The notes under the pieces: generated by a model | What the model saw: only the letters and a program-made list of their open reading frames with translations | The model's database searches: none | What the model was told of the DNA's origin: nothing | Program-made: the position numbers and the translations under genes | Sequence record: LR756502.1 | Length of the DNA stretch: 64,000 nucleotides | Strand: one strand, 5' to 3' | Part shown: in pieces, positions 1 through 64,000 of the stretch | Layout of the letters: each line of letters opens with the position of its first letter | Numbering within the stretch: position 1 is the stretch's first letter

Positions 1-330
1 TGCTCCTGCAGGACCTGTTGATCCTGTTGCACCTTGTATACCTTGACTTCCAGTTGCTCCTGCAGGACCTGTTGATCCTGTTGCACCTTGTATACCTTGA
101 CTTCCAGTTGCTCCTGCAGGACCTGTTGATCCTGTTGCACCTTGTATACCTTGACTTCCAGTTGCTCCTGTTGATCCGGTAGCACCTTGTATACCTTGAC
201 TTCCAGTTGCTCCGGTAGCACCTTGTATACCTTGACTCCCAGTTGCTCCTGTTATACCTTGTATACCTTGACTTCCGGTATCACCTTGTATACCTTGACT
301 TCCGGTTGCTCCAGTTGGTCCAGTGTTAAC
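1..330 (-). repeat. Collagen-coding tandem repeat; 54-bp unit ([18 protein letters not shown]) about 3 times, plus shorter degenerate units
   Basis: tgctcctgcaggacctgttgatcc... recurs at 1, 55 and 109. Confidence 0.95.
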
Positions 331-3300
331 TGGTGCTGTTTGCCAAGTAGCTGAGGTTGCTGAAGTGGCTATTAATGTCTGTCCAACACTTGGTCCAGTT
401 GATCCTGATACATAAACAGACAAACCATTTGTCCTAATAGCATTTGTCTCAATATAATTTGTTGATCCTATAATTGTTTTGTTTGTAAGTGATGCTGTTA
501 CTGACGGAAAACTAGATAAAATACTTGGTATATTATCTAAGTATATCTTATCAGCTACTGACATAAACCCAGCACTTGTTTGTGATGCTGTTGCATGTGT
601 TGTACCACCTCCTATTTGTCCGTGACTATGAACGTGATCTTGTCTAGCAAATGCATTTTGACTACCAATTTGATTTGTTGACCCAATTGTTGACGGTGTT
701 CCTGTTGTTAGTGGATCAGAACCGTTTGGTAGATGTCTGGACTGATGTGATTCTATTGTAATACCATTTACTTGACCAACTCCTGTTATTGAGTTACTAC
801 CCATAACTAAATTACCAGACATTGCTCTGCCTCCATTTGTTAGTAGGTATTGTGTGTGTGAATCGACTCCTAGATTTATTAAGGATGAGTGATCTGCTGC
901 CGCATTTATACCAGATGCTTTGAACCCTATAACCGGTCTTTGATCTCTTATCTCAACTATACTAGATGTTCCTTGTTGAACAATAATACCAGCTATTAAA
1001 GCAACTCCATCACTGAAATATGTTGGTGGTGTTGGTATATCAGCATTTTGAGCATCTAATAATAATGCATATTCTGCTTGGCCATAAACCATAAAGTATT
1101 TTTCTTGGCCATCGTCACCTAATACATAAAGTGAGTGTTTTGTATAATTTGATGCAGACAAACCGATTAATGAGTTTGTTCCTCCATAGTATGAGCTATC
1201 AACTGAATTGGTTATTGATATAACATGACCTCCTAATCCATCGCTATAATATGAACTAAATGTTATGCCAGTTCCTCCAGATGGTAGAAATTCATTGGCA
1301 CCGAAGTAGTAGACACCTGATGTTATATCTAGTTTATATGGTGTTATGCTAGTAGATACTATAGATCCAGATGAATAAACTGGTCCAAATCCTTTTCTGA
1401 ATAATTTAACAACTCTATTTGACCAATGTTCTGATGGTACAGGAGATCTCTCAACAAATTCCAATGATGCTGTTCCTGATCTAACTCTACCAAGTAATAT
1501 GTTTTCAGATGTTATTGGTATAGTTGAACTGTAGCTCAAAATTCCAGATGAGTTATAATAAATGTAACTTGTTGTGCTAGGTGGTACTGATAATGATGTG
1601 TTTATCCATGTCTTTTTATATAATACATCATCCACCTCATAGTATCCAAATCCTTCAGCTATACTAACTGTAAGTCCTCCTCCATCACCAATAACACCAC
1701 CTTGAACAACACCCATTGTGGATGTTTCTGTTATTAATGTTGAAACATCTGTAGTTGTAGTTGTATTGTATGTTATATTTAAACCACCATTTATTGTAAA
1801 ATCACCAACTTCTGTGTCTGTGAATACAATAGATAAATTATCTGAAGTTGATAATACCTTTGATGTCTCAAAAGATCCAAATATACTACCTGTTGATGTT
1901 GGGTTGTTAATTATAACATGATTGTTTGTATTCTCAACAACTGTTGAAATTACCCTGAGCTCACATGGATTTCCCGCATCATTTGGATTGTATATAGCAT
2001 AATCCCACCCAGTTACGTTCACTGCATTTAGCTTACATTTAGCTCCCTGTTCAATAAACAAGAAATAGGATCCTGTTTGAGGTATACTCTTTCCTGTATT
2101 TGCTTGAACAGAGTTCATAATAATCTCACAATTATTACCACTTGCCTTTGCGAAATATGTAGGTGATACATTAGCCATTCCATGTGAATAACTATGTAGT
2201 AAAAGAATTCTAGAAGAAGCTGTACTTGATCCAGATACATCATTTGTTGCTAGGAATCCTTTATCAAATTGATATGTACTTCCATATCCACATCCAACTA
2301 CCTGTACTGTACTTGATGATGTGTTTCCGTAACAAACAACATGTGTGTCGTTGCTACCAAATGTTATATCTTTTATAACAAATGCTGAATTTCCAGTAAT
2401 ATCTTGTTGTGAACTATGGAAGAATGCGGAATATGGTAGATCTACTCCAGGTAAAGAATAGGTTCCAGCTTGAACACCATCAACTAATAGACTTTCGACC
2501 ATTGAGAAATCAGATCCAAGGAATATGTTTTGGTTAGATGTTTTTGGTCTAATTATTGTATTTTGTCCTTCACCAATAACATTAATATATGGACGCATTG
2601 TAATCTCATCCTCGTAATATATACCTGGTCCAACTTTAACCATCCATCTATTTGATTCAGATGCTCCGACAACTGAGTTAATTGCATCTTTTATACTAGT
2701 AAAATCCCCATCTTTACTAAATACGGTTAATATTCTTGGGTCTTTATTAGTTATAAAGAATGGTGCACTTTCTGGTATAGATTGTTTAAGATGTTGAATA
2801 TATCCATCAATTTGACCAGTCCCATCAGGATGTTCAACTTTTATATCATAAACCAAATTAGTGTCAATCGATGATCCAACAATTTTAATATCTGAGAAGG
2901 TACCAACATTACCCATAAATATTCCATACTCCCAATTATGAACGTGCATACTACTTGCATCAATTACTGCACCATCTTCAGCATATAATGCAATTCCATT
3001 ATTCTCACCTAGGTTACCGGATGATATAATCTCAGCACTAGATCCAGTTCCGGAAACATATGTACCGACTGTATATGTACCACCAAATGGTAGATTGTAA
3101 TAGTTTTCTAAGTTTGCGTATGCCACAAACCCATTTTGAGAAATAACTTTTGTACCATATGTATATACTCCATTGTAGTCTATATACTCACCATAAAATA
3201 AGGTGTCTTGTGAATCAGAGTAAACACCAATACCTATATCACAATTATTAAATGATATTTTATGTGCTTGTGAGTAGTCTCCACTATCATATACCTTTAT

Positions 3301-5313
3301 ACCTTCTTTTCCTGGCCAAGTATTCTGAATTGTCATAAATGATAATTCATTGTAAATACCTATATTAAATACTGAGTGGTTTCCGGCTGGTTCAATAACA
3401 GTTGATTGTATAGAAGCCCCAATTATTGAAATATATTGCTTTCCTCCAACAGCTAGATTTATAGGTGGTTCTGTGTAAATACCCGGACTGATATTAATTA
3501 AATATCTGTTACTCTCACTTGCTGAATCTATACTAGCAACTGCTTCTGCGATTGATGTAAAATCACCACCTCTTTTAGCAACATTAATTATATTCAAGTC
3601 ATGATTATAGATATAGAAAGGTGCGTTGTTATTAAGAACGGTTTTTTGAGTGTTAATATCACCAAAGAAACTACCAATTGTGCCATCGTGATTTATTTGT
3701 ATATCTTCAATATATGAGTCAGTTATATTTACTGAGTCTAGTATTAAAGTTGGTGCCACTCCATAATCAAGTGATACAACACCATAATCAAATCCTCTTA
3801 TACTTGATGAGATTGCTCTTAACTCACCACCATTATCAGCAGCTAAACAGGTTGCTAAATTTGAGAATGCTCCACCAAAAACTCTCATTGTTGTATTTGT
3901 AAGTGTTAATAATGTATTTGGTCCACTTACATAGGCAAATGTTGTTACATATGTAGGTCCTGTTAAGTCTTTATAGGTACAGTTTGTTAGAACTATTTGA
4001 GATACGTAATCAGCGGTGTTATTTACAATTACTCCATTTGTTATATCACCAGTTATACTACATCTATCAATATAAACAATTGATGTATATGATGATGTAG
4101 ATCCGTAACATTGAACTTGAGTTGTATTGTTGTTGAAATTACAGTCTTTAATTAAGAATCCGGTACCACCAGTTCCTTCATGATAAACTGCTAATCCTCC
4201 AATACCATTAGCTCCATTCATTATAAGGTTAGTTATAGATGATCCATCATGTCCTATGAATATTGTGTTTGTTGAAAGTGTTGGTATAATAAGTACGCTA
4301 CCTAGAGTATTTGCAATAATTGAAATACCAGACTTCATAGTTATTGTATCTTCTATGTATATACCTGGTCCAACTTTAATAACAAATGGATTACCAGTTG
4401 ATGATGTTGTAATTGAATCAACCGCACTTTTAATTGAAGAGAATTGATTGGATGCTGTTACACCTTTCTTAACTTCTATTACTTTTATGTCAGTATTTAC
4501 GGAACCTGTTGCTCCCATTTCACCTGCTGGTCCTGTTGCTCCAGTACCTGCTGGTCCTGTTGCACCTGTTGCTCCCGCTGGTCCTGTAGCACCTGCTAGT
4601 CCTGGTAATGCATCAATTGTTGTATGTAAGTGACTAACTTGGTTACCTTCGTAATGTGTTGTTACTGTTTTTGTGTCTCCGATTGTATGAACATATGTTT
4701 TAAGTACAAGACGGTCTGTTAAATTTATTACTGTTTTTGGTAAGAAAAAGGAATTTTCATACAACTCCATTGTTTCTGAAGATATTAAAAGATCATCTGA
4801 TGTAGCTATTAGACTTTCTGTCCCACCTGGGTAAGTTCTAACATAAAGCTCTCCATAGAAGTATGTTGGTTGTGATATATTATATCCTGAAGAAACTCTA
4901 GCATATAAGTTTATATCCCATACACCGGATTGTAATAATGGTACGTTTGGAAGTCCAATTGGGTTTACAAATTCCTCTATAAGAACTGGAGTTGGGTTTG
5001 TACCAATATCCATTATACTATCTATAGATGATCCTGTGAGTCCATCAAATACAGCATACATCTCTTTGTACCCAGATATATCAGAATCTACTGAATTATT
5101 AAAGTATAATATCCTACCAGTTGTTATTCCTGGTATTCCTTGAGATCCTGTTGGTCCTTGAGATCCTGTTGGTCCTTCTGGTCCAGTTATTGAGACTCCA
5201 AGTGAAATCCATGCACCATCAGACGGAGCAGTTCCACTCCATTCCCATCTATTTCCGTTTGGGTCAGTGTATATCTCTCCAGTGTATGTGGGTATAGGCC
5301 AATTAATTGCCAT
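1..5313 (-). CDS. Giant tail fibre / receptor-binding protein with collagen-like segments and three pectin-lyase-like beta-helix modules (3' partial, >1770 aa)
   Basis: Manual translation from ATG at 5313 ([20 protein letters not shown]...) stays open to base 1. Gly-X-Y runs near 5130-5190, 4500-4610 and 1-330. Three repeats of (D/Q)F(T/S)SIxxA(V/I)xS...(V/I)xPGIYxE. Absent from the ORF track because no stop lies in the window. Confidence 0.85.
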
Positions 5314-5337
5314 AGTAATAATATAATTTTTATAGTC

Positions 5338-5346
5338 TATATATTA
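5338..5346 (-). promoter_or_regulatory. Putative phage late promoter motif TAATATATA (representative copy)
   Basis: Same 9-mer lies shortly upstream of ATGs. Minus: 5338, 6676, 33103, 42674, 45866. Plus: 11423, 15591, 22913, 26853, 33485, 34489, 42689, 45964, 62860. TGATATATA variants at 39494 and 39863. Analogy to T4 late promoter TATAAATA is inference. Confidence 0.65.
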
Positions 5347-5393
5347 AAAAATATTATTCAATAAGGATGTATTTAAGTAAATTATCTGAGTGA

Positions 5394-6008
5394 TTAGATA
5401 TTAATTATGTATTCTTTTATAGATTTTAGCTTAGTCTTATATTCCATTCCGTGCCAAGACTTAATAATAACATCACCCGCAATGTGTGAGTTGTTTTGCC
5501 AGCAGTTACATTCTACATCAAGACTAGCAATTCCCTTGCCATTTCCTATAGTCCATCTTCTAGACTTTAGTTCTTTATTTATTGATAATTCGTCAGTCTC
5601 ATCATTTCTGTCCCATACTCTTTTTAGAAATGCTCTAACATCTTTTGTATTTATCATTACAATCACACCAGCGTTAAACCATCCAGTAAGAGTATTACCC
5701 CCTAATCCACCTCTTAACTCAATCATGCCATATTCAAATCCATCGTGTAGAATATCTTTAATATCACCACCAACATTTAAGCTATCACAATCCTCATATA
5801 CAACTAAACTACCATCTTCTATTGTTGATAGAAATTCCATTAACCATGCTATTTTTTCCCACCAAACTTTTCTCTCAGGACACCTTTTGATATTGCTTGA
5901 GACATACTCAAGTCCATTAAGATAAGCATACTCCCTATTAATTGGGCTTGTTAGGTCGTATAATTCTGTATGTTCTATTGTGTAATGTTGTGTTAAATAA
6001 TATTTCAT
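5394..6008 (-). CDS. Glycosyltransferase (GT-A fold, GT34/MNN10-like)
   Basis: WEKIAWL, VYEDCDS (DxD-like) and FNAGVIVM motifs. Confidence 0.65.
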   Translation of the reverse strand: MKYYLTQHYTIEHTELYDLTSPINREYAYLNGLEYVSSNIKRCPERKVWWEKIAWLMEFLSTIEDGSLVVYEDCDSLNVGGDIKDILHDGFEYGMIELRGGLGGNTLTGWFNAGVIVMINTKDVRAFLKRVWDRNDETDELSINKELKSRRWTIGNGKGIASLDVECNCWQNNSHIAGDVIIKSWHGMEYKTKLKSIKEYIINI

Positions 6009-6021
6009 ATGGATTTTTATT

Positions 6022-6654
6022 TTAGTGTGATGTGTAATAGTTTATCTCTGATGTTGGCCACCAATATGTTCCATCACTAATTATTGTAACAGAATATCCA
6101 CGACCTGGTAGTGAATAATAACTGGCTGTTCCTGAATATCCATTAAAGGGAGCATATACATTTGTGTAGTTCTCTGACCCACTATCCACTCTTGTAAGTG
6201 ACATTTTCTTACCAGTCATTGTAGATACGTTAGGTAGATGTATGTGCATCTGATAATAGCTAGCTAGATCTATAAAAATATTTGAATCAGTTGTTGATAA
6301 TGTTAGTCCATATAGATATGTATCCTCCTGTATTCCATCTGCAATACTTATTGTTCTACTTGTCTCACTACTTGATACATAAACAACCGGGGTTACCCAT
6401 TGATAAGTACTACCATCATTAACATATACATATAAATTTCCTATATCCGAGTTATACCAAAATGAACCACTCTCTATTGTACTTGTACCGCTGCCGGTAG
6501 GTGCAGTATTTTGATAATAGAATACTCCCGCTCCAGAAGGACCAGTTGGTCCAGTAGCACCTCCACCAGATCCATTAATAGTTGTTATAGCGTTGTTTAT
6601 CTTTGTCCTTGCTAATAACCCACTATCTCCATTATTTACAATCTCTAAAGGCAT
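6022..6654 (-). CDS. Virion fibre-associated protein with short collagen-like segment
   Basis: GATGPTGPSGAG, then YYQNTAP...FWYNSDIGNLYVY as in phage fibre proteins; late-type motif upstream. Confidence 0.6.
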   Translation of the reverse strand: MPLEIVNNGDSGLLARTKINNAITTINGSGGGATGPTGPSGAGVFYYQNTAPTGSGTSTIESGSFWYNSDIGNLYVYVNDGSTYQWVTPVVYVSSSETSRTISIADGIQEDTYLYGLTLSTTDSNIFIDLASYYQMHIHLPNVSTMTGKKMSLTRVDSGSENYTNVYAPFNGYSGTASYYSLPGRGYSVTIISDGTYWWPTSEINYYTSH

Positions 6655-6754
6655 CCTTTTTGAATTAATTTACCTTATATATTAAATTATGATTTGCATT
6701 TTACAAACAAATACTGTCTATTTTGTTATAACTTTAAACTAAAACTAAAATAAT

Positions 6755-7219
6755 ATGAAAATTTACGCTGTAGACTTTGAAAAAGTTGTTAAAAATTATA
6801 AAAACTATGTTTCAAAAATGCTTGAGCAGGATCAAGTTAGAATGAATTACCAGGTTGAGATGGAGGTATTTAAAAAGGAGATGGAGTCAATAATCTCATC
6901 AGCAAACAGCTCTTTGATAGTTGATGATGCTACAAGAAATACTAATATACAACGATTTAAGGAAATTCAAATGGAGGCTGGTAAAAGAGAAGGTGAGTTT
7001 AAATCAAAGTTTACAGAATCTCAGAATGATATAATGGAAAGTAGCTTCGAGGAGATATCTAATATTATAAATGAGTATGCTGTTAATTCAGAAATTGATA
7101 TGATTGTTAGTAAGTCACAATTGGTATTTGTTAAAGATGCACTTGATATAACAGATATGATAATTATTGTCTTGAAAGATAGAGACCTTTATTACGAAGC
7201 AACATTAGAAACGGTATAA
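6755..7219 (+). CDS. skp: Skp/OmpH-family chaperone-like protein
   Basis: N-terminal KIYAVDFEKVV, long coiled coil, C-terminal IDMIVSKSQLVFVKDALDITDMII. No signal peptide visible. Confidence 0.7.
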   Translation: MKIYAVDFEKVVKNYKNYVSKMLEQDQVRMNYQVEMEVFKKEMESIISSANSSLIVDDATRNTNIQRFKEIQMEAGKREGEFKSKFTESQNDIMESSFEEISNIINEYAVNSEIDMIVSKSQLVFVKDALDITDMIIIVLKDRDLYYEATLETV

Positions 7220-7229
7220 AACAAAAAGG

Positions 7230-7258
7230 AAAAAGAGAGTTAAACTAACTCTCTTTTT
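7230..7258. terminator. Bidirectional intrinsic terminator
   Basis: AAAAAGAGAGTTA-aac-TAACTCTCTTTTT between convergent genes. Confidence 0.85.
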
Positions 7259-7263
7259 TATTT

Positions 7264-8013
7264 CTAGTCTTTTGGAAGATATCCATCTAGGAATACTTTT
7301 AACTTCTCTCTCATATCAATTATTGGTAGGATAGTAGCATCTTCATCATCTGGTCCAATATGAACTATATAAGCTCCTCCTATTTCAAATCCCCACTCTT
7401 CTAATAACAAAGAGTATAAGCATAGTTGTATAGAGTATTCATTATGATGGTTTTTGTAGTGTTCTTCTAGTGGTTGAAGCATCTTCTCATATCTTCCCTT
7501 TGGGTGATCGTCATGTGTAAAATCGCCATTTGTCTTCCAGTCTAGGATATATATCTTTCCTCTGTATAAGAAAAGAGAGTCTATTGTCCCCGCTATCTTC
7601 CACTTCTTTGAGAATATTCTAACCTCAAATTTTATTGGTTCAAGTTTATATAATTGCTTAGCATATACCTTATTGAACTTATTTATTCTATGTATTATGT
7701 CTGGATTTGTTGGTAGTGGTTGCCATTTCTGGTTGAAGTAGTCTTCTATCCATTGGTGAGTCTCATGTCCAACCTCATTTGCATAGTCATTTTTCCTTTT
7801 CCACTCTTTAAGAATTTCTTCCTGTGTTACTCCACCCTCTTCAGCCTTTTTGTTTGACCAATAATCTTGATCAAACGGCATGTGAAAATGATGGATAAAT
7901 CTTGTTACAGGCTCCATCGGAAAACCATCGTATGTGTATTTATGATATTTTGGATCGAACTTAAACTCTGGATCGTTGAAGCACTCTAGATTCTTTAATA
8001 TGATGCTCTTCAT
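7264..8013 (-). CDS. PD-(D/E)XK exonuclease (Cas4/RecB-like)
   Basis: GHETHQWIE, AGTIDSLF, ILDWKT and QLCLY motifs. Confidence 0.8.
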   Translation of the reverse strand: MKSIILKNLECFNDPEFKFDPKYHKYTYDGFPMEPVTRFIHHFHMPFDQDYWSNKKAEEGGVTQEEILKEWKRKNDYANEVGHETHQWIEDYFNQKWQPLPTNPDIIHRINKFNKVYAKQLYKLEPIKFEVRIFSKKWKIAGTIDSLFLYRGKIYILDWKTNGDFTHDDHPKGRYEKMLQPLEEHYKNHHNEYSIQLCLYSLLLEEWGFEIGGAYIVHIGPDDEDATILPIIDMREKLKVFLDGYLPKD

Positions 8014-8095
8014 TCATCTGCTTTAATTTTTTGGAAGCATCCTTCTATCTTCATATAAACATTATATGAAGATAGAATTAAAAGTTTCTAATGTG

Positions 8096-9520
8096 TTAAA
8101 AATATGTCGGTGTCGGTGTTTCTGGTCTAACTGCTGTCTCTGTGCTTGGAGTCTCCTCTGTGCTTGGAGTCTCCTCTGAAGTGGTTTGGCTATATCTCCT
8201 TGAGGATCTTCTTCCTGAAAAGTATCCTGATATGTCTGATAAATCTAGCTCACTAAGCATAGATCTAACGGTACTATTTGACTGTTGTTCTCTAGTCATT
8301 CTCCTCTTCAAATCCTCTTGCTCTTCCAACTTTCTTCGTTCTCTACGTTGGTGAATAAGTTCTCTTCTCTCGATAATTGCATTGAGATTGTTTAAATGGT
8401 TATGTTCCTCATTAAAAAGGTAGTCTCCTAAATCTTCATCAAAGATAGCATCTTTGCAAAGAATCCACTTATCATTTATATCAGAGTAGTTAATATTACC
8501 TTGGTATGTATAGATATTTAAGTAACTAACAAAGTTACATTCGTTTCTATAACGATGCATATTGTCAATACTATCAAGAATTATGTAGTCATAATCATAT
8601 CCAGATCCTTCAGATGAAGCAAGAGTCTTTATATCTCTTTTATTGGATACACTTGGTATATAGTTGTGTATAGTGTTTGTCTCAATGTTTATCCACTTGA
8701 ATGTATCAACATATGGAAAGTACTTAATGTCGATAGATTTTAGACTTATATCAATCTTAATATCCCTCTTCTTGCTACCAAGTGATTCAAAACTCATAGT
8801 ATTAAACCAGTTCTGCTCACTCTTATAAAGATATCCATTATCAGTTGCCCATTTCTTGAAATAGAATGCCAAATCCTCATCACAAGTAGTATAGATTCTA
8901 TCCATTATCTTATATGACTCGTATGTCCAAAGAAGTGCTCTGCCCATTAGACGACCATTATCATCTAACATAACAAGCATAGATACAATATCAGTATTCT
9001 TGGTATAGATATCAAAAAATTTCTGACAGCTCTCATGTTTCATACAAGAGTTACCAAGTGTTCCTCTCCCATCACCTGCATATATTTCATAGTAGTAATA
9101 GTCTTTGATTATGTCGCCACTAACAACCTCAAATTTGAATTTTGGTTTGCTTATATTAGCACGATAAAGGTTTGAGAACTTCTCAACCTCTTTTGGTGAT
9201 ATGTTATTAAATATTTTTGTGATAAATGATCCTGGTCTGGCGTGGAATCTTATTCCAGATGCCCATAAAACACCTTCTGTATTATACATCGGCTCTGGGA
9301 ATTCATTTTCAATTTTCTTTACCCTATCTGTTGATAGGTATGATATCCTAGATATATCCTGTTCAGATACTGAAATATAGTTAATAGGATTATCCACAAG
9401 TTGCCCAACCTCTTTGGATAAAAGTAGTCTAGCTACTTCTGATTCACTATCAAACTCTAAAAGAACTTCTCTTAATCGGTCTGAAATCTTGATTTCAAAT
9501 GGCTTTTTATCCTGTGTCAT
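8096..9520 (-). CDS. Conserved phage protein (SCM...GRALLW...MDRIY...PYxDT family), paralog of 42919..44322
   Basis: Shares GNSCM, GRLMGRALLW, MDRIY and FPYVDTF blocks with 42919..44322; 18-bp tandem duplication at 8138-8173. Confidence 0.7.
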   Translation of the reverse strand: MTQDKKPFEIKISDRLREVLLEFDSESEVARLLLSKEVGQLVDNPINYISVSEQDISRISYLSTDRVKKIENEFPEPMYNTEGVLWASGIRFHARPGSFITKIFNNISPKEVEKFSNLYRANISKPKFKFEVVSGDIIKDYYYYEIYAGDGRGTLGNSCMKHESCQKFFDIYTKNTDIVSMLVMLDDNGRLMGRALLWTYESYKIMDRIYTTCDEDLAFYFKKWATDNGYLYKSEQNWFNTMSFESLGSKKRDIKIDISLKSIDIKYFPYVDTFKWINIETNTIHNYIPSVSNKRDIKTLASSEGSGYDYDYIILDSIDNMHRYRNECNFVSYLNIYTYQGNINYSDINDKWILCKDAIFDEDLGDYLFNEEHNHLNNLNAIIERRELIHQRRERRKLEEQEDLKRRMTREQQSNSTVRSMLSELDLSDISGYFSGRRSSRRYSQTTSEETPSTEETPSTETAVRPETPTPTYF

Positions 9521-9540
9521 GTTTATGATTTGTTATTCTA

Positions 9541-9548
9541 CAAATATA
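9541..9548 (-). promoter_or_regulatory. Bacteroidota sigma-A -7 element TAnnTTTG (representative copy)
   Basis: Minus-strand TAnnTTTG, often with TTTG about 20 nt upstream, at 9541, 11389, 20267, 21199, 22848, 23819, 24101, 24608, 26781, 31974, 32082, 32931, 45896, 50087, 51771, 57409, 60303 and 62451. Matches the established Bacteroidota consensus TTTG-N19-21-TAnnTTTG. Confidence 0.8.
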
Positions 9549-9573
9549 CAAAAATTATTTCAAATTGACAAAT

Positions 9574-10002
9574 TTACTTGAATGGTTCAAATTTATCACT
9601 ATCCTTATTGTATATAATACAACCAGAATTAACCAATTCTTCATTCTCTGATATAATAAGATTTATACCAAATGTAGATTTGTATCTTTCTTTAGTTGTA
9701 TCTATTCTAGTATCTATTGTTATGAACTTAGGCTGACATCCATCGCTGTAGAATATTAATTTATAAATATGTCCGTAGATTAAATCACAGGTGAATCCTA
9801 TATTTGATTTAAACTCGATCTCTTTATTTAAATCATCTGTAATTTTTACAATAAAGTTATTTTCTAATACACATGTGTTATTCTTAAGGATAGTGCAATC
9901 AATAGATAATTGATCATTTTGACTTGTTGCTTTATTGACTATAAAAAACATAGCCATTAAAACCAACATAATGTATATAGACTGTTTGAATGATTTACTC
10001 AT
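9574..10002 (-). CDS. Hypothetical exported protein
   Basis: Hydrophobic N-terminal signal-like segment. Confidence 0.6.
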   Translation of the reverse strand: MSKSFKQSIYIMLVLMAMFFIVNKATSQNDQLSIDCTILKNNTCVLENNFIVKITDDLNKEIEFKSNIGFTCDLIYGHIYKLIFYSDGCQPKFITIDTRIDTTKERYKSTFGINLIISENEELVNSGCIIYNKDSDKFEPFK

Positions 10003-10004
10003 AT

Positions 10005-10502
10005 TTATATGTTATTAAATGTTAATATTCTTACTTCCTTTGTGTTGTGTAGTTTTTTTAAGCAGTAATAAAGTTTCTTACCCTCGTGAGTTAGGTCTCT
10101 AAATGATGCAAACCAAAATCCAATGTTGTCAACAAGCTCATGTGTGTGTTCTGACCATCCAATACACACACAAGATACCATTGGTATCGACATCAATTTC
10201 TCTAACCCTTCCTTTTTGAAGTGTGGGAAATATACACTATCATATCTATCATTATCAACTTGATTATCAATCAAATCATCAATAGTAATCTCCATTGATT
10301 TTATTGGAGGTCTTTGCATAATATCATCTGCTACAAATGATCCAGGCATGAATAAGTGATTTTTTGAAAGTTCGTATGGTGTATTTGTTAAATCCTTAGG
10401 ATCAAAGGCAATGATATAAACAAATGTCTTACCGCTGTCAATTACATTGACATGTCTGTTGTTTGGGAAATTTATAAACCCAGTGTTATCTTCTCTCATC
10501 AT
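10005..10502 (-). CDS. Hypothetical protein
   Basis: Fits minus-strand operon. Confidence 0.65.
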   Translation of the reverse strand: MMREDNTGFINFPNNRHVNVIDSGKTFVYIIAFDPKDLTNTPYELSKNHLFMPGSFVADDIMQRPPIKSMEITIDDLIDNQVDNDRYDSVYFPHFKKEGLEKLMSIPMVSCVCIGWSEHTHELVDNIGFWFASFRDLTHEGKKLYYCLKKLHNTKEVRILTFNNI

Positions 10503-11368
10503 ATTCCAAGTGATTCTAAAACGTTATTACGGACAGACCATTGTGTTATACCAAGAATTCTCTCGGTTTCGATTTTAATTATATGTGAGTCCTGTTTATT
10601 AAAAAGCGTTAGGTATAACTGAAAAGCGTAAAATGCGTCAATATAAAAATCAACAGATTTGTCAATTTGATTTAGTTTATCTGATTCAGTCATCAACATG
10701 ATTCTTTGATCGTTAGTTATTTTGATCTTATTATCAGATGCTGCAAATCTAACAGAGTTCTTAAAAGCATCAAACTTGCGATGATTTATTTGTGGAATCT
10801 CTGGCTTATCACCAAGTATAACCTCACGAACCTTTGATATTAGTACTCTATGACCAACAATCGATTTTATAGAATCAATTTGCTCATTGAATGTCTCATC
10901 ATTAATTCCTTTGGTGGCGTCTTCTGCAGCTTGTGTTACTCCTTTTAGATGTTTTTTTGTTAATCCAACATTACTAACACCACTAATGATGTAGAATTTG
11001 GATGTATCACAATACAAACCTACGTTGAAACTAAGTCTACGTGATTTATCTGTTGAGTTTAGAATATAGAATGATTTATAGAAGTCGATACCACCAATCT
11101 CCACTTTATCTGAGATAAGCTTTAGATATTGTTGACCTCTTGTTAATTTAAATTCGTATTTGGATATTTTGAAATTTTGTTCGATTAAATCGATTTTGTC
11201 TTTTAGATATTTAGCAATATCGAATATCTCATATCGATTTGATACCTCGGTGGTATTTATAACTCTACCATCATATTTTGTAACAACTTGTTCTCCCGCC
11301 TTTTCAATGGATATTTTACCAATCTTATCAAATAGCTCTTGTTTATCGTAGTCTCTGAAATTATTCAT
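10499..11368 (-). CDS. DUF932-like phage protein
   Basis: VSNRYEIFD and FYILNSTDKSRRLSFNVGLY...KKH resemble DUF932 motifs; sigma-A promoter upstream. Confidence 0.5.
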   Translation of the reverse strand: MNNFRDYDKQELFDKIGKISIEKAGEQVVTKYDGRVINTTEVSNRYEIFDIAKYLKDKIDLIEQNFKISKYEFKLTRGQQYLKLISDKVEIGGIDFYKSFYILNSTDKSRRLSFNVGLYCDTSKFYIISGVSNVGLTKKHLKGVTQAAEDATKGINDETFNEQIDSIKSIVGHRVLISKVREVILGDKPEIPQINHRKFDAFKNSVRFAASDNKIKITNDQRIMLMTESDKLNQIDKSVDFYIDAFYAFQLYLTLFNKQDSHIIKIETERILGITQWSVRNNVLESLGI

Positions 11369-11435
11369 TTATATAGTATTAGTTTTTACAAAAATACGAA
11401 ATATATTTCAAACTCCAAAATTTAATATATAATGA

Positions 11436-11657
11436 ATGAAATATCTAAGAAAATTTAATGAGAGAAGAGAAGAAGAAGATGAAGAATATGTTGTTCCTGA
11501 TAAAGGACCAAATAGTCAAGATGTTAGTCACTGGGAAGTAGTTAGAAAAGATGGATATACATACTTAAAAGTATCAACCGATGACGATACCTATTATACA
11601 AAGATGATAAATCAGGAAAAATTTGATAGACCTAGATATGATTCCGGTGAGCAGTAA
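11436..11657 (+). CDS. Small protein with N-terminal capsid-targeting-like peptide
   Basis: MKYLRKFNE; TAATATATA at 11423. Confidence 0.7.
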   Translation: MKYLRKFNERREEEDEEYVVPDKGPNSQDVSHWEVVRKDGYTYLKVSTDDDTYYTKMINQEKFDRPRYDSGEQ

Positions 11658-11672
11658 ACTATTAATAAGACT

Positions 11673-12628
11673 ATGAAATTCATAAAGCTATTTGAATCAT
11701 TTAATAAGAAGGGTATTAAGGAGACATGTGAAGATATTTTACTTGAGCTACGAGATGTTGGATTTGAATCCGTTGTTTATACAGATGTAATTGATTTTGA
11801 TCAAAAAATTATTCCTAATGCAATTGCTGTATCTATTGGATATGAAGCAACTCCATTTAATTATGATGATATAAAAGAAGTAGTGAATAGACTATTTGAC
11901 TATCTAGAAAATGAAGGATACTCTCTACAATATACCCAATAAGAGCATCAGCAAAGAGACTTGTTTATCCTGTTGGTGATATACAGAAACTTGATGGTAG
12001 AGAGATATTGGGTATATACTTTATATTTAATAAAACTGAAGGTATAAATGAAGAGTGGTCTAAAAATGATCCAATCCCTGAACTTAATAAGAAGGATAAG
12101 CTGGGTATAATATTGCTTGGTGCTCCTGGTATAGGTAAGAGTACATTTGTTGATAATTTTATTATACCAAGAAATATGAGTATAAAGAAGTTTTCTACTG
12201 ATGATGTATCTCTTAAATTCTCAAAGAATCCAAATATATATCATCAATCATCATCCGATATAAATATTAATAGACTTAGAAGATTTATTTCAAGCGGTCA
12301 ATCATTTATATATGATACTACCGGTACACAAGAAAATAATATTATAGATATAAATACTATTGCAAAGGACAATGGATATACTATAATATTTATACATTTA
12401 ATTGGTCCACTTGATGTTGCTATAAAACAAAACTTGGGTAGAGAAAGAAATGTACCAGAGGATTATATAAGACTTGCTTATGATAAGCAGTTTGGTAATA
12501 TGAGTAAGTATTCAAGTGAATTAAATCCAAATGCCTATTACATTGTTCAGAATAAGGATGGTAAGTACAAATTTAGTAAGTATGAATCAGGTAATATTCT
12601 TAAAAGAAAGGTTAGTAGATATATCTAA
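11673..12628 (+). pseudogene. Frameshifted gene: tag + paralogous domain (11673..11942) fused to a P-loop kinase (AAA_33/zeta-toxin-like, 12008..12628)
   Basis: Downstream frame is open from 11915. Adding one C at 11935-11937 gives QYTPIRASAKRLVYP...IYFIFNKTEGINEE, continuous into GAPGIGKST. Confidence 0.65.
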
Positions 12629-13146
12629 CAGAACTCAACACATCCATTATTCGATGCTATTTTAAAAGCTTTCAAGAAGTCTTCATATAAACTAAACCAA
12701 TCATTAGCTTTATGAGATATTGAGTATTCTTTAGCCATATCCTTATATAACAAGAAGTTTTGGTATAATTTATAGGACATTTCTGGACCTATAATACCCT
12801 CGCAATCTGAGAAACATATTAGTTCAATGAATGGTTCTGTTGATGTCTTATGATCAAGTATATTATTTATAGCTAAATCCCTTGTAGTGCTCTCAAATAA
12901 AATATCTAATGCAGGATACCCCATCATCTCACATAAAATTGATCTCCATCTACTATAACTTGAATAAGAACCAGCTCTAAATATAAAATATTCACCATTG
13001 TGTGTGTAATACCCATTGAGTCCAGATGATTGATTAAATAGGATATCATTTGGTAATAAGTTTACACAGTTGTGAATGTTGTAACACTCTTCTGTTTGTA
13101 TCTTACACTTTTCAAGTCCATTAAATGCTCTTATGTCTAATCCCAT
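12625..13146 (-). CDS. Hypothetical protein with internal RDLAINNIL motif
   Basis: FRAGSYSSYSRWR and FSDCEGIIGP blocks. Confidence 0.7.
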   Translation of the reverse strand: MGLDIRAFNGLEKCKIQTEECYNIHNCVNLLPNDILFNQSSGLNGYYTHNGEYFIFRAGSYSSYSRWRSILCEMMGYPALDILFESTTRDLAINNILDHKTSTEPFIELICFSDCEGIIGPEMSYKLYQNFLLYKDMAKEYSISHKANDWFSLYEDFLKAFKIASNNGCVEFC

Positions 13147-13255
13147 GTAGTATTTTATTAATTTTCCTTCTTCTCTTGACCGCCCTTCTTTCCCCAGCCA
13201 ATTTCCTTCGGATATACTTAATATTATCAGACAAATGAATTTTGTCGTTAATCAT
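13121..13255 (-). CDS. 44-aa basic protein with RRRKINKIL motif (not in ORF track)
   Basis: MINDKIHLSDNIKYIRRKLAGERRAVKRRRKINKILHGIRHKSI*; start overlaps the upstream stop. Confidence 0.45.
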   Translation of the reverse strand: MINDKIHLSDNIKYIRRKLAGERRAVKRRRKINKILHGIRHKSI

Positions 13256-13592
13256 ATAAGTATTTTTCGTATTTTTCTTCATCTGATAGATCTATCTCCA
13301 TTGTTACATTTTTACTTGGAGTAGTAAATGATACCTTTATTGTTGTCATATAATCAGAGTCTATGTTATCAAGTACTTTAGCAAGCATTATCTCTCTTTC
13401 TTCATCTTTATCAACTTCTATGCCAAAATCTATAGATAAGTTTACCTTCCACGGTAGTCTTCTTTTTATAAATGTATTAACTGATAGTGTGTATATGCCT
13501 TTTTGTCTAACCCTGCCTTTGAAGGTAAATAGTGCAAATATTATAACTCTTGTTATGTATTGGTGGTTTACTTCTGATATATCTAGTTTCAT
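13248..13592 (-). CDS. Hypothetical protein
   Basis: Operon position. Confidence 0.6.
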   Translation of the reverse strand: MKLDISEVNHQYITRVIIFALFTFKGRVRQKGIYTLSVNTFIKRRLPWKVNLSIDFGIEVDKDEEREIMLAKVLDNIDSDYMTTIKVSFTTPSKNVTMEIDLSDEEKYEKYLYD

Positions 13593-13600
13593 AAGATATA

Positions 13601-13807
13601 TTACTTGAGTATGTTGTTAATCTTATCTTCTCTTTCTTCTAGTCTTTTGTATTCATCCATTGTTAGTAGATCATTATCCGAGAATGTGTCTTGATTAACC
13701 TTATCTGTTACCCATATACACTCATGTTTTTCATTTACTGAGTTAAATATAGTCATTCTATTACCACCTGTATGCTTTATAACAATATCACCTGGTTTAA
13801 ATCTCAT
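13601..13807 (-). CDS. YodC/DUF2158-like small SH3-fold protein with C-terminal REDKINNIL tag
   Basis: FKPGDIVIKHTGGNRMTI...CIWV. Confidence 0.6.
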   Translation of the reverse strand: MRFKPGDIVIKHTGGNRMTIFNSVNEKHECIWVTDKVNQDTFSDNDLLTMDEYKRLEEREDKINNILK

Positions 13808-13853
13808 AGATAAGATATTTTTCTTATACCTATCTATTAATTTTTACAAAGTC

Positions 13854-14252
13854 CTAATCAACTATTTTTGATATCTTTTGATCTCTTATATAAATAGTAT
13901 CTTTATCAAATTCCTTTTTCAATATAAGATACCTATTATACCTATCTTCCTTTAACTTTTCTTCTAGACCACTATCTAAGTATCTCTGTATCTTTTCTGG
14001 TAGAAGTGATATTATACCAATATCAAGAGCAACCTCATCATCATGTATGATGTACCAACCATCAAAGACATCTTGTTGTTCTCCATTAACTAATACATAT
14101 TTATATTCACTCGATTCACTATTACCCCAACAGTCGTGCCCATTGGATTCATATCTAGTTCTAATGAACTTTGATCCAATCGCTTTCTCAATTATAATTC
14201 TACTTCTTTCCTTTGATTCATTCTTTTTAAATTCTCTTCCTTTGCTAGCCAT
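13854..14252 (-). CDS. Hypothetical protein, C-terminal RDQKISKIV tag
   Basis: ORF track plus motif. Confidence 0.7.
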   Translation of the reverse strand: MASKGREFKKNESKERSRIIIEKAIGSKFIRTRYESNGHDCWGNSESSEYKYVLVNGEQQDVFDGWYIIHDDEVALDIGIISLLPEKIQRYLDSGLEEKLKEDRYNRYLILKKEFDKDTIYIRDQKISKIVD

Positions 14253-14262
14253 TTCAATTTAT

Positions 14263-14667
14263 TTAAATTTCTTCACACATAATAGATGATATTTTCAAAT
14301 CCCTAATAATAACACCTATATTATCTTCCGTAAATATAAAGCGTCGAACATCTGAATATGTAGCACTTTTTATTATAGGCTTATCATCCGCCATACAGGC
14401 CAATGCTAAATCTGTAGTTCCTTTTCCTTTAGTAGGATATAATACAAGTAAATCGTCCAATGCCTTTTCATCCACGAAGTATTCTATATCAGTTGCCCAT
14501 AATCCAAATTCATCAGAAACTATACGACATTTCCCTATTTTAGTGGTATCTCCACTTAGATTTTGTAATAGTATATCAGATATATCATTTTCTATTTTCA
14601 TACATCCTTTCAAGTATGTTCTACCACTTATCTTTGCTGACTCATCCCACTTAACTATTAATTTCAT
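14263..14667 (-). CDS. Hypothetical protein, C-terminal RDLKISSIM tag
   Basis: ORF track plus motif. Confidence 0.65.
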   Translation of the reverse strand: MKLIVKWDESAKISGRTYLKGCMKIENDISDILLQNLSGDTTKIGKCRIVSDEFGLWATDIEYFVDEKALDDLLVLYPTKGKGTTDLALACMADDKPIIKSATYSDVRRFIFTEDNIGVIIRDLKISSIMCEEI

Positions 14668-15539
14668 TATATTTTAAATGTTTCTTCTGATGAATCAGAC
14701 ATCAGAGATACTAATGGCTTTTTATTAGACTTCATTATTAGTAATTCAACTCCTTTTGTTTGTGATTTTCCGGACTTAGCCATTGATGCCTTAGCAAATT
14801 CCCTAGACTTCCACTCATACTTATCCTTTGGAAACCATTCAGATAGTTGTTTGAAGTCATAGTAGCTTAGCGAGAACTGACCATCAATGCCTTTAAGTGT
14901 CTTTGCTAATCTTTCATGAGTTTCAATACCGAAGTCATGATTTGCATAGTACTTCTCTGTCTTATAGTATGGTGGATCACAATAGAAATAAGACTTTTCT
15001 CCATCATATTTTGTTACAATGTCTCCAAAGTCCATACATTCCACATTGGTTATCTTATCAAAGTAATTTTGCCATTTCGGATCAGTTAATTTTCCTTTGA
15101 ATGAGTCAAATTTTGATTTGTATTTGCCTTTTAAGTCAATAAACTTGCCTTTAGCTGGATTAGTCCCAGACCAAACTTGACTAAGAATATATGCGTATTT
15201 GTATCCTGTCTCATAGTCTGGCTTTGTTAAGTCAACTCTGAAGTTTGGATGAAATATCTCTTTTTGGAATTCGTCAAATAATTCTTTCTTCTGTGAAGGT
15301 ATCTTTTCTATTACCTTATAGAAGTCTTTGTATTTTCTAACACAGTTTATTAAATTGACATTTAGTGGGTTGAAGTCATTGTATACAACACTTTTAAGAT
15401 TTGGATAGCTTTTAAGATCCATTTTGAAGAATGTCCAGAACATTCCACCAAAAGGTTCTACATATACTTCAATGTCTTTTGGTATATAGTTTTTTATAAA
15501 ACTTGATATCCGGCTCTTGCCTCCAATATAACTTAGCAT
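14667..15539 (-). CDS. DNA adenine methyltransferase (Dam/D12 class)
   Basis: YIGGKS, YVEPFGG, YNDFN and YCDPPY motifs; likely start MLSYIGG at 15539. Confidence 0.9.
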   Translation of the reverse strand: MLSYIGGKSRISSFIKNYIPKDIEVYVEPFGGMFWTFFKMDLKSYPNLKSVVYNDFNPLNVNLINCVRKYKDFYKVIEKIPSQKKELFDEFQKEIFHPNFRVDLTKPDYETGYKYAYILSQVWSGTNPAKGKFIDLKGKYKSKFDSFKGKLTDPKWQNYFDKITNVECMDFGDIVTKYDGEKSYFYCDPPYYKTEKYYANHDFGIETHERLAKTLKGIDGQFSLSYYDFKQLSEWFPKDKYEWKSREFAKASMAKSGKSQTKGVELLIMKSNKKPLVSLMSDSSEETFKI

Positions 15540-15604
15540 AATTATTAATTGTTTTTCTATTATATGATAAAAAAATAACAAAGTTGCTTTTAATATATAC
15601 TTTT

Positions 15605-16009
15605 ATGAAACATATTAGATCAGTTAATGAGTTTTTTGACTTCCTAAGAGGCGATGATGAGCAAGATAAAATATCTTTAGAGTTTATTAAAAGACTTGAA
15701 AAGGTTAAGGATGAGAACCCATATGAGATAAATAAACTGAAAGGTGATAATATTCCTGAGTATATTTCTAAACATTATGACGATGTATATGAAGTTATAT
15801 TTGATGATGTTATATTAGTATCAACAAGGTGTATTGGTCATACTTTGTTTTTTTACTGTCTATACATTGATTCTGAGGAAGTTGATTGTAAAAAAAGATA
15901 TTCCGAAAAAATATTTAACCTAGTAGAAAGGATACATAAGTCTAATGTTAAAAGAATAAAATTAGATAAACTAAGATCTAATATAAATCCAGCAGCCGAT
16001 AGACTATGA
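15605..16009 (+). CDS. Tagged protein, NPAADxL family paralog 1
   Basis: MKHIRSVNEFF...NINPAADRL; TAATATATA at 15591. Confidence 0.75.
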   Translation: MKHIRSVNEFFDFLRGDDEQDKISLEFIKRLEKVKDENPYEINKLKGDNIPEYISKHYDDVYEVIFDDVILVSTRCIGHTLFFYCLYIDSEEVDCKKRYSEKIFNLVERIHKSNVKRIKLDKLRSNINPAADRL

Positions 16010-16464
16010 AACATATTAAATCAGTAAATGAATTCTTTAATTTCTTCAAAAAAGATGAAGAAGATGAGTTAGCTTTGGAGTTCATTAAAAGGATAAAGAA
16101 GGTTAAGGGAATATGTCCGTATGAGATAAGTAAGCTAACTCCAGAAGATGTACTATCACACTACAATACAAACGATTTAACGAATAATCAAGTTGACTAT
16201 GTTAGAAAATATAGTCAGTCATATAAAATAGTATTTGATGATGTTGTGTTAGTAACAACATTGATAGCTAGGAAGAGTGGTGGATTAGCGGGATTAGAGG
16301 AGGATATTTACTTTCTCAGAATAGATGGTGAGAAGATTAATTGTAGAGAGAGCTATAGAAAAAAAATATTTGAACTTACAAAGTCAATATTTGCTAATAC
16401 ACAAAGACTTAAGATAGTTAGTAAGGTTAGATCTAATATGAATACAGCAGCAGACTTATTATGA
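16006..16464 (+). CDS. Tagged protein, NPAADxL family paralog 2
   Basis: MKHIKSVNEFF...NMNTAADLL. Confidence 0.75.
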   Translation: MKHIKSVNEFFNFFKKDEEDELALEFIKRIKKVKGICPYEISKLTPEDVLSHYNTNDLTNNQVDYVRKYSQSYKIVFDDVVLVTTLIARKSGGLAGLEEDIYFLRIDGEKINCRESYRKKIFELTKSIFANTQRLKIVSKVRSNMNTAADLL

Positions 16465-16871
16465 AATACTTAAAAAAATTTGAGGGTTATGACAAATCAC
16501 TTGTTGAAAGATTTGGTATGTCAGATATAGTAGAGTATATCTTTGATATATGTCGTGATTTAGAAGATGATGGGTTTGTGGTTACTATTGGTGGGTTTTC
16601 TATGTATGATGCGGATGGGAAACTTAAATATCTTACAACCCATCGACCCGGAGGTGATCCAGTAAAAAAATTCTTTATGATTATATACAAGTTCAATTAT
16701 GGTGTTGGTGACTTTGTAGTTAACAAAGAATTAACATCTACTTTAAGAAGATTAAGAGATTATATGGATTCAGTTGGGTATTCAACTAACTTGGATTACC
16801 CTGACGGTAATCTGAATCTGGGAACAAAAGATGTGGGAACTAGTCAGATGGTTCATTTTATTAGGAAGTGA
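16461..16871 (+). CDS. Tagged protein, DLxDxG(F/Y)...RLxxY family
   Basis: MKYLKKFE; DICRDLEDDGF...RRLRDYMDSVGY. Confidence 0.7.
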   Translation: MKYLKKFEGYDKSLVERFGMSDIVEYIFDICRDLEDDGFVVTIGGFSMYDADGKLKYLTTHRPGGDPVKKFFMIIYKFNYGVGDFVVNKELTSTLRRLRDYMDSVGYSTNLDYPDGNLNLGTKDVGTSQMVHFIRK

Positions 16872-16933
16872 TTAACTGAGTCTATTAGCTAGTGAATTAC
16901 TAGCTATCGACACTGTTAGATCCACTGCCTTAC

Positions 16934-17113
16934 TCAACACCTTAGTAACTTTTGTATAATACGAAACACCTTGAATCCTATATTTGGAGTCCTTTCAGCA
17001 AACCTTGATAGGTTTGTCTCAGCCTCTTTCTTACTATTAAAGTGTGAAGTTCTATCAACGAAAAATTTTGTTTCGTCTTTGGCGTAATATGCTTGTTGTA
17101 AAAATAATGGCAT
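16934..17113 (-). CDS. 59-aa hypothetical protein (not in ORF track)
   Basis: MPLFLQQAYYAKDETKFFVDRTSHF...LRC*, starting 2 nt after the upstream stop. Confidence 0.5.
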   Translation of the reverse strand: MPLFLQQAYYAKDETKFFVDRTSHFNSKKEAETNLSRFAERTPNIGFKVFRIIQKLLRC

Positions 17114-17115
17114 AT

Positions 17116-17706
17116 TTATTTGGATTGTGATTGTCTTAATAACTTTATTCTATCTCTTAAACCAGCGGCAATTTCATACTCTTCATTCTGCTCAGCCTCT
17201 TTCATAAGTTGTTCCAAGTCTTCGATAGATACAACCTTTTTAGGCTCTTCGTATTTAACTGGTAATGTATCCTCTTCTTCAAGAGTAAGACCATTATCAT
17301 CCATAAGAATACCTGATGATCTTATTACTGACTCAGATACATAGATAGGACAATCAAATGTTATAGATAATGCTATACCATCACCAGCAGTACACTCAAT
17401 ACCAGATTCATCAATTCCATTAGATGCAACTAACCTTGTGTAAAATATACCCTCAGCAACATTATGTATGAAAACCTCTTGAACATCGATTCCAAAAGAT
17501 TCTGATAAACTCTTGAATAAATCATGTGTTAATGGTCTTGGTGATTTCATTCCCTCTACTTTAAGAGCAATCACTTGAGCCTCAGCTGGCTTAATTATAA
17601 TTGGAAGCTTCCTTTTACCATTAACTTCAGATAAAACGATAACGTATGATCCAACTTGTGTTTGGCTATAAGATAGTCCTAGTACTTTTAATTCAATTTT
17701 CTTCAT
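17116..17706 (-). CDS. Bifunctional nuclease family (DUF151/BFN) protein with C-terminal UVR domain
   Basis: RKLPIIIKPAEAQVIAL, PRPLTHDL, DGIAL; EQNEEYEIAAGLRDRI. Confidence 0.9.
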   Translation of the reverse strand: MKKIELKVLGLSYSQTQVGSYVIVLSEVNGKRKLPIIIKPAEAQVIALKVEGMKSPRPLTHDLFKSLSESFGIDVQEVFIHNVAEGIFYTRLVASNGIDESGIECTAGDGIALSITFDCPIYVSESVIRSSGILMDDNGLTLEEEDTLPVKYEEPKKVVSIEDLEQLMKEAEQNEEYEIAAGLRDRIKLLRQSQSK

Positions 17707-17897
17707 TTAAATATTTTGTTTATTGTGAAATGTCTTTGATACTCATTATTACAAGCTTTATACTTAATTATCAATTCAAATAACTCTTTATTTGAACCTA
17801 TTCCAATTATTGTAAAGTCTGGAATACCATCTTTGTCTATAATAGATGGGTTATAATCCATCCTGATAAACTTATATTGATTATTTGTTTTTTGTTT

Positions 17898-18080
17898 TTA
17901 CTTATCAGAAAATTCTTTTATTAGATAACAAATATAGTGATCTTTTATGTCAATAAAAAATCTAACTAAAGGATCATCCGCAAATGGAACATTCCCAGGG
18001 AAATTTACCCTTACTCCCCTGCTCATAGAGTAGGTAATCCACCCCATCTTACTAATAAGATATTTGTTGATCTCAAACAT
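17898..18080 (-). CDS. Hypothetical protein
   Basis: Operon position. Confidence 0.45.
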   Translation of the reverse strand: MFEINKYLISKMGWITYSMSRGVRVNFPGNVPFADDPLVRFFIDIKDHYICYLIKEFSDK

Positions 18081-18081
18081 T

Positions 18082-18732
18082 CTAGTCGTGTAATAATAAA
18101 TCCGCCGCTGAAGTTGCGCCCCATGCTAGTGGTTTTGCATATACTCTAAATCCTAAACCCCTCAGCCACGGTACATAACTCTTATAAGCAACATAAGATT
18201 TGTTTTTAGAAACTCCCCTTTCGTTTATAGTGCCTTCAAACGGATTGAAGTCAACATGTAAGTCAACCAATTTGTGTTCCATTCTGTCCGCACCTGTTAA
18301 TGTTATATTAGCAACAACTGCTTCTTCTTGGTGTATAGGCACATGTGAGTATTCACCATTACATTTAGCAATATGGTATTTATATTTCTTTAGTTCTATA
18401 TCAGTTAAGTCTTCTCTAACATAGAATGATGATAACTCATCATTCATCCATGTTCCTATATCGTGAACATACTGAGCTTCTTTATGAAGTCTCTCATAGT
18501 TATCTCTTATCTTATTACAAGATTCTCTGTAGAATACAACATGAGCACCTCGGCGAATGTCTGTGTTATACATCATAACTGTTATGGCGTAGACAGTCTT
18601 TCTCCTCTTTTGTATGGAGTCGCATCCAACTGATATTGTAACATTTGGTTCTCTTTTTATATAATCTTTTAGATATTCAATTATATCTGGAATATAGTCT
18701 CCACCAAAAGTTTTAAACTTTGTCTTATACAT
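18082..18732 (-). CDS. Ribonuclease H-like YkuK (DUF458) family protein
   Basis: ISVGCDSIQ, RLHKEA, VDLHVDFN and AKPLAWGATSAAD motifs. Confidence 0.85.
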   Translation of the reverse strand: MYKTKFKTFGGDYIPDIIEYLKDYIKREPNVTISVGCDSIQKRRKTVYAITVMMYNTDIRRGAHVVFYRESCNKIRDNYERLHKEAQYVHDIGTWMNDELSSFYVREDLTDIELKKYKYHIAKCNGEYSHVPIHQEEAVVANITLTGADRMEHKLVDLHVDFNPFEGTINERGVSKNKSYVAYKSYVPWLRGLGFRVYAKPLAWGATSAADLLLHD

Positions 18733-18772
18733 TTTATATTATTTTTTTTATGTTCTTTAATTGTCGAAAAAT

Positions 18773-18994
18773 CTATTCCACAATATTCTTCTCGACCAAT
18801 AGTATTGATCCTTTAACTACTTCTGGAGGTAGTACTAGAAAGCTTCCATCTTCCAACGTCATTTCAAAGCCTGCCAAATAAAACTCTTTTGAGAGACTCA
18901 CGATGTTTGAATATTGTTCTAGGTTAACTGTTACTTTTTCACCTCGGAACTCACCAAAACCGTTTCTAATTACTAATTGAACAATAAGTTTCAT
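18773..18994 (-). CDS. Hypothetical protein
   Basis: Operon position. Confidence 0.6.
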   Translation of the reverse strand: MKLIVQLVIRNGFGEFRGEKVTVNLEQYSNIVSLSKEFYLAGFEMTLEDGSFLVLPPEVVKGSILLVEKNIVE

Positions 18995-19041
18995 CTGATA
19001 TATATTCAGAATGTCTCCTTTGTTTTACTTTTTCACGCAAA

Positions 19042-19074
19042 AAAAGGGGAATCTCCTCACAAGATTCCCCTTTT
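19042..19074 (-). terminator. Intrinsic terminator after AAA+ gene
   Basis: AAAAGGGGAATCT-cctcaca-AGATTCCCCTTTT. Confidence 0.85.
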
Positions 19075-19091
19075 CTTATCGTAGGTGCTAA

Positions 19092-20225
19092 TTACTTAGC
19101 CCCTGGCTTATTGATTTTTTTGATGGTTCTCAAAACATCCTCAAAGCCTAAGAGGAAATCTTTAACCTTTTTACCACCAACATCAGGTACATTGTCAAGA
19201 ACGAATAGTAAATAAGCGGTCAACTCATCTTCTCCAACATTCTTTAAGAACTTAGTGACGTTACCAAGTTGCTTTTCAGTTAAGGTACTGATGCTGATTT
19301 CTTTAAGACTCTGAATTAACTCGGAGTTCTTATCTCGGTTATACTTCGCAAGGTCCTTTTTAACTCCGTCATAGTTATCAAGAACGTCTTGGATTGAGAT
19401 ATTCAACATGTCTTGACAATATTGAACAAATTTCATTGCTGAATTACCAACGTAGAATGACGCTACTTCTTGTAAAGTTGGTAGGAAGTCACGAGGGGAC
19501 GCATCTTTACCAAAGTTACTCACGATGAAGTCAGACATAAATGTCCAAGAACGTGGAGTTGCGTATGCTTTTGAGTTATCACTCGTTTTGTAAAGTTGCT
19601 CAGGGTGAGCCACGATATACGATGTGATAAGTTTGTGTACGTTTTCTTTCGCGAATCCATCAATCCACTCTTGTACGGCCAATACGTGAGGGAAGTGAAT
19701 TAAACGGTTATTCAACGCTGAATCAAACTCTTCTACATCAGCTCCATCTTCGTCACCTAAGTTACCAGATGACATCATCAACACGTTGTCGTTGAATTTG
19801 AAGTTGATACCAATACAACGCTCAAGTAACAACTGAAGAGCCGCGTTACGAACTTGCTGAGACGCACGATTCAACTCCTCGAAGTGAATGATTGTTGGTT
19901 GGTTGTTTGCTTCAATTGCCCAGCGAGGTACAACGAAGTCAAGACATTTTACGGAGTTACCATCCGACATTACTTCGGAGATACTTGGGTACAATCCTAC
20001 GTCAGTTTCGTCAACCATTGACAGACGTAAGTCCATATAACGGAAGCCCATTTTAGACGCGATTGAACGAGCAATAGCTGATTTAGCCACACCCGGTTTA
20101 GCTGTGATGTATAATACACCTGACTTAGCCCACATAACGGAGAAATATTGTCTCTCACGTTTTGTTAAGAGGTTCATTTTTTCCTTGAAAGCCTCTGGAA
20201 TTTGATTTGTTTTGTCTGTTGTCAT
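19092..20225 (-). CDS. MoxR-like AAA+ ATPase
   Basis: Walker A-like AKPGVAKS, Walker B IIHFEELNR, DSALNNRLIH, ATPRSW. Confidence 0.85.
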   Translation of the reverse strand: MTTDKTNQIPEAFKEKMNLLTKRERQYFSVMWAKSGVLYITAKPGVAKSAIARSIASKMGFRYMDLRLSMVDETDVGLYPSISEVMSDGNSVKCLDFVVPRWAIEANNQPTIIHFEELNRASQQVRNAALQLLLERCIGINFKFNDNVLMMSSGNLGDEDGADVEEFDSALNNRLIHFPHVLAVQEWIDGFAKENVHKLITSYIVAHPEQLYKTSDNSKAYATPRSWTFMSDFIVSNFGKDASPRDFLPTLQEVASFYVGNSAMKFVQYCQDMLNISIQDVLDNYDGVKKDLAKYNRDKNSELIQSLKEISISTLTEKQLGNVTKFLKNVGEDELTAYLLFVLDNVPDVGGKKVKDFLLGFEDVLRTIKKINKPGAK

Positions 20226-20309
20226 ATCAGATTTATAATTTATAATTTATTTAGTGATTTCTTTTACAAAGATACGGATAAATATTTATCCAATCCAAAT
20301 TTATTTTTA

Positions 20310-20894
20310 TTAAAATGAAAATTTCTCAAAGTGTTCTGTAAAACTACCAGCTTTTGAAGTTGGATCAGTTCCAAAAGAAACTTTCCTTTTTAATGTGCCT
20401 AGTCCACTATCTATATAAACCCAGTAGATAGGAGTCATATTATTTATTCTTTCCAAAATAATATTAAGAGATTCAGATGGATTTACATCTTTAAATCTAG
20501 ATAGATTAGCTTCTCGAACATCATCCTCTTTAACATAATAATTTTGGTCTGCTTTGATTCCATAAAGTGGAAAATCCTTAATACACTTATAAAGTGTTAG
20601 ATCCCCACTGTCAATATCCTTATTGCAATCAGCATCAACATCAATCGACATTTGTTCTTTAAGAAACTCTAGCTCTTGTCGGTATTCACTTAATGCTTCT
20701 TTTACAAGAGGATCAAGTACGTTAAGATTATCAATACCCTTCATTAAAATATCCTCCATTTGCTCTGGAGATGCTTTCTCCATATCAATTTCAAACTGTT
20801 CTAATGTATATGTTGAATCTAATCCAAATTCCAAATCAAATAAGTTATTCAGATTCTTCAAATCATCCAATTTTTCTTGTCTAGTCTTTTCCAT
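20310..20894 (-). CDS. Hypothetical protein; RQEKLDDL motif at N-terminus
   Basis: ORF track. Confidence 0.65.
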   Translation of the reverse strand: MEKTRQEKLDDLKNLNNLFDLEFGLDSTYTLEQFEIDMEKASPEQMEDILMKGIDNLNVLDPLVKEALSEYRQELEFLKEQMSIDVDADCNKDIDSGDLTLYKCIKDFPLYGIKADQNYYVKEDDVREANLSRFKDVNPSESLNIILERINNMTPIYWVYIDSGLGTLKRKVSFGTDPTSKAGSFTEHFEKFSF

Positions 20895-20908
20895 TTTATT
20901 TTTTAATT

Positions 20909-21177
20909 TTATTTTTTAATATTCGCTTTCATTCTAGAAACACGAGTTTTAATAGTAATGTATGTATCATCTGCTTCAATAACCTCAGCCTCACTACTAA
21001 TCTCACCACTAATATATACTTTATCACCAACCTTTATTAAACTTGAATTTTTAGCTTGTTTCCTCATAAGGAGTAAACATAGAAAAGTCATTAGAAATGA
21101 GAATCCTACTATACCTATTGCAACATATGCAGGGCTAGTATCTCGATACTCTAGGAAAGAAAAGAATCAAAATTCAT
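20909..21177 (-). pseudogene. Membrane protein with KOW/SH3-like C-terminus and an apparent 1-nt frameshift near 21154
   Basis: ATG at 21177 follows a sigma-A promoter. One extra T gives MNFDSFLFLEYRDTSPAYVAIGIVGFSFLMTFLCLLL..., continuous with 20909..21091. Confidence 0.55.
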
Positions 21178-21302
21178 AGTTGTTTGTTTTTGTTGATACA
21201 AATATACGTACTTATTTTGAATCTGCAAACAATTTCAAGATTATTTTTGTTAAAATGTGTAACTAATTGAAAGCCACGCAAAAAAGTAAAAAATAAACTG
21301 AT

Positions 21303-21370
21303 ACATAACAGCACCTAAATCGCAAATTTTGTGAAGAACAAAATCAGCGTTTAGCTGCGAACAGTTATGC
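21303..21370 (+). repeat. attC-like site 1
   Basis: R'' ACATAAC, arms GCACCTAAA/TTTAGCTGC and ATTTTGT/ACAAAAT, R' GTTATGC. Confidence 0.75.
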
Positions 21371-21433
21371 GCCATCTATCGTTTGGTTTCTATAATGGGT
21401 TGGTATGGGTAGTATTTGCATACATACAAAGTA
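21364..21433 (+). repeat. 70-bp ORF-less mini-cassette, copy 1 (copy 2 at 21759-21828, 68/70 identical)
   Basis: GTTATGCGCCAT...ACAAAGTA, followed each time by a new GTT; internal TTGGTATG/CATACAA arm with an extra G. Confidence 0.85.
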
Positions 21434-21446
21434 GTTACCTGCAAGG

Positions 21447-21632
21447 CTACTGAACATCCTTAACCAGACGTTTATCAATTAACCATTGCTTGTATTCTTG
21501 AAGTACATAAGGTAAATTCATTGTGCTTTTACCGTTTTTGCTTTCATAAATAAATTGACCGTGTTCGTTTTTTTCACAATCAATTTCTTTGCAAAATTCA
21601 ATCTCGTTTTTTACTAATTCTTGAATATCCAT
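21447..21632 (-). CDS. Cassette-borne hypothetical protein (61 aa)
   Basis: Lies between core GTTACCTGC (21434) and R'' GCAGGTAAC (21671). Confidence 0.7.
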   Translation of the reverse strand: MDIQELVKNEIEFCKEIDCEKNEHGQFIYESKNGKSTMNLPYVLQEYKQWLIDKRLVKDVQ

Positions 21633-21672
21633 TTCGTTATTTATTTAAGTTCCTACTGATAAACCGCCCAGC

Positions 21673-21765
21673 AGGTAACAGCGGTTTGGCAAAAGATGCC
21701 ATAAACATTGTGCGAACTTTGAAATTTCCGTTAGGCAGCCTTCGCCAAGCCTGATAACGTTATGC
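21673..21765 (+). repeat. attC-like site 2
   Basis: AGGTAAC-agcggTTTGGC...GCCAAGcctgataac-GTTATGC. Confidence 0.7.
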
Positions 21766-21839
21766 GCCATATATCGTTTGGTTTCTATAATGGGTTGGTA
21801 TGGGTGGTATTTGCATACATACAAAGTAGTTATAAAACG

Positions 21840-22001
21840 TTACTTTTTACTTTTTTTCCCACCCGCCTGTATGTGATTAAGGAGTATAGTTTCAATGTAA
21901 TTATTCAAATTGCGGTTGTCCTGCTTGGCAAGTTTCGCAAGTTGACCAAGGAGGGTTTTATTCTCCTTACTTGGTCTGAATGTTAATGTTTCGTGTGCCA
22001 T
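21840..22001 (-). CDS. Cassette-borne ribbon-helix-helix (Arc/CopG-like) protein, 53 aa (not in ORF track)
   Basis: MAHETLTFRPSKENKTLLGQLAKLAKQDNRNLNNYIETILLNHIQAGGKKSKK*. Confidence 0.7.
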   Translation of the reverse strand: MAHETLTFRPSKENKTLLGQLAKLAKQDNRNLNNYIETILLNHIQAGGKKSKK

Positions 22002-22109
22002 TATTTAATAAGTGTTACATTTTTTATTTTCATTATTCTTGTAACTTACTGATAATCAAAGAGAATAAAACAATAAAACCCTCCATAAAAAAGTAAAAAG
22101 TAACCGATT

Positions 22110-22177
22110 TTATAACATCACCTTTGCAAAATTGGCGTAAAAAACGCCAACTATCGCAAAGCTGGATGCCGTTATAA
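22110..22177 (+). repeat. attC-like site 3
   Basis: TTATAAC-atcacCTTTGC-aaaaTTGGCGT-aaaaa-ACGCCAA-ctatcGCAAAG-ctggatgcc-GTTATAA. Confidence 0.8.
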
Positions 22178-22390
22178 GCCATTTTTCAACTCACTAATAA
22201 CTTCGTCAATTTCGTAGCTATCAATGTAATCACCATTACAATCGTATTCTCGTTCAGTATCTATTCCAAATTCACCCTCTCTATAATTAGCTAAGTTAAA
22301 TCTACGAATTGATTTTAAACGGCTTATAATATCAGCTATAAGTAATGGCTGTTTCGGTGGGGTATTCGAGTTTTCTGCTTCTATTGACAT
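22172..22390 (-). CDS. Cassette-borne hypothetical protein whose N-terminus is encoded by the attC arm
   Basis: Core GTTATAAGCC (22171) vs GGCTTATAAT (22321); QPLLIADIIS is read through the left arm. Confidence 0.7.
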   Translation of the reverse strand: MSIEAENSNTPPKQPLLIADIISRLKSIRRFNLANYREGEFGIDTEREYDCNGDYIDSYEIDEVISELKNGL

Positions 22391-22448
22391 TTGTGCTTAA
22401 TTTAAAAGTAAGTAGTTCTAATCAGCCACTACTCATAGCTGTAACCTC
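22321..22448 (+). repeat. attC-like site 4, truncated at R'
   Basis: CAGCTATAAGTAATGGCTG vs CAGCCACTACTCATAGCTG inverted, 17/19; ends GCTGTAAC without a following GTT. Confidence 0.6.
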
Positions 22449-22925
22449 GCTTTTTCTTTACTCTCTGCAATTATTACCAACCCACCTCCTGAGTGGTAGT
22501 TATCCAGATTCACCTGGACTAAAAGGATTGTGCATCATTGAAACTTTCTTAGATGCTAACGTCGAAAGATTCGCAAGGGTTCGGCCTGTTCTAAGTCATT
22601 ACTCGATACATTGAACTCATATCGTTATATCTTCTCTATTAAAAAAGTTGGTTATGTAGGAACAGTTTATAACGATTCTCATACTGCAGTTATTCAAACA
22701 TCTGATTACGCTTATATCGAAAATAACAGAGTAATCGATAAGGCAATAAGATTGTTATACGCTAATTATTTACCTGACTTAAATAGTTTTAATCCTAAAT
22801 TTTTATCTGATTTATTTGGCATCTTTTTAGATATTTATGTTATTAAACAAATATATGGAACTTTTTTGATTCTGACAAACTTTTTCCCCGTGTAAATCTT
22901 ATTAGAATGTTTTAATATATAGTTT

Positions 22926-23384
22926 ATGAAAAACATCAAAACATACGAAGATTTCGTTAATGAAGAAATCAATTGGAAAGGAGTAGTAGCTGGTGCTATG
23001 TCTTTGCTTGCAACCGCATGTTCAAATGTTCAAATACATGATAAGTCAGGTAAAGAAATATCAACCGATAATTATAATGCTGATGGTATTGTACAAAGTA
23101 TCTACACCTCGAAAGGTACAACAAGATCGTATGGTCGTGGTTTAATGCGAAATTATCCAGATGAAATTACTGGATATAAATATACAATTCTTGATAATAA
23201 TGGTAATCAAATAGTTGTTGGTCTAAAAGATGATCTAATTTCTACCGGGGATAGTGTCACTGTTTCTATTGAAAATGGAAATATTGAACTAATTATGAAG
23301 GAAGAAGATTGTAAAGATCCAAGTAAATGTTCACCATTACCAAATGGGAAAGAAGGAGTCAATATAACTAAATATCATTTTTAA
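22926..23384 (+). CDS. Tagged protein with hydrophobic lipobox-like segment after the tag
   Basis: MKNIKTYEDFVNEE-INWKGVVAGAMSLLATAC; TAATATATA at 22913. Confidence 0.7.
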   Translation: MKNIKTYEDFVNEEINWKGVVAGAMSLLATACSNVQIHDKSGKEISTDNYNADGIVQSIYTSKGTTRSYGRGLMRNYPDEITGYKYTILDNNGNQIVVGLKDDLISTGDSVTVSIENGNIELIMKEEDCKDPSKCSPLPNGKEGVNITKYHF

Positions 23385-23637
23385 TATTTAAGCTATCTTC
23401 AATCCACTTGTCAAAGTCCTTTGCTGGAGTTTTATTTAGTCCTTCAAAGTAACATTTATTTAATAAAGACTTAACTTCTTCTCTACTATACATATTTGTA
23501 GAGAAGAATTCTATAATACTTAATAAATCCTCAACATCATCATAAGGTGCTGATCTTTCTTCGGTGTATAACTCCTCGGATACATTATCCTTTACGCTAT
23601 CAACGATATCTTGTATATCTTCCTTTGTGTAATTCAT
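23368..23637 (-). CDS. Hypothetical protein
   Basis: ORF track. Confidence 0.6.
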   Translation of the reverse strand: MNYTKEDIQDIVDSVKDNVSEELYTEERSAPYDDVEDLLSIIEFFSTNMYSREEVKSLLNKCYFEGLNKTPAKDFDKWIEDSLNIKNDI

Positions 23638-23651
23638 TATCTTATTATTTG

Positions 23652-23725
23652 TAGCCCCTGCCGGATTTGAACCGGCGACCCACAGATTATGAGTCTGTCG
23701 CTCTAACCAACTGAGCTAAGGGGCT
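23652..23725 (-). tRNA. tRNA with CAT anticodon, probably Ile2 rather than Met; no encoded CCA
   Basis: AGCCCCT/AGGGGCT acceptor stem, TAGCTCAGTTGGTTAGAGC, loop CTCATAA, GGTTCAAATCC; resembles bacterial tRNA-Ile2. Confidence 0.9.
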
Positions 23726-23826
23726 AAATTGGGAGGCGTCTCCTAACCACAGGATACTCCCACCAGTTAAGACATACAGAGTATGATCCTAACTGAGCAC
23801 ATTCACCACTAAAAGATCCAAATATA

Positions 23827-24081
23827 TTATTTAACTGTGATTACAATAGTTCCCGTAATTTCAACTAACTTGCCAGTTGCAGCATCTTCAAAGTACCACC
23901 CATCAGAATTATCTTCATTGGAAATACTTCCGGTTGATTCCCATCGGGAAATAACTGTACCAGTAGCTCCATAAAGAGTTACGATATGTGGTTTATTCAT
24001 TGCACTAAACTGTGCTCTTGTTGAATCTTTACAAGATGATAATCCAATAATAGCAATTGATAAGATAATAAATTTCTTCAT
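23827..24081 (-). CDS. Putative lipoprotein
   Basis: MKKFIILSIAIIGLSSC lipobox. Confidence 0.75.
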   Translation of the reverse strand: MKKFIILSIAIIGLSSCKDSTRAQFSAMNKPHIVTLYGATGTVISRWESTGSISNEDNSDGWYFEDAATGKLVEITGTIVITVK

Positions 24082-24201
24082 AGTTTTTTATTTATTTATA
24101 CAAATATAGTTAAAATTTAAATACAAACCAAATTATTTATTAAATATGATAGAAAACCTGCCTTTATTAATAATATAAATATAGTAAGGTTTTTCCTAAC
24201 T

Positions 24202-24285
24202 AATTTAGTTTGTGCTAATTGTCATAGGGAAATCCATGAGGAAATAAGTAGTTTATCTAAAAATAAAACACTCACTCATAACTGA
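24202..24285 (+). pseudogene. C-terminal remnant of an HNH endonuclease
   Basis: NLVCANCHREIH in a frame with no start codon. Confidence 0.55.
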
Positions 24286-24307
24286 GTGAGTGAGTGAGTG
24301 AGTGTAG

Positions 24308-24381
24308 TGATCCCGTCCGGGATCAAACCGGAAACCTTTGGTTTAGAAAACCAACGCTCTATTCAGTTGAGCTACGGAACC
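24308..24381 (-). tRNA. tRNA-Arg(TCT); no encoded CCA
   Basis: GGTTCCG/CGGGATC acceptor, TTGGT-TTTCTAA-ACCAA anticodon arm, slightly variant T loop. Confidence 0.9.
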
Positions 24382-24404
24382 ATTGTTTTTATTTATTCTC
24401 TTTA

Positions 24405-24578
24405 CTATTGATCCCAAGTCCAAGTATCTTTAAGACCTTCTGGTTTATCTGGTATGTTTATATAATAAAAGAATTTGAACCTATAATACTTTCTAAGGAA
24501 TCCAATAACAAGTAGATTGTTTGATACCTTATCAGCCTCGGTGTATTTCTTAATGTAAATATAGTCTTTTATTTTCAT
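24405..24578 (-). CDS. 57-aa hypothetical protein (not in ORF track)
   Basis: MKIKDYIYIKKYTEADKV...TWDQ*, after sigma-A motif at 24608. Confidence 0.45.
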   Translation of the reverse strand: MKIKDYIYIKKYTEADKVSNNLLVIGFLRKYYRFKFFYYINIPDKPEGLKDTWTWDQ

Positions 24579-24642
24579 ATTCCAAAATGATTTAAAATAA
24601 TATAACCCAAATATACAAAATATCTGGGTTATATTATAATTT

Positions 24643-26619
24643 TTATTCAGCTTTCTCGTAATGTGAGAAAACCATTGTGTAATCGCCTCGACCTGAGGTG
24701 ATAGTTCTAAGATCGGTCATATAACCAAACATCTTAGATATGGGAACATTAACCTGGATATACTTAAGGGCTCCTCGGTCACTAAGTTCGGATATTTCAC
24801 CATGTCTTTTACTTAGATCACTCACAACACCACCTGTATAAACTTCAGGTGTAATAACTCTTGCTGACATTATAGGCTCTAACAAGTAAGGCTTACAACT
24901 TTCAAGAACATTACGAAATGCTTCCTGTGCACATAATTCAAAAGAATAAGAGTCAGAATCCACAGAATGGAAGCTACCATCAATCAATCTTACTTTCATA
25001 GACTGAATAGGATAACCATGTGACCCATTATTGATAGAATTCTTAAATCCTTTCTCAATAGAAGGAATAAACTCTCTTGGAATTACACCACCACTTATCT
25101 CATTAATGAATTGTAGACCCTCAATTCCGTCATCCGCAGGTCCAATTTCAAACTGGATATCAGCGAATTTACCTCTACCTCCGGTCTGTTTACTTAATAC
25201 CTCACGATGTTTTATGGTATTTTGTAATCTTTCCTTATAGGCAACTTTAGGTATACCTTTATTAACTTCGACATTATAATCAGTTCTAAGAAGCTCTATC
25301 TTGACCTCAAGATGTAACTCTCCCATACCACTTATAATGGTTTGTCCTAACTCGGAGTCACTCCTCACAATGAAGGTAGGATCCTCGTCTGTTAGTTTAG
25401 ATAATGCAACACCAATCTTATCATAATCCAATTGAGTTTTTGGCTCGATGGCTATTGATATAACCGGATCTGGGAAGTTCATAGACTCTAACACGATAGG
25501 ATTATTAACATCACATAAAGTATGACCAGTCTTTGGGTTCTTCAAACCAACTATTGCTACTATATCACCAGCATATGCAATATCAACAGCTTTTTTAGAG
25601 TTTGCATGCATCTGGTAGATTCTGGATATTCGTTCCTTTTCTCCAGATACTGAGTTAAGTACAGTGTCTCCAGGTTCTAATTTACCATCATAAACTCTAA
25701 TAAAAGTAAGTTTACCATGTGTATCAGATACAACCTTGAAGATTAAACCAACGAATGGCTTATTCACATCACCGCCTCTATCCAACGGACTAGGGAGTAA
25801 GTTCACAATATGGTCTAATAAGGCTTGTACACCCTTATCTTTGAAGGCAGATCCACAAAGAACAGGAACAATTGTATTAGATATACATCCAGCTTGTAAT
25901 GCATTTATAATATCATCATAAGATATATCAACATTGTTCATATACTTATCTAAGATAATATCATTAACATCCGCTAGAGATTCAATCATAATATTTCTCA
26001 TGCTAGTTGCTAGTTCAATCATATCTGAAGGGATATCAGTAACTTCAATATTTATGCCTCTCTCACCACTTTGGTAGATAGCTTTCATACTGATAAGGTC
26101 AATAATACCTTCGAATTTATCCTCTGATCCAATCGGTATTTGAATAGCGATAGGGTTTGCTCCAAGCTTTTCTTTTATATCCTTAACAACGCTAAGGAAA
26201 TCAGATCCAGTTCTATCCATTTTATTAACAAATGCAATACGACTTACGTTGTAATCATTGGCTAATCTCCAATTTGTTTCAGATTGAGGTTCAACACCAT
26301 CAACTGCTGAGAATAGGAATACAAGACCATCCAATACACGGAGAGACCTATTCACTTCAACGGTAAAGTCAACGTGACCAGGAGTATCAATAATATTGAT
26401 TTGATTTTTATTCCACTCACAAGTAGTAGAGGCGGATGTGATAGTTATACCACGATCTCTCTCTTGTTTCATGTGATCCATAGTTGTATTTCCATCATGG
26501 ACTTCTCCAATCTTATGGTTTACACCTGTGTAATATAGTATGCGTTCTGTAAGCGTAGTTTTTCCGCTATCAATATGGGCAACAATGCCGATGTTTCTTA
26601 TGTTAGAAAGATTTTTCAT
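24643..26619 (-). CDS. fusA: Elongation factor G
   Basis: [72 protein letters not shown] and [20 protein letters not shown] all intact. Confidence 0.95.
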
Positions 26620-26709
26620 TTTTATAATATGTTTTTTAAATTATCTGTAATAGACAACAAAGCCATTCTTTGTAATGTATTCAGTAAAATTTAGGAAATA
26701 AAACTTCTA

Positions 26710-26774
26710 GCCAACCACCGTGGATTTGTGTGGTTGGGTTATACAACAGCGCGTATGTAGATTAAAGTTTTCAT
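26710..26774 (-). promoter_or_regulatory. fusA leader: uORF MKTLIYIRAVV* (26739-26774) plus hairpin (26710-26738)
   Basis: ATG just downstream of sigma-A motif at 26781; CCAACCAC/GTGGTTGG stem directly after the uORF stop. Confidence 0.65.
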
Positions 26775-26867
26775 ATTATTCAAATATAAGGATATATATT
26801 AGATTTTCCTACTTTGTTTTATCTTTTTTTATTTTTTGTGTAAATGGATAAGTAATATATAGTTGTA

Positions 26868-27362
26868 ATGAAACACTTAAAGTCATATAACGAAGGATTG
26901 CTAGATTATTTTAAGAAAAATACTCCAGATGATAAACTCACATTGAGTATGATTAATCGCCTTGAAAAAATTAAAGATAATAATCCTTATTATATTGGTG
27001 GGATAATGGATGGTGTTGGTGAATTGCCAACGTGGATAAGCTATTATAAGGGCGTAAATGATAGAGAATTTTATAGTATAATCTATTTGGTTAGATTTGA
27101 TGATGTTGATATTCTGGTAACCAATGATAGACATAACTTAGTTAATGAAACTGGGGAACATGTTAGGCAAGAGTTGTGTGAGCATCCTTGGAAGTTATTT
27201 ATTGGATCAAATTCAAATGAATTGTGTGAAAAGATAAAGTCTAGAGAGTCGTATCGTATTAAACTATTTAAATTAGTTGATAAAATCTACAAAAGTGATA
27301 TTGAGAGGGATAGAATTGAAAGAATATCTAATGAGATTAACCCAGCGGCTGATTTATTATAA
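26868..27362 (+). CDS. Tagged protein, NPAADxL family paralog 3
   Basis: MKHLKSYNE...NEINPAADLL; TAATATATA at 26853. Confidence 0.75.
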   Translation: MKHLKSYNEGLLDYFKKNTPDDKLTLSMINRLEKIKDNNPYYIGGIMDGVGELPTWISYYKGVNDREFYSIIYLVRFDDVDILVTNDRHNLVNETGEHVRQELCEHPWKLFIGSNSNELCEKIKSRESYRIKLFKLVDKIYKSDIERDRIERISNEINPAADLL

Positions 27363-27740
27363 CCCTAATTCATCTAATTTAATATCTCTTAGTAATGATT
27401 TTATCTTATCCGAGTCTACTCTCAGTGATCCAGCAGGAACAACATCGTGATGTGGTAGTGCATAAATTAATTTACCACCACCTACGGCCTTGAAGCCGGT
27501 AAAATCGTTTTGTGTATACCAAAAGTAATCTGCTAATGGTTCTTTGTGAAGGATATTTAGTATTTGTTGTAGGGATTCTTTTTCAGCCTTATCCATATCA
27601 ACCTTGTTATATATCTGCCATGCCAGGGTTGGATCAGGATTAGATCCTTTTGCATCACTATATTTTGTAGAAAAAAAAGGGTGATTGCTTTTCTTAAGCC
27701 AATTTGTAAAGTCTTCTTTGAAACAATATCTTGGGTCCAT
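27357..27740 (-). CDS. Hypothetical protein, C-terminal RDIKLDELGL tag
   Basis: ORF track plus motif. Confidence 0.7.
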   Translation of the reverse strand: MDPRYCFKEDFTNWLKKSNHPFFSTKYSDAKGSNPDPTLAWQIYNKVDMDKAEKESLQQILNILHKEPLADYFWYTQNDFTGFKAVGGGKLIYALPHHDVVPAGSLRVDSDKIKSLLRDIKLDELGL

Positions 27741-28000
27741 TACATTATTTTATTTAATTGTAGTTCTCTCCACTGGTCTTTACTTATTATTCTTTCCCAG
27801 ATTTCTGAATGAGCGAAATGTTTAGTACCATCTTCTAGGTTAGTTATTGATCCGGATTGCCAGTTACTGCCAAAGTTTTTATTTATAGCATCAATTTTAT
27901 ATCTATCACCTGGATTGAAATGATAATCATAAGATCCACCTTGTTTGCCATATCTAGCGGTGTAGACTGATTTGAAATAGACTATATCACCTACTTTCAT
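27740..28000 (-). CDS. SH3/KOW-like protein, C-terminal RELQLNKIM tag
   Basis: MKVGDIVYF start. Confidence 0.65.
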   Translation of the reverse strand: MKVGDIVYFKSVYTARYGKQGGSYDYHFNPGDRYKIDAINKNFGSNWQSGSITNLEDGTKHFAHSEIWERIISKDQWRELQLNKIM

Positions 28001-28003
28001 ATG

Positions 28004-28372
28004 TTACATGTTGTATAATTCAGCTTCCATTTCGGAACCTATCACATTTTTAATACCAAGTAAGTCGTTTATTCTTCTATCTCTAAGGTTTTGAATAATT
28101 TTCATTTTATCTTTTCTTAATATCTTTATCTCACGCATTACATATATTTTAAAAACAGTTGCAAAATAAGAGATACTGTTGCCCTTAGTAGGATCAAATT
28201 TGGACACATGTGAATAACAATAATCTAGACCACCCATCAAAATATCCATCTTCAAACAGGATATAGTATCTTGGTCAAGAATTACACCATTACTGCAAAG
28301 GCCATCAATATGCTTAGATAGACTATTGTTATATAGTTTAACTATACTTTGAATTTGTTTTTTGGTGATTAT
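28004..28372 (-). CDS. Hypothetical helical protein with RDRRINDLL motif; sigma-region-2-like segment
   Basis: KFDPTKGNSISYFATV resembles the sigma-factor xFDP motif (weak); probable start MNKIITKK. Confidence 0.5.
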   Translation of the reverse strand: MITKKQIQSIVKLYNNSLSKHIDGLCSNGVILDQDTISCLKMDILMGGLDYCYSHVSKFDPTKGNSISYFATVFKIYVMREIKILRKDKMKIIQNLRDRRINDLLGIKNVIGSEMEAELYNM

Positions 28373-28373
28373 T

Positions 28374-28688
28374 TTATTCATAATAGTAGACAGTCTTCTC
28401 TTTTCTAACACACTCTACCGCTGTTTGCTCAAGCATATCGGAACCATTATGACCAAATTGTGTATAGGTAAACTTAAAGAACTTACCATCTGATCGACGC
28501 ATTATTACTGTATCATAATCAACAAACCCTTTTTCAGCATCAAAGTCTTTTTCGATTGATTGTATGTGAACAAATCCATCCCAATCATCAGGCATAAGAT
28601 CTTCAAGGTCTGGATATTTATCGTTCTTAGCAATATCTTCTATTGCTAGTCTTTCTTTTGAGTCGTTTTGTTTTCTAATATGTTTCAT
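28374..28688 (-). CDS. Hypothetical protein
   Basis: ORF track. Confidence 0.65.
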   Translation of the reverse strand: MKHIRKQNDSKERLAIEDIAKNDKYPDLEDLMPDDWDGFVHIQSIEKDFDAEKGFVDYDTVIMRRSDGKFFKFTYTQFGHNGSDMLEQTAVECVRKEKTVYYYE

Positions 28689-28698
28689 AATAGTATTT

Positions 28699-28980
28699 TT
28701 ATATTCCTAATTCGTTTAATTTACCATCTCTTAGCTCTCTATAATCTGGAATCATCTGTGAATTGCCTAATCTTCTATCATCATTTGGTTCATCATCAAA
28801 GACAACTGAGTATATTTGAATTACAACAGGACCACCTTTATGATCTGATCCAATACGACCATCGAATACCTGTAATATAACTGTTCCCGATTTATCAGTT
28901 TTAGTATTTGTCTTTATATCGAAATAATAAAACCTATCTCCTGGTTTGAATTCATTAAACCCTCTTTTTTCTTCATTCAT
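28699..28980 (-). CDS. SH3/KOW-like protein, C-terminal RDGKLNELGI tag
   Basis: FKPGDRFYY. Confidence 0.7.
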   Translation of the reverse strand: MNEEKRGFNEFKPGDRFYYFDIKTNTKTDKSGTVILQVFDGRIGSDHKGGPVVIQIYSVVFDDEPNDDRRLGNSQMIPDYRELRDGKLNELGI

Positions 28981-28983
28981 AGA

Positions 28984-29199
28984 TTAGCTATTTTTAATAG
29001 CATTAATTACATCATCATAGTTTGATCCACCATTAAAAGAAAGATCTTCATCAAATCGAATGTTCAACTGGACATTATACTCTTTCTCGAACCATTCTAA
29101 TAGCTCATTAGCACCCCAAAATACTTCTGATGGAGTATCTGAACCCCACGAGAAGAATAATGTACCCAATGCTTTAATAAAAACTTCTTTCTCTTTCAT
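28984..29199 (-). CDS. Hypothetical protein
   Basis: ORF track. Confidence 0.65.
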   Translation of the reverse strand: MKEKEVFIKALGTLFFSWGSDTPSEVFWGANELLEWFEKEYNVQLNIRFDEDLSFNGGSNYDDVINAIKNS

Positions 29200-29208
29200 A
29201 TTTTTAAT

Positions 29209-29388
29209 TTATTTTCTTACATCCCATGTATTACCACATTCACAAGTATGTCTATCAAACTTATACCCATATGATATTCTAGCTTTTGGCATTAATATTG
29301 GTCTATTATTCTTAGGAGCAACGGTTCTTTGCCATTTCTCCTCGGAGGTTATATTTGTTGAGTTGCATATAGGACAATTAATTTTCAT
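29209..29388 (-). CDS. 59-aa zinc-ribbon protein (not in ORF track)
   Basis: MKINCPICNS...HTCECGNTWDVRK*. Confidence 0.7.
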   Translation of the reverse strand: MKINCPICNSTNITSEEKWQRTVAPKNNRPILMPKARISYGYKFDRHTCECGNTWDVRK

Positions 29389-29390
29389 CT

Positions 29391-29651
29391 TTATTTTTCA
29401 AAACGTTCCTCAATTTCTGCTAGGTCTGTTGTTATATCTTTAAGGTTCTTAAACCAACTACACCACATTAGTACAGTATATCTACCATCCCAATCAGGGA
29501 TATTTGATAAGCATTCTACGCTATTTACTTCGAAATCTATCATTCCATATTTCAAAATTGCCATTACTACCTCATTTAGGTACTTCTTGTTTTTACAAGT
29601 TACTTCAAGTTCCCAACTTTGAGCATTTGATCTTTCATCTACTTTTATCAT
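29391..29651 (-). CDS. Hypothetical protein
   Basis: ORF track. Confidence 0.65.
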   Translation of the reverse strand: MIKVDERSNAQSWELEVTCKNKKYLNEVVMAILKYGMIDFEVNSVECLSNIPDWDGRYTVLMWCSWFKNLKDITTDLAEIEERFEK

Positions 29652-29675
29652 ATCTTTATACTTTATTTAATCGAC

Positions 29676-29888
29676 TTAAAATTGATCCTCCAACGGACAC
29701 CATTTAGTTATTTTGAATTGTTTAAATTCTTCACCAGAATCTGATATTAAATCAGTCTTCATCCATATATATGAACTAGACATTAGATACCAAGCAACGT
29801 CATAATGCTTACCATCAGAAACGACTACATCATATCCTTCTTTTGGATATGTATCAATATCATTTTCTATTAAATTAATCCAATTCAT
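29676..29888 (-). CDS. DUF551-like small phage protein
   Basis: MNWINL...YPKEGYDVVVSDG...ITKWCPL pattern. Confidence 0.6.
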   Translation of the reverse strand: MNWINLIENDIDTYPKEGYDVVVSDGKHYDVAWYLMSSSYIWMKTDLISDSGEEFKQFKITKWCPLEDQF

Positions 29889-29891
29889 ATT

Positions 29892-30113
29892 TTATGAGTT
29901 ATATCTATATCTTATTTTCTCACCACCACACTTACCACAAACAACCTTACCTTTTCCATGACACCCAGCACATATATATTTTACTTTGTCTCTATCATCC
30001 ACATCCTTGCATCCAGGACAATCTATCATGCCATTACTACACGAACAAGATATAACATCAGATATATTCAATTGATCGTGTCTTTTAAATAAGTTTTTTA
30101 TAATTTTTTTCAT
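29892..30113 (-). CDS. DnaJ-type zinc-finger protein on a domesticated solitary cassette
   Basis: CPGC, CAGCHGKG, CGKCGG; flanked by GTTATATCT (29898) and AGATATAAC (30048). Confidence 0.65.
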   Translation of the reverse strand: MKKIIKNLFKRHDQLNISDVISCSCSNGMIDCPGCKDVDDRDKVKYICAGCHGKGKVVCGKCGGEKIRYRYNS

Positions 30114-30367
30114 ATTCCCAACTCTTCTAATTTCTTATTCCTTAATTCACCAATCTTTATAAAAGAATGCTTCTGATAGTTATGCCCCTCTCCCACATCA
30201 TCCAAAAGATTATAGTAAATACTCTCCCCTTTATGAAATATTTCAACAGCATCATAAACCTTACCTATTGTAAATGGCAATACACAACACTCTTCATTAC
30301 AACCATTTCGCCTATGGGTAACAGATTTATAGTAAGTGCCTTCATTAGATATACATTTAATCTTCAT
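30110..30367 (-). CDS. SH3-like protein, C-terminal RNKKLEELGI tag
   Basis: MKIKCI...FTIGKVY pattern. Confidence 0.7.
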   Translation of the reverse strand: MKIKCISNEGTYYKSVTHRRNGCNEECCVLPFTIGKVYDAVEIFHKGESIYYNLLDDVGEGHNYQKHSFIKIGELRNKKLEELGI

Positions 30368-30907
30368 TTAGTTACTTTTTAGTTCATATACCTTACCTAG
30401 TAAATCTTTGAATTTACTCTTGTCCAACTTCTGCCAAGTGGCGTTTCTATAACCTTTATATGTTTCTCCAAGCTTAACTTCATTAAAACTATCTAATGTG
30501 TCCTGGAAAACGTGTCCACAATCAATCACCTTATCACCTTCTATTTGAAGATAGATTTGCTTGAAAATAGCCCTTTTGTCTAGATTCTTAACAATTAACA
30601 AAGTACGCTTCTGTGTTCTACGATAAGTTACTCCTACTAACTTGTACTTATGAATGCCATTATCATCACCATGAAGATGATTAGGGTTATAAACATAAAG
30701 AGTATTCTTGTCATTATACTGACTTAACTGTTCTTTATCGATCTCTGCTAAATGTTTATAAATAGGATATTCACAATATCCTTTGAATATACTCCACTCA
30801 ATTTTGGTGTCTTTTAATACAGCATCTTTGCGTGGAATTACTGTTACTTCTTCGTTTGTATCATCCGCAGGTTCAACCCGTGGTTTAGATGATTTTATTA
30901 CTTTCAT
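30368..30907 (-). CDS. Hypothetical protein
   Basis: ORF track. Confidence 0.65.
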   Translation of the reverse strand: MKVIKSSKPRVEPADDTNEEVTVIPRKDAVLKDTKIEWSIFKGYCEYPIYKHLAEIDKEQLSQYNDKNTLYVYNPNHLHGDDNGIHKYKLVGVTYRRTQKRTLLIVKNLDKRAIFKQIYLQIEGDKVIDCGHVFQDTLDSFNEVKLGETYKGYRNATWQKLDKSKFKDLLGKVYELKSN

Positions 30908-30944
30908 ATTTAGTGGTTTGGTTGGTGTGGTTTAGTTGCTTAAA

Positions 30945-31199
30945 TTAAATCATTAAGTGTTGCGCACTGAACTTATAAGTCCACTCTTGTGCTTTATCAT
31001 AACTATCACAAGGTATTACTTGTTTAGTTTGTTGGTTAATTACATAGTGTTCTTTATTTATAAGAATATGAATAAACCCTTGGAATTTACTCATTGCATT
31101 AAATAATGTATCATATAAGTCATCTGTTTGGTTTATGATAACCTCTGCTTTGATACAGTGTTGTCCAAATGGACAATCATTATATTTTATATTTGCCAT
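30945..31199 (-). CDS. Hypothetical protein
   Basis: ORF track. Confidence 0.6.
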   Translation of the reverse strand: MANIKYNDCPFGQHCIKAEVIINQTDDLYDTLFNAMSKFQGFIHILINKEHYVINQQTKQVIPCDSYDKAQEWTYKFSAQHLMI

Positions 31200-31244
31200 G
31201 TCTTTAAGGTTTAGATGTTTGTTAGAATATGATTAAAACTTAAA

Positions 31245-31276
31245 AGAAGTTGTTAGGTTTTATCCTAACAACTTCT
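31245..31276 (-). terminator. Intrinsic terminator
   Basis: AGAAGTTGTTAGG/CCTAACAACTTCT 13-bp stem. Confidence 0.85.
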
Positions 31277-31293
31277 CAGTATCTTCTTTAAGA

Positions 31294-31926
31294 TTATCCT
31301 TTAATAACCTCGATGTTCTTTAACATTACTACTGGTTTAACAGCCTCCATCACTTCAGCAACATCACCAAAAGTCTTGAACACATCAATTGTTCCTTTTG
31401 CTACGGTGTAAACAGTAGCCGCTTTGATGATTTTCTCTTTGTCTCTTTCAGTGATTTCGTCACTTTCTTGAATAAGACGACTCAAAATTTCACCATATTT
31501 TTCAATCATTTCGTTATCAAAAGAGAAAGTAGTTTTCTCTTCAACAATTTCCTCACCAAATGTCTCACGTAAAGACTCAGCACGCTCAGCGTTGATTGTA
31601 ATATACTTATCTTGAGCGATAAACATCAATTGAGATACATCACCATCATCATTTACATGCTCTAACATAACAGACTCTGGGTTTTTACCAGTTTTTTGGT
31701 ATAATTTAGCCCACTCGGTCTTACCAAGGTCACGTAATTCATCAGTGATCATATCTAACTGAGCTTTCTCACGTTTCATATTATCTTGAAGTTTCTCAGC
31801 TTTTTCAACTTTTGTGAAAAATGAAGGGTCCTCAATTTTGATACGAGTTTTTTCGTCAGCTCCTTTAGCTACTTTTTTTGGTGCTGCTTTTTTAGCTGCT
31901 GAAAATAAATTTTTTGCTCCTGCCAT
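31294..31926 (-). CDS. Conserved phage protein, probably highly expressed early gene
   Basis: Own sigma-A promoter and terminator; codon usage resembles the AAA+ and VWA genes (many CGT/GCT). Confidence 0.75.
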   Translation of the reverse strand: MAGAKNLFSAAKKAAPKKVAKGADEKTRIKIEDPSFFTKVEKAEKLQDNMKREKAQLDMITDELRDLGKTEWAKLYQKTGKNPESVMLEHVNDDGDVSQLMFIAQDKYITINAERAESLRETFGEEIVEEKTTFSFDNEMIEKYGEILSRLIQESDEITERDKEKIIKAATVYTVAKGTIDVFKTFGDVAEVMEAVKPVVMLKNIEVIKG

Positions 31927-32142
31927 TGTCTTATAAGTTTTAGTAGTGGTTAGTATTAGTGATTAATTATATACAAATATACGGATAAATGTTTGATTTA
32001 CCAAAAAAGTAGTCAGATTATTATGTTTTACCTTCACAGGATGCGCCAACGCTAGTTCAAACTACTCTCTTTAATTATATACAAATATACGGATAAATAT
32101 TCGATTTACCAAACAAAATATCAACAAATTTATATATTAATT

Positions 32143-32517
32143 ATGGTATTAACAAGAGAGTGGCAAGACTATAGTGATTATAATTATCGATGGCCATCAA
32201 AACTGTATATATACCGGAGGAGAATATCAAAAATTGGTCGTAATTTCTCTTTACTTGAGAGTATTCGTATAGTACAGATTAATGATAATATTGATGTATA
32301 TTATGACCGTGTAGTTGGTATGTCAGAAGATAAGATGTTTAGTGCTAATGTATACTCTTTAATCTATAGATTCTGTAACATGATACTTAGTAAGTCAGTA
32401 AAAGAATCTGTTGTGGATATAAGACACTCTAAGTTATATAAGAATCATCCGTTCATTGGTGATAGGTTTAAGAATGTTGTTAGGGATAGTAAACTAGATA
32501 TCCTTGGTATTGATTAG
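32143..32517 (+). CDS. Hypothetical protein, C-terminal RDSKLDILGI tag
   Basis: Only plus-strand carrier of this motif. Confidence 0.6.
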   Translation: MVLTREWQDYSDYNYRWPSKLYIYRRRISKIGRNFSLLESIRIVQINDNIDVYYDRVVGMSEDKMFSANVYSLIYRFCNMILSKSVKESVVDIRHSKLYKNHPFIGDRFKNVVRDSKLDILGID

Positions 32518-32931
32518 TTACCAATCAATATTGATTGTATAACTTCCAGCCTCAATTAATCCTTTATTATATAAATCGTTTGCAACAGTTTGTAAATCTG
32601 GGTAAAAGTTTCTACGCCAAAATAAATCTAGATAGTTTTTATCTGATTTACTTCCATTCCATTCATTAGGATCTCTTTTCAACCAAACGTCAAATTTGAC
32701 TCCCATCTCATTCCCATTTATAACCTCTGGTATACTATCATTCATTTCCTCATCATCTGTCCATTCTTCGGGAATACTAATATGAACAACTCCTCTTGAT
32801 TGACAACCTCTTTGCTGTTGAAAACTATATGGTTTATTATAGGTTTCTCTTACTAATCTGTCCCAGTCTTGTACTTGAACAACTCTTTCAGTTTTGAATT
32901 TTAGCATTTCAAATGTTTTTAAGTGTTTCAC
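32518..32931 (-). CDS. Tagged protein (GTG start)
   Basis: MKHLKTFE. Confidence 0.7.
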   Translation of the reverse strand: MKHLKTFEMLKFKTERVVQVQDWDRLVRETYNKPYSFQQQRGCQSRGVVHISIPEEWTDDEEMNDSIPEVINGNEMGVKFDVWLKRDPNEWNGSKSDKNYLDLFWRRNFYPDLQTVANDLYNKGLIEAGSYTINIDW

Positions 32932-33119
32932 AAAAGTACGATTTTATTTTTAATATAAAAAATTTGAGTCATTGTTCTTTCTGTTTGTATTCTTCCCTAT
33001 TAAAGTGTGTACTTTATAAGAGTCCATTTGCCCTTCTTAGCCTCATTTAATTCCATATCTTGGAACCTAGATATCTTCATAATATTAAAAAAATATTTTC
33101 TTTATATATTAATTTTTAC

Positions 33120-33431
33120 TTACTTAGAATTTGTCATTTCTATTATATGTTCAACATACTTATCTCTTTGTTCAACAAGGTACTTTTCTCTTTCTAGGAG
33201 TCTTGCTCTTTCATCTTCAACGATTTTATCTGCATAAGATTGTTTTTGGTCAATTATTGTTTGTTTTTGGTCTACAATACTCTTGTAACTATTTAGTTGG
33301 TCTTCGAACATTTTGTTTTGGTAGTATAATCCACCAAGCATTAGTATGATTATAAAAGATTGTTCTTTTAATTTTGATAAGAATGTATCAAAAAACCCTC
33401 CTGTATTAGACACTTTTTTTATTTCTTCCAT
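33120..33431 (-). CDS. Single-TM coiled-coil protein
   Basis: Likely start MEEIKK; FIIILMLGGLYY TM segment then coiled coil. Confidence 0.6.
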   Translation of the reverse strand: MEEIKKVSNTGGFFDTFLSKLKEQSFIIILMLGGLYYQNKMFEDQLNSYKSIVDQKQTIIDQKQSYADKIVEDERARLLEREKYLVEQRDKYVEHIIEMTNSK

Positions 33432-33500
33432 AGCATTATATATAATTAAATGGTTATCATAATTTGATTGTTGGTTAAAACTTTTAATATATAAAGGACT

Positions 33501-34472
33501 ATGAAACACCTAATTAAGTTCGAGGGTATTGATGATGTTAGTAAACTAACTGGTTGGGTAAATGTCAAAATTGACCACCAGTTGTTTATTAGAATGTCAA
33601 GGTATGTATTAGCCTTAGATACACTATGTGATCGACCAAGTGATAAGTACAATCTATTTATTAAGATTGATATGTTGTCAAATATTGAATCCTATATTAA
33701 TAATGTAGATGTTGATATACAAACTAAGATATCTATTATTACCTTACTACAATACCTAAATGAGATAAAAACTAAATTTAACCCATCATCTGCTGGATTT
33801 TTATTAGAGAGCTTCTTAGCATGTCTAATACATGGTGAGGTAATTCCTGGATATGAAGAAGCTGATATAACCTCATCTTATAGTGAGCTTGATGCTGTTC
33901 AATTTAAAACATCATCATCCAGAGGAATTAAGAAGTTGAATTATCAGATAAAGCTATATAAAAGTGGTGGTAATATTAAAATAAAGTGGAAGGAACTTTG
34001 TGACTATTATGTTATATGCTTAAAAAATTCAAATAATACAATAGACGTGCATATTCTATCAAAAGATCCTAATGATGCTGATAGTTATATAGGTAAATTT
34101 GCTGTTAATATTATAAAATCCGTAAAACCTAATGATTTTATAAGAGATGCTGGTAGAGAAACTCAGTATATTCTATTAAACACTAAGAAGCTTTATACCG
34201 AAGGAAGGGCACATGAACATAAGAGAACATTGGATATAAAAGATGATACGATTAATGGTCTAATACTAGCTTGTGGTAATAGTGTTAAGAACTCAATAGA
34301 GAAGGTGTATAATAATCTTTCCGAACTTCATTACAATGTTGATTCACTTGTTAGTGGCCTTGATAAGAATAAGGTTAAGATTAGTCCGGATAGAGCTAAG
34401 AAGAATGCTGATATAACACTTAGGAAAATATCAAATGATGTATCAAATCTAAAAAGAGATATATCTAGATAG
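33501..34472 (+). CDS. Tagged protein, possibly PD-(D/E)XK-like fold
   Basis: MKHLIKFE; GFLLESFL...ADI...YQIKLY spacing weakly resembles E..D..(Q)xK. Confidence 0.55.
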   Translation: MKHLIKFEGIDDVSKLTGWVNVKIDHQLFIRMSRYVLALDTLCDRPSDKYNLFIKIDMLSNIESYINNVDVDIQTKISIITLLQYLNEIKTKFNPSSAGFLLESFLACLIHGEVIPGYEEADITSSYSELDAVQFKTSSSRGIKKLNYQIKLYKSGGNIKIKWKELCDYYVICLKNSNNTIDVHILSKDPNDADSYIGKFAVNIIKSVKPNDFIRDAGRETQYILLNTKKLYTEGRAHEHKRTLDIKDDTINGLILACGNSVKNSIEKVYNNLSELHYNVDSLVSGLDKNKVKISPDRAKKNADITLRKISNDVSNLKRDISR

Positions 34473-34502
34473 TGATGATTTTATAAATTAATATATAGTT
34501 CT

Positions 34503-35231
34503 ATGAAATACTTAAAGATATTTGAGGCCAAGGTCAAAAAAGACTGGGAAAAAATGGTTGTTAATATAGAAGATGACTTTAGAAATTTAATAAATGCTAG
34601 CACTGATATTACATTAGACTATATCAAAGACATATCGGCATCAGCTTTAGATGTATTCAGTGGGGAAAAAACTGAATATGACCAATATTTATGGCTTGAG
34701 TTTAATGAGGAGACATATGTTTTTATGAGTAAAGATGGTAAGGTTGATGATGCTGAATTTGGAGAGGCTGATAAATCTATGTATAAAGACGCTGTTAGTT
34801 TCTATAAAGATCTAATAACAACAAAAGAAGATGTTTGTTTGATAATTACAGTTGATGTCTATTTTAACCTTGGTGTATCTGAAGATGATCCTAAGGTCAT
34901 ATCATTAAAGGAAGAAATAAAGGATATAGAAAGTAGATGTGAGGGAGAGGGAATTTTATTTATACCACATTTGCGTATGTCCAAATCCGATACTCTTCAG
35001 CGCCCACATAAGGGTCGTGAGAAAGATGAAATAAGTCTTCTTTCTTTTGGATTTGAGTTTAGAATAAAGCTTGATACATCAAAAATGACATATGACTATC
35101 ATAATATAATATCATCAGATGTTATATCTGATTTTGATAAATTTATAAGTATGTATAAAATACCAAAAGAAGGAGAGGATGATCTAGTTAAATTGATAAG
35201 CAAATCCTTAATTGCCTCGAAGAAGAAATAA
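34503..35231 (+). CDS. Tagged protein
   Basis: MKYLKIFE; TAATATATA at 34489. Confidence 0.7.
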   Translation: MKYLKIFEAKVKKDWEKMVVNIEDDFRNLINASTDITLDYIKDISASALDVFSGEKTEYDQYLWLEFNEETYVFMSKDGKVDDAEFGEADKSMYKDAVSFYKDLITTKEDVCLIITVDVYFNLGVSEDDPKVISLKEEIKDIESRCEGEGILFIPHLRMSKSDTLQRPHKGREKDEISLLSFGFEFRIKLDTSKMTYDYHNIISSDVISDFDKFISMYKIPKEGEDDLVKLISKSLIASKKK

Positions 35232-35237
35232 TAATTT

Positions 35238-35777
35238 ATGAAGAACTTAGAAACATATGAATCGTTTTTCAAAAACTTAAAAAATCTTTTCAAAAAAGAT
35301 GCTACTCATTCGTTTGGAGCATTTTACAAAAACCTAAAATATGGTAAGGTAACTCCAGATGAACCACATCCTGTAGATGATGAGAGGTATATGACAAAAG
35401 AAAGAAAAAACGAAATAACAGATACAATTGTAGATTGTCTTCAAGATATATTTGATGAATATAGTATATATAACTCAAATGGTAAAAAATGGCACAACGT
35501 GATGATGTGGTCTTATATAAATTGTGAATCGTCTAGAGTGGGTATTGAAATATATAATATTAGACAAATGTCATATGATAATTTATTAGATGATATAACT
35601 GATAAAAAGGATATGTTGGAAAGTATGTGTGGTGTCAAAGTTAGAATAGATGATTGGGGTGGTGGATTTGAATATGGTGAAAAAGATTCAGATGCTACAA
35701 TACAAATAACTTTTCCTTTCCATGAACAATCCTCATATGATGTTCAGAAAGAAAGAGCAAAAATGGGATGGAAATGA
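35238..35777 (+). CDS. Tagged protein
   Basis: MKNLETYESFF. Confidence 0.7.
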   Translation: MKNLETYESFFKNLKNLFKKDATHSFGAFYKNLKYGKVTPDEPHPVDDERYMTKERKNEITDTIVDCLQDIFDEYSIYNSNGKKWHNVMMWSYINCESSRVGIEIYNIRQMSYDNLLDDITDKKDMLESMCGVKVRIDDWGGGFEYGEKDSDATIQITFPFHEQSSYDVQKERAKMGWK

Positions 35778-36265
35778 AATACATAAGAAAGTTTAATGAG
35801 TCTTTTAAACCAATGTTGGATAGTAATAGTATAGGTGATATATTATTGGATGTAATTGATATTGGATATAGATGTCATGTCGGGACAGATTGGTGGTGGG
35901 ATGGTAAGAATAGCATTAATATTACAATATATGGCATAGAAGAGTTCAATAAAGATATTCACTGCAATGTTGATTATATTTATATTGATGATGTTGTTGA
36001 ATCGGTGAATAGATTATTCAAATACTTGAAATCAGAAGGATATGAACCAAGTGAAATTAGTAGTAAAGTTGCGGAAGTAATTAATAAAGGTCCTGATGAT
36101 CTTGATCTCATTAAGAAAAATGGGCGAAACAGGGGAGAAATTAGAATATTAACTGGTGAGGTATATAGTGATGGATCCAAAAGTGGGTTAAATTTTAAAA
36201 AGGACAAGGAAAAGAATAAGTGGAAAACAGATGATTTACCCGCATTTCGATTCACTCAAAAATAG
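35774..36265 (+). CDS. Tagged protein, DLxDxG(F/Y)...RLxxY family
   Basis: MKYIRKFNES; DILLDVIDIGY...VNRLFKYLKSEGY. Confidence 0.7.
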   Translation: MKYIRKFNESFKPMLDSNSIGDILLDVIDIGYRCHVGTDWWWDGKNSINITIYGIEEFNKDIHCNVDYIYIDDVVESVNRLFKYLKSEGYEPSEISSKVAEVINKGPDDLDLIKKNGRNRGEIRILTGEVYSDGSKSGLNFKKDKEKNKWKTDDLPAFRFTQK

Positions 36266-36275
36266 TAAAATTAAA

Positions 36276-36734
36276 ATGAAATACTTAAAGGGATATAAAT
36301 TATTAAATGAAAGTGAATCTTTGGATGAGGTTGCTCAATCAATAACTGATAGACTAGTTGACCTAAAGGATCTTGGTGCTAATATATACATAGGTACTTG
36401 GCAATGGAATGATCTAAATGGGTATATTGAAATTATTAATAACGATAATGATATTGATAAAAGGGTATACTGTGTCCGTATTGATATAACCACTTATGAT
36501 AAATATTCAAAAGTACAATCAGCATATGTTTATGATGATGACTGTGATAGAGATGGTGATAAGGTGTCTGAGGTTAATGTTGAATCGATTCACAAGTCTG
36601 CTAAAGTGCTAGGTGAGGTGGCTAACTTCATTTCAATGGCTAAGGGAGAAGGTTGGCTATTATTTATGGATGATTCAGATATATCATCAAAAAGCATAAG
36701 AATTAATTTCTTTATTATACCAAATAAAAACTAA
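36276..36734 (+). CDS. Tagged protein
   Basis: Start at 36276, MKYLKGYKLLNES; DRLVDLKDLG. Confidence 0.7.
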   Translation: MKYLKGYKLLNESESLDEVAQSITDRLVDLKDLGANIYIGTWQWNDLNGYIEIINNDNDIDKRVYCVRIDITTYDKYSKVQSAYVYDDDCDRDGDKVSEVNVESIHKSAKVLGEVANFISMAKGEGWLLFMDDSDISSKSIRINFFIIPNKN

Positions 36735-37240
36735 TCAACCTTTCTAAATATCAATTTACAACTAAGATTATGTGCTAACTTTCTAATGAATGCGTCATTT
36801 GCCTTTGTGTTGTGTAATAGCTTAGGTTTCTTTATTATATCAAATGTTAGATCCTCATTCATATAAATTAGTCCAGCATACTCTGGTACCTCATCAATCG
36901 TTATTAAATCTCTAGGTGTTATATAGTTAAAGTAATTTGGTAAGAAGTATATCAACTCACCCTTTTTAATCTTAGTATAGTTCTCGTTTATTATATGAGT
37001 GTGTTTCTCTTTAACAAAGTCTTTCTTAAAGTCAGCACGGCTTATCTTTATTTCATACTCGTAGATATAATCTGACTTAGATATTGATATAACATCACAC
37101 TCTTGTAATCCCATTCCTGTAAATCTTGTAGTTATAGGCGAGTGTGATTTTTCATAGAGGTACATACAGATTGCTGCCTCAATGTTCTTGGATTTAGAGT
37201 TATCTCTCTTTATTTTATTAATACTTGATTTTCTTCCCAT
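36731..37240 (-). CDS. MmcB-like PD-(D/E)XK nuclease
   Basis: ECDVISI...YEYEIKISRADFKKD, YFNY, PEYAGLI. Confidence 0.7.
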   Translation of the reverse strand: MGRKSSINKIKRDNSKSKNIEAAICMYLYEKSHSPITTRFTGMGLQECDVISISKSDYIYEYEIKISRADFKKDFVKEKHTHIINENYTKIKKGELIYFLPNYFNYITPRDLITIDEVPEYAGLIYMNEDLTFDIIKKPKLLHNTKANDAFIRKLAHNLSCKLIFRKVD

Positions 37241-37286
37241 AAAGTATCTATAAAATAAATACAGATACCAATAAAATAATATAAAA

Positions 37287-37475
37287 CTACTTAGACTTTA
37301 ATCTAGCCTCTGGTACTATTGATATAGTGTGTCCTTTGCTTGACTTTAGTGAGTATTTTGCAACACCTTCTGGTGTTGTCCATGCTTTTGTTACTGTTGA
37401 GTTATCGAATCCATAACCTTTCCAATTCTTATTCTCTTTAACTAGTGATACTGAATCACCTACTTTGTATTTCAT
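37287..37475 (-). CDS. Small SH3/KOW-like protein
   Basis: MKYKVGDSV. Confidence 0.6.
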   Translation of the reverse strand: MKYKVGDSVSLVKENKNWKGYGFDNSTVTKAWTTPEGVAKYSLKSSKGHTISIVPEARLKSK

Positions 37476-37476
37476 T

Positions 37477-38082
37477 TTAGTTGTATTTTATAGTATTATT
37501 AATCTCGTTTACTTGTCTTTGAACATCATCCCCGTCATTGTTGAATATGGTATATTCAGACATTATCATTTTATCATTTGATGATATTTGTGACTTCATC
37601 CTACTTCTGTAATCATTCTCATCGAATCCACTTCTTTCAAATGCTCTTTTCATTCTAATATCCTCATTAGCAAATACATATATTACTTCATCAAGCCTAT
37701 CTTTTAATTCTGTCTCATAAAGTATGGCTGATTCTGCGATAATATACTTTTCATCCTTGTTTGTATCACAGAAATTTATGAACTCATCAAATACATATGG
37801 ATGTGCTAGCTCATTTAATCTTTGTAGCTTTGATTCACCACCCTTAACGAATATAATTCCTCTAATAACATCTGGTATCATTTTACCATTCTCATCATAT
37901 ACTTCACCAAATTCCTTAACAATCTGATCTTTAAGTGGTTGTTTATTATTTATAACATATCTAGCTACATCATCTGAATAGAATACTGGTACTCCTAATT
38001 GTTCAAATAGTTTTGCGCAGTAACTCTTTCCGCTGCCCATCTCTCCAGTTATACCTACTTTAATCATTTTTATAGTCATCAA
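37477..38082 (-). CDS. coaE: Dephospho-CoA kinase
   Basis: VGITGEMGSGKS, LNELAHP, AESAILYE, RMKSQ, IFNN. Confidence 0.9.
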   Translation of the reverse strand: MMTIKMIKVGITGEMGSGKSYCAKLFEQLGVPVFYSDDVARYVINNKQPLKDQIVKEFGEVYDENGKMIPDVIRGIIFVKGGESKLQRLNELAHPYVFDEFINFCDTNKDEKYIIAESAILYETELKDRLDEVIYVFANEDIRMKRAFERSGFDENDYRSRMKSQISSNDKMIMSEYTIFNNDGDDVQRQVNEINNTIKYN

Positions 38083-38287
38083 ATGTTTTGTATACTACTC
38101 TACCAACAAACCCCTCAGGATTACTCCAACTTTTTGTGATCCTTCCTTCGCCGTCCTTATGTATGTACGTGTACCCTAAACTAGCGTTTCTTCCAATAGT
38201 ACTATTAATACCAGATTTATTAACATTACTTTTATCTGTTAACCCAAGTGATATTAAATAATCTATCTCTTCAAATGTAAAATCCAT
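38060..38287 (-). CDS. Hypothetical protein
   Basis: ORF track. Confidence 0.55.
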   Translation of the reverse strand: MDFTFEEIDYLISLGLTDKSNVNKSGINSTIGRNASLGYTYIHKDGEGRITKSWSNPEGFVGRVVYKTFDDYKND

Positions 38288-38291
38288 ATTG

Positions 38292-38471
38292 TTATTTAAG
38301 CTTGTAATATAAGTGATTATACATTATTCTTAGGTTTACTTCACTTAGTTCTTTTGTCAAGAATTCTTTTTCTGGATACATCTCCAAGTAATAACTAACA
38401 AACATTTTCTTTGCTTCCTTATCCTTTAAAAGTACCCTACCCCATAATTCAAACACTTCCTCTTTTTCCAT
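38292..38471 (-). CDS. Hypothetical protein
   Basis: Likely start MEKEEV at 38471. Confidence 0.55.
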   Translation of the reverse strand: MEKEEVFELWGRVLLKDKEAKKMFVSYYLEMYPEKEFLTKELSEVNLRIMYNHLYYKLK

Positions 38472-38472
38472 C

Positions 38473-38745
38473 TTAATAGTCATCATTTTCATCATAGTCA
38501 TCATACCCATCATCATCGTCACCATCTTCGAAGTTATCTATGTAAGGAAATACATCTTCCGAGTCGAATAGTTTATTTAAATCTTCTATATCATCTTCTT
38601 CCAAATCAAGGTCTTCAATTCTAAAAAGGTCTGATCCATCCATCTCATAATCTATTTTACCATCTTCTTTAAGTTGGTCTAGCACACCAAATACTTTTTT
38701 TCTGTCTTTACATTCATCTACGCTGTAGTAATTAAATAATTCCAT
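38473..38745 (-). CDS. Acidic hypothetical protein
   Basis: Asp-rich C-terminus. Confidence 0.65.
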   Translation of the reverse strand: MELFNYYSVDECKDRKKVFGVLDQLKEDGKIDYEMDGSDLFRIEDLDLEEDDIEDLNKLFDSEDVFPYIDNFEDGDDDDGYDDYDENDDY

Positions 38746-38754
38746 AATTTATTA

Positions 38755-39489
38755 TTAGTTTTTGTTTAGTATTTTAGATATTTCTGTCTCTGGTAACCTT
38801 GGTGATTCCTTTTCATCCTTGAACTGACTAACTATGCTAAAGTTTTCATCATCAAGTATAGAAATATTCATAATGTATCCATCACATTTCACCTCTAGAT
38901 TGTTATCAGATATTGATATTGGTATTATTTCCTTTTCTGGATTAAGATCAAAGTTACTAATATTTTTTAAAAAGTTCCAATTTTCGTTTTTATAGTATTC
39001 TATCTTTAAAAGTTTTATGAATTTTGACTTCTTATTGATAACAACATTCTTAGGTACTCCAAATACATCTTTCCATTTGAATCCAATTGTTATATGTAAA
39101 TCTATTTTAGGTAATTCATATCTACTTCTTACTGCATTTAGCTTATCACTATTACAAACTATAAAGTATGTGCGGTTACCATTTCTCTCAGCTGTGCCAA
39201 CTCCCATCATTTTAAGATCATCAATATCATATTTTAGTATTTGGTCAATAGAATTAACTAGCTTATCAACACCTATCTTAGATAGTGCATTATATTCCAT
39301 TACATTTATTGTTGTGATGTGATATGATCCGTGGTCTCTTTCCTTTTGATTCTTTGTGTATAGTTCAAAGTCATCTCCTATTATATCTTTTAGTTCATTT
39401 AAAAATGGTTCAACAGCACCAGTTGGTATGTTTATACCAATGTAGTTACTCCCCGTGATGTCTTTTAAGTAAGTTAAATAATATATCAT
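38755..39489 (-). CDS. 2H phosphoesterase (cyclic phosphodiesterase / RNA-repair-type)
   Basis: Two HxT motifs, YHITT and LHITIGF. Confidence 0.75.
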   Translation of the reverse strand: MIYYLTYLKDITGSNYIGINIPTGAVEPFLNELKDIIGDDFELYTKNQKERDHGSYHITTINVMEYNALSKIGVDKLVNSIDQILKYDIDDLKMMGVGTAERNGNRTYFIVCNSDKLNAVRSRYELPKIDLHITIGFKWKDVFGVPKNVVINKKSKFIKLLKIEYYKNENWNFLKNISNFDLNPEKEIIPISISDNNLEVKCDGYIMNISILDDENFSIVSQFKDEKESPRLPETEISKILNKN

Positions 39490-39507
39490 AACCTATATAT
39501 CAAAAAT

Positions 39508-39858
39508 TTATTTGATTTTTAGTAAAGTGATTGTTGATGTATATTTTCTGGTTATATTTGGGAATTCTTTAACATATAGAAGACATATATAAACATCTTG
39601 TTCGCAAAGACGATTTTTATATGTTCCATCCCACGCAATATTTGAATTGGTGTGATATACTACTTCACTGTTTCTATTGTATATAAACATCTCTATTGAT
39701 GTTGATCCAGTAACTACTGGATAAAATGTGTCATTTATACCATCACCATCAGGTGTGAATGCGTTTGGTATAGTTACAATACTTTTTTGTGAATATCCAA
39801 TTGTGGTAACAAATAGTAAGATAGTTATAATTACTCTTTTTAAGTTTTTAATTTCCAT
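39508..39858 (-). CDS. Stand-alone T9SS type B C-terminal domain (gliding motility-associated CTD) with signal peptide
   Basis: Signal-like MEIKNLKRVIITILLFVTTIGYSQ, then IPNAFTPDGDGINDTF...IYNR...WDGTY...VY. Confidence 0.9.
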   Translation of the reverse strand: MEIKNLKRVIITILLFVTTIGYSQKSIVTIPNAFTPDGDGINDTFYPVVTGSTSIEMFIYNRNSEVVYHTNSNIAWDGTYKNRLCEQDVYICLLYVKEFPNITRKYTSTITLLKIK

Positions 39859-39868
39859 TCCGTATATA

Positions 39869-41053
39869 TCAATTTATTATTAGTTGTTTAAATTTTTCTA
39901 TTTCTAATCTCTTTATTTCATCACCCAAAGGCTTACCCTTTAATCCTTGATTCATTAATTCTTGAGCAGAAGTTGTTGGTCTGTATTTGACAAAAGAAAT
40001 ACATTCCTTACCCAAACCAGCAATTGATATCCACTCTTCAATAGACTCATCACTTATTCTGAATGAGTTTCTTTTTGCGTGGTACTCAGCAACCATTTCT
40101 GGTGTGAAATCTTTTAACCAAAGCATAAATGTCACCTCACGAGCAATCGGATGTGCTGCCGTATTTGGAATATTACATTCTTGTATCAATCTATCAACCA
40201 TATCTGAGAACTCAGTAACCTTCTCATCTATAAATAAATTGGATAAGTATAATATCAGTGAACTACACTTAACAATGTTATGATTTATCTTCATACCTGG
40301 AAAAATATATTCCCAAATATCAAATTTGTCAATATATTTCAAGTATAAACTAAAGTCTTTTACTTGTCCGTAAGCCTTGAAGAACTCTTCCCATATACGA
40401 TTCTTTACAATAATTTTCAATTGATCCTTGTTCTTATGAACAGACTTTAATGTTCCTTCTTCAATAGTGTAATCATATCTAGCGGTAAATCTTAAAAGTC
40501 TTAGAATTCTTAAAGGATCTTCCTTAATTCTCATATCTGGGTCACCTACAAATCTTGTTATACCGTTTCTAAGATCCTCCAGTCCATTTACTAAGTCAAT
40601 AATCTTTCTTTGTTCCAAGTCATAGAATAGAGCATTCCATGTTAAGTCACGTCTCTCAACGTCCTTCTCGATTGTGGAAAATTTAGTGGTAGGATTTCTT
40701 GATATACCTAACATATCACCATAAATATCCTCTCTAAAAGTAGCAACCTCCATACCTAATGGTTGATCTTCTGTATAAACAACAACAACGAAGAATGATT
40801 CTCCTTGTACAGTTGTTCTCCATTTCTTACCAATGATTGATAATACCTCATCTGGTGTGGCATCTGTGGCTAAGTCAAAATCTTTTGGCTTATCGTTGTT
40901 TAAAAAATCCCTTACAGAACCACCAACAACGAATAGTTTTTTACCAGCTGATTTAAAAAGAGTATGTAACTCCTTAACGGACTCTGGGATTATATCCCAC
41001 ATATCTTTTGTTTGAATTGATTCCAAGAATTTAGCGTATTTAGTTATTATCAT
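39869..41053 (-). CDS. cca: CCA tRNA nucleotidyltransferase / poly(A) polymerase family
   Basis: VGGSVRD, KDFDLATDA, EVATFRED, RRDLTWNAL, EDPLRILRLLRF. CCA versus poly(A) activity not resolved. Confidence 0.85.
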   Translation of the reverse strand: MIITKYAKFLESIQTKDMWDIIPESVKELHTLFKSAGKKLFVVGGSVRDFLNNDKPKDFDLATDATPDEVLSIIGKKWRTTVQGESFFVVVVYTEDQPLGMEVATFREDIYGDMLGISRNPTTKFSTIEKDVERRDLTWNALFYDLEQRKIIDLVNGLEDLRNGITRFVGDPDMRIKEDPLRILRLLRFTARYDYTIEEGTLKSVHKNKDQLKIIVKNRIWEEFFKAYGQVKDFSLYLKYIDKFDIWEYIFPGMKINHNIVKCSSLILYLSNLFIDEKVTEFSDMVDRLIQECNIPNTAAHPIAREVTFMLWLKDFTPEMVAEYHAKRNSFRISDESIEEWISIAGLGKECISFVKYRPTTSAQELMNQGLKGKPLGDEIKRLEIEKFKQLIIN

Positions 41054-41073
41054 GCTAATATATGGACTTTTTA

Positions 41074-41883
41074 TTATAAAATCTCTTTAAATAGGTGATT
41101 TGTTCGTGTTCTATTTACAGCTGAGGCAAAATGATCCATATCTAGTCCAAATTCACTTGACAGGCCAGATATATTACAAACCTCAGACTCTATCTGATCA
41201 TGCAGTGTGCCTCCGAGACCCGTTGGGTAATCACTTCCTTTAAAAATATCAAATAGCAATTTTTTAAATCTACCAGCTGAATTTCTATCGGCTATTGTAA
41301 CTCTTCCATATTCTTCATCTTGATCCATATCGATGCTACCGATAGTTATTTTATCACCGTCTGTACAAATTGGAAAGTATATCCAATTAGTATAGAATCC
41401 ACCATAGAAATCATCAAATCCAATATTATTTTCCTTAAACTTATTAAGGCAATTATTTAATGATTCCTCATTGACTGGTATAATACAAAGTGAGAAACTA
41501 AGATTTGTATCTATATTAGATTCTATATCGAATGACCCATCATTGTCTTTGTATTCATGTAAATTATCTAAAAACATACTAGGCTCGAAGTTTATCTTCA
41601 CATAGAATTCATCTGTTAGTATATTTAGTATATGTTGTCCATCCTTTGATTTTTTGGTTATATTAAATCTAAATTTACCATATTTTGAATAATTATTAAT
41701 ATTTTTTTTCCAACTACTAATGCCTTTTTCATGAGTATCTATCTTCTCTTGCTCCTCCTTCTTTATTATAAAATCATCAATATTCTTTGACCTTCTAACA
41801 TGACCGAGTGCCTTAAGCTTCGTAGATGCACTTTTATATGTATATTTATTTAATTCCTCGTTAAATCTTTTTAAGTGTTTCAT
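41074..41883 (-). CDS. Tagged protein, tandem paralog A
   Basis: MKHLKRFNEELN; similar along its length to 41895..42668. Confidence 0.75.
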   Translation of the reverse strand: MKHLKRFNEELNKYTYKSASTKLKALGHVRRSKNIDDFIIKKEEQEKIDTHEKGISSWKKNINNYSKYGKFRFNITKKSKDGQHILNILTDEFYVKINFEPSMFLDNLHEYKDNDGSFDIESNIDTNLSFSLCIIPVNEESLNNCLNKFKENNIGFDDFYGGFYTNWIYFPICTDGDKITIGSIDMDQDEEYGRVTIADRNSAGRFKKLLFDIFKGSDYPTGLGGTLHDQIESEVCNISGLSSEFGLDMDHFASAVNRTRTNHLFKEIL

Positions 41884-41894
41884 AATTATTTATA

Positions 41895-42668
41895 TTATTC
41901 TATATATCCTGGAAAGTCACCAACATGTGTTTTATTTATGTAGTCAGCAAGATCTTTTAATTCAAATCCATAATCACCAGACATTCCAGCCTCAGCAAGT
42001 ATAACACTTTCAAGATATTCATGCATATCAGGTATGTTTGTCATTGAGCTTGGGTATCTTACCTCATTCATTAATATTGATTTTAGTAAATTTCTAACCT
42101 TCATTGCACTTCTTCTATCTGCGAATTTACAGATACCAGTTAGATTTGGATCGTATTCATCATGACGTGATCCAGTGAACTCAATTCTACCATTTACTAT
42201 TTTGATACCAAATCCAAGAAAACCAGCCCAGTATGATCCATTACCAAACTCTGCACAAGGAAGTATTTCTTCAAGCTTAGCAATTTGTTCTTCACTTGTA
42301 GGTACTATTGTGTACATAAATGGGAAACTATTTGATACTTCAAAGTTATCTTTATCCTTTGCCTTTTGTTTCTCAAACAAAAAGTTATCCAAGAATCCAA
42401 GTTCTTCAAATATAAATTCAATATAGAAGTCGTCAGTAGTTAATACTTCACCATTTTCATCTGATATTTGTATTTTGAATGTTCCGAACTTCTTAACCTC
42501 TTCTACATTCTTTCTCCACTTTTCTAGATTCTCTTTGTTTTCAACCTTACCACTCCATTCAGATAAAGCACTTGCTCTTTTCTGCATCCCCTTCTTAGCC
42601 AATTTACGTGAGGCGCTCATATAAGTAGATGAGTCTAATTCCTCGTTAAATCTTTTTAAGTGTTTCAT
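41895..42668 (-). CDS. Tagged protein, tandem paralog B
   Basis: MKHLKRFNEELD; TAATATATA at 42674. Confidence 0.75.
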   Translation of the reverse strand: MKHLKRFNEELDSSTYMSASRKLAKKGMQKRASALSEWSGKVENKENLEKWRKNVEEVKKFGTFKIQISDENGEVLTTDDFYIEFIFEELGFLDNFLFEKQKAKDKDNFEVSNSFPFMYTIVPTSEEQIAKLEEILPCAEFGNGSYWAGFLGFGIKIVNGRIEFTGSRHDEYDPNLTGICKFADRRSAMKVRNLLKSILMNEVRYPSSMTNIPDMHEYLESVILAEAGMSGDYGFELKDLADYINKTHVGDFPGYIE

Positions 42669-42701
42669 GTCTTTATATATTAAAAAAATAATATATAACT
42701 G

Positions 42702-42941
42702 ATGAAATGGATAAAATTATTTGAGGACTTTAAGGTTAAAAATATAACACAGGAAGATATTATAAATTGTATAAAAAAGGGTGGAGTTATATATGCGACA
42801 ATTATTAAGAATCTACCTGATAATGATCCAAAAGAACCATTGAAACCAGTAAGTATAGATGAGGATGGTCTTGTAACAATTGAGTATGGTGGTAGAGAAT
42901 ACGAAATAGATATTAAAGATGTTGAAAAAGTTGAAGACTAA
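42702..42941 (+). CDS. Small tagged protein
   Basis: MKWIKLFEDF; TAATATATA at 42689. Confidence 0.7.
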   Translation: MKWIKLFEDFKVKNITQEDIINCIKKGGVIYATIIKNLPDNDPKEPLKPVSIDEDGLVTIEYGGREYEIDIKDVEKVED

Positions 42942-44322
42942 ATATATTGATTTCATAAGTGAGTCATTATATACAAAGGACATTGATTTACTATTAAAGG
43001 ATATTTCAAAAAATAGTCCAGTTGCTTCACTATTGTCTTTTCTTTCACATAGCGATATATACAAGGATGAGAATACGGTTAACTTCTTGTCGTTATCTAA
43101 TACGATTAATACACTTAATTATATCCCAACTAATAGAAGGGGTTTAACTAACAATACAATCTGGGACTCTACTGGTCTGGTTGAGATGAGAATAGGTAGG
43201 GTTGTTAAGAAGATACTATCAGATATTGATAAGTCTAAATTTACCTTTACCTACAAGGGTAAGATTTCATATGAAAATGGCACCTTTTGGAATGGCCGTA
43301 TTTCGAGTCCTGTAATATCATTCTCAAATAATTTAACCGGTGATGATTTTGCAAAAATGATTGAATCTGATGATAATCCTCCAATATCTAACGATGCTGT
43401 TGGTGTGAATACATATGTTAATATTAAATTAACTGGTGAGAATGTACTATCTGATGATGGATTTATAAAAACTCCGAATAGGTCATATAACTTAAAAATA
43501 GATAAATTCTATGATATGTGTTATAAAAATACTTGGTCTAGTTCTGATGTGTATTTTAAAATGACTTTATCTGATAAGCTAGAAATAGATGACGGTGTTT
43601 ACGAATGTGAGTTGGTATTTTCAACAAAATTCTGCGGAAAGGAAATAGATGAGATTAATGATGCTGAGATTGAAAAGTTTGTTAATACTATGTCTGCTGA
43701 GATAAAAATGCTTAGGTCTAGCGATGACTCTAAAATAGAAGTTGTTAATGGTGAAGATATTAGAAAGTGGTATAATTCCGAAAACTACCAATCTAAGTAC
43801 GGCCAACTTGGATCCTCTTGTATGTCATATGCAGATTGTCAAAATTTCTTTGATATTTATACCAATAATCCCGATGTTATATCACTCTTAATTCTTAAAA
43901 ATACAGAAGGTAAGTTGATTGGTAGAGCATTACTTTGGAAGCTAATTGGTGGTGAGTTTTTCATGGATAGAGTATATTGTGCGACTGAGTATGATGAGAT
44001 AATATTTACTAAGTACGCTAAAGAAAATGGGTATTATTACCGCAAAAATGGTGGTAACTCTGATATAAAGTTCTTATTTAATGATGTTGATGTTTCTGAG
44101 ACTTTTAGTTCAAAGTTAATTGCTAACCTATCAACTGGTGGTGTGGACTTTGATTATTATCCATATCTTGATACATTGAAAAGGTTGGATCTTAATAAGA
44201 AAATGCTTTTCTATAGAGGTAATACTAATCTTCGTGAAGATAAAGAGCTTACCGATACCGAGGGTAGATGGGCTAATTATGATGATGGTGATGATTATAA
44301 CGACTATGACGATGACTATTAG
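42919..44322 (+). CDS. SCM...GRALLW...MDRVY...YPYLDT family protein, paralog of 8096..9520, with tag-like KYIDFISES
   Basis: Shared motif blocks. Confidence 0.75.
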   Translation: MLKKLKTKYIDFISESLYTKDIDLLLKDISKNSPVASLLSFLSHSDIYKDENTVNFLSLSNTINTLNYIPTNRRGLTNNTIWDSTGLVEMRIGRVVKKILSDIDKSKFTFTYKGKISYENGTFWNGRISSPVISFSNNLTGDDFAKMIESDDNPPISNDAVGVNTYVNIKLTGENVLSDDGFIKTPNRSYNLKIDKFYDMCYKNTWSSSDVYFKMTLSDKLEIDDGVYECELVFSTKFCGKEIDEINDAEIEKFVNTMSAEIKMLRSSDDSKIEVVNGEDIRKWYNSENYQSKYGQLGSSCMSYADCQNFFDIYTNNPDVISLLILKNTEGKLIGRALLWKLIGGEFFMDRVYCATEYDEIIFTKYAKENGYYYRKNGGNSDIKFLFNDVDVSETFSSKLIANLSTGGVDFDYYPYLDTLKRLDLNKKMLFYRGNTNLREDKELTDTEGRWANYDDGDDYNDYDDDY

Positions 44323-44353
44323 GCCCATAGTGGATGACCATCTTTAAAATAGA

Positions 44354-44381
44354 AAAGACCCAGTAATTCTACTGGGTCTTT
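44354..44381. terminator. Bidirectional intrinsic terminator
   Basis: AAAGACCCAGTA-attc-TACTGGGTCTTT. Confidence 0.85.
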
Positions 44382-44401
44382 GTTTTATTTTTACAAACAG
44401 T

Positions 44402-45862
44402 TTACTCTGTTTTCTCGACCATAATTTGCTTAACCTTGCCATTTGATTTAGTAATTGGTACCTTAACTCCAATTGAAATCATAAGAACTCTCCCCTTTAT
44501 CTTAGATAAGTCAAGCGAATCGCAATATCCGTCAGTGAGGACAACAGTATTGAAATCATTAAACTGGTCAGCTACTAGGTTAATAGCTGGTTGAAGAATG
44601 GTACCACCCAACCCCTTAATTGGAATAGTCTCAAGCTTACGTTTGCTTTTGATTCGTTGAATCCACTTAACCTCTGTATCAGCTTCGATTAAGTTTACCT
44701 CAATGTCATTTCGGTAAATGTATGACAATACCTTTTCAAAAGTACCACCCATTGAACCAGATGTATCAAGAATAGCGTTAATGGTGGTCTTAACCTTTCG
44801 GTTACCTTTAAGGCCAGAAATCTGTCTACGATTTGGTTTAACAATAGTTTTCTGTTTTATAGTACCAAAAATCATATTTGATACTGCTCGTTTTATTTCA
44901 CGTAGGTAATCTTTACGCTTCTTACGAAGTTTGTTGATGGTTGTCTCAACATTACCAGCGGATAGACCACGAGCGGCTAAACGCTCCATAACGTCTTTAA
45001 CCATAGCTTCACGCATTTCTTCGGGAACTTCATCACCGATGTGCTTATCCATGTATTCACCAGTTCCATTCTCTATGTCTTGAAAGATTTGCTCTTTTGA
45101 CCAAGTATCCATAGACTCACCATCTTTAGATGGATTTTTACCATAAGGTCCGTATGATGGTTTACCACTTGAGTCATTAGCTCCTTCATTGCCTGTACCT
45201 TGACAATCTGGACAAGGATCCCCTTTACCTTCTCCTTTACCCTCGCCTTTACCTGGTTTGTCTCCAGGTTTGTCTCCAGGTTGGCCTTCGCCTTTACCAT
45301 CTTTTGGTTGACCTTTATCGTCTTTCTTACCAGACCCATTACAAGACTTACATTGTTTATTCTGCTTGTTTTGCTTATCCCACTTCTCTTTCTCGTCCTT
45401 CAACCACTCATAAAGCTCCTCGAAGATTAGCTTACCTGTGTAGTCTTTTGGAATGAATAGTGCCATATTCTTACCATTTTTATCCTTAGGAATTTCAACA
45501 AATAAATGCGGAATATCCTCCCAAATAACATGGTTGATAATCATGTCTTGTGCGATGTTAGACATTTTATGGTCATACTGACCACTAACAGTACGTTTTG
45601 GGTGATTGAATAGTAAGTGGAAATCCTCGTGAAGAGTGATAAAGTTTACTTCCTTCTGAGACATGTCAGCAAGGAATGTTGGTGAGTAGAAGAAATTCAT
45701 ACCCTTTGCAGTTACGTTAACTCCACAAGTTCCAATTGAGTCTTGCTCGTGGAAGTTTATATGAAGATTAAATTCTCCATAGTATGGGAGATTAACCTTC
45801 GTATCAATTAACATCGTCTGAATACCATTAAGTAATTTTTCGTGTACGTTCTTAACAATCAT
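44402..45862 (-). CDS. Metallopeptidase-like + VWA domain protein (DUF2201-like, MoxR partner)
   Basis: LHEDFHL (HExxH), ILDTSGSM (MIDAS), GGT, VLTDG; CKSC/CPDC around GDKPG repeats. Confidence 0.85.
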   Translation of the reverse strand: MIVKNVHEKLLNGIQTMLIDTKVNLPYYGEFNLHINFHEQDSIGTCGVNVTAKGMNFFYSPTFLADMSQKEVNFITLHEDFHLLFNHPKRTVSGQYDHKMSNIAQDMIINHVIWEDIPHLFVEIPKDKNGKNMALFIPKDYTGKLIFEELYEWLKDEKEKWDKQNKQNKQCKSCNGSGKKDDKGQPKDGKGEGQPGDKPGDKPGKGEGKGEGKGDPCPDCQGTGNEGANDSSGKPSYGPYGKNPSKDGESMDTWSKEQIFQDIENGTGEYMDKHIGDEVPEEMREAMVKDVMERLAARGLSAGNVETTINKLRKKRKDYLREIKRAVSNMIFGTIKQKTIVKPNRRQISGLKGNRKVKTTINAILDTSGSMGGTFEKVLSYIYRNDIEVNLIEADTEVKWIQRIKSKRKLETIPIKGLGGTILQPAINLVADQFNDFNTVVLTDGYCDSLDLSKIKGRVLMISIGVKVPITKSNGKVKQIMVEKTE

Positions 45863-45992
45863 GTTATATATATTAAGTATTTATTATATGTTTTACAAAT
45901 ATACATAAAAAAGTTTAATCTACAAAATTTATCTATTTCCCTTAATAGGGAGAGATTAACTTTTAATATATAAAACAAATATAACAATAATT

Positions 45993-47672
45993 ATGATATT
46001 GGACAAGCAAATTAAAATAAAAATAACAAAGAAAAATATAGACCACTACTCAACTAATTATGATAGTATAAATTTAAAAGACATTATCTTGGTTAGTGCA
46101 TCACATCTACAACCAAGTAGCAATATAAAAATTAATGTTTCCTGTGATATTTGTGATATACACAGATATATAAAATATCAGGCATATAATAAAAATATAA
46201 ACTCTTGTAAGGAGTATCCAATTTACACCTGTGATAAGTGTTCACATATTAAATTAAAATCCTACAATAGGGAGCATTATGGTGTTGAATATTATTCAAA
46301 AACTAATGAGTATAAGGAAAAAGTACTCACCACTAATAAAGATAAGTATGGAGCAGATCATTATTCAAAGACAATTGAATATAAAGAAAGGGTAGCGAGG
46401 ACAAATTTGGAAAAATTTGGAGTTGAGAATCCATTTATGGATAAGGAAAGGATAAAGAAGATTTTTAATGACAAGTATGGAGTAGATCACCCATCACAAG
46501 TTGAGGAGTTTAGAGAAAAGATAGACAAAACGAATCTTGAGAGGTATGGTCTTAAAAGTCCACTTGGATCAATACCTATAAGAGAAAAGATAGACAGAAC
46601 AAATGACATAAGATATGGTGGACATCCAATGAAAAATGATGAGGTTCGATATATTAATTCTATAATTGCTAGAGATAAAGATTGTGTATCATATGATGGT
46701 GATAATATATCAACATTTAAGTGTGATGCTGGTCATACCTTTAAAATATCATCTGAGACTTATCACAACAGAATTAGAGGATATCTACCACTATGTACAA
46801 TATGCTACCCAATTGGTGAGAATGTATCAATAAAAGAAATAGAACTTCTAAAGTTTGTAGAATCTATATATCATGATAATGTAATTAAATCATATAGAGA
46901 TGGATTGGAAATCGATATCTATCTACCAGATCTAAAAATCGGATTTGAATTTAACGGGTTGTATTGGCATTCTAGTCAATATAAAGGCAAGAATTATCAC
47001 ATAGATAAGACTAAATATTTTGCTGACAGAGGTATCCGAATAATACATATATGGGAAGATGATTGGTCATTAAAAAGTGATATCATTAAAAGTCAGATAA
47101 GTAACTGGGTCGGAGAGTCTGAAAATAAAATATACGCTAGAAAGTGTGAAATAAGAGAAATATCAGATAAAAAACAAGTAAGAGAATTCCTAAATGAGAA
47201 CCACATACAAGGGTATACCAATAGTGTTAAAAGGATAGGATTATTTCATAATAATGTATTAGTAAGCCTTATGACATTTGATAAATTTGAAGGAAGGAAA
47301 AAAATGGGAGAAAGTGAATGGAATTTGAATAGATTTTGTAATAAAATAAATACATCTGTTATTGGTGGTGCTAGTAGGTTATTTAGATATTTCATGAACT
47401 CTGAATTACCGGAAAGAATAGTTAGTTATGCTGATATGGATTGGTCAATTGGTGGTATATATGATACATTGGGATTTTCCAAAATATCAGAATCTAAACC
47501 AGATTATAAATATATTATTGATAATAAGAGAGTGCATAAATCAGGGTATAGAAAGTCAAAATTAAATACAAATCTTTCTGAGTCAAAATTTATGGAGTCA
47601 ATTGGAGTAAATAAAATCTATGATTGTGGTAAAATTAAATTTGAAATTAGACAAAATAAAAAATCCTCTTAA
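45993..47672 (+). CDS. Putative homing endonuclease (repeated N-terminal DNA-binding modules + PD-(D/E)XK/Vsr-like domain + C-terminal domain)
   Basis: KYGxxxxx repeats; EIDIYLPDLKIGFEFNGLYWHS, IHIWEDDW, IYARKC, YDCG. Confidence 0.7.
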   Translation: MILDKQIKIKITKKNIDHYSTNYDSINLKDIILVSASHLQPSSNIKINVSCDICDIHRYIKYQAYNKNINSCKEYPIYTCDKCSHIKLKSYNREHYGVEYYSKTNEYKEKVLTTNKDKYGADHYSKTIEYKERVARTNLEKFGVENPFMDKERIKKIFNDKYGVDHPSQVEEFREKIDKTNLERYGLKSPLGSIPIREKIDRTNDIRYGGHPMKNDEVRYINSIIARDKDCVSYDGDNISTFKCDAGHTFKISSETYHNRIRGYLPLCTICYPIGENVSIKEIELLKFVESIYHDNVIKSYRDGLEIDIYLPDLKIGFEFNGLYWHSSQYKGKNYHIDKTKYFADRGIRIIHIWEDDWSLKSDIIKSQISNWVGESENKIYARKCEIREISDKKQVREFLNENHIQGYTNSVKRIGLFHNNVLVSLMTFDKFEGRKKMGESEWNLNRFCNKINTSVIGGASRLFRYFMNSELPERIVSYADMDWSIGGIYDTLGFSKISESKPDYKYIIDNKRVHKSGYRKSKLNTNLSESKFMESIGVNKIYDCGKIKFEIRQNKKSS

Positions 47673-47685
47673 CTAAGAGGATTTT
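47660..47685. terminator. Bidirectional intrinsic terminator
   Basis: AAAATCCTCTTA-ac-TAAGAGGATTTT. Confidence 0.8.
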
Positions 47686-48178
47686 TGTTTTGTCTGGTTC
47701 TGTTTATGTTCAAGATACTTCTCCTCTGTCTATTTATCTCTCTAGTTTGTTCGTTTAATAATCTATCTAAATCATCACCTATCATAGACCTCTTAGCACT
47801 TTCTGTTTCTCTCATCCTTCTACCCAATTCTACATCAAAGTAGTCACAAACATCACTAGAATGCTTTATTGGTATGTGTATCTCAAATACGCTTTTCCTT
47901 TCAATTGTTATATCCATTATGGTCATAATGAAGTCATTACTACCACTTGGTTTGAATATTAGGAAAAGATTACCCTTTTCCAATTGTCTTATACCCATAC
48001 TATTATATGCTAGTTTGGTATCTTTATCCCTTAGACAGAGTTTCCATAGTCTGATAGCCTTCTCTTCAAATTGAGTTAGTTTATTGCCCTCTGGGCCTAT
48101 CTTACTATCGATTCTAGCTCTCCATCTTCGCCACTTTATAATGAATCTCTTTAGTCTATAATTTAGTTTATATGACAT
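47669..48178 (-). CDS. Hypothetical protein
   Basis: ORF track. Confidence 0.65.
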   Translation of the reverse strand: MSYKLNYRLKRFIIKWRRWRARIDSKIGPEGNKLTQFEEKAIRLWKLCLRDKDTKLAYNSMGIRQLEKGNLFLIFKPSGSNDFIMTIMDITIERKSVFEIHIPIKHSSDVCDYFDVELGRRMRETESAKRSMIGDDLDRLLNEQTREINRQRRSILNINRTRQNKNPLS

Positions 48179-48187
48179 CTAGGTAAA

Positions 48188-50056
48188 TTATTTTTTGTTT
48201 TCATCTAATATTGTTGATATCTTACCATCTCTTAATATAGAGGTTAAATCATCTTCACTATTAACTTCAATTGCATTTGATCCAACTGGTAAATCTAAAA
48301 TAACATTAAGGTAGCTTCCATCGAAACTATCAATCTGATGTTGTATATAGCTATTAGTATCAAATTCATAGTCTGATTTCCCATTATCATCCATAACACC
48401 TAATCTAATTTCACCTGAGAAATTCTTTAATATAACAAGTCCAGCAGACTCTCCTATCTCAAAATCATCATCCTCTTCCATCTTCTTCTTCATTTCCAAG
48501 AACTCTTGGATTCCAAGTATAGTAACAAACCCATCAGATTCAACACTAAATGATTTTTTACCACCAATGTTTATATCAAATCCGGTATAGTCATCTGTTA
48601 TTGAAAAAGAAAAAGGTCTTGATTCTAAAACTCCATGAAACAGTGCGGTAGTACCAATGATCACAATATCTTGTGGTGTATCAATTGTTTTAAGAAGTTT
48701 TGTCTTAAACTCATCTTTTTTGGTTTCGATAATTTCAATTCCATCCTCTCCAAATTTCACTCCTTCACCTAAACCTAATTCTTTAACCATTCCCTCAATC
48801 GCACTTTTATACTTATCTACCTCTTGATGTGAACAACCATCATCACAGACGTGTTCTTTAACCTCTTCTTTGCTTTCATAAGAGTTAGATCCAGAAATCT
48901 TATTGAATTCTGGGTCTTGTTCAAATCCTTTGCGGATCATCTTACCTGTTAATTGGTGCCAGTTAAGTTCACCACGATATTCAAATTCATTAGAATCTGT
49001 CATTGTTATTTTACCAATAGGATCAATTGAGTGAATCTTTTCCAAGATATCAGAATCCATAGAATCTAATTTCTTATCATTCTCTCCCTTCTTGCCAATT
49101 TTTATTTTATAAAACCCACCTGTTAAGTACTTAAACAAAACATCTTTCTTTAAGTTCATTAGGTCAGCTATTTTATCAGCAATTTCTTTTGTTGAATCAT
49201 CTACTCCTGTTTCATTCTTTTGTTCTTCTGTTACAAAGAAAACGTATCCATTTGCCTCATCACCAGGTGATAGTGATTCAAGTCTTGTATTTAGAACTTT
49301 CAATTCATCACTGGATGATTTTATCTTAGCCTCAGCGTGAGATATTTCAACTTTAGCTTTTCTAATCTCACTCTCTTTATCTTCTAGTCTGTCTTTTAAC
49401 TCGTTGATTTTATCATCATTCATTCTTTTGAATGATTCTTCCATCATTGTTTTTGCTGACTTTTCCTCTACTGTGGTTGATTCTCCCTCAAACTCACGCT
49501 TTAATTCCTCATCTGTCTCAGAGGAGAATAAAATATTTGCAACTGATTCTTCTTCTTTGTTGGAAAGAAGTTCATCAAGGAAACTAAGTCCTTTTTCTGA
49601 TATTTCTTTTGTATTATCCATTTCGTCAAATAATGATTTTAGTTTATCAATAGGTTTTTTTTCTTCAACTTCTAAGTAGCATCTACCACCATTTTTATCA
49701 GCAAACTCGAGATCATTTACAACGAATTTCTGAGCATATCCAGTAACATCCATTGATGTTATATCATCGATAAGACGTTTTCGGTATGCGTAATCAGTAA
49801 CGTTTGTATCAACCTCTTCAAATTTAATTGTTCCTTCATCACATATAGTTACCTTAAAGATAACATTATCTAAACCAAGTCCAGATAATTTCTCTCCTTT
49901 AATAAAGGCAATGTCTGATAGAATCCTAATTCTTTTCCCGTTAATAGCAGAAACAAAGTTTAAGAACTTTCTCTTAGGTTTAAAATCACCAATGATTAAT
50001 TCCTTAACTTCTACTTGATTTTGTTCTGTTGTGTTATCTAATGTATTATCTGTCAT
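48188..50056 (-). CDS. Large acidic coiled-coil protein, C-terminal RDGKISTIL tag
   Basis: 622 aa; sigma-A promoter at 50087. Confidence 0.75.
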   Translation of the reverse strand: MTDNTLDNTTEQNQVEVKELIIGDFKPKRKFLNFVSAINGKRIRILSDIAFIKGEKLSGLGLDNVIFKVTICDEGTIKFEEVDTNVTDYAYRKRLIDDITSMDVTGYAQKFVVNDLEFADKNGGRCYLEVEEKKPIDKLKSLFDEMDNTKEISEKGLSFLDELLSNKEEESVANILFSSETDEELKREFEGESTTVEEKSAKTMMEESFKRMNDDKINELKDRLEDKESEIRKAKVEISHAEAKIKSSSDELKVLNTRLESLSPGDEANGYVFFVTEEQKNETGVDDSTKEIADKIADLMNLKKDVLFKYLTGGFYKIKIGKKGENDKKLDSMDSDILEKIHSIDPIGKITMTDSNEFEYRGELNWHQLTGKMIRKGFEQDPEFNKISGSNSYESKEEVKEHVCDDGCSHQEVDKYKSAIEGMVKELGLGEGVKFGEDGIEIIETKKDEFKTKLLKTIDTPQDIVIIGTTALFHGVLESRPFSFSITDDYTGFDINIGGKKSFSVESDGFVTILGIQEFLEMKKKMEEDDDFEIGESAGLVILKNFSGEIRLGVMDDNGKSDYEFDTNSYIQHQIDSFDGSYLNVILDLPVGSNAIEVNSEDDLTSILRDGKISTILDENKK

Positions 50057-50100
50057 ATATTTTTCTATTAAAACTTGTTTATTTTACAAATATAGTGAAT

Positions 50101-50547
50101 TTATTTCATATTTTTCTTTACTTGTCGTCTAAGTTTATCTATTTCTGACTCCTCTAGTAAATTTTCAATCTTAGCATCTCTGACCTCTAACATATCAAGT
50201 GGATCAGCTAGCTTATTACCATCCATATCAACTATATTATCAATATTAATATATTTGTCACCTGTTTCTTCAACTAAACCCAATATTATATCATCATCAC
50301 TCTCTTTATCATCTTGAATGACAAGTATTTTGCTAATTTCATCTTTGAATGATTTATAGTTATTAATACAAACCGGATCCTCATCTGAATGGTAGTCTAA
50401 GCATATTAATAGCAATAAGTATAACTCCCTTTTTGTCAGAGCTCTCATTTGTTCCTCTTGTGAGCCAACATTGAAGTTAGCGTAGATACTTTTGAATTCA
50501 TCCGACACTTTTATTGGTGTTACAAATTCTTCCAATCCTTTTTCCAT
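50101..50547 (-). CDS. Hypothetical protein with RDAKIENLL motif
   Basis: ORF track. Confidence 0.65.
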   Translation of the reverse strand: MEKGLEEFVTPIKVSDEFKSIYANFNVGSQEEQMRALTKRELYLLLLICLDYHSDEDPVCINNYKSFKDEISKILVIQDDKESDDDIILGLVEETGDKYINIDNIVDMDGNKLADPLDMLEVRDAKIENLLEESEIDKLRRQVKKNMK

Positions 50548-50563
50548 TATGTTATTTTATATA

Positions 50564-50860
50564 TTATATTCCTAGCTTTGATAGTTTATAGTCTCGGTAT
50601 TCCTGTTTGTTTACTGATCCAAGTTCATACGCTTTCTGGAAGAAAACTTCAAATATATGCTCGTGATTCATATCTTTTGCAGCCATTGCTCTATTGATTG
50701 CCTTATACTCATCAGTAATTGCATTAGCCTGCTTTTGTGAGAGTCTTATTGCGTGTTCTTTATCACCAGCACTTTTTTCGACAATATCAGATACTCTTTT
50801 GTAGTTCTTATGATATTCTGCCTTTGTCTGTCCATTATATGTTTGTCCCGATAGCTTCAT
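50564..50860 (-). CDS. Hypothetical protein, C-terminal RDYKLSKLGI tag
   Basis: ORF track. Confidence 0.7.
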   Translation of the reverse strand: MKLSGQTYNGQTKAEYHKNYKRVSDIVEKSAGDKEHAIRLSQKQANAITDEYKAINRAMAAKDMNHEHIFEVFFQKAYELGSVNKQEYRDYKLSKLGI

Positions 50861-50980
50861 TTTATTTATTTTTTTCTGAATATATTGCGATAATTAATAT
50901 TAAAAAAATTGCCAAGAGAATGCTGGTTCCCTTGTAATCGTTTATAACCTCGAAAAACTCTCTCATATTAGTATGTATTT

Positions 50981-51241
50981 TTATTGTAATTTACCATCTA
51001 TAGCTAAGTAAGGACCATCATCACACCAGAATTCTAATGTGGAGTTTTGTAACTGTTTTGGATAGTCATGTCCGTATCTGTTAACGATACTGAACTCTTG
51101 ATCGAATTCTGCTTTAGTATCGAAGTGAACGATGTTGGCTCCTGGGTCAGCATCTTTTAATATACCAATTACAGTATATCCTTTATAATCTTTAACCTTA
51201 TCTAATACAAGACTAAATAAGTCAAATTGTTCCTCTATCAT
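50981..51241 (-). CDS. Hypothetical protein
   Basis: ORF track. Confidence 0.6.
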   Translation of the reverse strand: MIEEQFDLFSLVLDKVKDYKGYTVIGILKDADPGANIVHFDTKAEFDQEFSIVNRYGHDYPKQLQNSTLEFWCDDGPYLAIDGKLQ

Positions 51242-51249
51242 AATTGAAA

Positions 51250-51666
51250 TTAGTATCCGTTTGATTTTCTAAATGTCAATACTCCACCAGTCACCGTCAT
51301 ACCAACACCAACAACCATCATTATCTGTCTAGGTGTTTGACTCCAAAAGTTTGGAATAACATATGTTGATTTTGGGTTACCAATATTACCACCTTTCCAG
51401 GTTCCGTATCCGTATGATCCTTCAAGAATTGCAGCAGTTGTGAATGCGATACCACTTATAAAAAGTGTTAGAAATGCTTTGTCCTCATTAGACCTGCTAG
51501 AACTTTTCGATTTAAGTTTTAGGTCTATTCTATCTAACTGTAATGGATTGTAGATTTTTGTTGGTGATTTAATAACTAACATAGAACTTGTTTTGATTGA
51601 GTCTTTCGTTAGTCCAAATGACAATAGTGTTGTCATTATAAAAATAATAGTTGCTATTTTTTTCAT
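51250..51666 (-). CDS. Exported/membrane protein
   Basis: Likely start MKKIATIIFI at 51666 (signal peptide); two further hydrophobic segments. Confidence 0.7.
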   Translation of the reverse strand: MKKIATIIFIMTTLLSFGLTKDSIKTSSMLVIKSPTKIYNPLQLDRIDLKLKSKSSSRSNEDKAFLTLFISGIAFTTAAILEGSYGYGTWKGGNIGNPKSTYVIPNFWSQTPRQIMMVVGVGMTVTGGVLTFRKSNGY

Positions 51667-51681
51667 TTTATTGTTATTTAG

Positions 51682-51761
51682 TGCAGATGAGAGGATTCGA
51701 ACCCCTGTTCCAGTGGGGTTAGAATCCACCTCGTTCCCAGAACGAATTAGGTACCACCTGC
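51682..51761 (-). tRNA. Atypical tRNA, most parsimonious anticodon CTA (amber suppressor-like); no encoded CCA
   Basis: GCAGGTG/CATCTGC acceptor + A73; canonical AGGGG-TTCGAAT-CCTCT T arm; GTGGA-TTCTAAC-CCCAC; enlarged D region; sigma-A motif at 51771. Confidence 0.65.
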
Positions 51762-51802
51762 AGTTAAAAACAAATATAGGAATTTTTGTTGAAAGGAAAA
51801 AA

Positions 51803-52594
51803 TTAATTTAGAATAATATTCAGATTATTTGTTCTGCTTGGACAAATTTCATTTTCAGTAACTACATATGAGGCACCATACCTTATTATTGGTGACTTAA
51901 TATCATTTTCTATACAGACTATCTCATAGAGTATAGTAAATTCCTCATAGGAGGCATTAACATATGTAAATGGATATAGTTTATTTATAATGGTATTTGG
52001 CCTCCCGAATTCATATCCATTTATCATATAGTCAACATGTTTGTCGGTTATTTTACTAACAACGTTACCAATTGGATATTTAACAAGACACTTCTCTTCT
52101 CCATCCTCGGTATATCCCCACATTAATTCAAAAAATGCAATAGCATCCTCAATTATTGTTGAGACTACCATAGCGATAAGTGGATTATCCCAACTATATC
52201 GTATCTTAACCATTTCATTTTTGTAAACCTTATGTTCAACCTCTTCATTTCTATACACCTCTTCTCTTATATTAAAGAGTTTTGATATATCATATCCAAT
52301 CTCAAATCCATACTCAATTAACATATCAACTAGAATTAAAAAGTCCTTCTTTCTTTTCTTAATAACAGAGAAGGCGAAGTCATATTTAAATGTTGAGTAA
52401 TTTGGCTTCATGAATTCTTTAATTACTACATCATCGGCCCTACCAGCATGTATATCTGTTTTGGAATATCTGTCTAAGAATTTTAGCTTACTTTTAGGAT
52501 CTATTGGTGGTGCAATCATTCTACTGTGATTCCCTTTCACTAGAATATTGTTCCATTTATCAATCTCTTTATCCGAAAAATATCTCTTATCCAT
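51803..52594 (-). CDS. Hypothetical protein, C-terminal RTNNLNIIL tag variant
   Basis: ORF track. Confidence 0.65.
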   Translation of the reverse strand: MDKRYFSDKEIDKWNNILVKGNHSRMIAPPIDPKSKLKFLDRYSKTDIHAGRADDVVIKEFMKPNYSTFKYDFAFSVIKKRKKDFLILVDMLIEYGFEIGYDISKLFNIREEVYRNEEVEHKVYKNEMVKIRYSWDNPLIAMVVSTIIEDAIAFFELMWGYTEDGEEKCLVKYPIGNVVSKITDKHVDYMINGYEFGRPNTIINKLYPFTYVNASYEEFTILYEIVCIENDIKSPIIRYGASYVVTENEICPSRTNNLNIILN

Positions 52595-53240
52595 TTTTTA
52601 ATGTCTTTGCGTATCTAAAAATACTGTTAATCTTTCTATTTCTATTTTGATCCAAGGAGTAAGTTGGTTCAAATGTATCAAATTTATATTCCTTTCCACC
52701 CCAGCTTAAAAATGAGAAGTTAAATACAATTGATAGTCTAGTGAATAGTCTTTCAAATGCAATATAGTCCTTATTTACTCTTAAGTCATATAGATACATT
52801 ATCTTTATTAATCTCTTCTTTGATCTATTTGGTAACTTATTTATGAATATATGCATTCTATTGTTATAGTTAGGATTCTCTATTATTCTAGCTTTGACCT
52901 CCGAGCTAATACCACCACTCCAGTCATCATATTCTGATGTATCTTTCCTAGATATTGAGTATCCCCTTATATTATCTATTGTGTATTTACCGCCACCATT
53001 TAATACAATTGATGGTATAAGTGGGAATTGTTCAATTCCATTGTTTTGCCAACTTTTTGATTCTAATTTTGTTTCGTATTTAACTGTGCCGTATTTATTT
53101 CTACTATAAGTATTGCCGTTAACTTGATAGGACTCGGTACCTATCATTTCCCATTTTCTTTCAATGAGTGAGTAATTTTTGGAGTTTTTACTCAAGAAGT
53201 ACATCATTTCTGATATTGATGTACTAAGTTTATCTGCCAA
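52587..53240 (-). CDS. Hypothetical protein, C-terminal RNRKINSIF tag
   Basis: ORF track. Confidence 0.65.
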   Translation of the reverse strand: MADKLSTSISEMMYFLSKNSKNYSLIERKWEMIGTESYQVNGNTYSRNKYGTVKYETKLESKSWQNNGIEQFPLIPSIVLNGGGKYTIDNIRGYSISRKDTSEYDDWSGGISSEVKARIIENPNYNNRMHIFINKLPNRSKKRLIKIMYLYDLRVNKDYIAFERLFTRLSIVFNFSFLSWGGKEYKFDTFEPTYSLDQNRNRKINSIFRYAKTLKNG

Positions 53241-53315
53241 ATCTTTATTGGAGATGTCTTTTGTTCTGTAATTAATCTAATTGTTTTTCATAGTATTTAT
53301 TATTTTGTTTATATA

Positions 53316-54113
53316 TTAATTGTTTATTCTTTTGTTTGCCGCATCAATATAACTTTGCTGCATCTCAAGTCCGATGTAATTTCTATTCAATTCTTTCGCC
53401 GCCAATCCTGTAGTACCAACACCCATAAACGGGTCAAGTATTATATCTCCTGGTTTTGTTGATCCTTTTATAAAGTACTTTACAAATTCTAGTGGATATA
53501 CTGCCACATGGTCATTCGCTATTTTTTTTGATTCAGATGATATGTTTATCAAAGTTGATGGTAATGCTCCTTTTATATTTGGTGCCCAATCTTTGTACTC
53601 AGTGACCTCTTCTGATGTCCTTGCATATCTCTTTTTAAGGGAATTTTTCATTCTCTCTATTGACTTCTTAGCATACGTAACTCTCATTTCATCCAAGTTA
53701 AAATAGAAGTCTTTTGACTTTGTAAACCAAAATACATACTCAACTCTATCACCAAATCTACTTCTATTTGGAAGTCCTTTTAGTTTATTCCAGAATAACC
53801 TATCATACATCTTTAACCCAGTTTGCTTATGTAGTTCTGATATCAAATCAAAAACATATGGGTGTCTAAAACCATCTACGACTTTATCATTTATATTAAG
53901 TATAAATGATCCAGTTGGTTTAATGATCCTTTCAATTTCTTTACAATATGGAATAAACCACTCAACATATTTATCAGGATGAATGCCATCAAAGTCAATA
54001 TACTTCTTCATATTCGCGTATGGTGGGCTTGTTATTACCAAATCAACTGAATTGGAATCCATTTCTTTCATTAAATCTAGTGAGTCTCCTTGGTATATTT
54101 TATTTAATTCCAT
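53316..54113 (-). CDS. Site-specific DNA methyltransferase, beta class (probably N4-cytosine)
   Basis: VITSPPY, HVAVYP, ILDPFMGVGTT. Confidence 0.9.
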   Translation of the reverse strand: MELNKIYQGDSLDLMKEMDSNSVDLVITSPPYANMKKYIDFDGIHPDKYVEWFIPYCKEIERIIKPTGSFILNINDKVVDGFRHPYVFDLISELHKQTGLKMYDRLFWNKLKGLPNRSRFGDRVEYVFWFTKSKDFYFNLDEMRVTYAKKSIERMKNSLKKRYARTSEEVTEYKDWAPNIKGALPSTLINISSESKKIANDHVAVYPLEFVKYFIKGSTKPGDIILDPFMGVGTTGLAAKELNRNYIGLEMQQSYIDAANKRINN

Positions 54114-54302
54114 CGATTTCTATTCTATTTTTATTTTTTACTTCCATCCAAATGATCATATAAAAAAAGTAGGGCTTTATATGCGCTCAAATTATCTTCA
54201 TAGCACTTTCTAAAGTATTCTATATTATTAAATAGAATTTCATCACTATAAGTATATTCAAGACTTCTTATACCGACTACTATTAAATATTTTTCAAAAC
54301 TA

Positions 54303-54689
54303 TTATCCATTTACTATCTTTTCTAACTTTCTATCTCTTAGGACTTGCACTCTCTTGTATAGATTGTCTATTAGATCCTCCCCAAGTATTTCGAGAGTAC
54401 CGACCAAATGAACAATCTCATTGACTATATTTTGGTTATTAAGAAGGTCTGTGTAGTGGTTTATATCAAGTATGTCAATTGTTGTTATAATTCTGCCCGG
54501 CATGGACTCGGTAGTGACCATGAACATAGAGTTCTCTTCAACCTCATCCAAATTTAACCCAAATGGCTTCCTATCATTTGCTATATATTCAGTATGAAAA
54601 TGTCCCGAGTCATTAATTATCGAAACATATTCCTCTTTCCTCTTATTAACCAATATACATAATATTTCACTTCTCTCGATAGTCTCCAT
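54303..54689 (-). CDS. Hypothetical protein, C-terminal RDRKLEKIV tag
   Basis: ORF track. Confidence 0.65.
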   Translation of the reverse strand: METIERSEILCILVNKRKEEYVSIINDSGHFHTEYIANDRKPFGLNLDEVEENSMFMVTTESMPGRIITTIDILDINHYTDLLNNQNIVNEIVHLVGTLEILGEDLIDNLYKRVQVLRDRKLEKIVNG

Positions 54690-54690
54690 G

Positions 54691-55035
54691 TCAAGGCTTT
54701 TTTATTATGTGTTCTATATGAACCATTGTCATATCGTTATGTTCTAAACAAACCCTAATTATATCAGTTGAATCAATATTTTTATCTTCTAATAGATTTT
54801 CTATTTTTATATCTCTTCTATCTGCTTTTGCAAAAATTAAAACATCTACTTTATAATTTCTAATGAGTTTGTTGTCGTATAATCTTGAAACAATTTGATT
54901 ATTAAGAAGTCCTCTTAAAGTTTCTACTTTATCTTGATCAAATTCATATTTTAACATTTCACAATATTGCTCACAAAAGAATATTACAATATCATTACAA
55001 TATTTTTTTTGTATATCAGTTATACTTTTACCCAT
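54691..55035 (-). CDS. Hypothetical protein with RDIKIENLL motif
   Basis: ORF track. Confidence 0.65.
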   Translation of the reverse strand: MGKSITDIQKKYCNDIVIFFCEQYCEMLKYEFDQDKVETLRGLLNNQIVSRLYDNKLIRNYKVDVLIFAKADRRDIKIENLLEDKNIDSTDIIRVCLEHNDMTMVHIEHIIKKP

Positions 55036-55456
55036 TGAAGATTTTAGATATTATTTTTTCTCTGAAGCTTGATTTTGATATACTTTTGTATATTTGTGAT
55101 AGCTTATCTTCAACGAGATCTGATGATGGCTTAATACTAGAACAATATTTTCTATTTAGAATATCTCTTAGATTTATTATTGATGGATATGCATGTGATG
55201 TCACGTACATTGATCCTCCTGGTAGTTCTATGTTTCTAATCCAAAGTCCACATTGTGATTCGATTTCCCATCTATCGGATACCATCACATACTTAACACT
55301 TACTTCAAATTTAGAAAGTTCATCTTCTGATAAAGATGATAGTTTTGCTTCATTATTATATAATCCTTGTTGAGTTGCATGGGTCCATGATAACTCATCT
55401 GACTTTGTTGTATCTATTAACATAGATATAATTTCACTAACTTTATCGCTGATCAT
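55028..55456 (-). CDS. Hypothetical protein, C-terminal REKIISKIF tag
   Basis: ORF track. Confidence 0.65.
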   Translation of the reverse strand: MISDKVSEIISMLIDTTKSDELSWTHATQQGLYNNEAKLSSLSEDELSKFEVSVKYVMVSDRWEIESQCGLWIRNIELPGGSMYVTSHAYPSIINLRDILNRKYCSSIKPSSDLVEDKLSQIYKSISKSSFREKIISKIFNG

Positions 55457-55549
55457 TTAGCTTTTCTATTTTATATTTATAAATAGTGAGTGGTTTAGTG
55501 TTTCGATCATAAATATATTAATTATTTTATATTCCTGATGATTAACCTG

Positions 55550-56212
55550 TTATATCCCTATTCCTTTCAATTTACGATCCCTAATCCTCTGCTCAATGAT
55601 TGGCTTACTCGGTTCATACTTCAACTCATCTATATTCTTAATGTAGTATCTACACGCGCTATCATCATAGTACATACAATACTCACTATTATTTCTCTCT
55701 AAGCTACCTCTCATTGAACTACCAACCCTATTCTCAGACATATCAAGAATTATTAACAAATCAGAGTTGCTAGGTAATTCATACTTAACCACTCTAAAAT
55801 CATTAGTGCCCTTTGGCTTGTCCCACTCATCAAATGACTCATCACTGAAAACATCACCAGTTAAAAAGAATCGATAATAGAAACTATCATTATCACCTGA
55901 TATAAATTTATAGTATGGTCTATCAGAAAAATACTTCTTCTCAACCATCTTATAAATATCATTGTGCCATCCACCACCTACACCTGTATAATTAAATACA
56001 ACTATCTTACCAATCTCCTTATTAGACTTATTCGTAATAGGATGTTCAAAGATACCAACCACAGATAAACCATGCTCGTCATCTTCATCAATTCGATTGT
56101 TCTTATCCTTAACCCAGCTCAATAGAACTTCATCAGATTCAATCTTCTGATCCTTTGCATAATCTATAATAGACAACACATCATCAACTGTATATTCTTT
56201 AGTCTTACTCAT
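55550..56212 (-). CDS. Hypothetical protein, C-terminal RDRKLKGIGI tag
   Basis: ORF track. Confidence 0.7.
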   Translation of the reverse strand: MSKTKEYTVDDVLSIIDYAKDQKIESDEVLLSWVKDKNNRIDEDDEHGLSVVGIFEHPITNKSNKEIGKIVVFNYTGVGGGWHNDIYKMVEKKYFSDRPYYKFISGDNDSFYYRFFLTGDVFSDESFDEWDKPKGTNDFRVVKYELPSNSDLLIILDMSENRVGSSMRGSLERNNSEYCMYYDDSACRYYIKNIDELKYEPSKPIIEQRIRDRKLKGIGI

Positions 56213-56233
56213 TTATAATTTAGTTAAATTCAT

Positions 56234-56596
56234 TTATATACCTAGTTTCTTTAATTTATTATCTCTTATTATTCCAATCAATTCATATTCTATGAAATAT
56301 ATTAACTCCTTTATAACCGAATCACCAGCCTTATTTGATATAGGATTAACATATATCTGATCAGGTGATATACCAACCGTATTACTCAACATAGAGGAGA
56401 TCCTATTTGGAATATGCCTCGAAACAGAAGTTCGAGGTTCACTATAAATCTGAGTTTGAATAAGTATTGTGTCCTTTCTACGATCAATCGTAACCAATTT
56501 GTCACTTAACTCAATAACCTTCTTAGCTATCAAATGAACCCCTTCCTCAGTTGATGCCATTTCAATAACCATTTTATCCGATGTGTATAATGCCAT
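56234..56596 (-). CDS. Hypothetical protein, C-terminal RDNKLKKLGI tag
   Basis: ORF track. Confidence 0.7.
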   Translation of the reverse strand: MALYTSDKMVIEMASTEEGVHLIAKKVIELSDKLVTIDRRKDTILIQTQIYSEPRTSVSRHIPNRISSMLSNTVGISPDQIYVNPISNKAGDSVIKELIYFIEYELIGIIRDNKLKKLGI

Positions 56597-56634
56597 AATT
56601 ATTTAATTCCTATTTAAGTTTAATTAAGTTTAAT

Positions 56635-56846
56635 AAAGGACGGCAATCGTAGTCAACTTTCTGTTTAAAACATCATTTGTCTATTGGCCTCTACCTCGGC
56701 ATAATAACGCTTCTCACACGCTAGCCTGTTTTGAGTTGCACCCTCGCTAGTAATAACGACTGTTTAGGTCTCCTAACTTAAGAAGTGGTGTGTTGAACTT
56801 CCTCACATCCATTACTGGGTAGTGCGATGTAACATCCACCGTCTTT
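56635..56846 (-). ncRNA. rnpB: Minimal RNase P RNA
   Basis: P1 GACGGTGG/TTGCCGTC; P2 ACATC/GATGT; P3 with GTAA loop; GAGGAAGTTCAAC pairing with GTTGACT (P4 with bulged U); GGGTGCAAC; TAGACAAATGAT; AACAGAA. Order matches bacterial RNase P conserved regions I-V. Confidence 0.8.
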
Positions 56847-56848
56847 TA

Positions 56849-57403
56849 TTAAACTAATAAACTCAATTTATAATCTCTATTTATATTGGTTAATTCTAAC
56901 CATTCTTTTATTTCTCTTTCAACATTAGAATGTAAATGTCTATATGATTGAAAGTTTATTTTTTTTGGGTTACCAATCCACTCGGTGAATAATTCAACCA
57001 ATTGACTAGGTAACCAACATATCTCATCTGGATCCGTTGTGAATCCTTTAGAGTTTACTATTGTTATGAAGTATAATATCTCTTTAACTTCGTGATAGTT
57101 ACCCCATTTATTTGACCATTCTAATAGAGCTTCCATTCTACGAACATCTTCTCTACCAATTCCACAAGGGAGCGATCTCATCAAGTTCGAGGCGAATATA
57201 GATGATTTGGCTTTCCTAACATCAATCATATCTTCATTAAGAATGTCGATATTTAGTGAGTCATTTTTATATGGGTCAACCCCAATGTACTTGTGCCATT
57301 TTTCTAAGATATAGTCTGCACTACACCCATCCATATTAACACCCATTGTTTCATGGAAGTTAAAGCAAAAATCTATTAAATTATCTAGTTGGGATTTAGT
57401 CAT
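56849..57403 (-). CDS. Hypothetical protein, C-terminal RDYKLSLLV tag
   Basis: Sigma-A motif at 57409. Confidence 0.7.
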   Translation of the reverse strand: MTKSQLDNLIDFCFNFHETMGVNMDGCSADYILEKWHKYIGVDPYKNDSLNIDILNEDMIDVRKAKSSIFASNLMRSLPCGIGREDVRRMEALLEWSNKWGNYHEVKEILYFITIVNSKGFTTDPDEICWLPSQLVELFTEWIGNPKKINFQSYRHLHSNVEREIKEWLELTNINRDYKLSLLV

Positions 57404-57456
57404 AAGTACAAATATACGGAAAAAAGTCTATATTTTAAAATTATATATAATTATAT

Positions 57457-57606
57457 ATGAAAGATAAAGACAGAAAATATACATCACTGATGATTAAGAA
57501 GGATCTTAAAGAAATGATGGATAATAAAATAAAAGAGTTAGGTATTGAAATGTCATATTCAGCTCTTATTAAATTTTTAATTAAAAGTAGTAATGAAAAA
57601 GTGTAA
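57457..57606 (+). CDS. 49-aa ribbon-helix-helix-like protein (not in ORF track)
   Basis: MKDKDRKYTSLMIKKDLKEMMDNKIKELGIEMSYSALIKFLIKSSNEKV*. Confidence 0.6.
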   Translation: MKDKDRKYTSLMIKKDLKEMMDNKIKELGIEMSYSALIKFLIKSSNEKV

Positions 57607-58285
57607 TAGATGTAATATAGAAAAGGATATTACTGACTTTAATATAAGAAGAGCTAGTAAGGATGGATTGACACCAATTTGTAAAAGCTGCTCTAATGAA
57701 AAGGGTCGAAAATATAAATTGGAAAATAAGGAGAAAATTTCCAATTATAATAAAGAATACCGATATAATAACTACTATCCTTCTAAATATAAGGAAAAAA
57801 GTAGAGCTATATATCTAACTGATAAACGACAAAAATGGTGCAAATTATATGCGGAAAAAAATAAAGAAAAATTAAAAAGTTATAGGAGAAAATATTATTT
57901 AGATAATAAAGACTATTACCTTTCCTATCGAAGAGATAGATGTGAGAGTGATAAAGTATTTCACCTATCCATTATAATTAGGTCGATGATAGCAAATAGT
58001 ATTTCATCTAAAAAATTTACTAAAAAATCAAAAACATTTAAAATACTAGGGTGCTCTTTTGATGAATTCAAAATTCATCTTGAAAGTAAATTCGAGAATT
58101 GGATGAGCTGGGATAATTATGGTAGATATAATGGTGAATTTAATTATGGTTGGGATATAGATCATATTATACCTATATCATCTGCTATAAATGAGGATGA
58201 TATTATTAAACTAAATCACTATACCAACCTACAACCATTATGCTCATATACTAATAGACATATAAAAAAAGATAATATATTATGA
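57593..58285 (+). CDS. HNH homing endonuclease with N-terminal zinc finger
   Basis: MKKCNRC...CKSC; WDIDHIIPIS...LNHYTNLQPL...N. Confidence 0.85.
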   Translation: MKKCNRCNIEKDITDFNIRRASKDGLTPICKSCSNEKGRKYKLENKEKISNYNKEYRYNNYYPSKYKEKSRAIYLTDKRQKWCKLYAEKNKEKLKSYRRKYYLDNKDYYLSYRRDRCESDKVFHLSIIIRSMIANSISSKKFTKKSKTFKILGCSFDEFKIHLESKFENWMSWDNYGRYNGEFNYGWDIDHIIPISSAINEDDIIKLNHYTNLQPLCSYTNRHIKKDNIL

Positions 58286-59175
58286 TTCTTAAACATAAAG
58301 TTATACAAAACTTCCAATTCGTATCAAGTGATAAGAAGATTTTTGTATTAAAAATCGGGACAATTCTGGAAGAGTATAAGTATAAAATAAAGAACGAGAC
58401 AATAGATATTGACAAAGATATTGTTGATAATAACCCTGAGTTCTTTGAAACACTAGATTATAAATCAGAGCTACTTTCCTATTTAAAAACACAAAAAGTA
58501 CCACAACCTTCTCAGGTTCACAAGAAATTAGTACCATTCATTGAGGATATGATTTTATCATCTATGCAACAATCATCTGCGCCAGTTATGGATGAATTAA
58601 AGATAAAAGAGTTAAATAGGAAAGAAAGTGATATAAACTCAAGAGAGAAAAGAGTAAAAGATAAAGAGGAAGAGATTGATATTAGATTGAAAAGGGTTGA
58701 GAAAAGAGAAGAGTCATATAAGGATGATATTAAAGAGCTTGATAAGAAAGAAGACTCAGCTAGATTGAGATCTAAAGAATTGACTGAGAAACAATTAGAT
58801 ATAGAGGATAGACTACAAGATATAAAGGAAAGAGAAAGAAATCTCGATAGAAGTATATTAGAGTCATCAAAAGATATAGATGTTAAATATGGTGATTTGC
58901 AGTCTAAAATAGATAAGGACTTGAGAGCTCTATCTGAAAAGGAAAAGGACATTGAGGTATCATCAAGAGATCTTAAGAAGAAGGAGTCTATGATAGATGA
59001 GAGAGAGTCTGCCGTTGATGATAAGATAAGAAATTTTGAGATAAGTACAGAAGATTCAAGAAACCGTGAGGTTGAGATTATTAGAGTAGCTAGTGAAATA
59101 GAAGATTGGCTTGAAAAGCAAGGTCTTCATAGAGAAGCTCTTAGTTGGAATAAGAAGATACCTCCTACTAAATAA
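58282..59175 (+). CDS. Long coiled-coil protein
   Basis: K/E/R-rich heptads over about 180 aa. Confidence 0.7.
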   Translation: MILKHKVIQNFQFVSSDKKIFVLKIGTILEEYKYKIKNETIDIDKDIVDNNPEFFETLDYKSELLSYLKTQKVPQPSQVHKKLVPFIEDMILSSMQQSSAPVMDELKIKELNRKESDINSREKRVKDKEEEIDIRLKRVEKREESYKDDIKELDKKEDSARLRSKELTEKQLDIEDRLQDIKERERNLDRSILESSKDIDVKYGDLQSKIDKDLRALSEKEKDIEVSSRDLKKKESMIDERESAVDDKIRNFEISTEDSRNREVEIIRVASEIEDWLEKQGLHREALSWNKKIPPTK

Positions 59176-59545
59176 GTTCAAGTGCCTTCTCGAAGGCTTT
59201 ATTATAACTTAATAGTCCCTTTTCTCTTAAAGAATTTACCATTATTATTTCATCCTGGTTCTTCTTATTTTTAAAATTTATTTTAACAAACCAATTCTCG
59301 CCTTCGTCAATAAATTGATGGATATGTATTTTGTGATTCTTGGAAAACCAATCTACTACTTGCTGATATAATGGAAGTCCAACGATTTCAGTCTCTCTTG
59401 AGTTTATTATAGGACTTCTCTGTTCAGAATAGCAAAATCTAGTGTCACAATCTTCTATATGCCACCAGGCCCAACAAGGCTCATCAAATCCTTTTCCCTT
59501 TAGAATAATTCCCAATTCATATGGTACAAATAAACTCTCGCTCAT
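59168..59545 (-). CDS. Hypothetical phage protein
   Basis: FVPYELGIILKGKGFDEPC...PLYQQVVDWF pattern. Confidence 0.7.
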   Translation of the reverse strand: MSESLFVPYELGIILKGKGFDEPCWAWWHIEDCDTRFCYSEQRSPIINSRETEIVGLPLYQQVVDWFSKNHKIHIHQFIDEGENWFVKINFKNKKNQDEIIMVNSLREKGLLSYNKAFEKALELI

Positions 59546-60054
59546 TATAGTTTAATTATTGATGCATCTATTGTATCTGATAGTGTGTTGTATATCTTGC
59601 AATCTTGCCCATCGTCATTTTGAATCTTCTCCCACATTATATCAACATATCCAATTCGATATGCATCGTCTGGTCTACCGTAGATAACCTTAGACTTATG
59701 TTTGCCTATCCAGTAACCAAGTTCCCAATTTGTTGTTAACCCAATTAACTCTCTGGTTCTTGGTAACCAAAACATAACACAGTCAGCTCTTTTAAGTCCA
59801 TTAAATTCCCATAATGGTATCCATTTTTTATCTTTATCTGATTCTGTCTTGCTTGTGAATTCAGGAACTACAAGAGATCCATTGAATCCTTTTTGTTTAA
59901 ACATCTCAATAGCCTCAAATCGCCAAGATGTTAGGTGTGGTTGATTGCCACGAACGGTAGGACCTGCTAAAAATATTACTGGACCAGTTACTCCATTAAC
60001 TGATTCTGGTGAGTCTTCATATCTAAAGACTTTAAGGTTGTTATATACTTCCAT
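59545..60054 (-). CDS. Nucleoside 2-deoxyribosyltransferase-like protein
   Basis: IFLAGPT, WRFEA, WEFNGLKRADCVMFW, TNWELG. Confidence 0.8.
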   Translation of the reverse strand: MEVYNNLKVFRYEDSPESVNGVTGPVIFLAGPTVRGNQPHLTSWRFEAIEMFKQKGFNGSLVVPEFTSKTESDKDKKWIPLWEFNGLKRADCVMFWLPRTRELIGLTTNWELGYWIGKHKSKVIYGRPDDAYRIGYVDIMWEKIQNDDGQDCKIYNTLSDTIDASIIKL

Positions 60055-60071
60055 TTTATTAATTTTTTTTA

Positions 60072-60305
60072 TTATATAGTGAATAAGTAGTTGTTAATAT
60101 CGTCACCGATAGCCTCGTTAACCTTGTTATAGTCAACTTTATCAATGACAGTAAAGTGTTGGTAAACAGCGATTATATCATCACCATTTGACTTATTTTG
60201 AATGAAGTTAGAGATAGAGTCACAAAACTTAGTAAAGTCTGTAAGACCATCATACTTACTCAAAACTGACCATAATATAGATTGTTTCGTTTTTATCATA
60301 TACAA
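60072..60305 (-). CDS. Hypothetical protein
   Basis: ORF track. Confidence 0.55.
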   Translation of the reverse strand: MYMIKTKQSILWSVLSKYDGLTDFTKFCDSISNFIQNKSNGDDIIAVYQHFTVIDKVDYNKVNEAIGDDINNYLFTI

Positions 60306-60325
60306 ATATAAGGAAAATATCTGTA

Positions 60326-60937
60326 TTATACTAAAATTTTATCTAATTTAATTTGCCTATCATCTGCAATTATCTCACTCAATATATCGGATCCAAAGTA
60401 ATCAATAAGTATTTTTTTGTGTTTTAATATACTATTTTCTTCTATATGCTTATCTAGGTCTGGTTGATTAGATTTAATATACTCCAACCATTCTTCTTTA
60501 GAATTAATGTCAGCTACTGGTGGTGTCCAATGGTTTTTATCAACAAATGATTTATTCCAACTTGGATATCCAGAGTGGTGAAATCCATTAGTTTCAGTTT
60601 CCATGACAATATTTAGGTGAGTATTGCTTCTAATATTCAATACTTCTTTATTTTCATATATCATCTTATACAAAGTTCTACCAACACCAACTATATATAT
60701 CTCACCATTTATATAAATATTAAAGAAGTATCTAGTGACACAACTTAGTTTTGGGTGTTTTACGTTAATTTCACTGTTTAATATTCTCCTCAAATATTTT
60801 TTATTAGTATCATCATATATTCTATAATTACCACAGAAAGTAAAATCGTATTCCTTGCACCAGGTAATATTATTATTGTTATCAACAAATGGTAGTATCT
60901 TTATGATGTCTCCATTTTCTAATTTGTGTATTTTCAT
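60326..60937 (-). CDS. Hypothetical protein, possibly gp32-like ssDNA-binding fold; C-terminal RQIKLDKIL tag
   Basis: IKILPF...YFFNIYI...VGRTLYKMI...YPSWNKS loosely follows gp32-like motif order. Confidence 0.45.
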   Translation of the reverse strand: MKIHKLENGDIIKILPFVDNNNNITWCKEYDFTFCGNYRIYDDTNKKYLRRILNSEINVKHPKLSCVTRYFFNIYINGEIYIVGVGRTLYKMIYENKEVLNIRSNTHLNIVMETETNGFHHSGYPSWNKSFVDKNHWTPPVADINSKEEWLEYIKSNQPDLDKHIEENSILKHKKILIDYFGSDILSEIIADDRQIKLDKILV

Positions 60938-61842
60938 TAAAGTCCTAATTGATCTAACTTTTCATTTCTTTTAATATCGACCGTTTTAATCTCTATCTCA
61001 TTATTTGGATATGAAACTCCCTCTGATGATTCTATGGTTCTTGGTCCAGTCCTACTGACAGTACCTATTACTATACTGCCATACTTTGAGTTATAAACAA
61101 ATCTATCACCGACACTAGCAGTTGTTCCGCATTTGCATGGAATTGGAGATGGTGGTTTTAGTCTTTTATAAACCCACTTACCATCGATTATACCATTCGG
61201 TCCATTTTCAAATACTCTCAGTTTGCTTTTTAATTCAACTAATTTATCCTTGATTATCATTTCGCCTTTTGTTGTTATACTTGATGCGACAAGTAGGTAA
61301 TCAGCGATTCCTTTATAATTATCAATATTATTAGCAGATACGCCAGATGCAATCGCCATTGGATGGATGCCTAGATATTCTCGAATTAGTTTTATCTTTT
61401 CAACATCAGCCGCCTTTCCTGTACCAACTCCACTAGTTGTTGCTACATCTGTAGCTATTGATGCCTCTTCACAAGAAAACTTTAAATCTTTTGGTTGTGG
61501 TTGATATTTGAATGCTAATCCGCCAAAGAACATTCCTTTGAAGAATCTAACTTCTTTAGCTCTCTCAGGAGTTATTGTAGCATCACACCAAAGACCATCA
61601 AGTCCATTTATAGACTCTGTTGATAGTGCATGTTCAGTTGACTCACCAAGCATATTAACACCAACCCAAAGAGTTGGGAATTCAGATTTAACTCTAAATG
61701 CACAGTTTAGTAAATCAAACTTAGATACAGCGTGATTTATTAGAAATACCTTTTCAATTCCACACTCAATACAAGTTTTAACATTAGTTATAACTTGATT
61801 CTCATTAATCATGTGAATTACTGGAATAATTTCTGTCTTCAT
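60937..61842 (-). CDS. BtpA/SgcQ-family TIM-barrel protein with appended SH3-like domain and RNEKLDQLGL tag
   Basis: PVIHM, VGVNML, VATTSGVGTG, IASGVS, LLVASS. Confidence 0.7.
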   Translation of the reverse strand: MKTEIIPVIHMINENQVITNVKTCIECGIEKVFLINHAVSKFDLLNCAFRVKSEFPTLWVGVNMLGESTEHALSTESINGLDGLWCDATITPERAKEVRFFKGMFFGGLAFKYQPQPKDLKFSCEEASIATDVATTSGVGTGKAADVEKIKLIREYLGIHPMAIASGVSANNIDNYKGIADYLLVASSITTKGEMIIKDKLVELKSKLRVFENGPNGIIDGKWVYKRLKPPSPIPCKCGTTASVGDRFVYNSKYGSIVIGTVSRTGPRTIESSEGVSYPNNEIEIKTVDIKRNEKLDQLGL

Positions 61843-61970
61843 TATTTAGATTTTTTCTTATTTCTATCTTGCCAAATTACTAGTAATCCACTACCCACTA
61901 TTACAATGGGTACGAATATTGCGATTTTTAATTCAATTAAACTCATTTTTATTTATTTTTTAGTATATTT

Positions 61971-62423
61971 TTAATAGCAATCCTTACCAAAGCAATCATT
62001 ATCAATTGCTAATTGCTTTGTTCTGTATCTCCAAACTTCCTCAACTGTATCACCACAGATTGTTACCTTGTAGGTAACTATGAATGTTTTAGTTGATGAT
62101 TCACTTTTGTAATACTTGAAACCACCATCTATTCTTACTCCACCACCAACAAAAACTGAATCCACAGAAGACCACCTTACTTTACTCATAAATCCAAGTG
62201 GTATAGTATCTTTAATTTTGTACTTACCAGTTGAATCTCTAATTATATTTGTACAAATAAGTGAGTGTATTAGGTCAAACTCCTTTGTGTGATAGTCTGA
62301 AGTCCCATTTTCATAAGATGTTATTCCATCCACTACTTGTATGTGTGTGAAATCAATATTACTCGAATTATGACATGATGTGATAGATATAACAATAGCA
62401 ATAAATAATAATACTTTTTTCAT
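61971..62423 (-). CDS. Putative lipoprotein
   Basis: MKKVLLFIAIVISITSC lipobox. Confidence 0.75.
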   Translation of the reverse strand: MKKVLLFIAIVISITSCHNSSNIDFTHIQVVDGITSYENGTSDYHTKEFDLIHSLICTNIIRDSTGKYKIKDTIPLGFMSKVRWSSVDSVFVGGGVRIDGGFKYYKSESSTKTFIVTYKVTICGDTVEEVWRYRTKQLAIDNDCFGKDCY

Positions 62424-62469
62424 TAGTTATGTTTTAGGTTTTTATTTAAACAAAGGTATAAATATTTTA

Positions 62470-62823
62470 TCAATTATCCAAATTATTTATTATAGAGTCT
62501 ATTATATCACTTCGTCTCTTTTTTATTTTGTTTGGTAGAAATATCTCAATTCCAAGGTGTCCGTTGCTCCTGTTTGGGTACTCCCTCGTATGATCCATTC
62601 TCTGAAACTTAACCTTAACACATATAGTTACGGCATTTTCAATACTACATGGTCTTTTATCACGACCAATATAATTTAATATTATGTCAATAATTTCCAC
62701 ATCAAGTCCCTTATTATGCTTTGGTGAGGATATAACTCTCATTATATCCTCAACTATTAGAGACTTATACCTCTCAGGTATAGATGTATTACCAGTATTT
62801 AATATTTCTATTTTTATAGACAT
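62470..62823 (-). CDS. Hypothetical protein, C-terminal RSDIIDSII tag variant
   Basis: ORF track. Confidence 0.6.
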   Translation of the reverse strand: MSIKIEILNTGNTSIPERYKSLIVEDIMRVISSPKHNKGLDVEIIDIILNYIGRDKRPCSIENAVTICVKVKFQRMDHTREYPNRSNGHLGIEIFLPNKIKKRRSDIIDSIINNLDN

Positions 62824-62874
62824 TCACCGAATATAGTTAATTTATTTCAAATCACAAAATAATATATATAACTA

Positions 62875-63615
62875 ATGAAATATATCAAGAAATATAAAAT
62901 TTTTGAACTTGCTGGGGACTCTTCAGTAGCAGGTAATCCTTTATATAAAAATAGAATTGATGAATCAAAGTCAGATGTATCGGATGAGAATATAATAGAA
63001 GATGTAGTATTCATTATGCAGGATATTATTGATGATTATAGAAATATAAAATTTACTTCTATCAATAGTGACCCTATTAGTGTTGATGATATTTATAATA
63101 AATCAAGCAATCTTAATAATTATAAAACAACCATTAGGACCGGTGGTGTTCTTAGAAGTAAGTTTGGTGTGGACTTCGGATTTATTGAAGGCGGGTATGA
63201 GAAATATGTAAGCATTCTTAGTGATATGATATCAGTTATTAGAAGATTAAAAGATATTGGGTGGGACATTGATAGACTTGATGATGTGTTTAGGGCGGAT
63301 GGATTTCAAATCTACTACCAGTTTACAAAGCCAGATGTTATTGTTAATGAATATAAATTTGATAAAAATGAGAAGGAAAAGCTTGAACAAGCATTTGAGG
63401 ATAGATCTTTGAGTATTGAAGAAATTGACGAGGAAGAGGGTGATTATGAGAATTGGTTGAAGATTAGATTCTCTACTCACGCATACTCTGGTGAGTTGTC
63501 TAGTTATGATGTTATGAATCGTAAATTTGAGTGGATATGTGATGTTATGGGATTTGAGTCATATGCATATGATAATGAATATTATGTTGACTTCTCATTT
63601 ATAAAATCATCTTAG
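62875..63615 (+). CDS. Tagged protein
   Basis: MKYIKKYKIFE; TAATATATA at 62860. Confidence 0.7.
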   Translation: MKYIKKYKIFELAGDSSVAGNPLYKNRIDESKSDVSDENIIEDVVFIMQDIIDDYRNIKFTSINSDPISVDDIYNKSSNLNNYKTTIRTGGVLRSKFGVDFGFIEGGYEKYVSILSDMISVIRRLKDIGWDIDRLDDVFRADGFQIYYQFTKPDVIVNEYKFDKNEKEKLEQAFEDRSLSIEEIDEEEGDYENWLKIRFSTHAYSGELSSYDVMNRKFEWICDVMGFESYAYDNEYYVDFSFIKSS

Positions 63616-63984
63616 TATCTCGTCAATTGCAGAGGCCCTACCCATTTGCTTAGATTCTTTTATCATTGAGTATAGAGTATCACCATCCCAATAAAATAGG
63701 TGGTTAACATTGGCGGATACTCCTATAGGTACATTAACCACAAACCCAACATCTATAATACCAAAATCATTTACTCTTCTTAATAATTTTGCATCTTCTT
63801 TTAATCTTCTGTATACCTGGTCTTTAATATCCTCTAGTACATTATCTGAAATGTTGTATGGATATGTGTTGCTTGAAACCACGTATGAAGTCGCAAGTTT
63901 TATTTGTGGAGATTTATCCTTATCATACCCATGTAACACCTTATAAAACAGGGTTTGTAACTTATTAAATAATCTTATCATCAA
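63607..63984 (-). CDS. Hypothetical protein, C-terminal RASAIDEIL tag variant
   Basis: ORF track. Confidence 0.6.
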   Translation of the reverse strand: MMIRLFNKLQTLFYKVLHGYDKDKSPQIKLATSYVVSSNTYPYNISDNVLEDIKDQVYRRLKEDAKLLRRVNDFGIIDVGFVVNVPIGVSANVNHLFYWDGDTLYSMIKESKQMGRASAIDEILR

Positions 63985-64000
63985 TTGGAATTTTAGTCTT

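What the first reader, a model, noticed from the sequence alone, without database searches (positions are those of the whole stretch)
11423..63615. ~20 genes with a T4-like capsid-targeting N-terminal peptide, coupled to a TAATATATA motif
Seen: MKYLRKFNE (11436), MKFIKLFES (11673), MKHIRSVNE (15605), MKHIKSVNE (16006), MKYLKKFE (16461), MKNIKTYEDFVNEE (22926), MKHLKSYNE (26868), MKHLKTFE (32518), MKHLIKFE (33501), MKYLKIFE (34503), MKNLETYES (35238), MKYIRKFNES (35774), MKYLKGYKLLNES (36276), MKHLKRFNEE (41074, 41895), MKWIKLFED (42702) and MKYIKKYKIFE (62875). Variants occur at 39869, 42919 and in a tiny ORF at 33000-33080. The first gene of nearly every block follows TAATATATA, and most blocks run opposite to the sigma-A-driven genes. 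Known: T4 internal proteins IPII/IPIII carry the CTS MKTYQEFIAE, removed by gp21 after Glu, and are injected with the DNA. Inference: a large, diversified payload of packaged and injected proteins, far more than T4's, possibly anti-defence effectors.
Basis: partly seen in the sequence, partly recalled or inferred. Interest (0 to 1): 0.8.

Follow-up and report, generated by a model that had tools for sequence, protein, structure and literature searches.

The report
T4-like capsid-targeting tag in huge phage
About one gene in seven of a 642-kb uncultured phage starts with the same ten-residue peptide, which looks like the tag phage T4 uses to load proteins into its capsid, so these phages may carry over a hundred different proteins into the host.

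Summary
The window is LR756502.1, a 642-kb 'Mahaphage' with a predicted Bacteroidetes host. All quoted N-termini were found: 18 window genes score at least 9 bits on a leader profile, and four weaker variants exist. Across the genome, 133 of 974 called genes carry the leader, against 4 of 3040 internal-Met controls. A further 22 carry a variant with the anatomy of the T4 tag.

Conservation is at the peptide level. The tag is a low-confidence N-terminal tail in two AlphaFold models. It sits on about 100 unrelated protein families and is virus-specific.

TAATATATA is a genuine upstream signal. It heads 76% of leader genes' transcription units, and also the portal, baseplate-hub, adaptor and tail-fibre genes.

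The phage has a T4-type head module: gp20-like portal, gp21-like protease fused to a repeat-rich scaffold, and gp23-like capsid protein. T4's own internal-protein N-termini, read from NC_000866.4, align weakly to the leader.

Best reading (about 0.55): an expanded T4-type capsid-targeting propeptide, cut after hydrophobic-x-Glu. Packaging, cleavage, injection and anti-defence roles are untested. I rate it a new variant of a known kind.

The parts
11436..11657 (+). leader gene, 73 aa, M-K-Y-L-R-K-F-N-E
   Evidence: 21.2 bits; TAATATATA lies 4 nt upstream
11673..11942 (+). leader gene, 89 aa, M-K-F-I-K-L-F-E-S; family B
   Evidence: second gene of a TAATATATA-headed unit
15605..16009 (+). leader gene, 134 aa, M-K-H-I-R-S-V-N-E; family A
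   Evidence: TAATATATA lies 5 nt upstream
16006..16464 (+). leader gene, 152 aa; family A
16461..16871 (+). leader gene, 136 aa, M-K-Y-L-K-K-F-E-G; family B
22926..23384 (+). leader gene, 152 aa, M-K-N-I-K-T-Y-E-D-F-V-N-E-E. This is the T4-like form, and a hydrophobic segment with a Cys follows it.
   Evidence: 23 bits; TAATATATA lies 4 nt upstream
26868..27362 (+). leader gene, 164 aa; family A. In the AlphaFold model, residues 1-11 have pLDDT below 50.
32518..32931 (-). leader gene with a GTG start, (M)-K-H-L-K-T-F-E; 137 aa
   Evidence: 17.1 bits; no TAATATATA upstream
33000..33080 (-). tiny ORF of 26 aa, M-K-I-S-R-F-Q-D-M-E-L-N-E; a weak variant
   Evidence: TAATATATA at 33103-33111(-)
33501..34472 (+). 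leader gene, 323 aa, M-K-H-L-I-K-F-E-G; no detectable relatives among the leader genes
34503..35231 (+). leader gene, 242 aa, M-K-Y-L-K-I-F-E-A
35238..35777 (+). leader gene, 179 aa, M-K-N-L-E-T-Y-E-S
35774..36265 (+). leader gene, 163 aa, M-K-Y-I-R-K-F-N-E-S; family B
36276..36734 (+). leader gene, 152 aa, M-K-Y-L-K-G-Y-K-L-L-N-E-S; family B
39869..41053 (-). CCA-adding / poly(A) polymerase family enzyme with a leader-like N-terminus
41074..41883 (-). leader gene, 269 aa, M-K-H-L-K-R-F-N-E-E; family C
41895..42668 (-). leader gene, 257 aa; family C. AlphaFold pLDDT is 90.9 overall, but residues 1-6 fall below 50. The leader is at least 90% conserved across homologues whose mean column identity is 47%.
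42702..42941 (+). leader gene, 79 aa, M-K-W-I-K-L-F-E-D
42919..44322 (+). 467-aa gene with a T4-pattern N-terminus (K-Y-I-D-F-I-S-E)
62875..63615 (+). leader gene, 246 aa, M-K-Y-I-K-K-Y-K-I-F-E
   Evidence: 24.1 bits
11423..11431 (+). TAATATATA, promoter-like, 4 nt before the ATG
15591..15599 (+). TAATATATA, 5 nt before the ATG
22913..22921 (+). TAATATATA, 4 nt before the ATG
26853..26861 (+). TAATATATA, 6 nt before the ATG
33485..33493 (+). TAATATATA, 7 nt before the ATG
34489..34497 (+). TAATATATA, 5 nt before the ATG
42674..42682 (-). TAATATATA, 5 nt before the ATG at 42668; one half of a divergent pair
42689..42697 (+). TAATATATA, 4 nt before the ATG at 42702; the other half of the divergent pair
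62860..62868 (+). TAATATATA, 6 nt before the ATG
5338..5346 (-). TAATATATA 24 nt before a collagen-like tail-fibre gene (2-5313, runs off the window). It shows that structural genes use the same motif.
6676..6684 (-). TAATATATA 21 nt before a tail-fibre-like gene (6022-6654)

Best explanation
The shared N-terminal peptide is a T4-type capsid-targeting propeptide. Its consensus is M-K-[HY]-[LI]-[KR]-x-[FY], followed by N-E, by K-I-F-E, or by x-[ED]-F-[IV]-N-E.

Proposed mechanism:
1. The tagged genes are transcribed from a phage-specific -10-like element, TAATATATA, together with the structural genes. This is inferred to be late.
2. The flexible tag docks the new protein onto the scaffolding core of the prohead. 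Here the scaffold is fused to the protease and carries about 12 tandem 14-residue repeats.
3. The gp21-like serine protease removes the tag after hydrophobic-x-Glu.
4. The mature protein stays in the capsid with the DNA and is probably delivered to the host at infection.

Shown: the tag, its specificity, its peptide-level conservation, its modular spread over about 100 families, its coupling to the motif, and the T4-type head module.

Inferred: late timing, docking, cleavage, packaging and ejection.
For: 1. Head module. Portal_T4 scores 1e-57 and Gp23 scores 4e-28. The 699-aa protein upstream of the capsid gene matches phrog_207 'head maturation protease' at 6e-28. It aligns to T4 gp21 at 27% identity, E = 2e-4, with the G-E-x-x-H-P and V-S-S-R-x-x-G blocks matched.
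2. Published T4 anatomy (PMC9026906). The CTS is the first 10 residues; residues 4 and 7 drive targeting and residues 8 and 10 drive processing; the cut follows L/I-x-E. Here positions 4 (L/I) and 7 (F/Y) are the conserved hydrophobic positions. 103 of 133 leaders have hydrophobic-x-Glu ending at residues 8-14, against 171 of 841 other proteins.
3. T4 comparison. The ipI, ipIII and ipII N-termini read from NC_000866.4 rank 1st, 3rd and 4th of 23 local T4 N-termini on the leader HMM. The T4-anatomy pattern is 9.4-fold enriched at N-termini (26 genes).
4. Modularity. The 133 tagged proteins fall into 96-101 clusters once 14 residues are trimmed. They include GNAT, lysozyme, NUDIX, SET, methyltransferase, HNH and Toprim domains.
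5. Peptide-level selection. Codon choice at leader positions follows genome usage. In family C the leader is at least 90% conserved while the whole protein averages 47% column identity.
6. Structure. The tag is a low-confidence tail outside the fold in both AlphaFold models.
7. Shared signal. TAATATATA precedes the portal, baseplate hub, adaptor and tail-fibre genes and heads 76% of leader genes' units.
8. Possible substrates. The scaffold repeats each carry Y-S-E-Y and [IL]-A-E. The capsid protein has invariant V-L-E-N and I-N-E-N in 58 relatives.
9. Virus-specific. At least 120 hits in IMG/VR against 9 in 596 Gb of cellular genomes.
10. Position in relatives. Leader genes lie inside the head module in 26 of 80 related loci.
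Against: - There are no proteomic, N-terminal or expression data for any of these phages.
- Similarity to the T4 tags is weak (9.1, 4.5 and 4.2 bits), and the P3 residue is often F or Y rather than L or I.
- Pfam Peptidase_S77 scores 20 bits, below its 27-bit cut-off.
- 130-155 different cargo proteins would far exceed any known phage.
- Several tagged proteins have no obvious role in a capsid: Toprim/primase-like, HAD-like, phosphoribosyltransferase-like, isochorismatase-like and a CCA-adding enzyme.
- Some have a membrane-like segment after the tag.
- No gp55-like late sigma factor was found.
- The sampled parts of cultured relative PTm1 and of Lak-A1 lack the tag.
- Depletion of hydrophobic-x-Glu in the mature bodies is small, and a control motif shifts by a similar amount the other way.
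Confidence: 0.55

Rival explanations
1. The peptide is an address or recognition tag for some other phage-specific process. Candidates are delivery to an intracellular compartment or membrane site, binding by a phage chaperone, or timed degradation. The resemblance to the T4 tag would then be convergent.
For: The tag is modular, disordered, virus-specific and under peptide-level selection, which fits any address tag. Several tagged proteins are enzymes expected to act in the cytoplasm, and several carry membrane-like segments.
Against: No such system is known to use an N-terminal decapeptide. The T4-type head module, the gp21-like protease, the ending in hydrophobic-x-Glu, the ranking of the T4 ip N-termini, and leader genes inside head modules all point to the capsid.
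Confidence: 0.15
2. The motif is a translation feature. It would be an optimal early coding region for mRNAs that start at or next to the ATG, and the encoded peptide would have no role of its own.
For: TAATATATA ends 4-8 nt before the ATG in most tagged first genes, which suggests leaderless or near-leaderless transcripts. Codon 2 is AAA more often than expected. Codon 3 favours C-ending His and Tyr codons.
Against: - Tagged genes inside operons, without the motif, keep the peptide.
- About 60% of short-spacing genes lack the tag.
- Synonymous codons vary freely through position 12, while the hydrophobic positions and the Glu are kept.
- Bacterial genomes do not use the tag.
Confidence: 0.1
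3. All tagged genes are diverged copies of one ancestral gene. The N-terminus would simply be the slowest-evolving part, with no separate function.
For: Tandem arrays exist, and one family has 22-33 members. Families A, B and C have paralogues within the window.
Against: The same peptide precedes unrelated, well-defined domains: lysozyme, NUDIX, GNAT, SET, methyltransferase, HNH and Toprim. About 90 tagged proteins have no detectable relative in the set. The peptide lies outside the predicted folds.
Confidence: 0.05

Closest known systems
Phage T4 capsid-targeting sequence (CTS) of internal proteins IPI, IPII, IPIII and Alt, removed by the gp21 prohead protease
   Same: - A short N-terminal tag begins M-K, has key hydrophobic or aromatic residues three apart, and ends in hydrophobic-x-Glu.
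- Otherwise unrelated proteins share it.
- The same genome has a gp20-like portal, a gp21-like protease and a gp23-like capsid protein.
- The tagged genes share a -10-like, upstream-element-free signal with structural genes.

   Different: - About 130-155 tagged genes (14-16% of all genes), against a handful in T4.
- The commonest forms have three extra residues before the T4-like core, and F or Y rather than L or I at P3.
- The promoter-like motif abuts the ATG, suggesting leaderless transcripts.
- The protease is fused to the scaffold.
- No gp55 homologue was found.
- Nothing has been shown experimentally.
Variable internal-protein loci of T-even phages
   Same: PMC3012670 describes these as diverse defence proteins that share only a conserved CTS. 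Here too, diverse fast-evolving small proteins in arrays share only the 5' end of the gene.
   Different: The scale is far larger. The host phylum is Bacteroidetes. Only a few bodies have recognisable domains, and none matches a known anti-restriction protein.
Inner-body and ejection proteins of phiKZ-like giant phages (phiKZ, 201phi2-1, SPN3US)
   Same: Many head-internal proteins are processed after Glu by a gp21-related protease. They amount to tens of megadaltons of protein packaged with the DNA.
   Different: Those propeptides are long, often over 100 residues, with no common N-terminal consensus, and the cleavage motif is S/A/G-x-E. Here the tag is 9-12 residues with a strong consensus.

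Membership tests
T4-type CTS / internal-protein system | A gp21-family prohead serine protease is encoded with the scaffold and a gp23-like capsid protein | tested here: met
   phrog_207 at 6e-28. BLASTP to T4 gp21 gives E = 2e-4, with the blocks around the catalytic His and Ser aligned. Gp23 and Portal_T4 are both found. Caveat: Pfam S77 scores 20 bits, below its 27-bit cut-off.
T4-type CTS / internal-protein system | An N-terminal tag of about 10-20 residues with key residues near positions 4 and 7, ending in L/I-x-E | tested here: met
   Positions 4 (L/I) and 7 (F/Y) are conserved. 103 of 133 leaders have hydrophobic-x-Glu ending at residues 8-14. The published anatomy comes from PMC9026906. 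P3 is often F or Y.
T4-type CTS / internal-protein system | Sequence similarity of the tag to the T4 ipI, ipII and ipIII N-termini | tested here: inconclusive
   Leader HMM scores are 9.1, 4.5 and 4.2 bits, ranking 1st, 3rd and 4th of 23. These are too short and too weak to show homology.
T4-type CTS / internal-protein system | Unrelated cargo proteins share only the tag | tested here: met
   96-101 clusters among 133 proteins after trimming; diverse Pfam domains.
T4-type CTS / internal-protein system | The tag is sufficient for incorporation into the prohead | not testable with these tools
   Needs experiment.
T4-type CTS / internal-protein system | The prohead protease removes the tag after Glu | not testable with these tools
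   Only indirect evidence exists: hydrophobic-x-Glu sites in the scaffold repeats and the capsid protein N-terminus.
T4-type CTS / internal-protein system | The proteins are present in virions and ejected with the DNA | not testable with these tools
   No proteome exists for this clade.
T4-type late transcription | The promoter is a -10-like element alone, with no conserved upstream element | tested here: met
   No conserved position lies upstream of TAATATATA apart from a T at -1. The T4 description comes from PMC7892883.
T4-type late transcription | A gp55-like late sigma factor and a gp45-like clamp are encoded | tested here: inconclusive
   phmmer with T4 gp55 and gp45 found nothing among 974 called proteins, while gp44 found a hit. 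These proteins diverge fast, so absence is not shown.
phiKZ-like processed inner-body proteins | Long propeptides and an S/A/G-x-E cleavage motif | tested here: not met
   The tag is 9-12 residues and P3 is hydrophobic (for the phiKZ features).
Sec or lipoprotein signal peptides | A hydrophobic core within the first 25 or so residues | tested here: not met
   The tag is polar and amphipathic. Only 1 of 133 proteins has a long hydrophobic run by the crude test. A few have a hydrophobic segment after the tag.

The most novel reading that the evidence does not exclude
The largest known phages load their capsids with well over a hundred different proteins through one common decapeptide address. 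This would be a ready-made 'starter proteome' delivered with the DNA, comparable to what giant eukaryotic viruses carry. It would include acetyltransferases, NUDIX and NAD-related enzymes, a SET methyltransferase, a lysozyme, a tRNA CCA-adding enzyme and about 100 families of unknown small acidic proteins. If so, the tag would let the injected proteome of any uncultured relative be read straight from its genome.
Probability: 0.3. Interest if true: 0.9.

Novelty: new variant of a known kind. Interest (0 to 1): 0.75.

Why it matters
If the tag works like the T4 capsid-targeting sequence, it gives a sequence-only way to list the packaged, and probably injected, proteins of huge uncultured phages. 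That would show that genome gigantism comes with a very large protein payload. It would also point to about 100 unknown protein families as candidates for the first minutes of infection, such as host takeover or counter-defence. I found no description of the tag in the searchable literature. The paired promoter-like motif also splits the genome into two classes: genes behind host-type Bacteroidetes promoters, and genes behind the phage-specific TAATATATA.

Tried and rejected
- Pfam and PHROGs on the 16 window leader proteins gave no family.
- Foldseek of both AlphaFold models against PDB and BFVD found nothing at E <= 0.001.
- phmmer of the protease-scaffold protein against PDB sequences gave no hit. 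The 'peptidase' next to the capsid gene is an M20 / peptidase-T-like enzyme, not the prohead protease.
- tblastn of family C against GenBank phages found only the two huge phages, so no cultured phage with a proteome could be used.
- The PTm1 head region and the first 50 kb of Lak-A1, including a recount with TAG read as sense, show no leader.
- T4 gp55 and gp45 were not found by phmmer.
- A literature search for the leader's letters returned only unrelated bacteriocin papers.
- I considered a nucleotide-level cassette (promoter plus start) as the conserved unit. I rejected it because codons vary synonymously and operon-internal genes keep the peptide.
- I considered a signal peptide and rejected it because the tag has no hydrophobic core.
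- Depletion of hydrophobic-x-Glu in mature bodies was tested. It is small, and the control motif moves by as much the other way, so I do not rely on it.
- The remaining protein-search quotas were left unused because no query would have tested packaging.

Full report
**Identity of the window.** The window matches LR756502.1 positions 558001-622000 at 100% identity. This is a 642,428-bp uncultured phage, one of the four largest genomes of Al-Shayeb et al. 2020. It belongs to the Mahaphage clade and has a predicted Bacteroidetes host (PMC7162821). GC content is about 31% and there are no N runs. The window encodes:
- EF-G, a CCA-adding enzyme, a Dam-type methylase, tRNA-Met and tRNA-Arg;
- collagen-like tail-fibre genes.

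**The observation.**
- All quoted N-termini are present.
- A profile built from strict matches scores only 21 of 2016 possible start codons in the window at 9 bits or more. These collapse to 18 genes.
- I fetched the rest of the record in 13 separate pieces and analysed each piece on its own. A crude gene call gave 974 genes.
- 133 N-termini score 10 bits or more, against 4 of 3040 windows that start at an internal Met.
- The tag comes in several forms: M-K-H-L-K-x-[FY]-N-E-S, M-K-H-L-K-x-Y-K-I-F-E-S, and M-K-Y-I-K-x-F-E-x-F.
- A fourth form, K-[KR]-[YW]-x-x-F-[IV]-[NK]-E, is 9.4-fold enriched at N-termini. It is found in 26 genes, 22 of them outside the 133.
- So about 14-16% of genes carry the tag.

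**Peptide or nucleotide signal?** It is a peptide signal.
- Codon choice at leader positions follows genome-wide usage. Lys5 is 37 AAA to 32 AAG, Glu9 is 19 GAA to 14 GAG, and Leu4 uses four codons. Only codons 2-3 show a skew.
- Genes inside operons, with no promoter motif, keep the peptide.
- In family C, 17 homologues average 47% column identity, yet eight leader positions (M1 and K5-L11) are at least 90% conserved.
- In both AlphaFold models the tag is a low-confidence tail outside the fold. Family A: pTM 0.70, residues 1-11 below pLDDT 50. Family C: pLDDT 90.9, residues 1-6 below 50.

**Modularity.**
- After the first 14 residues are trimmed, the 133 proteins fall into 96-101 clusters at E < 1e-3. 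One family has 22-33 members.
- The proteins are small (median 159 aa), and 71% are acidic.
- Few have known domains: two GNATs, a lysozyme, NUDIX, a SAM methyltransferase, SET, HNH, a Toprim/primase-like protein and a cytidyltransferase.
- By eye I also saw HAD-like, isochorismatase-like, phosphoribosyltransferase-like and HExxH proteins.
- The two modelled families have no structural match.

**Distribution.**
Every hit is at an ORF start, on AT-rich contigs of up to 676 kb, often with TAATATATA 4-6 nt upstream.
- The same pattern hits only 9 stretches in 596 Gb of bacterial and archaeal genomes.
- 261 IMG/VR stretches encode a capsid protein related to this one (best 80: 67-86% identical). 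Several lie on the same contigs as the leader hits.
- The tag is present in sampled parts of LR745206, LR756504, LR756501 and LR756500. The LR756500 form, M-K-Y-I-K-E-Y-E-E-F-I-L-E, is close to the T4 form.
- It was not seen in the sampled parts of Lak-A1 or of the cultured relative PTm1.

**TAATATATA.**
- The window has 21 copies, against 6.8 +/- 2.4 in shuffles.
- Genome-wide there are 211 copies, and 161 lie within 40 nt upstream of a same-strand start.
- Nothing upstream of the motif is conserved except a T at -1. T4 late promoters are likewise described as a -10-like element only (PMC7892883).
- Spacing to the ATG falls into two groups. In 103 genes it is 4-9 nt, which suggests leaderless or near-leaderless mRNA. 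In the rest it is 14-40 nt with an A-rich spacer.
- The longer-spacing group includes the portal, an adaptor and tail-fibre genes. The baseplate hub (8 nt) and one tail-fibre gene (5 nt) fall in the short group.
- Leader genes lie in TAATATATA-headed units far more often than other genes: 101/133 against 219/841.
- A second promoter class matches the Bacteroidetes -33/-7 consensus (PMC6847099). It precedes many minus-strand genes of the window but only 6 of 133 leader genes.

**The T4 link.**
- The head module at 222-231 kb of the record has three T4-type parts: a T4 gp20-type portal, a gp23-type capsid protein, and between them a 699-aa protein.
- The N-terminal domain of that protein is a head-maturation protease. 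It aligns to T4 gp21 across the blocks that hold the catalytic His and Ser. It is 35% identical to PTm1's annotated 'prohead core scaffolding protein and protease'.
- Its C-terminal part carries about 12 tandem 14-residue repeats, each with Y-S-E-Y and [IL]-A-E.
- A T4 review states that the CTS is the first 10 residues of IPIII. Residues 4 and 7 matter for targeting, residues 8 and 10 for processing, and gp21 cuts after L/I-x-E (PMC9026906).
- I read the T4 ipI, ipII and ipIII N-termini from NC_000866.4, an accession shown. Their K-T-[YF]-x-E-F core aligns with K-x-[YF]-x-E-F of the leader.
- They rank 1st, 4th and 3rd of 23 T4 N-termini, at 9.1, 4.2 and 4.5 bits.
- The window gene at 22926 (K-T-Y-E-D-F-V-N-E) and the fourth form are the closest matches to the T4 tag.
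- The capsid protein has invariant V-L-E-N and I-N-E-N in its N-terminal region across 58 distinct relatives. PTm1 shares I-N-E-N.
- In 26 of 80 related loci a leader gene lies within 6 kb of the capsid gene. In 13 of them it lies directly after the capsid gene.

**Conclusion and limits.**
- The most economical reading is an expanded and diversified T4-type capsid-targeting propeptide.
- No tool here can show packaging, cleavage, ejection or timing.
- The sequence link to T4 is weak in bits, and no late sigma factor was found.
- Some tagged enzymes have no obvious place in a capsid.
- The anti-defence idea is untested. NUDIX, NAD-related, GNAT and SET domains are compatible with host takeover but do not show it.

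- I used the second as a search pattern before I had a source.
- later showed both in papers.
- T4 protein letters were taken only from the fetched record, and none of the letters quoted in the finding were used.

Noticed in passing
window, upstream of minus-strand starts at 9520, 11368, 20225, 24081, 31926, 50056, 57403, 60299: A second promoter class matches the Bacteroidetes -33/-7 consensus, with an extended -7 element. It fits host-RNA-polymerase (probably early) genes and a Bacteroidetes host. Only 6 of 133 leader genes have it.
   Followed up: partly
genome-wide; in the window e.g. 11423-11438, 42689-42704: TAATATATA ends 4-9 nt before the ATG in 103 genes, which implies leaderless or near-leaderless mRNAs. 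[quoted passage not shown]
   Followed up: partly
window 42669-42701: A 33-nt divergent intergenic region holds two back-to-back TAATATATA copies that serve leader genes on opposite strands.
   Followed up: no
window 39869-41053 (-), 24643-26619 (-), 23651-23725, 24307-24381: Translation-related genes cluster here: a CCA-adding enzyme with a leader-like N-terminus, EF-G, tRNA-Met and tRNA-Arg.
   Followed up: partly
L005:29272-31371 (LR756502.1 225272-227371): The prohead protease is fused to a scaffold-like region with about 12 tandem 14-residue repeats, each holding Y-S-E-Y and [IL]-A-E. These could serve as docking sites for the tag and as protease substrates.
   Followed up: partly
window 15605-16464 and 26868-27362; homologues P0005, P0015 and others: Family A ends in a conserved N-P-A-A-D-L-L. 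Longer homologues continue after an [IL]-x-E into a second conserved domain of about 95 residues, so they may be two-part proteins that are cut.
   Followed up: no
window 22926-23384; LR756502.1 544849-545472, 383506-384339, 79261-79800, 400000-400521, 489926-490687: Several tagged proteins have a hydrophobic, membrane-like segment 15-25 residues after the tag. One is a lysozyme with a signal-anchor-like segment. This could fit membrane-active ejected proteins, or it could argue against packaging.
   Followed up: no
LR756502.1 207650-208264, 60875-61393, 430895-431491, 89827-90426: Tagged proteins include an isochorismatase/nicotinamidase-like enzyme, a phosphoribosyltransferase-like enzyme and two NUDIX enzymes (one like ADP-ribose pyrophosphatase). 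Together they hint at NAD-related chemistry.
   Followed up: no
window 2-5313 (-): A very large collagen-like tail-fibre gene (over 1770 aa) runs off the window's start. It is preceded by TAATATATA at 24 nt.
   Followed up: partly
L229 (JBBAEW010000007.1, 51,205 bp), L226, L227: Some of the nine leader hits in 'cellular' genomes lie on small MAG contigs. One has the same length as an IMG/VR viral contig. These are probably phage contigs binned into MAGs by mistake.
   Followed up: no
genome-wide: Hydrophobic-x-Glu is slightly under-represented in the bodies of tagged proteins (observed/expected 0.92) compared with other proteins (1.08). A control motif shifts by a similar amount the other way, so the meaning is unclear.
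   Followed up: partly

What the first reader, a model, noticed from the sequence alone, without database searches (positions are those of the whole stretch)
21303..22448. Integron-like attC cassette array inside a phage genome
Seen: four long palindromes plus two copies of a 70-bp mini-unit, each running ...TAAC/TAAT to GTTA.... The cassette rule holds three times: GTTACCTGC (21434) vs GCAGGTAAC (21671), GTTATAAAA (21829) vs TTTTATAAC (22108), and GTTATAAGCC (22171) vs GGCTTATAAT (22321). The duplicated 70-bp unit precedes two different cassettes, as expected from excision and re-insertion. Cargo is three small ORFs, including an RHH protein, all antisense to the R''->R' direction and so aligned with phage transcription. 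No integrase is in the window. Known: IntI recombines folded attC at G|TT, and integrase-less attC clusters exist in bacteria. Inference: the phage captures or shuffles cassettes using a host or remote phage integrase.
Basis: partly seen in the sequence, partly recalled or inferred. Interest (0 to 1): 0.8.

Follow-up and report, generated by a model that had tools for sequence, protein, structure and literature searches.

The report
Integron-like gene cassettes in a phage
A huge phage carries a short, decaying row of small mobile gene cassettes, each bounded by a folded DNA hairpin, and the same cassettes in other phages lie next to a compact Xer-type recombinase, which points to an integron-like gene-shuffling system that I found no description of.

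Summary
A covariance model built only from hairpin sites of other phages hits the 64-kb window four times. The rest of the 642-kb genome (LR756502.1) gives only two marginal matches.

Two of the three cassettes are demonstrably mobile. The ORF61 unit (window 21763-21434) and the ORF53 unit recur at about 86-96% DNA identity in unrelated phage contigs.

These sites are not canonical IntI/attC integrons. In 53 viral contigs, arrays of such hairpins lie directly upstream of a 268-aa Xer-type tyrosine recombinase. It lacks the extra domain that defines integron integrases (IntI). A conserved attI-like junction, TAAC|TATCATATAT, lies between array and gene.

The isolates of cultured Polaribacter phage Freya that I compared differ only by whole units cut at AAC| beside that recombinase gene.

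The huge phage has no such recombinase, and its sites are degraded. Its locus is therefore an orphan cluster. It could be mobilised only by a recombinase supplied in trans by a co-infecting phage, or it is inert.

Recombination itself is inferred, not shown. Phage attC clusters lacking an integrase were published in 2023. I found no description of this recombinase-linked platform.

The parts
22331..22446 (-). Hairpin site P4, the first in the array. The stem is intact but both R half-sites are lost: the 5' flank is GCGAG|G and the 3' box is ATTATAAGCC instead of GTTA. The loop holds the ORF72 start codon (22390).
   Evidence: CM R1: 55.5 bits, E 6e-10, model positions 12-129 only; fold.
22172..22390 (-). 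ORF72, the cargo of cassette 1. It is a singleton protein of unknown function. Its stop codon TAA lies inside the terminal box GGCTTATAAC|.
   Evidence: The complementary pair is 22172-84/22317-29.
22105..22181 (-). Hairpin site P3: GGCTTATAAC|GGC..stem..GAT|GTTATAAAATCG. It opens the ORF53 cassette, which runs 22170->21829.
   Evidence: R1: 35.6 bits, E 1e-5. Homologous to the site in L023/L024 (window 22175-22023, 86%). The minus strand folds at -16.9 kcal/mol, z -4.1.
21840..22001 (-). ORF53, a likely ribbon-helix-helix protein. Its cassette ends ..CGTTTTATAAC| at 21829. In L023/L024 a 101-aa ORF precedes it inside the same cassette.
   Evidence: An 18-nt perfect inverted repeat lies at 21839-56/22087-104.
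21759..21828 (-). 70-nt unit, copy B: TAAC|TACTTTGTATGTATGC...GGCGCATAAC|. It has no hairpin. It may be a remnant of the attI-like site and recombinase leader.
   Evidence: It aligns loosely to the conserved array-recombinase junction.
21668..21769 (-). Hairpin site P2. It opens the ORF61 cassette, which runs 21758->21434.
   Evidence: R1: 58.8 bits. It is part of the 330-bp unit shared at about 93% with L003, L013, L014 and L017-L021.
21447..21632 (-). ORF61, the cargo of the most widely travelled cassette. Its cassette ends ..GCCTTGCAGGTAAC| at 21434.
   Evidence: It belongs to a 90%-identity cluster of 24 members. The identical protein occurs in many different phage neighbourhoods.
21364..21433 (-). 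70-nt unit, copy A.
   Evidence: 97% identical to copy B.
21298..21374 (-). Hairpin site P1, the weakest member. It opens the last unit, which has no distal TAAC boundary.
   Evidence: R1: 26.5 bits, E 1.5e-3. The minus strand folds at -15.8 kcal/mol, z -4.0. Its 5' flank resembles that of P3 (D2).
20909..21091 (-). ORF60, the possible cargo of the last unit. It abuts the backbone gene 20310-20894, which is conserved in the relative L001.
   Evidence: The exact protein is not in the collection.

Best explanation
The locus is an orphan array of three to four mobile gene cassettes. They belong to a large family found in phages, mostly of Bacteroidota-type hosts.

**Cassette anatomy (coding strand).** Each cassette starts just after an AAC and continues through:
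- a short unpaired spacer of about 5 nt
- a 15-25-bp stem with a variable loop, giving a site of about 85 or about 124 nt
- 1-2 nt, then GTTA plus about 7 nt
- the small ORF
- a sequence complementary to those 7 nt, ending in TAAC

**Proposed mechanism.** Joining a cassette's two ends would give a hairpin with a 9-11-bp outer arm resembling a XerC-binding arm (my own recollection of the dif sequence, not checked here). I propose that a compact Xer-type tyrosine recombinase cuts and exchanges strands at AA|C at the foot of the folded coding strand. This would excise cassettes as circles and insert them at a conserved site, TAAC|TATCATATAT, about 50 nt upstream of its own gene. That is the logic of an integron with a different enzyme, a different spacer geometry and inverted cargo.

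**This genome.** The huge phage has no such recombinase, and its sites are eroded. The array was probably acquired from such a phage. It is now either inert or mobilisable only when a co-infecting phage supplies the enzyme.

**Shown.**
- the units and their boundaries
- conservation of the structure
- the end-complementarity rule
- the physical link between arrays and the recombinase gene
- natural gain and loss of whole cassettes

**Inferred.**
- catalysis by that recombinase
- a folded single-strand substrate
- circular intermediates
For: **1. Family membership.** A model trained on other phages hits only the four palindromes in the window. The rest of the genome gives only two marginal 16-bit matches.

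**2. Mobility with exact boundaries.**
- Window 21763-21434 is about 89-96% identical to DNA in at least eight different gene neighbourhoods.
- Homology stops at TAAC|G on both sides.
- The ORF53 unit behaves the same way.

**3. Structure is conserved rather than sequence (33 sites).**
- 92.5% of stem cells pair, against 66.5% in shuffles and 36-45% when the partner is slid.
- 14 of 15 stem pairs change on both sides.
- AAC and GTT are invariant.

**4. Uniform orientation.** The coding strand folds better in 29 of 33 sites. One G.T wobble is invariant.

**5. The cassette rule.**
- 53% of 86 distinct consecutive site pairs show at least 6/7 complementarity between cassette start and cassette end.
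- Shuffled pairs give 3.6%.
- The two halves of one in-array site look like the control.

**6. Link to the recombinase.**
- In 53 viral loci, 147 sites lie upstream of the gene on its strand, against 9 downstream and 1 on the other strand.
- With the model on 7 loci, all 76 hits are on the gene's strand and 74 lie upstream.
- The junction TAAC|TAT[CT]ATATAT is conserved.
- A deleted remnant of the recombinase gene follows the ORF53 cassette in L023/L024.

**7. Natural polymorphism in cultured Polaribacter phage Freya.**
- Five of the ten isolates were compared (Freya_1, _2, _5, _8 and _10).
- Their flanks are 98-100% identical.
- They differ by 0, 1, 2 or all units of a 4,942-bp array.
- Freya_8 has a precise internal loss of one 902-bp unit.
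- Every junction is at AAC|, and the array ends 47 nt before the integrase start codon.

**8. The recombinase is Xer-like.** It aligns continuously with P. abyssi XerA. It aligns with VchIntIA in two pieces, with about 48 residues missing.
Against: - No recombination was observed, and no circles or junction reads were examined.
- The recombinase could be an ordinary lysogeny integrase whose attP happens to lie beside a variable region.
- The training sites were picked by a scanner that demands pairing, so the pairing percentage is partly circular. The model hits in untrained loci and the cassette rule are independent of that.
- G.T wobbles on the sense strand would equally fit a hairpin that works in RNA.
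- 47% of consecutive pairs do not obey the rule. Missed sites may explain this, but it was not checked.
- Hairpin-plus-leader modules also occur with other ORFs, and ORF61 occurs without its hairpin (L093 and L016). Some exchange is therefore not at AAC|.
- In this genome the sites are weak, one has lost both boxes, and no enzyme is encoded. Function here may be nil.
- Identifying the 70-nt unit as an attI remnant rests on a loose alignment.
Confidence: 0.68

Rival explanations
1. These are ordinary bacterial integron parts: a cluster of attC sites lacking an integrase (a CALIN) that the phage picked up. The host's IntI would recombine them.
For: - The AAC...GTT boxes, hairpins and cassette rule are as in attC.
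- Qi et al. 2023 (PMC9892861) predicted attC sites in 17 phages, including Polaribacter phage P12002L. They showed that IntI1 recombines one of them.
- That site spans the end of a cassette of this family. Their attC1 is a short member of the family.
Against: - Arrays sit next to a Xer-type recombinase without the IntI domain.
- Cargo is inverted relative to canonical cassettes.
- The spacer is 5/1 nt, with no canonical extrahelical bases.
- Close relatives of the recombinase (60-80% identity) are found on viral contigs. Bacterial genomes yield only relatives of 56% identity or less, with few sites.
- No IntI-like gene is near any array examined.
Confidence: 0.1
2. The hairpins are regulatory elements of the early transcripts, such as processing sites, stabilisers or promoter-bearing stem-loops. 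Cassettes would be shuffled by homologous or microhomology-mediated recombination between them, as proposed (as I recall it) for the PeSL modules of T4-type phages.
For: - The hairpins are always on the sense strand, with conserved G.T (G.U) wobbles.
- Loops carry shared motifs and often the start codon.
- Hairpin-plus-leader modules are found with different ORFs, and ORF61 is found without its hairpin.
Against: - Stem sequences differ between neighbouring cassettes, so there is little homology to recombine on.
- Breakpoints fall on one phosphodiester at AAC|.
- The complementarity between cassette start and cassette end has no regulatory rationale.
- Arrays are tied to a recombinase gene with a conserved junction.
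- A dual role as both RNA element and recombination site is not excluded.
Confidence: 0.15
3. The units are miniature single-strand transposons of the IS200/IS605 type, inserted 3' of a TAAC target by an HUH transposase acting in trans.
For: - Insertion is always after a tetranucleotide (TAAC).
- The element ends in the same tetranucleotide.
- There is a hairpin close to one end.
Against: - No TnpA or TnpB showed up among the precomputed Pfam hits for called genes in the ORF61 and ORF53 loci. The other loci were not screened for these.
- There is only one hairpin per unit, and it abuts the cut site.
- Units occur in ordered arrays at one locus rather than scattered.
- The rule of complementary ends and the link to a tyrosine recombinase do not fit this type.
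Confidence: 0.03

Closest known systems
Integron gene cassettes and attC sites, including integrase-less attC clusters (CALINs). CALINs were reported in phages by Qi et al. 2023 (PMC9892861).
   Same: - Arrays of small one- or two-gene units.
- Each unit has an imperfect hairpin whose only invariant letters are AAC and GTT.
- Structure is conserved while sequence is not.
- Crossover lies at the foot of the hairpin.
- The first bases of a cassette are complementary to its far end.
- One insertion site lies next to a tyrosine recombinase gene.
- Orphan clusters without an integrase exist.
   Different: - The recombinase lacks the IntI additional domain.
- Cargo reads on the strand that corresponds to the attC bottom strand.
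- The spacer next to the R box is 5 nt against 1-2 nt, with no canonical extrahelical bases.
- Loops often contain the ORF start.
- The recombinase gene has the same orientation as the cargo and lies downstream of the array.
- The carriers are phages.
Xer recombinases and dif, and elements that use Xer on folded single strands (the CTX phage attP, as I recall the literature).
   Same: - The recombinase is closest to XerA, XerD and XerC.
- The outer arm (TTGCnnATAA|C; GGCGCATAA|C in the window) resembles, from my memory of the dif sequence, the XerC arm of dif.
- A folded strand would create the duplex site.
   Different: - There is no 28-bp duplex dif-like site.
- Many different sites occur per genome.
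- Cassettes are moved, rather than dimers being resolved or a whole phage integrated.
PeSL (promoter-early stem-loop) modules of T4-type phages, cited from memory of the literature.
   Same: Stem-loops flank small hypervariable early ORFs of large phages and mark the units that are exchanged between phages.
   Different: - PeSLs are conserved in sequence and are thought to act through homologous recombination.
- Here only the structure and AAC/GTT are conserved, junctions are exact, and a dedicated recombinase is linked.
IS200/IS605 elements and their miniature derivatives.
   Same: A single-strand hairpin and a tetranucleotide cleavage or target site.
   Different: No HUH transposase, one hairpin per unit, ordered arrays at a single locus.

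Membership tests
Integron (attC cassette array) | Recombination site is an imperfect palindrome with conserved AAC ... GTT triplets at its base. | tested here: met
   AAC and GTT are invariant in 33 aligned sites. They are present in window sites P1-P3 and lost in P4.
Integron (attC cassette array) | R and L boxes are separated by an unpaired central spacer, with extrahelical bases that mark the recombined strand. | tested here: inconclusive
   An unpaired spacer exists but is asymmetric: about 5 nt on the 5' side against 1-2 nt on the 3' side. No canonical extrahelical bases were identified. Strand asymmetry comes from the spacer and from G.T wobbles.
Integron (attC cassette array) | The first bases of a cassette are complementary to the inverse core of its own site, which is the footprint of a circular intermediate. 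| tested here: met
   It holds three times in the window. In other loci, 53% of 86 consecutive pairs reach at least 6/7, against 3.6% in shuffles.
Integron (attC cassette array) | Cassette gain and loss occur at the G|TT (AA|C) position. | tested here: met
   Homology breakpoints lie at TAAC|. The five Freya isolates compared differ by whole units at AAC|.
Integron (attC cassette array) | An IntI integrase with the IntI-specific additional domain (I2 helix). | tested here: not met
   The associated recombinase is 268 aa. Against VchIntIA (2a3v) it aligns as 19-179/16-180 and 209-259/258-308, so about 48 residues are absent. It aligns continuously with XerA. It scores below the NCBIfam integron-integrase cut-off (167 against 265 bits). 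None is encoded in the 642-kb genome.
Integron (attC cassette array) | Cassette ORFs are mostly co-oriented with R''->R' and expressed from a promoter at the integrase end. | tested here: not met
   All ORFs read on the opposite strand and towards the recombinase gene.
Integron (attC cassette array) | Sites score with the IntegronFinder/HattCI attC models and are recombined by an integron integrase. | not testable with these tools
   No attC model or assay was available here. In the literature, two sites of P12002L were predicted as attC and one was recombined by IntI1 (PMC9892861).
CALIN (cluster of attC sites lacking an integrase) | At least two sites in a row with no integrase nearby. | tested here: met
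   There are four sites within 1.15 kb. No related recombinase is found in the genome. This holds only if the sites are accepted as attC-like.
Xer/dif system | A Xer-family recombinase acting on a 28-bp duplex site with two arms and a 6-8-bp centre. | tested here: inconclusive
   The recombinase is Xer-like. I looked for no duplex dif-like site. Only a folded strand gives two arms.
PeSL-type regulatory cassettes | A stem-loop plus promoter conserved in sequence between units. | tested here: not met
   Stem sequences differ between neighbouring units. A sigma-70-type scan shows no enrichment.
IS200/IS605 and miniature derivatives | An HUH transposase (or its use in trans), with hairpins near both ends. 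| tested here: not met
   There is one hairpin per unit. No TnpA or TnpB showed up among the precomputed Pfam hits for called genes in the ORF61 and ORF53 loci.

The most novel reading that the evidence does not exclude
Phages of Bacteroidota and their relatives own a private integron-like system. Its parts would be:
- a minimal Xer-type recombinase, without the domain thought necessary for single-strand attC recombination
- an attI-like site in the leader of the recombinase gene
- arrays of up to 20 or more hairpin-bounded cassettes, each possibly with its own expression signals (shared loop motifs and the start codon in the loop hint at this)

The cassettes carry methyltransferases, a Tad3 anti-Thoeris protein and many unknown small proteins. 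The arrays may therefore serve as an exchangeable store of counter-defence genes.

The orphan array in this 642-kb phage would show that cassettes travel between small and huge phages.
Probability: 0.5. Interest if true: 0.9.

Novelty: new variant of a known kind. Interest (0 to 1): 0.8.

Why it matters
Integrons are the textbook device by which bacteria collect and reshuffle genes. They are defined by one enzyme family, IntI, whose extra domain is thought to explain how it handles folded single-strand sites.

If a phage-borne system uses the same logic with a plain Xer-type enzyme, three things follow:
- The integron solution arose more than once, or it predates IntI.
- There is a natural test of what that extra domain is really needed for.
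- Much of the patchwork of small accessory genes in phage early regions is explained.

The cultured Polaribacter phage Freya series and its host make this directly testable at the bench.

Known cargo includes orphan methyltransferases and an anti-Thoeris protein. The arrays may therefore be a compact catalogue of phage counter-defence genes.

Tried and rejected
- **Known RNA families.** Rfam finds only two tRNAs in the window.
- **Terminators and promoters.** The ordinary terminators of the window are perfect stems with T runs and look different. The terminator and promoter scan gives nothing beyond chance.
- **First hairpin scan.** My first scan required the TAAC/GTTA ends to pair in the minimum-energy fold. 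It missed the known sites and was dropped.
- **Inverted-repeat listing.** The general listing is dominated by A+T-rich chance pairs.
- **The 70-nt unit.** A 27-nt stretch of it has no exact match in the viral contigs, and the locus has no similar DNA in another phage record. Its origin rests on a loose alignment only.
- **Closest relative.** The nearest relative of the huge phage (L001, about 76% nucleotide identity) lacks the whole region. It has an HNH endonuclease gene there instead. Cassette-level comparison within this lineage was therefore impossible.
- **Cargo function.** Pfam, PHROGs, NCBIfam and PADLOC give nothing reliable for ORF72, ORF61, ORF60 or the 101-aa partner of ORF53.
- **Flanks.** BLAST of the array flanks against all fetched loci did not identify a donor.
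- **Model sensitivity.** Model R1 is dominated by one subfamily and detects the Polaribacter-type sites poorly. The Freya analysis therefore rests on the scanner and on direct alignment.
- **Unused tools.** The metagenome-contig scan, the large protein searches and structure prediction were not used.
Full report
**Source and layout.** The window is bases 558001-622000 of LR756502.1, an unannotated 642,428-bp 'uncultured phage' assembly. Region 21300-22450 holds three small ORFs on the minus strand: 72 aa (22390-22172), 53 aa (22001-21840) and 61 aa (21632-21447). A fourth, of 60 aa, follows at 21091-20909. Between the ORFs lie long imperfect palindromes and a 74-nt direct repeat at 21364-21437 and 21759-21832, 97% identical. 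Three of the palindromes (P1-P3) rank among the 14 best-folding 80-nt stretches of the window. They are unlike the window's ordinary terminators, which are perfect stems followed by T runs. They fold better on the minus strand, which is the coding strand.

**Are the cassettes real units?** The exact 61-aa protein belongs to a 90%-identity cluster of 24 members seen on many contigs. Two members of that cluster (P0008 and P0009) were looked up, and they lie in many unrelated phage-like neighbourhoods. At the DNA level, window 21763-21434 is 89-96% identical to those loci. The match ends at the same letters on both sides: flank...TAAC|GTTTTGCGG...hairpin...GTTACCTGC...ORF61...GCAGGTAAC|next unit.

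The ORF53 unit behaves the same way:
- Window 22175-22023 (hairpin and leader) recurs in L023/L024.
- Window 22007-21825 (the ORF up to ...TTTTATAAC|) recurs there too.
- In those contigs an extra 101-aa ORF lies between the two pieces.

ORF72 is a singleton.

**A family of sites.** In the loci that carry ORF61, the neighbouring genes are preceded by hairpins of the same build but different sequence: AAC|, a spacer of about 5 nt, a 15-25-bp stem, a variable loop, 1-2 nt, then GTTA. All are oriented alike relative to the genes. An alignment of 33 such sites, none from the window, gives these figures:
- AAC and GTT are invariant.
- 92.5% of stem cells pair, against 66.5% in shuffles and 36-45% when the partner is slid.
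- 14 of 15 stem pairs change on both sides.
- One G.T wobble is invariant.

Because a pairing-based scanner picked the sites, the pairing figure is partly circular. The tests below are not.

A covariance model built from that alignment hits the window four times and nowhere else. The rest of the 642-kb genome gives only two 16-bit matches with E about 0.4-0.5.

Site P4 keeps its stem but has lost both AAC and GTT. P1 and P3 score low. P2 has two mismatches that its relatives lack. The array is eroding.

**The cassette rule.** In the window, the letters after each GTTA are complementary to the letters before the next TAAC. Across 86 distinct consecutive site pairs in other loci, 53% show at least 6/7 complementarity, against 3.6% for shuffled partners. 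The two halves of a single in-array site look like the control. This is the footprint expected if units pass through a circular form closed at the foot of the hairpin. It has no obvious regulatory rationale.

**The enzyme.**
- In L014 the array ends ...GGTGCTAAC|TAGTATATATAC. A 268-aa tyrosine recombinase gene starts 36 nt later on the same strand.
- In L023/L024 the ORF53 cassette is followed by TAAC|TACTATATAG and then the 3' remnant of such a gene.
- 53 viral contigs encode relatives of this protein, some on contigs of 100-362 kb.
- Strict scanner hits on the gene's strand number 147 upstream against 9 downstream, with 1 on the other strand.
- The covariance model on seven untrained loci gives 76 hits, all on that strand and 74 of them upstream. 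Single loci hold about 13 to 18 sites within 8 kb.
- The junction TAAC|TAT[CT]ATATATAAAC lies about 45-55 nt before the start codon in nearly all loci.
- More distant homologues in bacterial genomes (56% identity or less) have few sites. This serves as a background control.

The protein is Xer-like. It aligns continuously with P. abyssi XerA. It aligns with VchIntIA only in two pieces, with about 48 residues of the IntI-specific region missing. It scores below the curated cut-offs for the integron integrase, XerC and XerD families.

**Natural polymorphism.** The closest cultured relatives of the recombinase are the integrases of Cellulophaga phage Ingeline and Polaribacter phages Freya and Leef. 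The ten Freya isolates range from 43,978 to 48,920 bp. I compared five of them, always across the array region and its flanks, not across whole genomes:
- Freya_1 and Freya_10 are 99.9-100% identical across the compared flanks, except for 4,942 bp holding 12 small ORFs.
- The insert is bounded by ...TTGTTTACAAC|GGATATGG and ...TTGTTGCTAAC|ACCCCTATAAC, 47 nt before the integrase start codon.
- Freya_2 has the first unit only (842 bp).
- Freya_5 has the first two units (1,744 bp).
- Freya_8 equals Freya_10 minus unit 2, with the junction ...TTGTTTACAAC|TTACATGTATAAGG.

The paper describing these phages mentions neither cassettes nor hairpins and takes the integrase as a sign of possible lysogeny.

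**This genome.** tblastn with three recombinases finds nothing in any part of LR756502.1 (best E 0.6). The nearest relative of the huge phage, L001, lacks window 20811-23649 altogether. It has an HNH endonuclease gene there, next to the same tRNA-Met. A fragment of a Mu-like tail-sheath gene lies just beside the array. The locus is therefore a variable spot that received foreign DNA.

The two 70-nt units start TAAC|TACTTTGTATGTATGC. They align loosely with the attI-like junction and leader. They may be remnants of a former platform that were carried along with a cassette. I hold this loosely.

**Comparison with what is known.** The logic is that of an integron, but three defining features fail or differ:
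- The IntI domain is absent.
- The cargo is inverted.
- The spacer geometry differs.

Qi et al. 2023 (PMC9892861) reported integrase-less attC clusters in 17 phages, including Polaribacter phage P12002L. They showed IntI1-mediated recombination of one P12002L site. Their attC1 is a short member of this family on the coding strand. Their attC2 spans a cassette end that obeys the rule. My scanner finds about eight candidate sites in that genome. They interpreted these as bacterial integron components carried by phages.

Six further literature searches found no description of arrays linked to a Xer-type recombinase, of the attI-like junction, or of the Freya polymorphism. The held library is incomplete, so prior work cannot be excluded.

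**Verdict.** The copy in this window is probably a relic. The family it belongs to looks like an undescribed, testable variant of the integron principle in phages. The mechanism remains inferred.

Noticed in passing
window 22611-22895 (+), with 22345-22614: A fragment of a Mu-like tail-sheath gene (DUF2586 positions 250-307 of 386; phrog_907). It sits out of context and appears frame-broken, right beside the array. It is probably a pseudogene remnant of acquired DNA.
   Followed up: partly
window 1-5394: Almost no complete ORF is listed here. Triplet-periodic GGN/CCN repeats occur near 4511-4610. This is probably a very long collagen-like ORF that runs off the window start.
   Followed up: no
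window 51681-51780: A tRNA-like sequence (GGGGTTCGAATCC T-arm plus acceptor-like stem) folds at about -19 kcal/mol. Neither ARAGORN nor Rfam calls it.
   Followed up: no
L001 9031-9447 and 8154-8711: The closest relative of the huge phage has HNH endonuclease genes next to the tRNA genes where this phage has the cassette array. The spot is a hotspot for mobile DNA.
   Followed up: partly
L023 630-1096 (also L024): The RHH protein ORF53 is preceded in the same cassette by a 101-aa ORF whose stop overlaps its start. The pair looks like a toxin-antitoxin module. The partner has no family match and is missing from the window.
   Followed up: partly
L019 2024-2632; L013 2514-3104 and 4867-5523; L003 8166-8903; L018 1647-2672; L020 896-1477; L021 1020-1679: Cassette cargo in other phages includes Tad3 (anti-Thoeris), N6/N4 and MT-A70 methyltransferases, an Rv2179c-like exonuclease and a metallophosphoesterase. 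This suggests counter-defence functions.
   Followed up: no
window 22331-22446; L003 6197-6321; L021 953-1076: In the roughly 124-nt class of sites the ORF start codon lies inside the hairpin loop. Loops share motifs such as AGAATTACAAAACTTCAA and TTAGCACAA..ATG, which may be expression signals.
   Followed up: no
L093, L092, L086: These loci hold truncated recombinase genes. L093 has hairpin sites on both sides of the remnant, as if cassettes had been inserted into the gene.
   Followed up: no
L118 and L120 (Fluviicola chromosomes): A related recombinase (46-52% identity) has sites downstream on the opposite strand. This is a different layout that may be a chromosomal variant.
   Followed up: no
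window 16873-16918 and 56627-56855: A TAAC...GTTA hairpin follows ORF 16461-16871 and is not matched by the model. A 17-nt, 94% inverted repeat flanks an intergenic stretch at 56627-56855.
   Followed up: no

What the first reader, a model, noticed from the sequence alone, without database searches (positions are those of the whole stretch)
23652..56846. Possible complete phage tRNA maturation/repair pathway scattered across the window
Seen: three tRNAs lacking encoded CCA, a CCA-adding-family enzyme (39869..41053), a 2H phosphoesterase two genes away (38755..39489), the RNase P-like RNA, and EF-G. Known: RNase P makes tRNA 5' ends, CCA enzymes make or repair 3' ends, and 2H enzymes open 2',3'-cyclic phosphates left by anticodon nucleases. 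Inference: the phage could mature and repair tRNAs independently of host enzymes, as a counter to tRNA-cleaving defences or to its own degradation of host RNA.
Basis: partly seen in the sequence, partly recalled or inferred. Interest (0 to 1): 0.7.

Follow-up and report, generated by a model that had tools for sequence, protein, structure and literature searches.

The report
Megaphage tRNA kit, own RNase P
A 642-kb bacteriophage carries its own tRNA-processing and repair genes, including a miniature RNase P ribozyme that I found in no paper or Rfam family and that also sits among the tRNA genes of many other large phages.

Summary
The window is bases 558001-622000 of the uncultured megaphage LR756502.1. 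It holds two tRNAs, not three, and both lack CCA. It also holds a class II nucleotidyltransferase, a 2H phosphoesterase with both HxT motifs, a full EF-G and an RNase P-like RNA.

The rest of the genome adds 44 tRNAs, so 43 of 46 lack CCA. It also adds an RnpA protein, three RNA ligase-like genes, a PNK-like kinase, a second 2H enzyme and a TilS-family gene.

The general idea of a phage tRNA supply and repair kit is already published for jumbo and huge phages. The new part is the RNA. It is 205 nt long and keeps the bacterial RNase P catalytic core: CR-I, CR-IV, CR-V and the P4 pseudoknot with its bulged U. Its specificity domain is only a stub.

It belongs to a family of at least 50 distinct phage sequences. 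Helices are 96% paired (63% in shuffles). All 295 tRNAs within 3 kb are on its strand. One member lies in a cultured Stenotrophomonas phage.

The transferase and 2H genes are adjacent in 5 of 5 relatives. Whether the transferase adds CCA or poly(A) is unresolved. "Complete" and "host-independent" are not shown.

The parts
56639..56843 (-). Miniature RNase P RNA (205 nt). It has P1-P3, CR-I (GAGGAAGUUC), the P4 pseudoknot with a bulged U, P5, a stub of about 55 nt in place of the S-domain, P15/L15 with a GGU motif, CR-IV and CR-V (ACAGAA).
   Evidence: Rfam RNaseP_arch gives 32.4 bits, below threshold. Model R1 gives 148.9 bits. Covariation was tested. It is the only copy in the 642-kb genome.
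39869..41053 (-). Class II nucleotidyltransferase (CCA-adding / poly(A) polymerase family), 394 aa, without an HD domain. Motifs GGxVRD..DxD, RRD and EDxxR are present.
   Evidence: PF01743 and PF12627 match. No NCBIfam equivalog cutoff is reached: pcnB subfamily 174.5 of 305.65, CCA 142.7 of 290. The best PDB matches are a CCA-adding enzyme (6ibp) and E. coli PAP (3aqm), almost equal.
39508..39858 (-). Small ORF (116 aa) with a CHU_C / type IX secretion sorting domain, between the transferase and the 2H gene. It is probably not part of the RNA module.
   Evidence: PF13585 at 1.6e-10. Small ORFs of variable content occupy this position in relatives.
38755..39489 (-). 2H phosphoesterase (2H-SAK family), 244 aa. 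Both HxT motifs are present, followed by a C-terminal extension of about 100 aa with unknown function.
   Evidence: PF22547 at 1.8e-17. Sequence read. It follows the transferase in 5 of 5 relatives.
24643..26619 (-). Elongation factor G, full length. It supports translation and is not part of tRNA maturation.
   Evidence: Five Pfam domains match. TIGR00484 scores 876.5 bits, above the cutoff of 659.4.
24307..24381 (-). tRNA-Arg(UCU) with no encoded CCA.
   Evidence: ARAGORN and Rfam at 59.6 bits. The 3' context was read.
23651..23725 (-). tRNA with a CAU anticodon and no encoded CCA. It is most like tRNA-Ile2, the lysidine-dependent AUA reader, rather than tRNA-Met.
   Evidence: ARAGORN and Rfam at 74.7 bits. 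It is 84-86% identical over its full length to E. coli genes annotated tRNA-Ile.
12008..12628 (+). P-loop kinase of the PNK / PSTK / KTI12 type. This is a weak assignment and only a possible RNA 5'-kinase.
   Evidence: PF13671 AAA_33 at 4.6e-7. TIGR03574 scores 41.7 bits, far below its cutoff. phmmer against T4 PseT gives E = 0.062.

Best explanation
The window is part of a translation-support region of a 642-kb megaphage that brings its own tRNA supply line.

(1) RNase P. The 205-nt RNA is a miniaturised bacterial-type RNase P RNA. It keeps the catalytic domain and only a stub of the specificity domain. I infer that it pairs with the phage's own RnpA protein, encoded about 90 kb away, to cut the 5' leaders off the phage's 46 tRNAs. 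Most of these tRNAs sit in tight arrays with spacers of 4-12 nt.

(2) 3'-end module. The transferase-2H gene pair is a conserved module for tRNA 3' ends. I infer that the transferase completes the CCA end that 43 of 46 phage tRNA genes lack, and that the 2H enzyme opens 2',3'-cyclic phosphate ends so that damaged 3' ends can be rebuilt. This is the same pairing of activities that E. coli has fused in one protein, its CCA enzyme with an HD phosphoesterase domain.

(3) Break repair. Elsewhere the genome has a T4 Rnl1-like ligase, two Rnl2-type ligase domains, a PNK-like kinase and a second 2H enzyme. Together these fit T4-style healing and sealing of broken tRNAs. A TilS-family enzyme fits the tRNA-Ile2-like gene in the window.

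Shown: sequence homology, motifs, structure covariation, gene neighbourhoods and co-occurrence. Inferred: every enzymatic activity, the RNA-protein partnership and the order of steps.
For: RNA identity:
- CR-I, CR-IV and CR-V are present, and P4 has a bulged U.
- Across 9, 13 and 50 family members, 97.4%, 90.9% and 96.0% of cells are paired, against 62-68% in shuffles and 27-45% with slid partners.
- P4 was not part of the covariance model, yet it is 97.4% paired, with compensatory changes at 5 of 8 pairs. Many of these sequences came from a search pattern that left both CR-I and the variable P4 bases unspecified.

Link to tRNAs:
- Of 50 unique family members, 37 have a tRNA within 3 kb and 27 have one within 300 nt.
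- All 295 tRNAs within 3 kb are on the RNA's strand.

RnpA:
- PF00825 scores 52.1 bits (cutoff 22.3) and TIGR00188 scores 52.5 (cutoff 38.35). The RNR motif is present and all PDB matches are RNase P proteins.
- The sister phage LR745206 has both RnpA and the RNA.

tRNAs: the genome has 46, of which 43 lack CCA.

Transferase-2H pair: adjacent in 5 of 5 relatives, down to 56% identity.

Other genome parts: Rnl1-like ligase (2e-28 against T4 rnlA; PF09511), PF09414 twice, AAA_33 kinase, second 2H enzyme and a PP-loop protein.
Against: - No expression or activity data exist for any part.
- The RNA fails every Rfam gathering score.
- It lacks the domain that bacterial enzymes use to bind the tRNA T-loop.
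- The sister phage's copy has changes at otherwise invariant CR-I and CR-V bases: GGAGAAAC and GCAAAA.
- In this genome the RNA, RnpA, the tRNA arrays and the ligases are spread over more than 200 kb. They are not an operon.
- The transferase scores highest against the PcnB subfamily model, though far below its cutoff.
- A motif search found no RNase Z or RtcB signature. That search was crude and not exhaustive.
- 2H enzymes in phages can also destroy cyclic-nucleotide immune signals. The genome's second 2H enzyme touches the Acb1 model.
Confidence: 0.7

Rival explanations
1. This is a loose collection, not a pathway. Huge phages accumulate many translation-related genes, and each acts on its own. 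tRNAs top up rare codons, EF-G sustains elongation, and the transferase backs up the host enzyme. No coordinated maturation or repair route exists, and none is independent of the host.
For: In this genome the parts are dispersed over more than 200 kb. Such gene sets are described as common in huge and jumbo phages (PMC7162821, PMC7824862). 343 phage records carry a transferase of this family.
Against: The transferase-2H adjacency is conserved in 5 of 5 relatives. The RNA lies in the same neighbourhood in three genomes. In other phages the RNA is interleaved with tRNA arrays on the same strand, 295 of 295 tRNAs.
Confidence: 0.2
2. The transferase-2H pair is not about tRNA ends. The transferase is a poly(A) polymerase that marks RNA for decay. 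The 2H enzyme degrades cyclic nucleotide or ADP-ribose-derived immune signals, as Acb1-type enzymes do, or processes by-products of RNA decay.
For: The best NCBIfam score is to the PcnB subfamily, and E. coli PAP is nearly tied as the best PDB match. Sources name the relatives only as "tRNA nucleotidyltransferase/poly(A) polymerase". 2H enzymes are known to target 2',3'-cyclic and NAD-derived products in jumbo phages (PMC7824862).
Against: 43 of 46 phage tRNA genes need CCA added. The protein is about 390 aa, the size of HD-less CCA enzymes, and lacks a PcnB-type C-terminal extension. The window's 2H protein matches the RNA-repair-associated 2H-SAK family and not Acb1. Aminoacyl-tRNA synthetase and RNA ligase genes lie beside the pair in relatives.
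Confidence: 0.15
3. The mini RNase P RNA is not a tRNA 5'-end maker. It could be a decoy that soaks up host RnpA, a decaying relic of a captured host gene, or a ribozyme retargeted to other RNAs because it lost the T-loop-reading domain.
For: The S-domain is missing. Universal bases have changed in the sister phage's copy. One locus has a second copy that lacks CR-I, and two hits are truncated at 127-147 nt. In this genome the RNA is about 170 kb from the main tRNA arrays.
Against: A relic would not keep 96% pairing with hundreds of compensatory changes across 50 divergent sequences. The catalytic core elements, the bulged U and the GGU motif that reads the tRNA 3' end are retained. The RNA is embedded in tRNA arrays on their strand. 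The phage also keeps its own RnpA. From established knowledge, a bacterial C-domain plus RnpA cleaves pre-tRNA in vitro (see PMC5839562).
Confidence: 0.1

Closest known systems
Bacterial type A RNase P RNA (E. coli M1 RNA) with RnpA/C5 protein
   Same: It has the same catalytic-domain layout: P1-P5, the CR-I GAGGAA-type motif, P4 with a bulged U, a J5/15 CAAA stretch, P15/L15 with GGU, and CR-IV/CR-V reading AAUAGAnnAAUGA...ACAGAA...GGCUA. The partner protein is of the bacterial RnpA type with an RNR motif. The copy in phage DLP_6 matches RNaseP_bact_a best, at 54.7 bits.
   Different: It is 205 nt rather than about 375-400 nt. P7-P14 and CR-II/CR-III are replaced by a stub of about 55 nt, there is no P18, and P16-P17 is short. 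It falls below the gathering score of every Rfam RNase P model. It is encoded by viruses.
Type T RNase P RNA of Pyrobaculum/Thermoproteaceae (about 200 nt, S-domain nearly absent)
   Same: It shows the same kind of reduction: a catalytic domain kept and a specificity domain almost lost, at a similar size. This comparison rests on my own knowledge of Lai et al. 2010; see also PMC13462272.
   Different: Type T works with archaeal proteins (Pop5, Rpp30, L7Ae). The phage RNA has bacterial-type CR-IV/CR-V sequence and comes with bacterial RnpA. Rfam's clan competition did not pick the type T model as the best match. I did not compare the two structures directly.
Short RNase P RNAs of DPANN archaea (about 210 nt)
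   Same: The same search pattern and the same covariance model hit three DPANN MAGs at 43-57 bits over the full model length. The size and the CR-I to CR-V spacing are similar.
   Different: Two of the three pass Rfam's archaeal gathering score, at 98 and 93 bits. The phage RNAs do not. These are cellular genes, one of them beside a 5S rRNA gene, not genes inside phage tRNA arrays.
E. coli multifunctional CCA enzyme (nucleotidyltransferase + HD phosphoesterase domain)
   Same: It combines a class II transferase with an enzyme that can clear 2',3'-cyclic or phosphorylated 3' ends. Here the same combination appears as two adjacent genes, conserved in 5 of 5 relatives.
   Different: The phosphoesterase here has the 2H fold, not the HD fold, and is a separate protein. 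The transferase reaches no CCA equivalog cutoff. Neither activity was tested.
T4 Pnkp + Rnl1 tRNA anticodon-loop repair, and the jumbo-phage RNA repair kits described by Iyer et al. 2021 (PMC7824862)
   Same: The genome has an Rnl1-like ligase (2e-28 against T4 rnlA), Rnl2-type ligase domains, a PNK-like kinase, 2H enzymes, a CCA-family transferase and many tRNAs. This matches the published inventory.
   Different: I found no fused kinase-phosphatase like T4 Pnkp, only kinase-like domains. The published inventories do not mention RNase P RNA or protein: the term occurs zero times in PMC7824862 and PMC7162821.

Membership tests
RNase P RNA (catalytic core shared by all RNA-based RNase P) | Conserved regions CR-I, CR-IV and CR-V in the right order | tested here: met
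   GAGGAAGUUC, AAUAGACAAAUGA and AAACAGAA..GACUAC are present. They are conserved across 50 relatives.
RNase P RNA (catalytic core shared by all RNA-based RNase P) | Long-range P4 helix between CR-I and CR-V with a bulged U | tested here: met
   AGU[U]CAAC pairs with GUUGACU. In 50 sequences the helix is 97.4% paired, and 5 of 8 pairs have changes on both sides. P4 was not part of the search model.
RNase P RNA (catalytic core shared by all RNA-based RNase P) | P1, P2, P3, P5 and P15 helices supported by covariation | tested here: met
   91-97% of cells paired, against 62-68% in shuffles and 27-45% with slid partners.
Bacterial type A RNase P RNA (Rfam RF00010) | Full specificity domain (P7-P14 with CR-II/CR-III) and a score above Rfam's gathering threshold | tested here: not met
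   Only about 55 nt lie between the two P5 strands. The best Rfam score is 32.4 bits against a threshold of 84. The DLP_6 copy scores 54.7 against 100.
RNase P RNA | Endonucleolytic cleavage of pre-tRNA at position +1 | not testable with these tools
   This needs an in vitro cleavage assay or in vivo complementation.
RnpA (bacterial RNase P protein) | Matches the family models above their curated cutoffs and has the RNR motif | tested here: met
   The gene lies outside the window, at record 525186-525488. PF00825 scores 52.1 (cutoff 22.3) and TIGR00188 scores 52.5 (cutoff 38.35). The motif reads KRAVDRNRVKRLMRE. All 11 PDB matches are RNase P proteins.
Class II CCA-adding enzyme | Head-domain motifs A (GGxxRD..DxD), B (RRD) and D (EDxxR) | tested here: met
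   The alignment to the CCA-adding enzyme 6ibp shows GGSVRD..DFD, RRD and EDPLR. PF01743 matches at 5e-29.
Class II CCA-adding enzyme | Assignment to CCA-adding rather than poly(A) polymerase, by a curated equivalog model or measured activity | tested here: inconclusive
   No NCBIfam cutoff is reached: the PcnB subfamily scores 174.5 of 305.65 and CCA scores 142.7 of 290. The PDB matches are nearly tied. The names of homologs are generic.
2H phosphoesterase | Two HxT/S motifs and a match to a 2H family model above its cutoff | tested here: met
   The motifs are H-I-T-T and H-I-T-I. PF22547 scores 64.2 bits against a cutoff of 27.
2H phosphoesterase acting on RNA 2',3'-cyclic phosphate ends | Hydrolysis of RNA>p | not testable with these tools
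   Only context supports this: the gene is adjacent to the transferase in 5 of 5 relatives. No solved homolog is detectable by sequence.
Elongation factor G | Five-domain architecture and the equivalog cutoff | tested here: met
T4-type tRNA healing and sealing (Pnkp + Rnl1) | An Rnl1-family ligase together with a bifunctional 5'-kinase/3'-phosphatase | tested here: inconclusive
   The ligase scores 74.3 on PF09511 (cutoff 28.3) but only 149.8 on TIGR02308 (cutoff 242.25). Only kinase-like AAA_33 domains were found and no DxDxT phosphatase was identified. All of these genes lie outside the window.

The most novel reading that the evidence does not exclude
Large phages encode their own RNase P. 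It is built around a new, miniaturised structural class of RNase P RNA, about 190-310 nt long, with a catalytic core and a vestigial specificity domain. This RNA is transcribed within phage tRNA arrays and works with phage or host RnpA. That would make 5'-end maturation of tRNA a virus-encoded ribozyme function. The RNA would also be released from the arrays by the same cuts that free the tRNAs.
Probability: 0.55. Interest if true: 0.85.

Novelty: new variant of a known kind. Interest (0 to 1): 0.72.

Why it matters
RNase P is regarded as a universal cellular housekeeping ribozyme. Phage tRNA clusters, the classic case being T4, are thought to rely on the host enzyme.

A phage-encoded RNase P would matter in four ways:
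- It would be a naturally minimised bacterial-type ribozyme that works with the small RnpA protein. That bears on how much RNA the enzyme really needs, and on how substrates are recognised without the T-loop-binding domain.
- It would extend what viruses are known to take over in translation: tRNA 5' ends as well as CCA ends, repair and elongation.
- It would point to host RNase P, or its loss during infection, as a bottleneck or a battleground.
- It is directly testable, because a cultured phage (Stenotrophomonas phage DLP_6) carries a family member in an unannotated gap.

Current annotation pipelines miss the family because it scores below all Rfam thresholds.

The conserved transferase-2H pair is a second, smaller lead. 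It is a split analogue of the bacterial CCA "addition and repair" enzyme.

Tried and rejected
- Third tRNA. ARAGORN and Rfam found none, even at permissive thresholds. The structured 100 nt upstream of tRNA(CAT) is not a tRNA.
- RnpA next to the RNA. The 120-aa ORF just downstream (56234-56596) and its neighbours do not match PF00825. The ORFs downstream of the RNA are not conserved between relatives. RnpA was found about 90 kb away instead.
- RnpA in the short loci that hold the RNA: none within 15 kb or less. The RNA near RnpA on two other viral contigs: none within 10 kb.
- First pattern scan. Most of its 89 hits were chance matches inside a helicase-like and a terminase-like gene. My filter for P4 complementarity made P4 support circular for that set. 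I repeated the test with a pattern that leaves CR-I and the variable P4 bases free.
- RNAalifold on a plain MAFFT alignment recovered only P2, P3 and P15, plus one spurious hairpin. P1 and P4 had to be anchored by hand.
- MFE folding of the single sequence is uninformative, at z = -0.79.
- CCA versus poly(A) polymerase. NCBIfam, PDB matches and homolog names could not settle it.
- The 2H protein has no solved relative detectable by sequence.
- Mar_Mega_1 (OU342829) is not in the collections. Only its published annotation table could be read.
- Crude motif searches for RNase Z (HxHxDH) and RtcB found nothing. This is not proof of absence.
- A sigma-70-type promoter scan around the RNA gave no more hits than shuffled sequence, and no terminator.
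- Eight literature searches found no report of a phage-encoded RNase P RNA (papers read).

Full report
**Where the window comes from.** The window is 100% identical to bases 558001-622000 of LR756502.1, an unannotated 642,428-bp "uncultured phage" genome. That genome is one of the largest huge-phage genomes reported. It comes from a freshwater lake and is sister to LR745206 and, more distantly, to the marine Mar_Mega_1 (PMC9723777). The window has no N and 31.8% G+C.

**Checking the observation.** ARAGORN and Rfam find two tRNAs, not three.
- They are tRNA(CAT) at 23651-23725(-) and tRNA-Arg(TCT) at 24307-24381(-). Both are followed by ...A-C-AAA or ...A-C-TAC, not CCA.
- The 100 nt upstream of tRNA(CAT) fold well (z = -2.96) but are not a tRNA.
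- EF-G (24643-26619) is complete and passes the NCBIfam equivalog cutoff.
- The protein at 39869-41053 has the PolyA_pol head and RNA-binding domains.
- The protein at 38755-39489 is a 2H phosphoesterase of the 2H-SAK family with both HxT motifs.
- One small ORF with a type IX secretion sorting domain lies between these two.
- At 56639-56843(-), Rfam's archaeal RNase P model gives a full-length match below threshold: 32.4 bits, gathering score 84, E = 1.5e-5 for the whole window.

**The RNase P-like RNA is real.**
- *Sequence features.* Read directly, it has GAGGAAGUUC (CR-I), AAUAGACAAAUGA (CR-IV) and AAACAGAAAGUUGACUAC (CR-V). AGU[U]CAAC pairs with GUUGACU to form P4 with the bulged U typical of RNase P. 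Only about 55 nt stand where the specificity domain should be.
- *Building the model.* BLAST found one relative, in the 595-kb phage LR756511. An exact-pattern scan of IMG/VR found more. From nine sequences I built a covariance model. On that alignment 97.4% of cells are paired, against 68% in shuffles and about 35% with slid partners. 23 of 30 pairs show changes on both sides.
- *Members outside the seed set.* The model then found copies in LR745206, at the syntenic position (88.9 bits), and in a 124-kb metagenome contig (120 bits). It also found a copy in the cultured Stenotrophomonas phage DLP_6, in an unannotated gap of its tRNA array (105 bits).
- *Independent test of P4.* My first candidate set had been filtered for P4 pairing. 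I therefore ran a second scan with a pattern that specifies only CR-IV/CR-V and leaves CR-I and the variable P4 bases free. 49 of 55 new loci hold a model hit. Nearly all have GAGGAAG(U/C)UC, followed by bases complementary to the free positions.
- *Family-wide covariation.* On 50 sequences, 96.0% of cells are paired, against 62.7% in shuffles and 27-42% with slid partners. P4, which is not in the model, is 97.4% paired with compensatory changes at 5 of 8 pairs.

**Association with tRNAs.** Among the 50 unique sequences (127-349 nt, median 214.5), 37 have a tRNA within 3 kb, 29 have three or more, and 27 have one within 300 nt. All 295 tRNAs within 3 kb are on the RNA's strand (examples). In several loci a tRNA ends 0-8 nt from the RNA, so the cuts that free the tRNAs would also free the RNA; this is an inference. 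A subgroup that includes the window, LR745206 and L230 has no tRNA nearby.

**What kind of RNase P RNA it is.**
- The CR-IV/CR-V stretch and the J5/15-P15-L15 region, including a GGU motif that in bacteria pairs with the tRNA 3' CCA, look bacterial type A by eye. This comparison with E. coli M1 is from memory and is a lead only.
- The DLP_6 copy matches RNaseP_bact_a best (54.7 bits).
- No phage copy reaches any Rfam gathering score, and several are not detected at all at E <= 1e-3. This explains why pipelines have not annotated them.
It gave model hits only in three DPANN archaeal MAGs and none in bacteria. Two of those three are bona fide short archaeal RNase P RNAs by Rfam.

**A matching protein.** The published annotation table of Mar_Mega_1 lists a "Ribonuclease P protein component".
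- Searching all ORFs of LR756502.1 with E. coli RnpA found one at record 525186-525488.
- It passes Pfam (52.1 bits, cutoff 22.3) and the NCBIfam equivalog (52.5, cutoff 38.35). It has the RNR motif, and all its PDB matches are RNase P proteins.
- LR745206 has a 52%-identical copy, so both sister megaphages carry the RNA and the protein.
- Two more viral contigs encode relatives.
- DLP_6 and LR756511 gave no tblastn hit at E <= 0.01, so those phages may use the host protein.

**The rest of the genome.** I fetched the whole record in pieces.
- *tRNAs.* It has 44 further tRNAs, all on one strand in arrays at 373-435 kb, and only one copy of the RNase P RNA. Of the 46 tRNAs, 3 end in CCA. All 43 others have C after the discriminator, and 32 continue CAAA. 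U is the base before the 5' end in 26 of 43.
- *Ligases and kinase.* phmmer with T4 proteins and Pfam found an Rnl1-like ligase (2e-28; PF09511), two PF09414 ligase domains and an AAA_33 kinase related to Pnkp kinases.
- *Other enzymes.* They also found a second 2H enzyme and a PP-loop protein of the TilS family.
- *tRNA-Ile2.* The window's tRNA(CAT) is 84-86% identical to E. coli tRNA-Ile genes of the ileX type. It is therefore probably the lysidine-dependent AUA reader, which fits the TilS-family gene.

**The transferase and the 2H enzyme.**
- *Transferase identity.* The transferase has motifs A, B and D of class II enzymes but reaches no curated cutoff. The PcnB subfamily model scores 174.5 of 305.65 and the best CCA model scores 142.7 of 290. 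A CCA-adding enzyme and E. coli poly(A) polymerase are nearly tied as the best PDB matches.
- *Its relatives.* It belongs to a large metagenomic clade of uniform length, about 390 aa, named only generically.
- *Conserved adjacency.* In LR745206 and in three contigs carrying proteins 56-69% identical, a 2H-SAK gene of about 245-250 aa follows on the same strand, after zero, one or two small ORFs. That makes 5 of 5. Aminoacyl-tRNA synthetase, RNA ligase, CoaE and DUF2201 genes recur nearby.
- *Reading.* This conserved pairing, the 43 CCA-less tRNA genes and the absence of an HD domain make a tRNA 3'-end completion and repair module the best reading. I put CCA addition at about 0.65. The activity remains untested.

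**Comparison with what is known.** Iyer et al. 2021 (PMC7824862) already describe jumbo-phage kits of tRNAs, RNA ligases, kinases, 2H phosphoesterases and CCA-adding enzymes as counter-measures to host attacks on tRNA. Al-Shayeb et al. 2020 (PMC7162821), the source of this genome, list CCA-adding enzymes and EF-G. Neither mentions RNase P. Eight full-text searches found no report of a phage-encoded RNase P RNA. I cannot exclude papers outside the searchable library.

**Verdict.**
- There is a phage tRNA maturation and repair toolkit, and its parts co-occur.
- "Complete" and "host-independent" are not demonstrated. EF-G does not belong to the pathway.
- The toolkit idea is known. The miniature phage RNase P RNA with a phage RnpA is, as far as I can tell, a new variant of a known kind, and it is the part worth following up.

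Noticed in passing
window 23651-23725 (-); LR756502.1 396202-396882 (L098:46202-46882): The tRNA that ARAGORN calls tRNA-Met(CAT) is 84-86% identical over its full length to E. coli tRNA-Ile genes of the ileX type. The genome also encodes a 227-aa PP-loop protein of the TilS family (PF01171, 2e-30). The phage may therefore bring both the AUA-reading tRNA and its lysidine synthetase.
   Followed up: partly
LR756502.1 tRNA genes (L098, L099, window): All 43 CCA-less tRNA genes have C right after the discriminator, and 32 continue CAAA. So C74 is encoded but C75 and A76 are not. This could be a 3'-processing signal, or it could let the RNase P GGU motif grip the precursor before CCA is completed.
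   Followed up: partly
window 23726-23826 (-): The roughly 100 nt directly upstream of tRNA(CAT) form three stable hairpins (MFE -31.2 kcal/mol, z = -2.96). They match no tRNA or Rfam family.
   Followed up: partly
window 24255-24305 (-): Directly after tRNA-Arg there is a CACT(CACT)n repeat that pairs with a downstream GAGTGAGTG stretch. It forms a terminator-like hairpin made from a tetranucleotide repeat.
   Followed up: no
L227:17061-17277 (LR745206.1 502061-502277): The sister phage's RNase P RNA has changes at otherwise invariant bases: CR-I reads GGAGAAACUUC and CR-V reads GCAAAA. P4 is kept through a compensatory G-C to C-G swap. The RNA may be active with altered chemistry or may be drifting.
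   Followed up: partly
L257:1883-2064 and 2375-2618; L235:9062-9188; L242:3389-3535: One viral contig (488 kb) has two copies of the RNase P-like RNA 300 nt apart, and the second copy lacks CR-I. Two other hits are 5'-truncated, at 127-147 nt. These could be pseudogenes or split forms.
   Followed up: no
L140:2783-2998, L173:3629-3845, L112:4755-4962: Three DPANN archaeal MAGs (Micrarchaeota, an "ainarchaeum" and an unnamed archaeon) have RNase P RNAs of only about 210 nt. Their CR-I to CR-V spacing matches that of the phage family. Two of them pass Rfam's archaeal threshold.
   Followed up: partly
L101:24020-24679 and 27016-27654 (LR756502.1 524-527.7 kb): The RnpA gene is flanked within 2 kb by two Pol-beta-superfamily nucleotidyltransferases. 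One matches PF18765 at 31 bits. The other has a weak, sub-threshold resemblance to the CCA/PAP head domain, with a GGAIRD..HDVD motif.
   Followed up: partly
window 39508-39858 (-): A 116-aa ORF carries a CHU_C / type IX secretion sorting domain. This domain is typical of Bacteroidota and hints at the host phylum.
   Followed up: no
window 44402-45862 (-), 37477-38082 (-): A DUF2201 metallopeptidase/VWA protein and a dephospho-CoA kinase (CoaE) lie near the transferase-2H pair. Both recur at similar positions in distant relatives (L229, L230), so this is a conserved island of unclear logic.
   Followed up: no
L106:2978-3251; L248, L255, L281, L286: Several phage loci that hold the RNase P-like RNA also hold a tmRNA gene close by, a permuted one in DLP_6. 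tRNA(CTA) genes, which ARAGORN labels tRNA-Pyl and which may be amber suppressors, occur on some of these contigs and on one RnpA-bearing contig.
   Followed up: no
window 53316-54113 (-), 57593-58285 (+): An N6/N4 DNA methyltransferase and an HNH endonuclease flank the region that holds the RNase P RNA.
   Followed up: no
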